This document shows positions 1 to 64,000 of a DNA stretch of 64,000 nt, in pieces; within the stretch, counting starts at the first letter, position 1; every line of letters starts with the position of its first letter. Source of the DNA: Octopus sinensis (Eukaryota); assembly GCF_006345805.1 (NCBI RefSeq), contig NC_043025.1, positions 62,001 to 126,000 of the forward strand, in the 5' to 3' direction. The position numbers and the translations under genes were made by a program. Under the pieces are notes generated by a model. That model did not search any database, was not told the DNA's origin, and saw only the letters and a list, made by a program, of their open reading frames with translations.

Positions 1-346
1 TTGAAACTTGTTTCTTCCAATGTTGGAAAAGTTTTAGAAAGAAAATTGGATCTCCCAAACTGAGTGAGGATGTCATGAAAAAATAACCAATGATAGTGTC
101 CGAAGGCTGGCGTCTTCAAAAGAGCCAATGGAGTCTGTGATTGCAAATGAATGAATCATTACATAAGCTAACTCAGCTTCAAGAAAACCGAAAGGTCTGA
201 GATCAGAACAGACAATGAAACAGGCAACAGATTGCAGCCATGCTCTTATGTCACGCTCTATTCTCCTATATTCTCGTAGATCAGTTAATGTGAAGCATTG
301 ATCTGTGTCATTACCGGTGTCTTTTATGTTTCTCTTATGTTTCTTT

Positions 347-446
347 NNNNNNNNNNNNNNNNNNNNNNNNNNNNNNNNNNNNNNNNNNNNNNNNNNNNNN
401 NNNNNNNNNNNNNNNNNNNNNNNNNNNNNNNNNNNNNNNNNNNNNN
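347..446. other. Assembly gap (100 N)
   Basis: Run of exactly 100 N; sequence on either side need not be contiguous. Confidence 0.99.
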
Positions 447-1218
447 ATAATATATACTAGCAGTCATCTGGCCTTTGTCTCCGTGTGTAGTGTACACAAA
501 TGTATTCATAAAACATCTTTCGTAATGCTTATGTATTAAGATCTTAATTAAAGGTTACAAGTCGATACCCTTCACAAGAAATAGTTTCAAATTCCAACCT
601 TAAGTACACCAACCCACACGCACACACACACACACACACAGACAAATTTACAGAAAACAAAAGACACACACACACACGCACACACACATATATATATATA
701 TATATACATATATATATAATCATGTAGTCACATGATCGAGTATACTGCCAGATGTTACACATCACTGGTCACAATGTGCTTTGCATTGTTTGACGTTTTC
801 AATGATGCCACTCCACTGGTTAGGAAAGCAGGCGAACATTCGGAAGTCTTGGGAAAGAAAGGGGATTGCAAGAATCAAACCCACGATCTAGCTATTGTGA
901 GGGTAACACCCGAATCACTATGCCATACAGCTACTGACACATGCACACGAGTATACACATACATAGACTTATATATGTACGTATATGCATATAAAGCAAT
1001 CATTTTACACCTTTTCTCCATACTACCATGGGTTGTATGAGTATATTATTGATCCATTCTTTTTGTATCTGGATCCCCTTCATGTTATTAACCCTTACCT
1101 GTTGTTCAAGGGATCACTTATTCCAATGGTTTGTCTATTAACAGGGAAAATGATAATCGTTCATAGCTGAGCAATGTTCAGTAAAAAAAAATGGAAAAAT
1201 ACACACTCAAGAAGCAGG

Positions 1219-1262
<44 letters not shown>

Positions 1263-1618
1263 TACGTACACACACACAAACACACATACACTTCTTTTTG
1301 GCAGTTTTTTCACTGGTCCTCAGATTTTGTCCGTGGTGTACGATGGGCTTCTCTCAGATTATCTCTATTTGATCCACTCAGAAGCCTTGATCAACCATGG
1401 GATTTAGAAGAAGTTACTTGCCCAAGGTGTCATACAGTGGGACAAAACTGGTGGTTGGCGTTTGGAAGGGCATCCAACAGTAACATACCTGATAAAACAG
1501 ACAGTAGCCCAGGGTAGTTTTTTTCTACCTGGACGGCTACTATCGTCCATCTTACTCTTGAATGCATGGAATGTGGACGGTATGTGGTGATGATGATGAT
1601 ATTAGTATATATATATAT

Positions 1619-2105
<487 letters not shown>

Positions 2106-2660
2106 GTATATATATATATATATATATATACATACATACACATAATGGAAATTTATTAAAATAATTATGAAATAGTCATAAAGATATTTGCAAAAATTTA
2201 TAAAGTAAGCACTTGTTGATAGTGTCTGTCGAAATATTCGCAAAGTAGATGAGATCAAATCAAAGATCAATACAGGAGGTTTTATTGTACAAACTCTGTG
2301 TCATTGATTCTTTTACTAGTTTTCATAAATCTACCTTTCTTTAGAGAATCAATTTATTTTTCATATAAAGAGCCCCCACCCTAGCTGGGGTATGATCCAC
2401 AGATTTATAGCTCAAGATGTAAGCAGAGGAATGTAGCTAACCTAGAGACACAACACAATGACTGTTGTTAGGTTTATTAGTGTCAGGAAGAACATTCAGC
2501 TATGAATAATACTTTAGATAAACTGAAGTTTACAATATCAATGTTATCTTTTGCAATATTTTAGAACCATCAACTTCTGTTTATTGTTGTTTAACTCATT
2601 TTATAAGTTTTTTTAAAACTGTTTTGCTTTCTTTCTTTTTTGACTGTTTTTATTCAAAAG

Positions 2661-5600
2661 ACATGGAGGATTTCAGACAGAAAATTAGAAATGGTGACGT
2701 CGAAGGAATTCAAAAATTAGTGAAAAAGGATCCAACAATAGTAAGTTGTTCTCTTTATTGCCTTCTCAAATTTGACTGTTTATTATTTTATACACAATAT
2801 GAAATGTTTTATACACAATATGAAAAGTAGCCACATATATTTGTCCATGATATTTCATTTCTTTCTTCACCTCTTTTCTCTAATCCTCATCATCGACATT
2901 TTTATAAATATTTAACCAAACATTGAGACATGACATAATTGATGGAATGTGAGTGAGAAAGAAATCCATCAAACACTGCAATGGGGTGTTCTGGCGGGAA
3001 GTATTCAGTCCAAGAGATGAGAGGCAGATCTCCCTAAGAGGAAGATCACATGGACTGACCTGTGGAGGCTGGAACCTTTGCACATCTCCTTCCTGCATGG
3101 AGCTGTGTATGACACACTCCCGACGCCAACAAACCTGTACAAATAGGGTTTGAGGGAAGACCAGCTGCGTAGACTTTGTGGGAAAGGCGCACTCTAGCAC
3201 ACATCTTGGCAGGGTGCAGAATAACTCTTTCTCAAGGCAGATACAAATACTTGCTCACACCCTGGAGCAGTAAAGGTGTAAGAAACATCATCACCAAGGG
3301 AAGATAACTGCCGCAAATAAGTTCGTGAAAGAGGGAGAGAAACCAGTAAAGCCAGCAAAAGCAATACATAGCTTGCTGCAAGGGTCTCAACCATGGGATA
3401 TGAAGGTAGATTTAAGGAAGATATTGCAGTTTCCCCAGGTTTTCCATACAACCCTGAGGCCTGATGTGGTTTTGTGGTCTGTAAAAGCCTAGAAAATTAT
3501 CATAGTTGAACGAACAGTCAAGTGGGGAGCGGGTTGTAACGAGGCCCATGAACGGAAGTGAGACAGATATAAGAGCTTTCTGCAGGCTCCATTCGCTTTG
3601 GTGAATTGATAAAACACATCCTTACAGGTGTAATTAACTCGTATATATATGTGTGTGTGTGTCTCTCTTTGTGTGTGTATGCATGTGTATCTATACTAGT
3701 GTGTGTCCCTAACAGGTAATTGATAACCGGTGTTGATGTAAATTCATCCCTGTTACATAGCCCTGAATCAAAAGAGAGCTATAGGTTGGTGCGAATTAGA
3801 CAGAAAAGGTACCACACATAAAAGACAAAATCGAGGAGGAGTCTCATGACTGAAACAATTAGAAGAGAGAAAGAAAAAGAAAGAGAAAAAAGAAGAGAGC
3901 AATAGAAAAATAGAAGTAAAAAAAGGAAAATTGAGAGAGAACTATAGAGAAGACAAAAAGAGAAACGAAAAAGAAAGCGAGAGAGAAAAAAAGAGAGAAA
4001 AGATAAAGAGTATGAGATTGAAAAAAGAAAACGGGAGAGAAAAGAAAGAGTGAGAAAAAGAAACGAGAGGAAGAAAAAGAGAAATGAAAGAGTGAGAGAG
4101 AGGAAGAAGGATAAAAAGAAAACGAGAGGGACAAAGAGAGAAATGAAAGGGTGAGAGAGAGGAAGAAGGATAAAAAGCATACGATAGGGAGAAAGAAGGA
4201 GAAAAAAGCGGGAGAGCGAGAAAAGAAAGAGAGAGAAAAAGAAACGAGAGGAAGAAAGAGAGAAATGAAAGGGTGAGAGAGAGGAAGAAGGATAAAAAGA
4301 AAACGAGAGGGAGAAAGAAGGAGAAAAAAGCGAGAGAGCGAGAAAAGAAAGTGAGAGAAAAAGAAACGAGAGGTTGAAATTGAGAAATGAAAGAGTGAGA
4401 GAGAGGAAGAAGGATTAAAAGCAAATGAGAGGGAGAAAGAAGGAGAAAAAAGAAAGTGAGCGAGAAAAGAAAGAGAGAGAAAAAGAAACGAGAGGAAGAG
4501 AGAAATGAAAGAGTGAGAGAGAGGAAGAAGGATAAAAAGAAAACGAGAGGAGAAAGAAGGAGAAAAAAGCGAGAGAGCGAGAAAAGAAAGAGAGAGAAAA
4601 ATAAACGAGAGGAAGAAAGAGAGAAATGAAAGAGTGAGAAAGAGGGCGAAGGACAAAAAGCAAACAAGACGGAGAAAGAAGGAGAAAAAAGCGAGAGGGC
4701 GAGAAAAGAAAGAGAGAGAAAAAGAAACGACAGGAAGAAATAGAGAAATGAAAGAGTGAGAGAGAGGAAGAAGGATAAAAAGAAAACAATAGGGAGAAAG
4801 AGAGAAATGAAAGGGTGAGAGAGAGGAAGAAGAATAAAAAGCAAACGAGAGGGAGAAAGAAGGAGAAAAAAGTGAGAGAGCGAGAAAAGAAAGACAGAGA
4901 AAAAGAAACGAGGGGAAGAAAAAGAGAAATGAAAGAGAGAGAGGGGAAGAAGGATAAAAAGAAAACGAGAGGGAGAACGAAAGTGAAAAACACGAGAGAT
5001 CGAGAAAAGAAAGAGTGAGGAAAAGAAAACGAGAGGAAGAAAGAGAGAAATGAAAGAGTGAGAGAGAGGAAGAAGGATAAAAAGCAAACGAGAGGGAGAA
5101 AGAAGGAGAAAAAAGCGAGAGAGCGAGAAAAGAAGGAGAGAGAGAGAAAGAAACGAGAGGAAGAAAGAGAGAAATGAAAGTGTGAGAGAGAGGAAGAAGG
5201 ATAAAAAGAAAACGAGAGGGAGAAAGAAGGAGAAAAAAGCGAGAGGACGAGAAAAGAAAGAGAGAGAGAAAAAGAAACGAGAGGAAGAAAGAGAGAAATG
5301 ACAGAGTGAGGGAGAGGAAGAAGGATAAAAAGAAAACGAGAGGGAGAACGAAAGAGAAAAACGCGAGAGATCGAGAAAAGAAAGAGTGAGGAAAAGAAAC
5401 GAGAGGAAGAAAGAGAGAAATGAAATAGTTAGAGAGAGTGCGAAGGATAAAAATAAACGAGAGGGAGAAAAGAAGGAGAAATAAGCGAGAGGGCTAGAAA
5501 GAATAGAGAGAAAAGAAACGAGAGGAAGAAAGATAGAATGACAGAGTGGGTAGAGGAAGAAGGATAACAATAAAACTGAGGGGAGAACTAAATAGAAAAA

Positions 5601-8600
5601 CGCGAGAGATCGAGAAAGAAAGAGTGAGGAAATAAACGAGAGTAATAATGAGATAAATGAAGAGTGAGAGATAGGGCGAAGGATAAAAATAAACGAGAGG
5701 GAAAAGAAGAGAATAAGCGAGAGGGCGAGAAAGAAAGAGATAAAAAGAAACGAGAGGAAGAAAGATAGAATTAAAGTGTTAGAGATAGGAAGACGGATAA
5801 AAAGAAACGAGAGGGAGAAAAAAGAAAAAAGCGAGAGCGAGAAAAGAAGAGAAAGAAAAGGAACGAGATGAAGAAAGAATTAGAGTGAGGAAGAAGAATA
5901 AAAAGAAAACGAGAGGGATAAAAAGGAGAAAAAGCGAGAGCGAGAAAAAAGCGAGAGAAAGATAAACGTAGGAAGAAAGAGAGAAATGAAAGAGTTGAGA
6001 TAGAGGAAGAAGGATAAAAAGAAAACGATAGTAGGAATAAGGAAAAAATGAGAGCGAGAAAAGAAAGAGAGAGAAAAGAAACGAGAGGAAGAAAAGAGAG
6101 AAATGAAATAGTGAGATACAGGAGAGGAGAAAGAAGAAAAAAACGAGAGCGAGAAATAAAGAGATAGAAAAAGAAACGAGAGTATGAAAGAGAGAAATGA
6201 AAGATGAGAGAGAGGAAGAAGCATAAAAAAAACGATATGGAGAAAGAGAGAAATGAAAGGGTGATAGAGAGTAAGAAGAATAAAAATAAACGAGAGGTAG
6301 GAAGAAGGAAAAAAAAGCGAGAGAGTGTAGAAAAGAAGGAGAAAGAGATAAAAAAACGAGAGGAAGAAAGAGAGAAATGAAAGTGTGAGAGAGAGGAAAG
6401 GATAAAAAGAAAACGAGAGGGAGAAATAAGGAGAAAAATGCGAGAGGGCGAGAAAAGAAGAGAGAGAGAAAAGAAACGAGAGAAAGAAAGAGAGAAATGA
6501 AAGAGTGAGAGAGAGAAGAAGTAAAAAAGAAAACGAGAGCGAGAAAAGAGAGAGAAAAAGAAACGAGAGGATGAAAGAGAGAAATGAAATAGAGAGAGAG
6601 GAAGAAGGATAAAACGAAAACTATATGGAGAAGATAGAAATGAAAGGGTAGAGAGAGGAAGAAGAATAAAAAGCAAACGAGAGGTGGAAGAATGATAAAA
6701 GCTGAGAGAGTGAGAAAAGAAAGGAGAGAGAGAGAAAGAACCTAGAGAAAAAGAGAGAAATGAAAGTGTTGAGAGATAGAAAGGATAAATAAAAGAAACA
6801 AAAGAGGGAGAAAAGAATGAAAAAAAATGCGAGAGGGCGATAAAGAAGACAGAGAGAAAAAGAACGAGAGAAAGAAAGAGAGAAATTACGAGTGAGGGAA
6901 GGATAAGGATAAAAAGAAAAAAAACGAGAGGGATACTAAGGAAAAAACGCGTGAGATCGAGTAAAAGAAAGATGAGGAAAAGAAACGAGAGGAAGAAAAT
7001 ATAAATTAAAGAGTGAAGAGAGTAAGAAGTATAAAAAGAAAACGAGAAGGAGAAAGAAGGAGAAAAAAGCGAGAGGGCGAGAAAAACAAAGATAGATAGA
7101 AAAAAGAAACGAGATTATAAATATAAAAGCAAAATCGAGGGAGAAATAATTATAAATAAGCAAGAGATCTATAAAGAAAGAGAGATAAAAATAAACGAGA
7201 TGATGAAAGAGAGAATAAGATTGAGAGAGAGGATAAGGATTAAAATAAAACGATAGGGAGAAAGGATAAAAAATCGATAGGGTCGAGAAAAAAAGTAGAG
7301 AAAAAATAAACGAGATAAGAAATATTAATGAAATATTTGAGATAGAGGAAGAATTATAAAGAAACGATATTAGAAAGAATTATAAAAAGCTAGAGGGCGA
7401 GAAAAGAAAGAGAGATAAAAAAGAAACGAGATTAATAAATATAGAAATGAAAGTTTGAGAGAGAGAAATAATTATAAAATAAACGAGGGGAGAAAGAGGA
7501 GAAAGGTAAATAGAGATATAAATAAACAATAGAAAAAATAATAAATGAAATATTGTTAGAGAGGAGAAGAATGAAAAGACAACGAGATTATAAATAATTG
7601 ATAAAAATCGATAGATCTATAAAATAATAATATAAGAAACGAGATAAAAAATAGAGAAATGAATAGTTAGATAGATTGAATAATATAAAAAAACGATATT
7701 AATAAATAATTATGAAAAAATTGGATAGCGAGAAAAGAAAGGATATAAAATAAATTAGAGAGGAAAGAGGGAAATTAAATAGTGATAGATAGGAACAAGA
7801 ATAAAAAAAAAAGATATTATAAATAATTAAAAAATCTAGAGAGAAATAATAGAAAGAGAGGAAGAAATAAGAAATGAAGAATGAGTAGAGAGGAAGAAGG
7901 ATAAAATAAACGAGAGGGATAAGAGATATTAAAGGGGTGATATAGATATAATAATAAAAATCAAACGAGAGGTTAGAAAGAATACAAAAACCGAGAGGGT
8001 GAGAAATAAAGATATAGAAGAAAGAAACGATATTAAGAAATAGAAATTAAAGAGTTAGTGATATTAATAAGGATAAAAGAAAACGAGAGGGAAAGAAGGA
8101 AGAGATAAAAAGAAATCATTAGAGAGGAAGAAGGATTAAATAAAACGCGAGGAAGAAAGAAGGAGAAAAAAGTGAGTGAGCGAGTAAAGAAGGAGAGTTG
8201 AGAGAAAGAACGAGAGGAAGAAAGAGAGAAATGAAAGAGTGAGAGAGAGGAAGAAGGATAAAGAGAACGAGAAGGTGAAAGAAAGAGAATAAGCGAGAGA
8301 GCGAGAAAAATAGAGGAGAAAAAGAAATAGCGGTAAAAGAGAGAAATGAAAGAGTGAGAGAGAGGGAGAAGGATAAAAATAAAACGAGAGGAGAAATAAG
8401 GAGAAAAAAGTGAGAGAGCGCGAAAAGAAAGAGAGAGAAAAAGAAACGAGAGGAAGAATGTAGAAATGAAAGAGTGAGAGAGAGAAAATAATAAAAAAGA
8501 AAACAAAGGAATAGGAGAAAAAAATGAGAGAGCGAGAAAAAAAAGAGAGAGAAAATAAAAGAGAGGAAGACAGAGAGAAATGAAAGTGTGGAGAGGAAGA

Positions 8601-11600
8601 AGGATAAAATAAACGAGAGGGAGAAGGAAGGAGAAAAATGCGAGAGAGCGAGAAAGAAAGAGAGAGATAGAAGAAACGAGAGGAAAAGAGAGAAATTAAT
8701 AGTTAGAGAGAAGGATAAAAAGAAAACAATAGGGAATAGAAGGAGTTAAAAGTTGAGATACGAGAAAGGAAAGTTAGAAGATATATAAGAAACGATAAAA
8801 AGGATAGAAATGAAAGAGTTAGATAGATTAAGAAGGATAAAAGAACTAGGAAGAAAATAAGACGAAAGGGAAGAGATAAATAAAGAAAGAGAGAAAGACA
8901 ATGAGGAAATGAGAGAGAAAGAGAGAACAGACAAAGAAAACGATGAAAGAGAGGAAAGAAATAGATAGAGAGAGATAGGAGAAAGAAAACAGAGAAATAA
9001 TAATAGAAAAGGAAGATATAAAGAGAGATAGGGAGAAGGAAACCCGAAATAAAAAAGAGAGAAAGAATCAGATAGGTGAGAGAGCGAGAATTGAAAAGAG
9101 AAAGAGGAGAGGAAGAGATAAAGATTAAGATGATAGAAGAAGAGTACTGAGAGAAATAATAGAGAAAATGGGAGAGATAGAGAGAGAAGAAAGAGGAAAA
9201 CAAACACTGAAAGAGATAGAGAAATGAAATGAGGGGATAAAAGAGACTAAAAGGGATAAAGAGAATGAGAGAAAAGAAAGAGGGAGAAAGAGAGAAAAGA
9301 AAGGGAGAAGGCAAGAGAGGAGAGAAAATAAAAAAAGTAATCCCTTAAAGGGAGAATAGGAAAAGAGGAATAAGAGGGAAAGGAAAGGACAAAGAGACTG
9401 AAAGAAAGAGAGGGTTAGGGGAGAGAGAGAAAAGGAAATTGATGATAGTGAGAGGATAGAGAAGAGAAAAAATGCCAGAGAAATGAGATAACAGAGAGAA
9501 AGAGAAGAGAAAGAAGAGAGAAAGAGTAAAAGAAAAGGGAGAGATAAAGAAGAGAGAATAGAAAAGAGAGAAAAGCAGGAGAGAAAGGTAAATAGTGGGG
9601 GAGAAGGATAGAAGAGAAAAAGAGAGGGGGAAAAGAAGGAGGGAAAAGGGGAAAAAGAAAGTGAGAGATAAGTATAGAAGAGGAGATAAAGAGAAAAGAG
9701 ACAGAGAGGAAAGAGGGAATATAGGATAGAAAAGAGAGTGGAAATATAGAGAGAAGAAAGATACAAAAGAGAGGGAGAGAGGAAGTAATAAAAGAAAAGA
9801 GAGAGAGAAAAAAGTGGAAGAAGATAGAGAAAAGAGAAACAAGAGTAGAGACATAGAGAGAGAAAGATAGAAATAAATGTGAGGAATGAGAAAAGAAAGA
9901 GAGAGGAAAGGGATAGGAGAGAAAAGGACAAGAAAAGACATCAAAGAATATAGACAAGTAAAAGAGAAAGATTAAGAAAGAAAGAAAAGGCAATGAGAAG
10001 CACAGAGAGAAAAAGAGAGAAAGAGATAAAAGTAAAAGAGAAAGAGAGATGAAAAAGAAAAAGGTTGGGTGAAAGAGAGAAAAGGAATAGTGAAGGAGAC
10101 AGAGAGAAAAAGAAAGAAAGAAAGGTAATAGAGAGAGAGAGAGATAAAGAAAGAGAAAGAAAAAGAGAGAAACAGAGAAAAGTAAAATGGAAAAAGAGAG
10201 AAAAGAATGAGAGAGAGGGAAAAAGAGGAAAAAGAGAGAGGGAGAAAGAAAGAGAGAGAAGAAACAGAGAAAGAGGAAGGAAATGAGAGAGAGAAAGAGA
10301 GAAAAGGAAAATGGGAAAAGTGAGAAAAGAAAGAGAGAGAGAGTAAAAGAGACACGGAGAGAGAAGATAAGGGGAAAGAGAGAGAAGGTGAGAAAAGAAA
10401 GAGAAGGAAATAAATGACAGAGGGAGATAGAGAGAAAAGAAGGAGAAAGAGGAAAAAAACGAGAAAGAGAGTTAGAGACAACGAAAGAAAAGAGAGAGGG
10501 AGTAAAAGAGACACGGAGAGAGGAGAAGAAAGAAGATAGAAAAAGGGGAAAGAGAAAGTTAGAAAAGAAAGAGTAGGATAGAATGAAAGAGGGATTTAGA
10601 GAGTGAAAGATTAAGAGAAAGAGGAAAAAACAAGAAAGAGAGTGAGAGACAAAGAGAGAAAGAGAGAGAGAGAGTAAAGAGACACGGAGAGAGGAGAAAG
10701 AAAGATGAGAGAAAAAGGGAAGAGAGAGAAAGTGAGAAAAGAAAGAGAAGGAAAGAAATGAAAGAGGGAGATAAGAGAGAAAGAAGGAGAGGAAAGAGAA
10801 AGAAAACGAGAAAGAGAGTGAGAGACAAAGAGAGAAAAGAGAGAGAGAGAGAGACAAATGAATTTCTCTATTTCACATGTCCTCACTTTCTTCATTACAG
10901 ATTAATAAACCTATTGATGGAGTTGGACGAACTCCTTTAATGGAGGCCTGTTTTATGGGCGCCGATAGAAGAATCATCGACATTTTGATAAAAGCTGGGG
11001 CGAAGTTAGGAGCGAAAAACAGATGGGGTAATACAGCTTTACATTGGGCTGTGTTGAGGTAAGTTGAGAATCAAGTAAAATCTGCAGATGTGTTTTTGTT
11101 TGTAAATTTGTTGCAATTGCAGACACAGGTTCAATATCCAAAGATGCCATAGTTGTGGGACAACAGCACAACAGCAGACTAGCAAACAACAACAACAACA
11201 AGCTTCTCATTAGTCATTATTCAATCATAACAATCCCCATGATGATGATGATAACGGCGATGATGATGACGATGACGGTATTGATGATGTCGATCATCAT
11301 GATGGTGTTGTTGATTATGATGATGATGATGATGATGGAGGCGATGATGGTGATGCTGCTGCTGCTGATGATGATGATAATGATGATGATGATGATAATG
11401 ACGATGATGATGATGACGATGATGATGATGACTGTGATTATGCCGATGATGATGATTATAATTATAGTGGCGATGAATGATGATGATGACGACGATGATG
11501 ATGATGATTATGATGATGACGATGATAACCACGATGATGAAGCTGATGATGGTGATGGTGTTGTTGATGATGATTATGATGATGATGATCATGATGTTGA

Positions 11601-13225
11601 TGATAACGACGATGATGATGATGGTGATGGTGATGATGATGATTATGATTATGATGATGATGACGATAATGATGAATATGATGATGATGGTGATGATGAT
11701 GATAACGACGATGATGAAGATGATGAAGATATTGATAATAATGATGATGATGATGATGATAATGATGATGATGTGGATGATGATGATGACGACGATGATT
11801 ATTATGATTATCGTGATGATGACGATGATGATGATGATTATGATGTTATTATTATGATGATGATGATATTGATGAGGTTGATCTTGCTGTTGATGATGGT
11901 GTTGATGATGATGATAGATGCGATGATGATGATGATGATGATGAGGATGGTGATGATGGTGATGATGATGCCGATGATGATGATTATGATTATAGTGGTA
12001 ATGAATGATGATAATTTTGATTATGATGATATTGGAGATGTCGAAGATGATAATGATGATGATGGTGTTGGCAATGAGGGTGATGATGATGAAGGCTATG
12101 ATGATGATGATGGTGATGATGATGATAGTGATGATAATGATGGTGATGATGGTGATGATGATGATGATTATTATGTCAATGATGGAGCTGGTGGCAATGA
12201 TGATGATGGTAATGATGTTGATGAACATGATATTGATGATAATAGTGCAGGTGATGAAGATGGTGATGATGATGAAGGCGATGATGATGATGGCGATGAT
12301 GATGATGATGATTATGTCAATGATGGAGGTGGTGGCAATGAGGATGATGGTAATGATGTTGATGAACACGATATTGATGATAATAGTGCAGGTGATAATG
12401 ATGATGATGATGATGACGATGATGTTTCGTCTCAAAGCCAAAATATTTTCATATTTAATGTAAATTAGTCAATGTTTCTATCTTTTACTCTCAGTGGTCG
12501 ACCTCATGCTGTGGAGATCTTACTATCTCGGGGCAGTGAGGTAAGTATCTTATTTATATCCTTTCGTATGTTCTACTGAAGACGAAAGAATCTATTATGA
12601 GATTAATTTCGAAATTGATTCAATATAGAAATAACGAACTTTTTAAAAAACATTCTATCGTCCGGCTTCTCCCGATTTCAGTTCTTCGTGTTTTTTTTCT
12701 GTAGCCAGTAAATAATATGTGGAAATTGACGATTTAAAAGTCTCTTATCAGCAAATTGTCATTGAAATACTTTTCTTTAGCCCTTATTTATAAGTTGTTT
12801 ATAATTTAACAGTAAAGTTATTTTAATATGCTGCCACATTTTTTGATGGAATATTTTTCTGTAAAATAAACTTCATCCTATATTAGTATGTATATATATA
12901 TATATATATAAGTGAAGGCACGTGGCTAAGTGGTTAGGGCAATCGGCTCACGATCGGAAGGTTGTGAGTTCGATTCCCGGCGACGCGTTGTGTCCTTGAG
13001 CAAGACACTTTATTTCACGTTGCTCCAGTCCACTCAGCTGGCAAAAATGAGTTGTACCTGTATTTCAAAGGGTCTGCCTTGTCACACTCAGTGTCACGCT
13101 GAATCTCCCTGAGATACACGTGTCTGTGGATTGCTCAGTCACTTGCACGTTAATTTCATGAGCAGGCTGTTCCGTTGATCAGATCAGCGGGGACCCTCGT
13201 CGTCGTAACTGACGGAGTGCTCCTT

Positions 13226-13259
<34 letters not shown>

Positions 13260-13581
13260 TATATATGAGTATGTACACACACACACACACACACACACAT
13301 ACATATACATATATATATATATATATAATATATTATATATATATATATATATCTTGAGCCCCCGTATTTTCCCCATATCTTTCTGGTGTTTTCCTACTTT
13401 TAATGATAATCATTGATTTTCGATGACGATTATGTTGAGAAAACAGAAGCATTTGATTAGTTTCAAACCAATCACAACTCCAGAGATAATCGTTGATTAA
13501 GACATTGAAAGGGATGGATTTTCAGAAAATTTCATTAAGAAATGTTTATATTAAAAAGCTTCATGAGGAACATACAACAAC

Positions 13582-13618
<37 letters not shown>

Positions 13619-13772
13619 GGCACAAGAATGGCTGTGTGGTAAGCCGCTTGCTTACAAACCATATGGTTCCGGGTTCAGTCCCACTTGGGCAAGTGTCTTG
13701 TACTATAGCCTCGGGCCGACCAAAGCCTTGTGAGTGGATTTGGTAGACGGAAACTGGAAGAAGCCCGTCCTA

Positions 13773-13811
<39 letters not shown>

Positions 13812-14048
13812 GTGTTTAAGTGTGCGTGTTTGTTACTCACCATCGCTTGACAACCGATGCTGGTGTGTTTACGCCCCCGTAACTTAGCGGTTCGGCAAAG
13901 AGATCGATAGAATAAGTACTAGACTCACAAAGAATAAGTCCTGGTCGCAATTTCCTCGACTAAATGTGGTGCTCCAGCATGGCCACAGTGAAATGATGGA
14001 AACAAGCAAAAGAGTAAAAAAGATCTATTTACACACAGACACACACAC

Positions 14049-14086
<38 letters not shown>

Positions 14087-29798: not shown

Positions 29799-32700
29799 AG
29801 ATATATCATCATCATCATTATCATCATCGTTTAACATCCGTTTTCCGTGCTAGCACGGGTTGGACGAAAATATATATAAGTAATATTCGTAGGCACGCCA
29901 ACATGAGTATCTGTTCGGATGGACTCTACTGCGAATGTTTAACCCCAAGAGAACACCTCCTCTAGCTAATTAACAATGCAAAGGTGCATCCGATTAATTG
30001 CGAGCAGGGGATCGAACCCCTACCATCTTATAGCAACAGAACCAGCAGACCAGGTCTGGTTTCGGGCTATTCCTGCCACTCTTCAGTACTGGATACCTCA
30101 TCTGCTAATCTGTGGAGACAGGATGTATATAATAAAGTATGTGTATATAAAGAAACCTCTGTAGATATATTTGTTCAGAAGAATGCGTTCGATGTTAGAA
30201 GTGAAATATATTTCTGGAATATATGCAGTTCACTGTGTGTCAACCAAATTTCTATGATGTATCAGGGTCAAGACAAACATTTATCAATGTATGTATGCAT
30301 GTGTGTGTATGTATGTATGTGTGTGTGTGTGTGAGCATGCCATTTAACTACAAAAATATCTGTATGTATGTAATTGTTTAAAGAAGAGTTTCTGCTCTAC
30401 TCTTGGTAGTTACTGATGTATCTTATAATATTCTCTATTCCGAACATGTAAATAATATAATATTTATTATAAATGAATGTTATTGATTGATGTTTCTGTT
30501 TTGTCCACAGATGTTTGTTGTGCAGAAAAATAAAGAGGCCACAACAAAAGTTCATCCTGTGAACACCTTCTGACATGTGAAGAATGTTCAAACGTTCCAC
30601 TTAAACGATGCCTGAGGTGTTTGAAACTGTGTAACAAGCAGAGGTCGAGTTGGTAAGAATATTCTTTGCTGATCTGTCTGTTTGTCCTGCTTGTCCCATT
30701 GCCTTATTGTGTAGAATAATATACTTCATGTTGTTATGTAGACAGAGGTCTGCCATAATCTGGCAGATTTATGATAAAAGGTGTTCCTAGTGTCTGTTCT
30801 CTGTAATAGTATATCTCTCACACTACATCCACTAAACATTGATTTTATCCAAGTAGGAAACATGTCACACTTCAAGAGGGTTGTAGTCTGCAACATAAAA
30901 ATAATGGAGGATTCTGCAAGATACTTAGTGAGTAACTGAAGTATCAATAAATCTCCATCAACTCTATAATTAATTATGAGTTATTAGAAGATAATTAAAT
31001 ACAACAGTACTTACAAGGACATCAGTGTCATCTTGGTAAAGTATTAAAATTAGTAGAATATTTTAAAGGAGTAAAATTATATGTCACTAGTTTGAGAGAC
31101 TTTAACACACAATTCCATGTTGTTATGTTTGTAATTGGAGGATATTAAGGCTAATAGAGACAGTTTTGTTTGTCAAGCAACCAGATCATGAAACCTTCAA
31201 ATATATCCTGAATGAGGTGACATTCTGGTGAACTGTGAAGTTAAATTAGGGATTATCAGCAACAATGTTTAACAAAAAGATTAGGTGTATGTATTACCTT
31301 CTTGAAGTGGTTGTGACATGTGTTTGTTGTTATATCTTTGATGAATAAATATGTTGACACTGGAATTAAACAGGTTGTTAGTGAAGATCAGGGTTTTGAG
31401 AATACATTTAGGGTCATAGATATAAGCAAGGAAACCAAAACCTACAGATTAACTGTTATTATGTGATATAATTACAGCATTGTTAGATTATGTAGGATAT
31501 CTTAACAGAAAGAGGAAATTTACAAAGATCAACTAGAGTTCGTATTGGAGCTAAATATTGGCTATTACATGGGTCCACTGTTGAAAGTATAAAAATATTG
31601 ACCAAAAGCATTATGATCGCTGGTTGGCCATTGATGATATGAATGTCTCTCAATAATAAAATATAGATTATTAATAAATATGAAGAAATTGTGCTATAAA
31701 TAACTATAAAACTTGGAAACACATATTTCAGAGAGTCCAAAGTTTGAAGAGAAGGGAATGCAGACTGTGGCAGAGACAGTTGATGAGTTTAAAATTAGAG
31801 ATCTTAATTAATTTCTATAGATTTTACATTCACCTAAGCTATTTTGCTTATTAGAATGGTGGAGAACAGATCCCATTTCTAATTTCCATTTGAAAGTTTA
31901 GCTCTAAAGTAATTGTATTAAAAATATTACTGAAATTTCATAAAGTCATGTTTAACATGTTTGGTCAAATGGATAAATTAAAAGCCACAATAGAGTTAAT
32001 ATTGTCTTCTATGGAACTATAATTTATGTTTTTTAGGTGTAAACTCGTGAGTTAATAAAATAGTTGTTTGTTTTTCTACTAAGATTTTTCGTAAGTTTTC
32101 TGATAGGTTATTCTTGATGTTGTTATGTAGCCAGATGTCTGTCGTAATATTTTGTATTTTCTGGGGTTGTGTACCCTCAATGTCTCTGGTTAGAATACAT
32201 TTTGTAGTTGTAAATTAGAAAATTCTAATTAAATGTTAACTCTGTATAAGAATATTCATCATGAACTTAATTTTATTAAATGTTAAATTAAATATTGAAC
32301 CATGAACATCTGTTTATATTTAAACAAATTATTGGTGTTTATACAAAATATACAATCAGAAATTGAATTTGACTTGAATACACAAATCCTTCTTTGTAAC
32401 TATATATAATATACACTTATTACATGTTTTGAACAAAACACATTACATCCATATAGTCATTTTTTCTCACTCTTGTTAGATTTTAGATGATATTAATGCT
32501 AAAAGAGGCACGGTTTTCTGAGTGTTTCACCCTTTGGTCTTGATTGTTGCGTTCAAATTATTTAATGAAAGATAGTCATTGTTATTTGACCAGGAAATGA
32601 ATTAATCATTAGTATTTGGCAGTGGACTTGGTTATATCTTTCTTCGTTTGCTCATGGAACTACCATAATATTAGCTGTGCTGAGACACAATCATATTCAT

Positions 32701-35700
32701 AGTAATGAAGGTTATATGTTCTTTACTCAGATTATATACAATCTATATTGATATCTAGTATTGTACCGTCAAGCACAGTGCTATTGTATCACATATATAC
32801 CCGATTATCATGATAATTAATAAGCTATAATTCATTAACTCTCTTACATTTGTATGTATGAAATGTTAACATATTTTGTCATAGGAACATTGTGTACCTT
32901 CACATTACATTTTATATCTTGGTAGGGATCATGTTGGGGAAGGGTGTATGGAATTTGGCTTGTGGAGATGTTTTTTAGGGGACAGATTGTGTGCGGGTTG
33001 GAGGGTATGCATATAAAGGACATGTCTTTATGGGTGCAGTTTTACTTAATTAGAGAGGAACGTTGATTAGTGAATTCTAGATATGAGAGGACAGTGCCAT
33101 GCCATAGATTTGGCAGTTATAAGAAAAGAAAGACAATGCTAAGAGAAAACTGTCATCAAGTGTTAATTAAATGAGATAATTGCAACATTGTTAGAATATT
33201 TAATGTGTTTTTAGAGAAGAGAGAGAGAGAGAGAGAGAGAGGGAGAGGGTGGATTTAGAAATGTTAGTCTGTTTTATTGTGGACATATTGAGCTACTACA
33301 TGGGACCACTGTAGAAAGTACAGAAATATTGACCAAAACCATAGTGGTCAACATTTGACCATTAACGACAGGAATTGAATGTCTCACAATAAAAAGATAG
33401 AGTTTAATAAAAATAAAGATAAAGAAAGTTTCTTTTTAAATGTAAAACTTGGAAATATTTATTTCAGAGGCTCCAAAGTTTGAAGACAGGTGTGTACAAA
33501 CAGAGGCTATATGTCAGGAATTAGGGGCTGCATCTCAGGCAATTGGTGAGTATAAAATAATAGTTCCCAATTGATTTCTGTAAGGTTTTCTTCCCCCGAG
33601 TATATTGTGCTTGAAAGAATAACTGAAAACAGCTTCCATTCCTATTTTCCAATTGAACGATTATCTGTATAATAATTGAATTAAAGATATCGATTTACTG
33701 AGAGTTTATGAAACACCCATTGAGGTTAATGCTGTTGGTAATAATGTTCAAATTAGAAGACACAATAGAGTTAATTTTGTCATTTGGTCACAGAACTCAT
33801 CATCATCATCATTTAACATCCGTTTCTTATCGTGGCATGGGTCGGACGATTTCACTGGCAAGGCAGTAGGCTGCGCCAGGCTCCAATGTGATCTGGCAAG
33901 GTTTCCACATATGTATGCCATTCCTAATGCCAACCAATCCGAGAGTGTGGTGGGTGCCTTTTACGTGCCACCGACACAGGAGCCAGTCGGGCTGGGGGCT
34001 GGCATCGACCACATTCGGATGGTGCTTTTTACGTGCCACCGGCACAGGGAACTAGTCAGGCGGCAGTGACAAGGACCTATGCTTCTATGGTACTTATAAC
34101 GTGACACAGGAACAGGTGCCAGTCAGGCGGCACTGGCATCGGTCACAACTACAATTTCCATTTTGATTTCGATCTTGAATTGCTTTTGATTTGTCATTTC
34201 TGTTATTGCACGGTGGACTATGATGAAAACGAGGGGTTTAGGAATGATCCCTAGTGAACTCCTACTTCTATCCGGAATTCTTCACTATACTCATTGCCAA
34301 TCCTCACCTTACTACAGGGCCTCTTCAACTCTTATAATCGCTCGTCAATCCCTAGTTTCCGCATTAGCTGTAAAAAGGATTCTATTAAATATTCCACTGA
34401 AATTTCATAAAATCAAGGTTAACGTGGTTGGTAAAATGGTTAAATAAGAAGACATAATAGAGTTAATGATGTCTTTTAGGACAGAGAACTAAAACATTTT
34501 GTTGTTTATTTGTAAACAGGTGAGGTAACGAGAAAGTTTTTGTTTCTTTTGCTACTAAGGTCTTTCCAAAGTTTTCTCATAGGTTATTGTTGTTGTTATT
34601 GTTATGTAGCCAGATGTCTGTCAGGATATGTTGTTTAGGTACCTACCCTGAATGTCTCAGGTCAGAATAACTTTGTTATAAATTAAAGAAATTAAAAATC
34701 AAATCTCTAAGATTGTAAGTATAATGATCATTAACGTTGATTAAATATTAAATTTAGTATTGAACGGTGAACATCTGTTTGCATTTAAACAAAACATTGG
34801 TGTTGACATAAATTATAAAGATAGGAATAAATATGAGTTCCCTGTGTGACTTGATCTCACAAATCCTTGTTTGTAACTATATATAATATACACTTATTAC
34901 ATTGTTTGAACAACATTTACCATCCATATAGTCATTCTTTTTCTCACACTTGTTAGATTTTAGATGATATTAATGCTAAAAGAGGCACAGTTTTCTGAAT
35001 GTTTCACCCTTTAGACTTGATTGTTGCGTTCAAATTATTTAATGAATGATAGTCATTGTTATTTGACCAGGAAATGAATTAATCATTAGTATTTGGCAGT
35101 GGACTTGGTTATATCTTTCTTCGTTTGCTCATGGAATTACCATAATATTAGCTGTGCTGAGACACAATCATATTCATAGTAATGAAGGCTATATGTTCTT
35201 TACTCAGATTATATACAATCTATATTGATATCTAGTATTGCACCGTCAATCACAGTGCCATTGTATCACATATATACCCAATTATCATGATAATTAATAA
35301 GCTATAATTCATTAACTCTCTTACATTTGTATGTCTGAAATGTAAACTTATTTTGCCATAGGAACATCCTGTACCCTCACCTTGCATTTTATATCTTCTT
35401 AGGGATCATGTTGGGGAAGGGTGTATGGAATTTGGCTTGTGGAGATGCTTTTTAGGGGACAGATTGTGTGCGGGTTGGAGGGTATGCATATAAAGGACAT
35501 GTCTTTATGGGCGCAGTTTTACTTAATTAGAGAGGAATGTTGATTAGTGAATTCTAGAGATGAGAGGACTGTGCCATGCCATAGATTTGGCAGAGTTATA
35601 AGAAAAGAAAGACAAAGCTAAGAGAAAACTGTCATCAAGTGTTAATTAAATGAGATAATTGCAACATTGTTAGAATATTTAATGTGTTTTTAGAGAGAGA

Positions 35701-38700
35701 GAGAGAGAGGGGGGGAGACGGTGGATTTAGGAATGTTAGTCTGTTTTATTGTGGACATATTGGGCTATTACATGGGACCACTGTAGAAAGTACAGAAATA
35801 TTGACCAAAACCATAATGGTCAACATTTGACCTGTAAGGCCACCAATTGAATGACTCACTATAACAAGATAGAGTTTAATAAAAGTAAAGATACAGACAT
35901 TTTAATATCAAATGTAAAACTTGGAAATATTTATTTCAGGGGCTCCAAAGTCTGAAGACAGGTGTGTAAAAAAAGAGGCTACATGTCAGGAATTAGGGGC
36001 TGCATCTCAGGCAATTGGTGAGTATAAAATAATAGTTCCCAATTGATTTCTGTAAGGTTTTCTTCCCCCGAGTATATAGTGCTTGAAAGAATAACTGAAA
36101 ACAGCTTCCATTCCTATTTTCCAATTGAACAATTATCTGTATAATAATTGAATTAAAGATATCGATTTACTGTGAGTTTATGAAATACCCATTGAGGTTA
36201 ATGCTGTTGGTAATAATGTTCAAATTAGAAGACACAATAGAGTTAATTTTGTCATTTGGTCACAGAACTCATCATCATCATCATCATCATCATTTAACAT
36301 CCGTTTCTTATGGTGGCATGGGTCGGACGATTTCACTGGTAAGGCAGTAGGCTGCGTCAGGCTGCAATGTGATCTGGCAAGGTTTCCACATATGTATGCC
36401 ATTCCTAACGACAACCACTTCGAGAGTGTGGTGGGTGCCTTTTACGTGCCACCGACACAGGAGCCAGTTGAAGTTGGGGCTGGCATTGTCCACGTTCGGA
36501 AGGTACTTTTTATGTGCCAACGGCACAGGGAACCAGTCAGGCGGCACTGGCAACAAATAATGTTTGAATGGTACTTATTATGTGCCACCGGCACGGGTGC
36601 CAGCCAGGCGGCACTGGCATCGGCCATAATTACAATTTGCATTTTGATTTCGATCTTGATTTGATTTTGATTTGTGATTTCTGGTTTTTGGTTTTACTTG
36701 ACTCAGAAATTCTTCTCAAGCGCAACTTATCACTCTGTGATTCAAGGGTACTTTTAAAAGGGGCTGGTTATGCGCCACTGGTATAGGCTACAGCTGTGAT
36801 CTCACTTCACTTGCCGAGTCCTCTTAATCACATCATATTTACAGAGGTCTCTGTCTCTTGCCATTACCTCTGTGAGGCCCAACGTTCGAAGGTCGTTTCA
36901 CCACGTCATCCCCTGTCTTCCTGGGTCACCCCTTTGCACGGGTTCTTTCCACTGTGAGGGTGTAACACTTCTTTCCACAGCTCTCCTCATCCATACCATG
37001 ACCATACCAGTGCAGTTGTCTCTCTTGTACATCACATCTGATGCTTCTTATGTCTAACACTTCTCTCAGGCCTCTTCACTCTGCCTTGTGTACACACTGA
37101 CATCGTTGCGTTCAAATTATTTAATAGAATATAGTCATTGTTATTTGACCGGGAAATGAATTAATCATTAGTATTTGGCAGTGGACTTGGTTATATCTTT
37201 CTTCGTTTGCTCATGGAACTACCATAATATTAGCTGTGCTGAGACACAATCATATTCATAGTAATGAAGGTTATATGTTCTTTACTCAGATTATGTACAA
37301 TCTATATTGATATCTAGTATTGCACCGTCAAGCACAGTGCCATTGTATCAAATACACTTGCGTCGGAAATTAATTAGCACTTCTCAAATTTCTACATTTT
37401 CTTACATTTTCTTAATTTAATTAACTTATTATCAGAAACGAACTCGTTTTTAATCAAAAATTTATTAAAACATATCCCAGCACACCACATAATTGATATT
37501 AATCGTGAAATTTAGTCAATATCTTGTTGCTCCTCCTTTGGCAGCAATGACAGCTACTACGCGGGTCGGCATGCTGTCTATGAGTGCCTGCAGGTACTGT
37601 GCAGGGATGGCCCCCATGCAGCAAGAAGTGCCCCAAACAGCTCGTGTCGGTTCCTGTATTGCTGCACATTCAAATCCCTACCCAATCGACTCCAGAGGTT
37701 CTCAATAGGGTTCAGGTCAGGTGACTGGCTAGCACGTACTCCTCGCCACCAAAGAGGTATCCCGTACTATCTCAACGTACTTTGCTGCGTTGATGTTGCC
37801 TTCGACGGCATAGAGCCACCCAACACAACTGTAGCTGAACGCCCCTCACACCATCAGACCACCCCCACCATGCTTCATGGTGAGCAAATCAAGGGTGCTA
37901 ATTAATTTCTGACGGTAGTGTATATACCCAATTATCAAGATAAATAATTAGCTATAATTCATTAACTCTCTTACATTTGTATGTTTGAAATGTAAACTTA
38001 TTTTGTCATAGGAACATTGTGTACCCTCACCTTACATTTTATATCTTGTTAGGGATCATGTTGGGAAAGGGTGTATGGAATTGGCTTGTTGTGGAGATGT
38101 TTTTTAGGGGACAGATTGTGTGCGGTTGGAGGGTATGCATATAAAGGACATGTCTTTATGGGTGCAGTTTTACTTAATAGAGAGGAATGTTGATTAGTGA
38201 ATTCTAGATATGAGAGGACTGTGCCATGCCATAAATTTGGCACAGTTATAAGAAAAGAAAGACAATGCTAAGAGAAAACTGTCATCAAGTGTTAATTAAA
38301 TGAGATAATTGCAACATTGTTAGAATATTTAATGTGTTTTTAGAGAGAGGAGAGAGAGAGGGAGAGGGTGGATTAGAGAAATGTTAGTCTGTTTTATTGG
38401 ACATATTGAGTTATTACATGGGACCACTGTAGAAAGTACAGAAATATTGACCAAAACCATAATGGTCAACATTTGACCATTAACAACAGGAATTGAATGT
38501 CTCACAATAAAAAGATAGAGTTTAATAAAAATAAAGATAAAGAAATTTTATTATTAAATGTAAAACTTGGAAATATTTATTTCAGAGGCTCCAAAGTTTG
38601 AAGACAGGTGTGTACAAACAGAGGCTATATGTCAGGAATTAGGGGCTGCATCTCAGGCAATTGGTGAGTATAAAATAATAGTTCCCAATTGATTTCTGTA

Positions 38701-41368
38701 AGGTTTTCTTCCCCCGAGTATATTGTGCTTGAAAGAATAACTGAAAACAGCTTCCATTCCTATTTTCCAATTGAACGATTATCTGTATAATAATTGAATT
38801 AAAGATATCGATTTACTGTGAGTTTATGAAATACCCATTGAGGTTAATGCTGTTGGTAATAATGTTCAAATTAGAAGACACAATAGAATTAATTTTGTCA
38901 TTTGGTCATGGAACTCATCATCATCATCATCGTTTAACATCCGTCTTTATAATAGCATGGGTCGGACGATTTCACTGGCAAGGCAGTAGGCTGCGCCAGG
39001 CTTCAATGTGATCTGGCAAGGTTTCCACATATGTATCCCATTCCTAATGCCAACCACTCCAAGAGTGTGGTGGGTGCCTTTTACTTGCCACCGACACAGG
39101 AGCCAGTCGGGGTGGGGGCTGGCATCGACCACATTCGGATGGTGCTTTTTACGTGCCACTGGCACAGGGAACTAGTCAGGCGGCAGTGACAAGGACCTAT
39201 GCTTCTATGGTACTTATAACGTGCCACAGGAACAGGTGCCAGTCAGGCGGCACTGGCATCGGTCACAACTACAATTTCCATTTTGATTTCGATCTTGAAT
39301 TGCTTTTGATTTGTCATTTCTCTTATTGCCTGGTGGACTATGATGAAAACGAGGGTTTTAGGAATGATCCCTAGTGAACTCCTAATTCTATCCGGAATTC
39401 TTCACTATACTCATTGCCGATCCTCACCTTACTACAGGGCCTCTTCAACTCTTATAATCGCTCGTCAATCCCTAGTTTCCGCATTAGCTGTAAAAAGGAT
39501 TCTATTAAATATTCCACTGAAATTTCATAAAATCAAGGTTAACGTGGTTGGTAAAATGGATAAATAAGAAGACACAATAGAGTTAATGATGTCTTTTAGG
39601 ACAGAGAACTAAAACATTTTGTTGTTTATTTGTAAACAGGTGAGTTAACAAGAAATATTTTCTTTCTTTTACTACTAAGGTCTTTCCTAAGTTTTCTGAT
39701 AGGTTATTGTTGTTGTTGTTGTTGTTGTTATGTAGCCAGATGTCTGTCATGATATGTTGTTTAGGTACGTACCCTGAATGTCTCAGGTCAGAATAACTTT
39801 GTTATAAATTAAAGACATTAAAAATGAAAGCTCTAAGATTATAAGTATAATGATCATTAACGTTGATTAAATATTAAATTTAGTATTGAACGGTGAACAT
39901 GTTTACATTTAAACAAAATATTGGCGTTGACATAAAATACAAAGATAGGAATTAAATATGAGTTCCCTGTGTGACTTGATCTCACAAATCCTTGTTTGTA
40001 ACTATATATAATATACACTTATTACATTGTTTGAACAACATTTACCATCCATATAGTCATTCTTTTTCTCACACTTGTTAGATTTTAGATGATATTAATG
40101 CTAAAAGAGGCACAGTTTTCTGAGTGTTTCACCCTTTGGTCTTGATTGTTGCATTCAAATTATTTAATGGAAGTTAGTCATTGTTATTTGACCAGGAAAT
40201 GAATTAATCATTAGTATTTGGCAGTGGTTATCTTTCTTCTTTTGCTCATGGAACTACCATAATATTAGCTGTGCTGAGACACAATCATATTCATTGTAAT
40301 GAAGGTTATATGTTCTTTACTCAGATTATATACAATCTATATTGATATCTAGTATTGCACCGTCAAGCACAGTGCCATTTCATCACATATATACCCAGTT
40401 ATCATGATAATTAATAAGCCATAATTCATTAACTCTCTTACATTTGTATGTCTGAAATGTAAACATATTTTGTCATAGGAACATCGTGTACCCTCACCTT
40501 ACATTTTATATCTTGTTAGGGATCATGTTGGGGAAGGGTGTATGGAATTTGGCTTGTGGAGATGTTTTTTAGGGGACAGATTGTGTGCGGGTTGGAGGGT
40601 ATGCATATAAAGGACATGTCTTTATGGGCTCAGTTTTACTTAATTAGAGAGGAATGTTGATTAGTGAATTCTAGAGATGAGAGGACTGTGCCATGCCGTA
40701 GATTTGGCAGAGTTATAAGAAAAGAAAGACAAAGCTAAGAGAAAACTGTCATCAAGTGTTAATTAAATGAGATAATTGCAACATTGTTAGAATATTTAAT
40801 GTGTTTTTAGAGAGAGAGAGGGTGGATATAGAAATGTTAGTCTGTTTTATTGTGGACATATTGGGCTATTACATGGGACCACTGTAGAAAGTACAGAAAT
40901 ATTGACCAAAACCATAATGGTCAACATTTGACCATTAATGACAGGAATTGAATGTCTCACAATAAAAAGATAGAGTTTAATAAAAATAAAGATAAAGAAA
41001 TTTTATTATTAAATGTAAAACTTGGAAATATTTATTTCAGAGGCTCCAAAGTTTGAAGACAGGTGTGTACAAACAGAGGCTATATGTCAGGAATTAGGGG
41101 CTGCATCTCAGGCAATTGGTGAGTATAAAATAATAGTTCCCAATTGATTTCTGTAAGGTTACTTCCCCCGAGTATATTGTGCTTGAAAGAATAACTGAAA
41201 ACAGCTTCCATTCCTATTTTCCAATTGAACGATTATCTGTATAATAATTGAATTAAAGATATCGATTTACTGTGAGTTTATGAAATACCCATTGAGGTTA
41301 ATGCTGTTGGTAATAATGTTCAAGTTAGAAGACACAATAGAATTAATTTTGTCATTTGGTCATGGAAC

Positions 41369-41408
<40 letters not shown>

Positions 41409-44400
41409 TTAACATCCGTTTCTTATGGTGGCATGGGTCGGACGATTTCACTGGCAAGGCAGTAGGCTGCGCCAGGCTCCAATGTGATCTGGCAAGGTTT
41501 CCACATATGTATGCCATTCCTAATGCCAACCACTCCAAGAGTGTGGTGGGTGCCTTTTACTTGCCACCGACACAGGAGCCAGTCGGTGTGGGGGCTGGCA
41601 TCGACCACGTTCGGATGGTGCTTTTTACGTGCCACCGGCACAGGGAACTAGTCAGGCGGCAGTGACAAGGACCTATGCTTCTATGGTACTTATAACGTGA
41701 CACAGGAACAGGTGCCAGTCAGGCGGCACTGGCATCGGTCACAACTACAATTTCCATTTTGATTTCGATCTTGAATTGCTTTTGATTTGTCATTTCTCTT
41801 ATTGCCTGGTGGACTATGATGAAAACGAGGGGTTCAGGAATGATCCTAGTGAACTCCTACTTCTATCCGGAATTCTTCACTATACTCATTGCCGATCCTC
41901 ACCTTACTACAGGGCCTCTTCAACTCTTATAATCGCTCGTCAATCCCTAGTTTCCGCATTAGCTGTAAAAAGGATTCTATTAAATATTCCACTGAAATTT
42001 CATAAAATCAAGGTTAACGTGGTTGGTAAAATGGTTAAATAAGAAGACATAATAGAGTTAATGATGTCTTTTAGGACAGAGAACTAAAACATTTTCTTGT
42101 TTATTTGTAAACAGGTGAGTTAACGAGAAAGATTTTCTTTCATTTACTACTAAGGTCTTTCCTAAGTTTTCTGATAGGTTATTGTTGTTGTTGTTGTTAT
42201 GTAGCCAGATGTCTGTCATGATATGTTGTTTAGGTACCTACCCTGAATGTCTCAGGTCAGAATAACTTTGTTATAAATTAAAGACATTAAAAATAAAATC
42301 TCTAAGATTATAAGTATAATGATCATTAACGTTGATTAAATATTAAATTTAGTATTGAACGGTGAACATCTGTTTGCATTTAAACAAAATATTGGTGTTG
42401 ACATAAAATATAAAGATAGGAATTAAATATGAGTTCCCTGTGTGACTTGATCTCACAAATCCTTGTTTGTAACTATATATAATATACACTTATTACATTG
42501 TTTGAACAACATTTACCATCCATATAGTCATTCTTTTTCTCACTCTTGTTAGATTTTAGATGATATTAATGCTAAAAGAGGCACAGTTTTCTGAATGTTT
42601 CACCCTTTGGTCTTGATTGTTGCGTTCAAATTATTTAATGAAAGATAGTCATTGTTATTTGACCAGGAAATGAATTAATCATTAGTATTTGGCAGTGGAC
42701 TTGGTTATATCTTTCTTCGTTTGCTCATGGAACTACCATAATATTAGCTGTGCTGAGACACAATCATATTCATTGTAATGAAGGTTATATGTTCTTTACT
42801 CAGATTATATACAATCTATATTGATATCTAGTATTGCACCGTCAGGCACAGTGCCATTGTATCACATATATACCCAATTATCAAGATAATTAATAAGCTA
42901 TAATTCATTAACTCTCTTACATTTGTATGTATGAAATGTAAGCTTATTTTGTCATAGGAGCATCGTGTACCCTCACCTTACATTTTATATCTTGTTAGGG
43001 ATCATGTTGGGGAAGGGTGTATGGAATTTGTGGAGATGTTTCTTAGGGGACAGATTGTGTGCGGGGTGGATGGTATGCACATAAAGGACATGCCTTGATG
43101 GCCTCGATGTTACTTAGCCAGTTGGGTCTTTTCAAGCACAGAAAATTGCTGATTGTCTCAGTCGTTTTAGTTATCTTCCGTGTGAAGCTCAGCATCTGAA
43201 CATCATTTCTCACCACTTTGCCCCATGTCTTCCTCAGTCTTCCTCTTCCTCAGATTCTCTCCACATTTAGAGATCCGCATCTCTTTATGCTGATCACCTC
43301 ATCCATATGCATCACATAACCATACTATGAAAGATCTCTCTTTTGAACTCTACATCGGATGACTCTTATACCCAGATTTTCTCTTAAGACATTTCCACTG
43401 CGACTTACCTGAACACTGATGTTGTACATCCAGTGGAGCATGCTGGCTTCATTTGCCTCCGACCCTTTGCATGTCTTCTATCTTCACAACCTATCTTTCA
43501 TTATTGTGTTGTACATCTGTCCGTACACAAGTCTCATACAATCTGCTTTCCACTCTTAGGGAGAAGCCCTTCGTTACCTACAGAGTGGGGAGATTTGGGA
43601 CGGTTAATCTTGACTATTGGTTATAGGAATATTTCACAATTATAAAATATCGATGTTCATTAAATAAATTTTAATATAAAGTATAATCTTGGAAATATTT
43701 ATTTCAGCAAGGCCAATATTTGAAGACAAAGAGGTCCAGACAGTAGAAGGGCCACGTGGTGAGTATAGAATGACATTACATAATTGATTTCTATAAATTT
43801 TAGCTTTTACTGAGCTATTTTGGTCAATAGAATGACCGAGAACAGGTTCCAATGTTATATTTCATTCGAATGCTTAGCTATAAAGAAATTCTGTTCTTCT
43901 ACAACAACACGAATATCCAATAAATGTACTTTATGCAAACATCAGTTACTCATTCACTCGCAGAAAGAAAGATACAAAAATTAAATATAAACCCTGAAAC
44001 GGTTCTCTCCCGTTAAGGAGAATATTCGCCCTGTTTGTCATCTCATTGTACTCATTCATTCTCTCTCTCTCACTCATGCTCTTTCTCTCCGTCTTTTCAA
44101 GAAAGTTGCTGGTTAAAAGTTTCAATACAATAAATGATATCATCTTCATCTTTTCTCATCTGCTCTCCATGCTCCCATACACTAGGTGGGTCATCACTGT
44201 CCAAGTCAGTTGTATCTGAAATTACTGTCAACCGTCATTTGTTGAGGAAAACATTGCAGCTTTTCTAAGGTGGTAGACCCTTTCTAACCCCAACCACTTT
44301 ATAAAGGGTCGTGGGTATATTTTATTGTCGCACAAGCATTAGAAATGATCATCAATTTCCCAACAATATCAAACGTTCCTTTCAAACTTGTGGTGTCATC

Positions 44401-64000: not shown

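What the first reader, a model, noticed from the sequence alone, without database searches (positions are those of the whole stretch)
2661..49912. Ankyrin-RING-Death domain architecture
Seen: MIB-like ankyrin array and RING joined to a C-terminal Death domain, with no MIB-HERC2/ZZ N-terminus in the window. Established: Mind bomb ligases end in RING fingers, not Death domains; Death domains couple to innate immune and apoptotic adaptors (MyD88, FADD, RIPK1). Inference: a lineage-specific shuffled ligase/adaptor, possibly an immune signalling family. I cannot confirm novelty without a search.
Basis: partly seen in the sequence, partly recalled or inferred. Interest (0 to 1): 0.75.

Follow-up and report, generated by a model that had tools for sequence, protein, structure and literature searches.

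The report
Decayed octopus ankyrin-RING-Death ligase gene
The window holds one copy of an octopus-only gene family that joins ankyrin repeats, a ubiquitin-ligase RING finger and a Death domain, but this copy is broken by frameshifts as assembled, so the interest lies in the uncharacterised family rather than in this locus.

Summary
They lie in order on the + strand, from the ATG at 2663 to the stop at 49910-49912, and all have GT-AG splice sites. They encode about seven ankyrin repeats, an IAP/MIB-class RING exon, a run of small linker exons and a two-exon Death domain.

The window is Octopus DNA. More than 60 protein clusters from O. sinensis, O. vulgaris and O. bimaculoides carry the same Death domain, mostly behind ankyrin repeats and a RING. 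RefSeq names them "MIB2-like". Two searches found this combination in no other genus. I found no paper on it.

The domain call holds: a family profile matches the RIPK1, ankyrin-G and PIDD Death domains, and a predicted model matches only Death domains.

This copy cannot encode the protein as assembled. Ankyrin exon 14921-15074 lacks one base. The RING exon 30511-30652 carries three indels relative to an intact paralogue. The spliced frame hits its first stop in exon E4 (26399-26608). O. sinensis RefSeq models use only its first three exons, within a 272-kb gene.

Most likely (about 0.6) it is a decaying paralogue. Assembly error (about 0.3) is not excluded.

The linker exons sit in a 2.47-kb tandem array derived from the first Death exon.

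The parts
2663..2740 (+). Exon E1 (78 nt, phase 0 to 0): start codon and [26 protein letters not shown], the N-terminal cap of the ankyrin array
   Evidence: 100% identical to the N-terminus of O. sinensis XP_036370783.1 (P0001); donor gtaagt
10901..11058 (+). Exon E2 (158 nt, phase 0 to 2): ankyrin repeats
   Evidence: 100% identical to P0001 residues 27-78; canonical splice sites
12495..12540 (+). Exon E2b (46 nt, phase 2 to 0): [16 protein letters not shown]
   Evidence: Matches P0001 residues 79-94; canonical splice sites
14921..15074 (+). Exon E3 (154 nt, 155 in paralogues): ankyrin repeat exon with a 1-base deletion near 14938 (GATGAT-ATGG) that shifts the frame
   Evidence: Alignment with intact O. 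sinensis paralogues L002 and L003; VNPRDD and GQTPLHWAC... lie in different frames
22587..22623 (+). Exon E3b (37 nt, phase 2 to 0): [12 protein letters not shown]
   Evidence: BLOSUM scan with paralogue peptides, score 51; canonical splice sites
26399..26608 (+). Exon E4 (210 nt, phase 0 to 0): ankyrin repeats
   Evidence: tblastn hits at 72-81% identity to P0002 to P0004; canonical splice sites
28237..28412 (+). Exon E5 (176 nt, phase 0 to 2): last ankyrin repeat and ...KLEAFLPPQ
   Evidence: tblastn hits at 86-88% identity to P0002 to P0004; canonical splice sites
30511..30652 (+). RING exon relic (142 nt, 140 in the intact paralogue): +AA in an A run (~30526), -C in a C run (~30558), +1 near 30623; all eight zinc ligands kept but spread over three frames
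   Evidence: DNA alignment with the intact exon of L003 (P0032 gene) and the O. vulgaris counterpart L001; zf-C3HC4_3 at 30.1 bits only after frames are joined, 18.1 bits with X at the joins
31900..43116 (+). Tandem array of about 4.5 units of ~2.47 kb (85-95% identical, higher-order period ~5.1 kb), with degenerate copies on both sides (around 31.7 kb and out to ~45.6 kb); each unit carries one linker mini-exon
   Evidence: Self-BLAST; unit alignment A1
33468..33545 (+). Linker mini-exon type A (78 nt, phase 1 to 1): [26 protein letters not shown]. Further copies lie at 35940-36017, 38586-38663 and 41041-41118. A type B exon (51 nt) lies at 43708-43758. Dead copies lie at ~31.73 kb (donor GT to AT) and 45553-45600 (acceptor lost)
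   Evidence: the same peptides occur in the RING-to-Death linker of P0001, P0002 and P0004
48103..48174 (+). Death exon 1 (72 nt, phase 1 to 1): [24 protein letters not shown]; its intron flanks are homologous to the mini-exon units
   Evidence: flanks 65-72% identical to the array units; the same L003 segment matches both this exon's unit and the ~31.7-kb unit by BLAST
49713..49912 (+). Death exon 2 with stop codon TGA at 49910-49912
   Evidence: Death domain supported

Best explanation
The window carries one paralogue of an Octopus-restricted, tandemly duplicated gene family. Intact members encode a single-chain E3 ubiquitin ligase: about seven ankyrin repeats (partner or substrate binding), one IAP/MIB-class RING (E2 recruitment), a variable linker of 17- to 26-residue cassette exons, and a C-terminal Death domain (homotypic docking onto Death-domain signalling assemblies). 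The inferred mechanism for intact members is that the Death domain brings the ligase into oligomeric Death-domain platforms of the RIPK1, PIDD or MyD88 kind. There the RING would ubiquitinate components bound by the ankyrin array. This copy has the full canonical exon set, but it is disabled as assembled by one frameshift in ankyrin exon E3 and three in the RING exon. It is most likely a partly decayed duplicate. Its first three exons survive as alternative 5' exons spliced onto a downstream intact copy, as in the O. sinensis isoforms X2 and X3 of a 272-kb gene. Shown: exon structure, domain identities, the lesions, family size and taxonomic restriction. Inferred: pseudogene status rather than assembly error, and any role in signalling or immunity.
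For: Exon map with GT-AG sites and matching phases. Whole-gene colinearity with O. sinensis paralogues: L002 over window 11.5-29.1 and 31.9-50.5 kb, and L003 over 11.1-33.8 kb, at 84-97% identity. Ankyrin, RING and Death calls. The RING's nearest solved relatives are the cIAP2, cIAP1 and XIAP RINGs. The four frame-breaking indels are defined against intact paralogues, and the spliced ORF fails. No protein in 5.8 billion is more than 78% identical to the middle exons. E1, E2 and E2b are 100% identical to XP_036370783.1, whose gene spans 272 kb and takes its remaining exons from elsewhere. The colinear O. vulgaris RING exon (L001 71447-71564) is also frame-broken, at different positions. Another partial copy in L001 has an in-frame stop, so decay is common in this family. 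Family size and Octopus restriction rest.
Against: The RING exon differs from the intact L003 exon by only one or two substitutions but three indels. Two of these are length changes in short A and C runs, and two more homopolymer indels lie within 60 nt of the exon. The window lineage has about twice as many unique small indels per unique substitution as L001, L002 or L003. All eight zinc ligands are retained. This pattern also fits residual long-read assembly error. Pooled dN/dS of about 0.84 rests on very few changes and does not discriminate. I could not confirm that the window comes from the O. sinensis assembly, and no RNA or read data were available.
Confidence: 0.6

Rival explanations
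1. The locus is an intact, expressed ankyrin-RING-Death gene, and the four frame-breaking indels are assembly or polishing errors in a paralogue-rich region that is hard to polish.
For: Indels outnumber substitutions in the RING exon relative to L003. Two of the three sit in homopolymer runs, and there are further homopolymer indels in the flanking intron. The window has about a two-fold excess of small indels. All zinc ligands, all splice sites and all other exons are intact.
Against: Three indels in 142 nt far exceeds the window's background of roughly 2-3 small indels per kb. The E3 deletion is not in a homopolymer. The O. vulgaris counterpart, from an independent assembly, is broken in the same exon at other positions. 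No annotated protein contains these exons, and RefSeq isoforms splice from E2b to distant exons.
Confidence: 0.3
2. The Death exons belong to a separate transcript and are not joined to the ankyrin-RING exons.
For: O. sinensis isoform X5 (P0122) ends after a type B linker exon without a Death domain. The O. vulgaris model P0081 joins leucine-rich-repeat (LRR)-like exons to the orthologous last Death exon.
Against: Death exon 1 is a phase 1 to 1 internal exon with an acceptor site and no initiator. The RING exon, the linkers and both Death exons share phase 1. RefSeq O. sinensis, O. bimaculoides and O. vulgaris models of paralogues with the same colinear structure read ankyrin-RING-linker-Death in one ORF. 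P0081 spans a 100-N scaffold gap and is chimeric.
Confidence: 0.05
3. It is a true Mind bomb (MIB1/MIB2) orthologue whose N-terminal MIB/HERC2-ZZ exons lie outside the window.
For: Automatic RefSeq names (MIB2-like, MIB1-like) and the ankyrin plus zf-C3HC4_3 combination.
Against: Annotated family members start with Met at the exon E1 homologue. They show no MIB_HERC2, ZZ or MIB repeat domain and have a single RING. There are dozens of paralogues, all restricted to Octopus.
Confidence: 0.02

Closest known systems
Mind bomb E3 ligases (MIB1, MIB2)
   Same: An ankyrin-repeat array is followed by a C-terminal RING of the zf-C3HC4_3 class. This is the basis of the automatic 'MIB2-like' names. From my own knowledge, not tested here: vertebrate MIB2 acts on Death-domain signalling components such as RIPK1.
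   Different: There is no MIB/HERC2-ZZ-MIB/HERC2 module and no MIB repeats. There is one RING rather than two or three. A Death domain follows the RING. The family is expanded and confined to Octopus.
Inhibitor-of-apoptosis ligases (cIAP1/2, XIAP; oyster IAPs with a Death domain and a RING)
   Same: The RING's closest solved relatives are cIAP2, cIAP1 and XIAP. cIAPs combine a death-fold domain (CARD) with this RING class. Oyster IAPs with a Death-domain fold plus a RING have been described (PMC8917759).
   Different: There are no BIR domains. Ankyrin repeats take the place of the BIR array, and the Death domain lies C-terminal to the RING.
Ankyrin plus Death-domain proteins (ankyrin-1/2/3, DAPK1, NF-kB p100/p105, ANKDD1)
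   Same: Ankyrin repeats and a Death domain occur in one chain. The ankyrin-G Death domain is among the best sequence and fold matches. An amphioxus DAPK1-like protein is among the nearest non-Octopus relatives of the Death domain.
   Different: None of these has a RING. They carry ZU5-UPA, kinase or Rel-homology modules instead.
RIPK1, PIDD, FADD and TRADD Death domains
   Same: These are the best profile matches (RIPK1 4.6e-9, PIDD 8e-8) and fold matches (TM up to 0.79) to the family's Death domain.
   Different: Sequence identity is only about 18-28%. No kinase, leucine-rich repeat (LRR), ZU5 or DED partner domain is present.

Membership tests
Death domain (Pfam PF00531, death-fold superfamily) | Sequence match to the Pfam Death model at or above the curated cut-off | tested here: not met
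   The window's 90-residue C-terminus scores 19.7 bits, E 9.5e-4, against a cut-off of 22.6. The paralogue P0004 scores 33.5 bits.
Death domain (Pfam PF00531, death-fold superfamily) | Profile-level homology to experimentally solved Death domains | tested here: met
   Family profile A2, which includes the window, matches RIPK1 (4.6e-9), ankyrin-3 (8.3e-9), PIDD (8e-8), Fas, CRADD, FADD and TRADD.
Death domain (Pfam PF00531, death-fold superfamily) | Compact helical-bundle fold superposable on known Death domains | tested here: met
   The AlphaFold2 model has pLDDT 83.9. Its top 23 Foldseek PDB hits are all Death domains, with TM 0.58-0.79.
RING finger, zf-C3HC4_3 (IAP/MIB class) | Eight zinc ligands with C3HC4 spacing in one open reading frame | tested here: not met
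   As assembled the ligands lie in three different frames with stops between them. No single-frame RING pattern occurs anywhere in the window.
RING finger, zf-C3HC4_3 (IAP/MIB class) | Match to PF13920 at or above the cut-off once paralogue-defined indels are bridged | tested here: met
   30.1 bits against a cut-off of 27, E 4.2e-7. The joined peptide is 95.7% identical to the intact RING of P0032.
Ankyrin repeat array | Multiple 33-residue repeats that match the Pfam Ank models | tested here: met
   Ank 131.5 bits, Ank_2 129.5 bits, several stretches. One repeat is interrupted by the E3 frameshift.
Mind bomb (MIB1/MIB2) ligases | N-terminal MIB/HERC2-ZZ-MIB/HERC2 module and MIB repeats | tested here: not met
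   No such Pfam hits in the conceptual product or in the intact relatives P0001, P0002 and P0004, all of which begin at the E1-type exon.
Mind bomb (MIB1/MIB2) ligases | Two or three C-terminal RING fingers at the very C-terminus | tested here: not met
   There is a single RING, followed by a linker and a Death domain.
IAP family | At least one BIR domain | tested here: not met
   No BIR hit in Pfam scans of the product or its relatives.
Octopus 'MIB2-like' ankyrin-RING-Death family | Exon-by-exon and intron colinearity with annotated members | tested here: met
   Colinear with the P0003 gene (L002) and the P0032 gene (L003) at 84-97% DNA identity. Exon peptides are 72-100% identical to members.
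Octopus 'MIB2-like' ankyrin-RING-Death family | Uninterrupted ORF across all exons (a functional member) | tested here: not met
   The spliced product shifts frame in E3 and terminates in E4. The RING exon adds three more shifts. Whether these are real mutations could not be tested without reads.

The most novel reading that the evidence does not exclude
Octopus has evolved its own, rapidly duplicating and decaying family of Death-domain-bearing RING ligases. They would act as ubiquitin-writing adaptors in innate-immune or cell-death Death-domain assemblies. Their spacer would be tuned by cassette mini-exons that arose from tandem duplication of the first Death-domain exon. This locus would be a snapshot of birth-and-death turnover in that family, with 5' exons of a dying copy captured by a neighbouring copy.
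Probability: 0.3. Interest if true: 0.6.

Novelty: new variant of a known kind. Interest (0 to 1): 0.38.

Why it matters
Cephalopod innate immunity and cell-death signalling are poorly mapped. A family of dozens of genes that fuses a Death domain to an IAP/MIB-class ligase, and is found only in Octopus, is a concrete and testable candidate for lineage-specific signalling components. It would parallel the IAP and Death-domain expansions of bivalves, echinoderms and amphioxus.

The locus also shows how the family evolves:
- by whole-gene segmental duplication;
- by exchange of RING exon types between copies;
- by a tandem array that turned a Death-domain exon into repeated linker exons;
- by decay of individual copies.

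For genome annotation, it warns that the 'MIB2-like' names are misleading and that several public models in these clusters are chimeric.

Tried and rejected
- A single-frame RING regex over all six frames found nothing, which led to the frameshift analysis.
- Tandem Repeats Finder missed the 2.47-kb array because its period limit is 500; self-BLAST found it.
- The exact-protein look-up of P0001 and P0004 failed because only the longest isoform is on record. P0121 was found, but its 272-kb gene was too long for DNA to be returned.
- I first read the loss of colinearity between the window and O. vulgaris L001 upstream of window ~28.75 kb as a rearrangement between the ankyrin and RING halves. 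I rejected this: L001 has a 100-N scaffold gap exactly at that boundary, and two O. sinensis paralogues are colinear across it.
- dN/dS against paralogues and the O. vulgaris counterpart gave 0.3-1.8 on a handful of changes, which is uninformative.
- Pfam scans of nine other long ORFs found nothing.
- Rfam and tRNA scans found nothing.
- Five literature searches found no description of this family.
Full report
**What the window is.** The sequence is AT-rich eukaryotic DNA, with large microsatellite blocks and a 100-N gap at 347-446. A protein search with the concatenated exon translations returned almost only Octopus sinensis, O. vulgaris and O. bimaculoides proteins. RefSeq names them automatically as "E3 ubiquitin-protein ligase MIB2-like", "MIB1-like", "ankyrin-3" or "PSMD10-like". 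The best hit is O. sinensis XP_036370783.1 (P0001). It is 100% identical to the first three exons of the window and then diverges. The window is therefore DNA of the Octopus sinensis/vulgaris group. I could not prove which assembly it comes from.

**Gene structure.** I mapped four relatives with tblastn and added a BLOSUM scan for one 12-residue exon. This gave a + strand gene whose exons all have GT-AG splice sites and mutually compatible phases.
- E1, 2663-2740, contains the ATG.
- E2, 10901-11058.
- E2b, 12495-12540.
- E3, 14921-15074.
- E3b, 22587-22623.
- E4, 26399-26608.
- E5, 28237-28412.
- RING exon, 30511-30652.
- Four 78-nt linker mini-exons at 33468-33545, 35940-36017, 38586-38663 and 41041-41118.
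- One 51-nt linker mini-exon at 43708-43758.
- Death exon 1, 48103-48174.
- Death exon 2, 49713-49912, with TGA at 49910-49912.

In intact paralogues the RING exon ends in phase 1. Here its net +2 nt shifts that. The linker exons and Death exon 1 are phase 1 to 1, and Death exon 2 begins in phase 1. The Death exons therefore cannot start a protein. In paralogues they are built to be read through from the RING exon.

**Domain identities.**
- Ankyrin repeats are unambiguous in Pfam (Ank 131.5 bits).
- The C-terminal 90 residues score 19.7 bits for the Pfam Death model (E 9.5e-4), below the 22.6 cut-off. The close relatives P0001 and P0002 are not detected at all, while the paralogue P0004 scores 33.5 bits.
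- I aligned 13 family Death segments, including the window's (A2). This profile hits solved Death domains: RIPK1 (4.6e-9), ankyrin-3 (8.3e-9), PIDD (8e-8), then Fas, CRADD, FADD and TRADD.
- An AlphaFold2 model of the window's segment has pLDDT 83.9. Its top 23 Foldseek matches in the PDB are all Death domains, with TM 0.58-0.79. The Death assignment is sound, although this subtype has diverged.
- The RING belongs to the zf-C3HC4_3 class. The nearest solved relatives of the paralogue RING are cIAP2, cIAP1 and XIAP.
- None of the scanned proteins has MIB/HERC2, ZZ or BIR domains, and all annotated members begin at the E1-type exon. "MIB-like" therefore describes only the ankyrin-plus-RING half. 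The defining Mind bomb features are absent.

**The lesions.** No RING pattern can be read in any single frame of the window.
- In the RING exon, CLLCR lies in one frame, [10 protein letters not shown] in a second, [23 protein letters not shown] in a third, and VTSRGRV back in the second, with stops in each frame.
- An intact O. sinensis paralogue exists: the P0032 gene on contig VCDQ01001579.1 (L003). It is colinear with window 11.1-33.8 kb.
- Relative to that intact exon, the window's RING exon has +AA in an A run, -C in a C run and +1 near 30623, plus one or two substitutions.
- When the frames are joined, the peptide is 95.7% identical to the P0032 RING and scores 30.1 bits for zf-C3HC4_3. 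With X placed at each join it scores 18.1 bits.
- Ankyrin exon E3 lacks one base (GATGAT-ATGG) relative to both L002 and L003. It is 154 nt where phase requires 155.
- Spliced as assembled, the ORF leaves frame in E3 and reaches a stop in E4.

**Pseudogene or assembly error?** In favour of real decay:
- Three indels in 142 nt is far above the window's own background of roughly 2-3 small indels per kb.
- The E3 deletion is not in a homopolymer.
- The colinear O. vulgaris segment comes from an independent assembly (L001, OX597843.1, 93.6-97.4% identical to window 28.75-54.5 kb). Its RING exon is also frame-broken, at different positions.
- A second partial family copy in L001 has an in-frame stop in its Death exon.
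- No protein in the 5.8-billion collection is more than 78% identical to exons E3 through E5.
- O. sinensis isoforms X2 and X3 use E1 and E2 (X2 also E2b) and then splice to exons outside the window, within a gene of 272 kb.

In favour of assembly error:
- In the RING exon, indels outnumber substitutions. Two of them are homopolymer length changes.
- Two further homopolymer indels lie within 60 nt of the exon.
- The window lineage has about twice as many unique small indels per unique substitution as L001, L002 or L003.
- All eight zinc ligands and all splice sites are intact.

dN/dS is uninformative (pooled about 0.84 on few changes). I put real decay at about 0.6 and assembly error at about 0.3.

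**Do the Death exons belong to the same gene?** Two O. sinensis paralogues are colinear with the window. L002 (the P0003 gene) is colinear through ankyrin exons, introns, array and Death exons. L003 covers E2b to the first linker exons. Their RefSeq models read ankyrin-RING-linker-Death in one ORF, as do O. bimaculoides and O. vulgaris models. Some isoforms end before the Death domain, for example P0122.

I first took the loss of colinearity with O. vulgaris upstream of window 28.75 kb for a rearrangement between the two halves. In fact it coincides exactly with a 100-N scaffold gap in L001 (66234-66333). The O. vulgaris model P0081, which joins LRR-like exons to the last Death exon, crosses that gap and is chimeric.

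**Family size and distribution.**
- A family Death-domain HMM finds the domain in 61 of the 94 Octopus clusters from the first search, most with a RING upstream.
- A RING-to-C-terminus profile (A3) returned 54 proteins, all from Octopus.
- An exhaustive HMMER search with the Death profile against 1.84 billion representatives gave 1346 hits at E <= 1e-3.
- Among the best 150, eight of the newly returned proteins combine ankyrin repeats, a RING and the Death domain. All seven that I looked up are from O. sinensis, O. vulgaris or O. bimaculoides.
- The nearest outsiders are a multi-Death-domain protein of the starfish Acanthaster and an amphioxus DAPK1-like protein.
- Hits beyond the best 150 were not visible, and unannotated cephalopod genomes are not in these collections. 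"Octopus only" therefore means "in what is deposited".

**Literature.** Five full-text searches found no description of this family. The nearest published parallel is the set of oyster IAPs that combine a Death-domain fold with a RING (PMC8917759).

**The linker array.** Between the RING exon and the Death exons lies a tandem array of about 4.5 units of ~2.47 kb (31.9-43.1 kb, 85-95% identical). Degenerate copies lie on both sides, around 31.7 kb and out to ~45.6 kb. Each unit carries one phase 1 to 1 mini-exon. Type A encodes [14 protein letters not shown](I/T)[11 protein letters not shown], and type B encodes a 17-residue peptide.

These peptides form the RING-to-Death linker in annotated relatives, in variable numbers. 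P0123 has none, P0001 has one and P0002 has three. Two copies in the window are dead: the donor is GT to AT at ~31.73 kb, and the acceptor is lost at 45553.

The segment holding Death exon 1 is homologous to these units on both intron flanks (65-72% identity) and at the start of the exon. One segment of L003 matches both by BLAST. The linker cassettes therefore arose by tandem duplication of the first Death exon. The O. vulgaris counterpart has three type A copies instead of four.

Paralogues also differ in which of two RING exon types they carry. L002 has the P0001-like type inside an 11-kb non-colinear segment.

**Mechanism.** For intact family members the shown parts are an ankyrin array, an IAP/MIB-class RING and a Death domain on one chain. 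The rest is inferred from established knowledge of these domains: the Death domain docks the ligase onto oligomeric Death-domain assemblies, and the RING then modifies partners held by the ankyrin repeats. From my own knowledge, vertebrate MIB2 and the cIAPs ubiquitinate RIPK1, so the fusion is functionally plausible. Nothing here tests it. For this locus, the most likely state is a decaying duplicate whose 5' exons remain in use.

**Verdict.** The architecture is a lineage-specific variant assembled from well-known modules. It is already present in public protein sets under misleading names, and I found no published characterisation of it. Interest is moderate.

Noticed in passing
window 4020-10860: A purine-rich (about 90% A+G) minisatellite of about 6.8 kb, with nested periods of 30/59/122/181 nt, fills most of intron 1. 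GC skew is about +0.8.
   Followed up: partly
window 11239-12424 and 15697-22127: (ATG)n of about 1.2 kb and (GAT)n of about 6.4 kb (about 2146 copies, almost no C) lie inside introns 2 and 4 of the gene.
   Followed up: partly
window 51951-52484 and 55307-62022: Imperfect (TA)n tracts downstream of the gene; the larger is about 6.7 kb with 6-10% GC.
   Followed up: no
window 62493-64000: A tandem repeat of a 184-nt unit (at least 8 copies, 89% matches) runs off the end of the window.
   Followed up: no
window 347-446: A run of exactly 100 N (a scaffold gap) lies 2.2 kb upstream of the start codon.
   Followed up: no
window 1620-2100, 13630-14580, 53000-54110 (both orientations): A dispersed SINE-like repeat of about 400 nt, with many copies also in L001, L002 and L003 (77-94% identity).
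   Followed up: partly
L001 66234-66333 (O. vulgaris OX597843.1): A 100-N gap sits exactly where colinearity with the window begins. The deposited model CAI9744465.1 (P0081) spans it and strings together a RING, half a Death domain, LRR-like exons and the orthologous last Death exon, so it is a chimeric prediction.
   Followed up: yes
L001 9983-18672: A second, partial family copy starts in the middle of an E5-type exon and continues through a RING and Death exons. Its Death exon 1 has an in-frame stop (…KKLGNN*WQV), so it is another decayed copy.
   Followed up: partly
L002 20146-31795 against window 29115-31898: Paralogues carry one of two RING exon types inside otherwise colinear genes: P0004/P0032-like (CLWCRNKAATTKVHPCGH…) or P0001-like (CRWCQKNMATVRLQPCGD…). 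This suggests cassette exchange. The P0001 type has Asp where the RING His ligand is expected.
   Followed up: partly
window 29870-31160 and other aligned introns: The window lineage has about twice as many unique 1-3-nt indels per unique substitution as three related contigs, and they cluster around the RING exon. This may reflect local assembly quality.
   Followed up: partly

What the first reader, a model, noticed from the sequence alone, without database searches (positions are those of the whole stretch)
31400..48500. Symmetric phase 1-1 cassette exons amplified by repeated tandem duplication
Seen: every linker exon is a multiple of 3 nt with phase 1 at both ends, so any subset can be spliced in frame. 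Four young near-identical 2.5-kb units sit among older diverged units sharing the same intron landmarks (aaaacttggaaatatttatttcag). Inference: ongoing unequal crossing-over, probable copy-number polymorphism and combinatorial splicing of linker length.
Basis: partly seen in the sequence, partly recalled or inferred. Interest (0 to 1): 0.78.

Follow-up and report, generated by a model that had tools for sequence, protein, structure and literature searches.

The report
Amplified in-frame linker exons, octopus gene
An octopus gene that joins ankyrin repeats, a RING finger and a Death domain carries a tandem array of 2.5-kb units, each holding one small exon that can be spliced in or out without breaking the reading frame; this is a clean example of a known way genes grow and vary, not a new kind of system.

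Summary
Window 31.4-48.5 kb holds eight homologous exon units on the + strand. Four are young 78-nt exons (26 aa) spaced 2455-2646 nt apart, in units 88-95% identical. Three are older exons of 51, 51 and 48 nt. The eighth is the 72-nt first Death-domain exon. All are multiples of 3 and open in phase 1.

Two corrections. Two of the three older exons lack canonical splice sites: 31732 has donor AT and 45553 has acceptor AA. Both defects recur in other octopus loci. The RING exon upstream (30511-30652) has three frameshifting indels, so this copy as assembled cannot translate into the array.

The gene belongs to a family found only in Octopus, made of ankyrin repeats, a RING finger, a linker and a Death domain, and labelled "MIB2-like". 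Annotated isoforms of paralogues differ by whole cassettes. Cassette number differs between loci (0, 3, 4, 4, 5).

Young units are 92-99% identical between paralogues whose flanks are only 65-75% identical. RING and Death similarity are uncorrelated across the family. The array therefore also looks like a site of exchange between paralogues.

Verdict: a new member of a known kind (tandem exon duplication, phase 1-1 exon shuffling). Interest is moderate.

The parts
28237..28412 (+). Last ankyrin-repeat exon (CCTALNLK...LPPQ). It ends in phase 2.
   Evidence: tblastn to P0019 and P0025 at 88%; AG/GT sites; Pfam Ank hits.
30511..30652 (+). RING-finger exon, 142 nt. It carries three frameshifting indels relative to the intact 140-nt exon of O. 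vulgaris locus L002. Read from the ankyrin exons, the frame stops inside this exon.
   Evidence: Alignment to L002: A5 versus A3, CC versus CCC, CTG versus CC. tblastn needs three frames to cover it. As-assembled translation ends ...[16 protein letters not shown].
31732..31782 (+). Old cassette A, 51 nt ([17 protein letters not shown]). Open in phase 1, but the donor is ATGAGT, so it is probably a dead exon.
   Evidence: The same AT donor occurs in O. vulgaris L002 and O. sinensis L003.
31898..43116 (+). Young tandem array of about 4.5 units of roughly 2.5 kb. Units are 88-95% identical to one another.
   Evidence: Self-BLAST. Exon spacing is 2472, 2646 and 2455 nt. The conserved core runs from -650 to +600 around each exon.
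33468..33545 (+). Young cassette 1, 78 nt, phase 1-1 ([26 protein letters not shown]).
   Evidence: AG/GT sites, open only in phase 1. 100% match to the cassettes of P0019 and P0003.
35940..36017 (+). Young cassette 2, 78 nt, phase 1-1 ([26 protein letters not shown]). It has 5 differences from the other three, all non-synonymous.
38586..38663 (+). Young cassette 3, 78 nt, phase 1-1. Identical to cassette 1.
41041..41118 (+). Young cassette 4, 78 nt, phase 1-1. Identical to cassette 1.
43708..43758 (+). Old cassette B, 51 nt, phase 1-1 ([17 protein letters not shown]), with intact AG/GT sites.
   Evidence: 94% identical to the optional cassette of O. sinensis P0004, which is absent in isoform P0008. 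Also present in P0047 and P0059.
45553..45600 (+). Old cassette C, 48 nt ([16 protein letters not shown]). The acceptor is CAA instead of CAG. The next AG lies 2 nt downstream and would break the frame, so this is probably a dead exon.
   Evidence: The same AA acceptor occurs in O. vulgaris L001 and O. sinensis L005.
48103..48174 (+). Death-domain exon 1, 72 nt, phase 1-1 ([24 protein letters not shown]). The exon and its flanking introns are homologous to the cassette units.
   Evidence: Self-BLAST 33058-33787 versus 47735-48399 at 66.5%; eight-way alignment A1; AG/GT sites.
49713..49912 (+). Death-domain exon 2 with the stop codon at 49910-49912. It starts in phase 1.
   Evidence: tblastn at 86-91% to P0001, P0004 and P0014. 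The conceptual splice of cassettes and Death exons gives an open frame to the stop.

Best explanation
The region is the linker of an octopus gene built from ankyrin repeats, one RING finger, a linker and a Death domain.

Shown:
- Every intron from the RING exon to the last Death exon is phase 1, and each exon between them is a multiple of 3.
- The linker exons and the first Death exon, with their flanking introns, are paralogues of one another.
- One unit type, a 78-nt exon in a unit of about 2.5 kb, has been amplified to four copies here.
- Other loci carry different copy numbers.
- Older copies have lost splice sites, so cassettes are born and die.
- The young units are far more alike between paralogous genes than the sequence around them is.

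Inferred:
- Amplification and loss occur by unequal homologous recombination between units.
- The same recombination, or gene conversion, between arrays of different paralogues homogenises them and recombines RING modules with Death modules.
- Because all cassettes are phase 1-1, transcripts can include any subset of the splice-competent ones. This would give a low-complexity, probably helical or flexible spacer of variable length between the E3 RING and the Death domain.
- The copy in this window, as assembled, is probably a pseudogene or carries assembly errors in its RING exon. Its own cassettes may therefore not be translated.
For: - Landmark 24-mer: 7 matches against 0 expected.
- Tandem units 88-95% identical, older units 66-72%.
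- All 8 exons are 3n and open in phase 1. The conceptual splice is open through to the Death stop codon.
- Alignment A1 shows exon and intron homology that includes Death exon 1.
- Family membership: hits only in Octopus; Pfam Ank, zf-C3HC4_3 and Death.
- AF2 model of paralogue P0050: Death domain pLDDT about 90, cassettes pLDDT 28-67 and helical. Foldseek top hits are RIPK1, AnkG, RAIDD and FADD death domains, TM-score 0.6-0.78.
- Isoforms differing by whole cassettes. P0001 and P0002 map exactly onto the L001 exons. The O. vulgaris annotation derived alternative forms with PASA from Iso-Seq and RNA-seq (PMC10700109).
- Copy number is 0, 3, 4, 4 or 5 in five loci. A 99.5% identical unit pair exists in L002.
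- All 16 young cassettes from 4 loci keep AG/GT sites and nearly invariant splice flanks.
- Young units are 92-99% identical between loci, while flanks are 65-75% identical.
- The window follows L002 up to about 43.1 kb, and follows L001 and L005 from about 43.5 kb.
- RING and Death identities are uncorrelated (r = 0.10). For example, P0007 and P0065 have 100% identical RINGs and 41% identical Death domains.
Against: - No transcript or read data for this window were available.
- The RING exon here is frameshifted, so the ankyrin reading frame stops before the array.
- Substitutions among young cassettes run about 9 non-synonymous to 3 synonymous, roughly the neutral ratio. There is no sign of purifying selection on the peptide.
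- Isoform models over near-identical tandem exons can be inflated by ambiguous read mapping.
- The mosaic relation to L001 and L002 could partly reflect a chimeric join inside the repeats in one assembly.
- Isoforms inflate the pair counts in the RING-versus-Death comparison.
Confidence: 0.75

Rival explanations
1. This copy is a dead gene. The RING exon frameshifts are real, the cassette array and Death exons are no longer translated, and the array drifts neutrally. It would then be a fossil of the family mechanism rather than a working cassette system.
For: - Three indels in 142 nt of the RING exon, against none in the neighbouring ankyrin exons.
- No Met-initiated frame leads from the RING exon into the cassettes.
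- No annotated protein matches the window's ankyrin exons closely; the best is 89%.
- The non-synonymous to synonymous ratio in the cassettes is about neutral.
- Two dead older exons.
Against: - Two of the three indels sit in homopolymer runs (A5 versus A3, CC versus CCC). That is typical of long-read assembly error, and the O. vulgaris assembly is nanopore-based.
- All four young cassettes, cassette B and both Death exons keep splice sites and open frames.
- Paralogues with the same architecture are annotated as coding.
Confidence: 0.35
2. Assembly artefact. The four units, or the join between the L002-like 5' half and the L001-like 3' half, result from mis-assembly of a repeat. The copy number and arrangement in the window would then be unreliable.
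For: - The switch between best-matching reference loci lies inside the repeated array.
- Arrays of 2.5-kb repeats are hard to assemble.
Against: - Units differ by 5-12% and carry unit-specific indels and a variant long unit, so they are not false copies of one sequence.
- Arrays with the same long variant unit exist in O. vulgaris L002 and O. sinensis L004.
- The architecture of a CLLCRNK-type RING, 26-aa cassettes, the ARPIF cassette and Death type A is annotated at other loci (P0047, P0059).
- O. sinensis L005 is colinear with the window from 41958 to beyond 55 kb.
Confidence: 0.15
3. The cassettes are real exons but constitutive. The annotated isoforms that differ by cassettes are artefacts of short reads aligned ambiguously to near-identical tandem exons.
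For: Three of the four window cassettes are identical, and flanking splice regions are invariant. Junction reads therefore cannot be placed uniquely.
Against: - Isoforms also differ at cassettes that are distinguishable in sequence: P0043, P0044 and P0045 each carry a different one, and LOC115225502 shows several subsets.
- The 17-aa ARPIF cassette is unique within its gene and is optional (P0004 versus P0008).
- The O. vulgaris models used Iso-Seq long reads.
Confidence: 0.1
4. The 2.5-kb unit is a mobile element carrying a splice-competent exon. It would have inserted independently into several family genes rather than duplicating in place.
For: Near-identical units occur in genes whose flanks are only 65-75% identical.
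Against: - The unit is homologous to the resident Death exon 1 unit and to the older in-place cassettes.
- Copies are always head-to-tail, in the same intron position and on the same strand.
- No copies occur elsewhere in the 64-kb window.
- No terminal repeats were noticed.
Confidence: 0.03

Closest known systems
Tandem exon duplication giving alternatively spliced cassette exons (Kondrashov and Koonin 2001; Letunic, Copley and Bork 2002, from my own knowledge; see also PMC2592719, found)
   Same: Adjacent homologous exons with homologous flanking introns, lengths in multiples of 3, and optional inclusion in annotated isoforms.
   Different: Here up to 5 young copies are amplified together with 2.5 kb of intron. 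Inclusion looks combinatorial rather than mutually exclusive.
Phase 1-1 module shuffling (Patthy's class 1-1 symmetric exons; from my own knowledge)
   Same: All introns across the linker and around Death exon 1 are phase 1. RING and Death modules appear recombined between paralogues.
   Different: Classical 1-1 shuffling concerns extracellular modules of vertebrate proteins. This case involves an intracellular RING-Death protein within one lineage-specific family.
Copy-number-variable intragenic repeats such as LPA kringle IV-2, and the nebulin and titin PEVK repeat exons (from my own knowledge)
   Same: Multi-kb tandem units with in-frame exons, copy number changed by unequal crossing-over, and spacer length varied by exon choice.
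   Different: No population data here. The repeat encodes a 26-aa low-confidence helical linker rather than a folded domain.
Mind bomb E3 ligases MIB1 and MIB2, the name the databases give these proteins
   Same: Ankyrin repeats followed by a C-terminal zf-C3HC4_3 RING.
   Different: No MIB/HERC2 or ZZ domains and only one RING. A cassette linker and a C-terminal Death domain are present, which MIB proteins lack.
Dscam-type clusters of mutually exclusive exons
   Same: Tandem arrays of duplicated exons that generate isoform diversity.
   Different: Several cassettes are included together (P0046, P0050), so splicing is not mutually exclusive. No docking or selector RNA structure was sought or seen.

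Membership tests
Tandem-duplicated symmetric cassette exons | Two or more adjacent exons homologous to each other, together with their flanking introns | tested here: met
   Self-BLAST; eight-way alignment A1; landmark 24-mer 7 matches against 0 expected.
Tandem-duplicated symmetric cassette exons | Exon length a multiple of 3 with the same intron phase on both sides | tested here: met
   Lengths 78, 78, 78, 78, 51, 51, 48 and 72 nt, all open in phase 1. The conceptual splice is open.
Tandem-duplicated symmetric cassette exons | Functional splice sites on every copy | tested here: not met
   Five of seven linker exons and Death exon 1 have AG/GT sites. 31732 has an AT donor and 45553 has an AA acceptor.
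Tandem-duplicated symmetric cassette exons | Transcripts that include different subsets of the copies | tested here: inconclusive
   Annotated isoforms of paralogues differ by whole cassettes. There are no transcript data for the window's own copy.
Copy-number-variable intragenic repeat (LPA KIV-2 type) | Different repeat numbers between individuals of one species | not testable with these tools
   Only differences between loci and assemblies could be seen: 0, 3, 4, 4 and 5 copies.
Death domain superfamily (PF00531) | Significant match to the Death profile, or a six-helix death fold | tested here: met
   The window's own domain scores 14.5 bits, below the 22.6 cut-off. However, 21 of 30 family members match, best E = 2.6e-11. 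The AF2 model of P0050, a paralogue with a closely similar Death domain, has pLDDT about 90. It superposes on RIPK1, AnkG, RAIDD and FADD death domains at TM-score 0.6-0.78.
Mind bomb (MIB1/MIB2) E3 ligases | N-terminal MIB/HERC2 and ZZ domains | tested here: not met
   No such Pfam families appear in full-length members (precomputed lists; scan).
Mind bomb (MIB1/MIB2) E3 ligases | Ankyrin repeats followed by C-terminal zf-C3HC4_3 RING(s) | tested here: met
   Ank families at E = 1e-30. zf-C3HC4_3 in 29 of 30 members. The window's own RING exon is frameshifted.
Dscam-type mutually exclusive exon cluster | Exactly one exon of the cluster per mRNA | tested here: not met
   P0046 carries 3 cassettes, P0050 carries 4 and P0001 carries 3.

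The most novel reading that the evidence does not exclude
The phase-1 cassette array may be more than a length-variable linker. It could be the recombination hub of a large Octopus-specific family of ankyrin-RING-Death proteins. Near-identical 2.5-kb intron-exon units shared by paralogues would let unequal recombination and gene conversion swap RING (E3) modules and Death (adaptor) modules between genes. Cassette choice and donor read-through (the recurrent ...GEYKIIVPN* tails) would add isoforms of different length, or isoforms lacking the Death domain. Together this would be a germline diversification system for death-domain signalling, possibly in immunity.
Probability: 0.25. Interest if true: 0.7.

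Novelty: new member of a known kind. Interest (0 to 1): 0.42.

Why it matters
The locus shows several textbook processes together and in progress: exon duplication, the birth and death of cassette exons, concerted evolution, and module shuffling through symmetric phase-1 introns. The setting is an intracellular RING-Death protein family that seems confined to Octopus and has not been described in the papers I could search.

If the isoform and recombination inferences hold, the family would be a useful model. It could show how linker length and domain combinations diversify in an expanded signalling family. It also warns annotators that such loci give truncated, split or chimeric gene models.

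Tried and rejected
- Source of the window. No annotated protein matches the window's ankyrin exons exactly; the best is 89%. Look-ups of P0019, P0056, P0050, P0046 and P0059 were not on record. The species is therefore given only as the Octopus vulgaris/sinensis group.
- Pfam on three concatenated cassettes gave only sub-threshold noise.
- Interspersed repeats as drivers. The unit shares only a 62-nt fragment with the rest of the window, so no flanking transposable element could be implicated.
- Linker structure. The AF2 model gives only low-confidence helices (pLDDT 28-67), so no fold claim is made.
- Literature. Searches for octopus with MIB2 and death domain, and for tandem symmetric exon arrays, found nothing on this family.
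- Selection on the cassettes. With 10 variable sites in 78 nt over 16 copies, the 9:3 non-synonymous to synonymous count is uninformative.
- Docking or selector RNA pairing. By eye, the conserved acceptor and donor flanks share only 5-6 nt of complementarity. I did not pursue it.
- False duplication was rejected because the units differ by 5-12%.
Full report
WHAT THE WINDOW IS. The window is AT-rich animal DNA full of microsatellites. Translated exons on the + strand hit only Octopus proteins labelled "E3 ubiquitin-protein ligase MIB2-like" or "MIB1-like".

The gene has these parts:
- Ankyrin-repeat exons, including 10898-11059, 14941-15075, 26402-26608 and 28237-28412. Pfam Ank scores E = 1e-30.
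- One RING-finger exon at 30511-30652.
- The linker region named in the finding.
- A two-exon Death domain at 48103-48174 and 49713-49912.

The Death assignment rests on three results. Pfam PF00531 matches 21 of 30 family members. An AF2 model of paralogue P0050 has pLDDT about 90 over the Death domain. Foldseek's top hits are the RIPK1, ankyrin-G, RAIDD and FADD death domains, with TM-score 0.6-0.78. The proteins lack the MIB/HERC2 and ZZ domains, so they are not true Mind bomb orthologues.

CHECK OF THE OBSERVATION. The 24-nt landmark occurs 7 times at up to 3 mismatches, against 0 in shuffles. Self-BLAST shows a head-to-tail array from 31898 to 43116, about 4.5 units. Unit pairs are 88.1-94.8% identical, and older units match at 66-72%.

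| Exon | Coordinates | Length | Splice sites | Peptide |
|---|---|---|---|---|
| Old A | 31732-31782 | 51 nt | AG / **AT** | [17 protein letters not shown] |
| Young 1 | 33468-33545 | 78 nt | AG / GT | [26 protein letters not shown] |
| Young 2 | 35940-36017 | 78 nt | AG / GT | [26 protein letters not shown] |
| Young 3 | 38586-38663 | 78 nt | AG / GT | identical to young 1 |
| Young 4 | 41041-41118 | 78 nt | AG / GT | identical to young 1 |
| Old B | 43708-43758 | 51 nt | AG / GT | [17 protein letters not shown] |
| Old C | 45553-45600 | 48 nt | **AA** / GT | [16 protein letters not shown] |
| Death exon 1 | 48103-48174 | 72 nt | AG / GT | [24 protein letters not shown] |

The young exons are spaced 2472, 2646 and 2455 nt apart and are open only in phase 1. 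Young 2 differs from the others at five positions, all non-synonymous. All eight exons are multiples of 3 and open in phase 1. All length differences (27, 3, 21 nt) are in frame. Splicing the five splice-competent cassettes to the Death exons gives one open frame to the stop codon. The core observation therefore holds and is far beyond chance.

TWO CORRECTIONS.
- Old A has donor ATGAGT and old C has acceptor CAA. For old C the next AG is 2 nt downstream and would break the frame. Both defects are shared with other loci: the AT donor with O. vulgaris L002 and O. sinensis L003, and the AA acceptor with O. vulgaris L001 and O. sinensis L005. They are therefore old pseudo-exons and not part of a freely combinable set. 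L002 has a further cassette with a dead TT donor. Cassettes are born by duplication and die by splice-site decay.
- The RING exon is 142 nt here against 140 nt in the intact O. vulgaris exon. It has three indels: A5 versus A3, CC versus CCC, and CTG versus CC. Read from the last ankyrin exon, which ends in phase 2, the frame stops inside the RING exon. No Met-initiated frame leads from it into the cassettes. Either this copy is a pseudogene or the assembly has indel errors; two of the three indels lie in homopolymer runs. The neighbouring ankyrin exons carry no indels, while window-versus-L002 introns show 0.6% gap openings. That leans weakly towards real decay.

ORIGIN OF THE CASSETTES. Alignment A1 shows that all seven linker exons and Death exon 1 share both the acceptor-side landmark and a donor-side motif (GATTTCTATA...). 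It also shows exon-internal similarity, and the 78-nt type differs from the 51-nt type by one 27-nt in-frame block. BLAST aligns 33058-33787 with 47735-48399 across the exon. The linker is therefore built from serial duplicates of the unit that carries the first Death-domain exon. The direction of descent is an inference.

COMPARISON WITH OTHER LOCI. Five related loci were fetched.

| Locus | Source | 78-nt cassettes | Notes |
|---|---|---|---|
| Window | Octopus vulgaris/sinensis group | 4 | RING exon frameshifted; Death type A |
| L001 | O. vulgaris GCA_951406725.2 | 3 | Different RING type; same Death type as the window |
| L002 | O. vulgaris, same scaffold, 2.8 Mb away | 5 | Same RING type as the window; different Death type |
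| L003 | O. sinensis contig | contig ends after old cassette A | Colinear with window 14667-32538 |
| L004 | O. sinensis contig | 4 | Third Death type |
| L005 | O. sinensis contig | 0 | Colinear with window 41958-55389 and the terminal satellite |

L005 carries the partial unit, the ARPIF cassette, the dead 48-nt exon and the same Death exons. In L002 two units are 99.5% identical over 2160 nt. These results support repeated and recent changes in unit number. Together with the 5-12% divergence between the window's units, they argue against a false assembly duplication.

EXCHANGE BETWEEN PARALOGUES. In 578-nt cores, young units from different loci differ by 0-9%. The sequences flanking the arrays in those same loci are only 65-75% identical or do not align.

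In 500-nt steps the window follows L002 at 94-99% up to about 43.1 kb. It follows L001 at 96-99.6% from about 43.5 kb, and both loci match inside the array.

At the protein level, RING and Death identities are uncorrelated across 32 family proteins (r = 0.10). There are 53 pairs with Death at least 85% but RING at most 45% identical, and 49 pairs the other way round. For example, P0007 and P0065 have 100% identical RINGs and 41% identical Death domains. Isoforms inflate these counts.

Between the window and L001, 12 of the 16 differences in 48901-50210 lie inside Death exon 2. That fits a short conversion tract or diversifying selection.

I conclude, as inference, that arrays are homogenised and that RING and Death modules are recombined across the phase-1 linker. 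A chimeric join in one assembly cannot be excluded for the window itself. However, the same architecture is annotated at other loci (P0047, P0059).

SPLICING. No transcript data could be reached for the window. Annotated paralogues give indirect support:
- O. vulgaris P0001 (3 cassettes) and P0002 (2 cassettes) map exactly onto the L001 exons. That annotation built its alternative forms with PASA from Iso-Seq and RNA-seq (PMC10700109).
- O. sinensis P0046 has three cassettes, while P0043, P0044 and P0045 have one each, a different one in each. P0050, P0049, P0048 and P0047 have 4, 3, 2 and 1+1.
- Six isoforms of LOC115225502 carry different subsets of distinguishable 17-aa cassettes.
- P0004, P0008 and P0011 show the ARPIF cassette, and even Death exon 1, as optional.

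Many models end by read-through of a cassette donor (...GEYKIIVPN*), giving products without a Death domain.

Among 16 young cassettes from four loci, all keep AG/GT sites. The 30 nt on the acceptor side are nearly invariant and the 30 nt on the donor side are invariant. The most conserved stretch of the unit is +51 to +300, and the exon's 5' half is the most variable part of the core.

The AF2 model gives only low-confidence helices for the cassettes. A flexible or helical spacer is the most that can be said.

VERDICT. The finding is real. It is best described as an intragenic tandem array of symmetric phase 1-1 cassette exons in an Octopus-specific ankyrin-RING-Death family. The array evolves by unequal recombination, with birth and death of cassettes and with exchange between paralogues. 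This is a new member of a well-known kind: tandem exon duplication, class 1-1 exon shuffling, and copy-variable intragenic repeats. Duplication dynamics are supported. Combinatorial splicing is supported only through paralogue annotations. Polymorphism within a species is untested.

Noticed in passing
window 30511-30652: The RING-finger exon has three 1-2 nt indels relative to the intact O. vulgaris (L002) exon; O. sinensis gene model P0038 (locus L003) also has an intact RING. The ankyrin reading frame therefore ends in this exon. This is either pseudogenisation or long-read homopolymer error.
   Followed up: partly
window 49713-49912 versus L001: Twelve of the 16 substitutions in a 1.3-kb stretch fall inside Death exon 2. 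The exon differs by about 6% and the flanking introns by about 0.4%. This suggests a short gene-conversion tract from another paralogue, or diversifying selection.
   Followed up: partly
window 33546-33574 and the same offset after each young cassette; proteins P0019, P0041, P0022, P0029, P0055, P0079, P0084, P0098: Reading through the cassette donor gives a short conserved tail (GEYKIIVPN*). Many annotated family models end this way, giving isoforms without a Death domain. The 30 nt after the donor are invariant in 16 units.
   Followed up: partly
window 15697-22127: A 6.4-kb (GAT)n array lies inside an intron of the gene. It is absent from the O. sinensis contig L003 and apparently shorter in O. 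vulgaris L002.
   Followed up: partly
window 3864-10850: Intron 1 holds about 7 kb of strongly purine-rich satellite (periods of 59, 122 and 181 nt; GC skew up to +0.8). The O. vulgaris gene model P0041 starts with a probably spurious N-terminus translated from the equivalent repeat ([21 protein letters not shown]).
   Followed up: partly
window 55307-62022 and 62493-64000: A 6.7-kb (TA)n tract (GC 6-10%) is followed by a 184-nt satellite of 8 copies at 89% identity. The satellite is also present downstream of the related O. sinensis locus L005.
   Followed up: no
window 36683-37920: A variant segment, more GC-rich, makes the second-to-third cassette interval longer (2646 nt). The same long variant occurs at the matching position in L002 and L004 (intervals of 2683 and 2640 nt), and part of the segment also matches L001. 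Some units are therefore positionally orthologous between loci.
   Followed up: partly
window 347-446 and 11239-12424: A 100-N scaffold gap, and a 1.2-kb (ATG)n microsatellite in an intron.
   Followed up: no
L002 46111-46161: Another family cassette (NRTFEDKETQTLAEPV) has a dead donor, TTGAGT. This is further evidence that old cassettes decay through splice-site loss.
   Followed up: no
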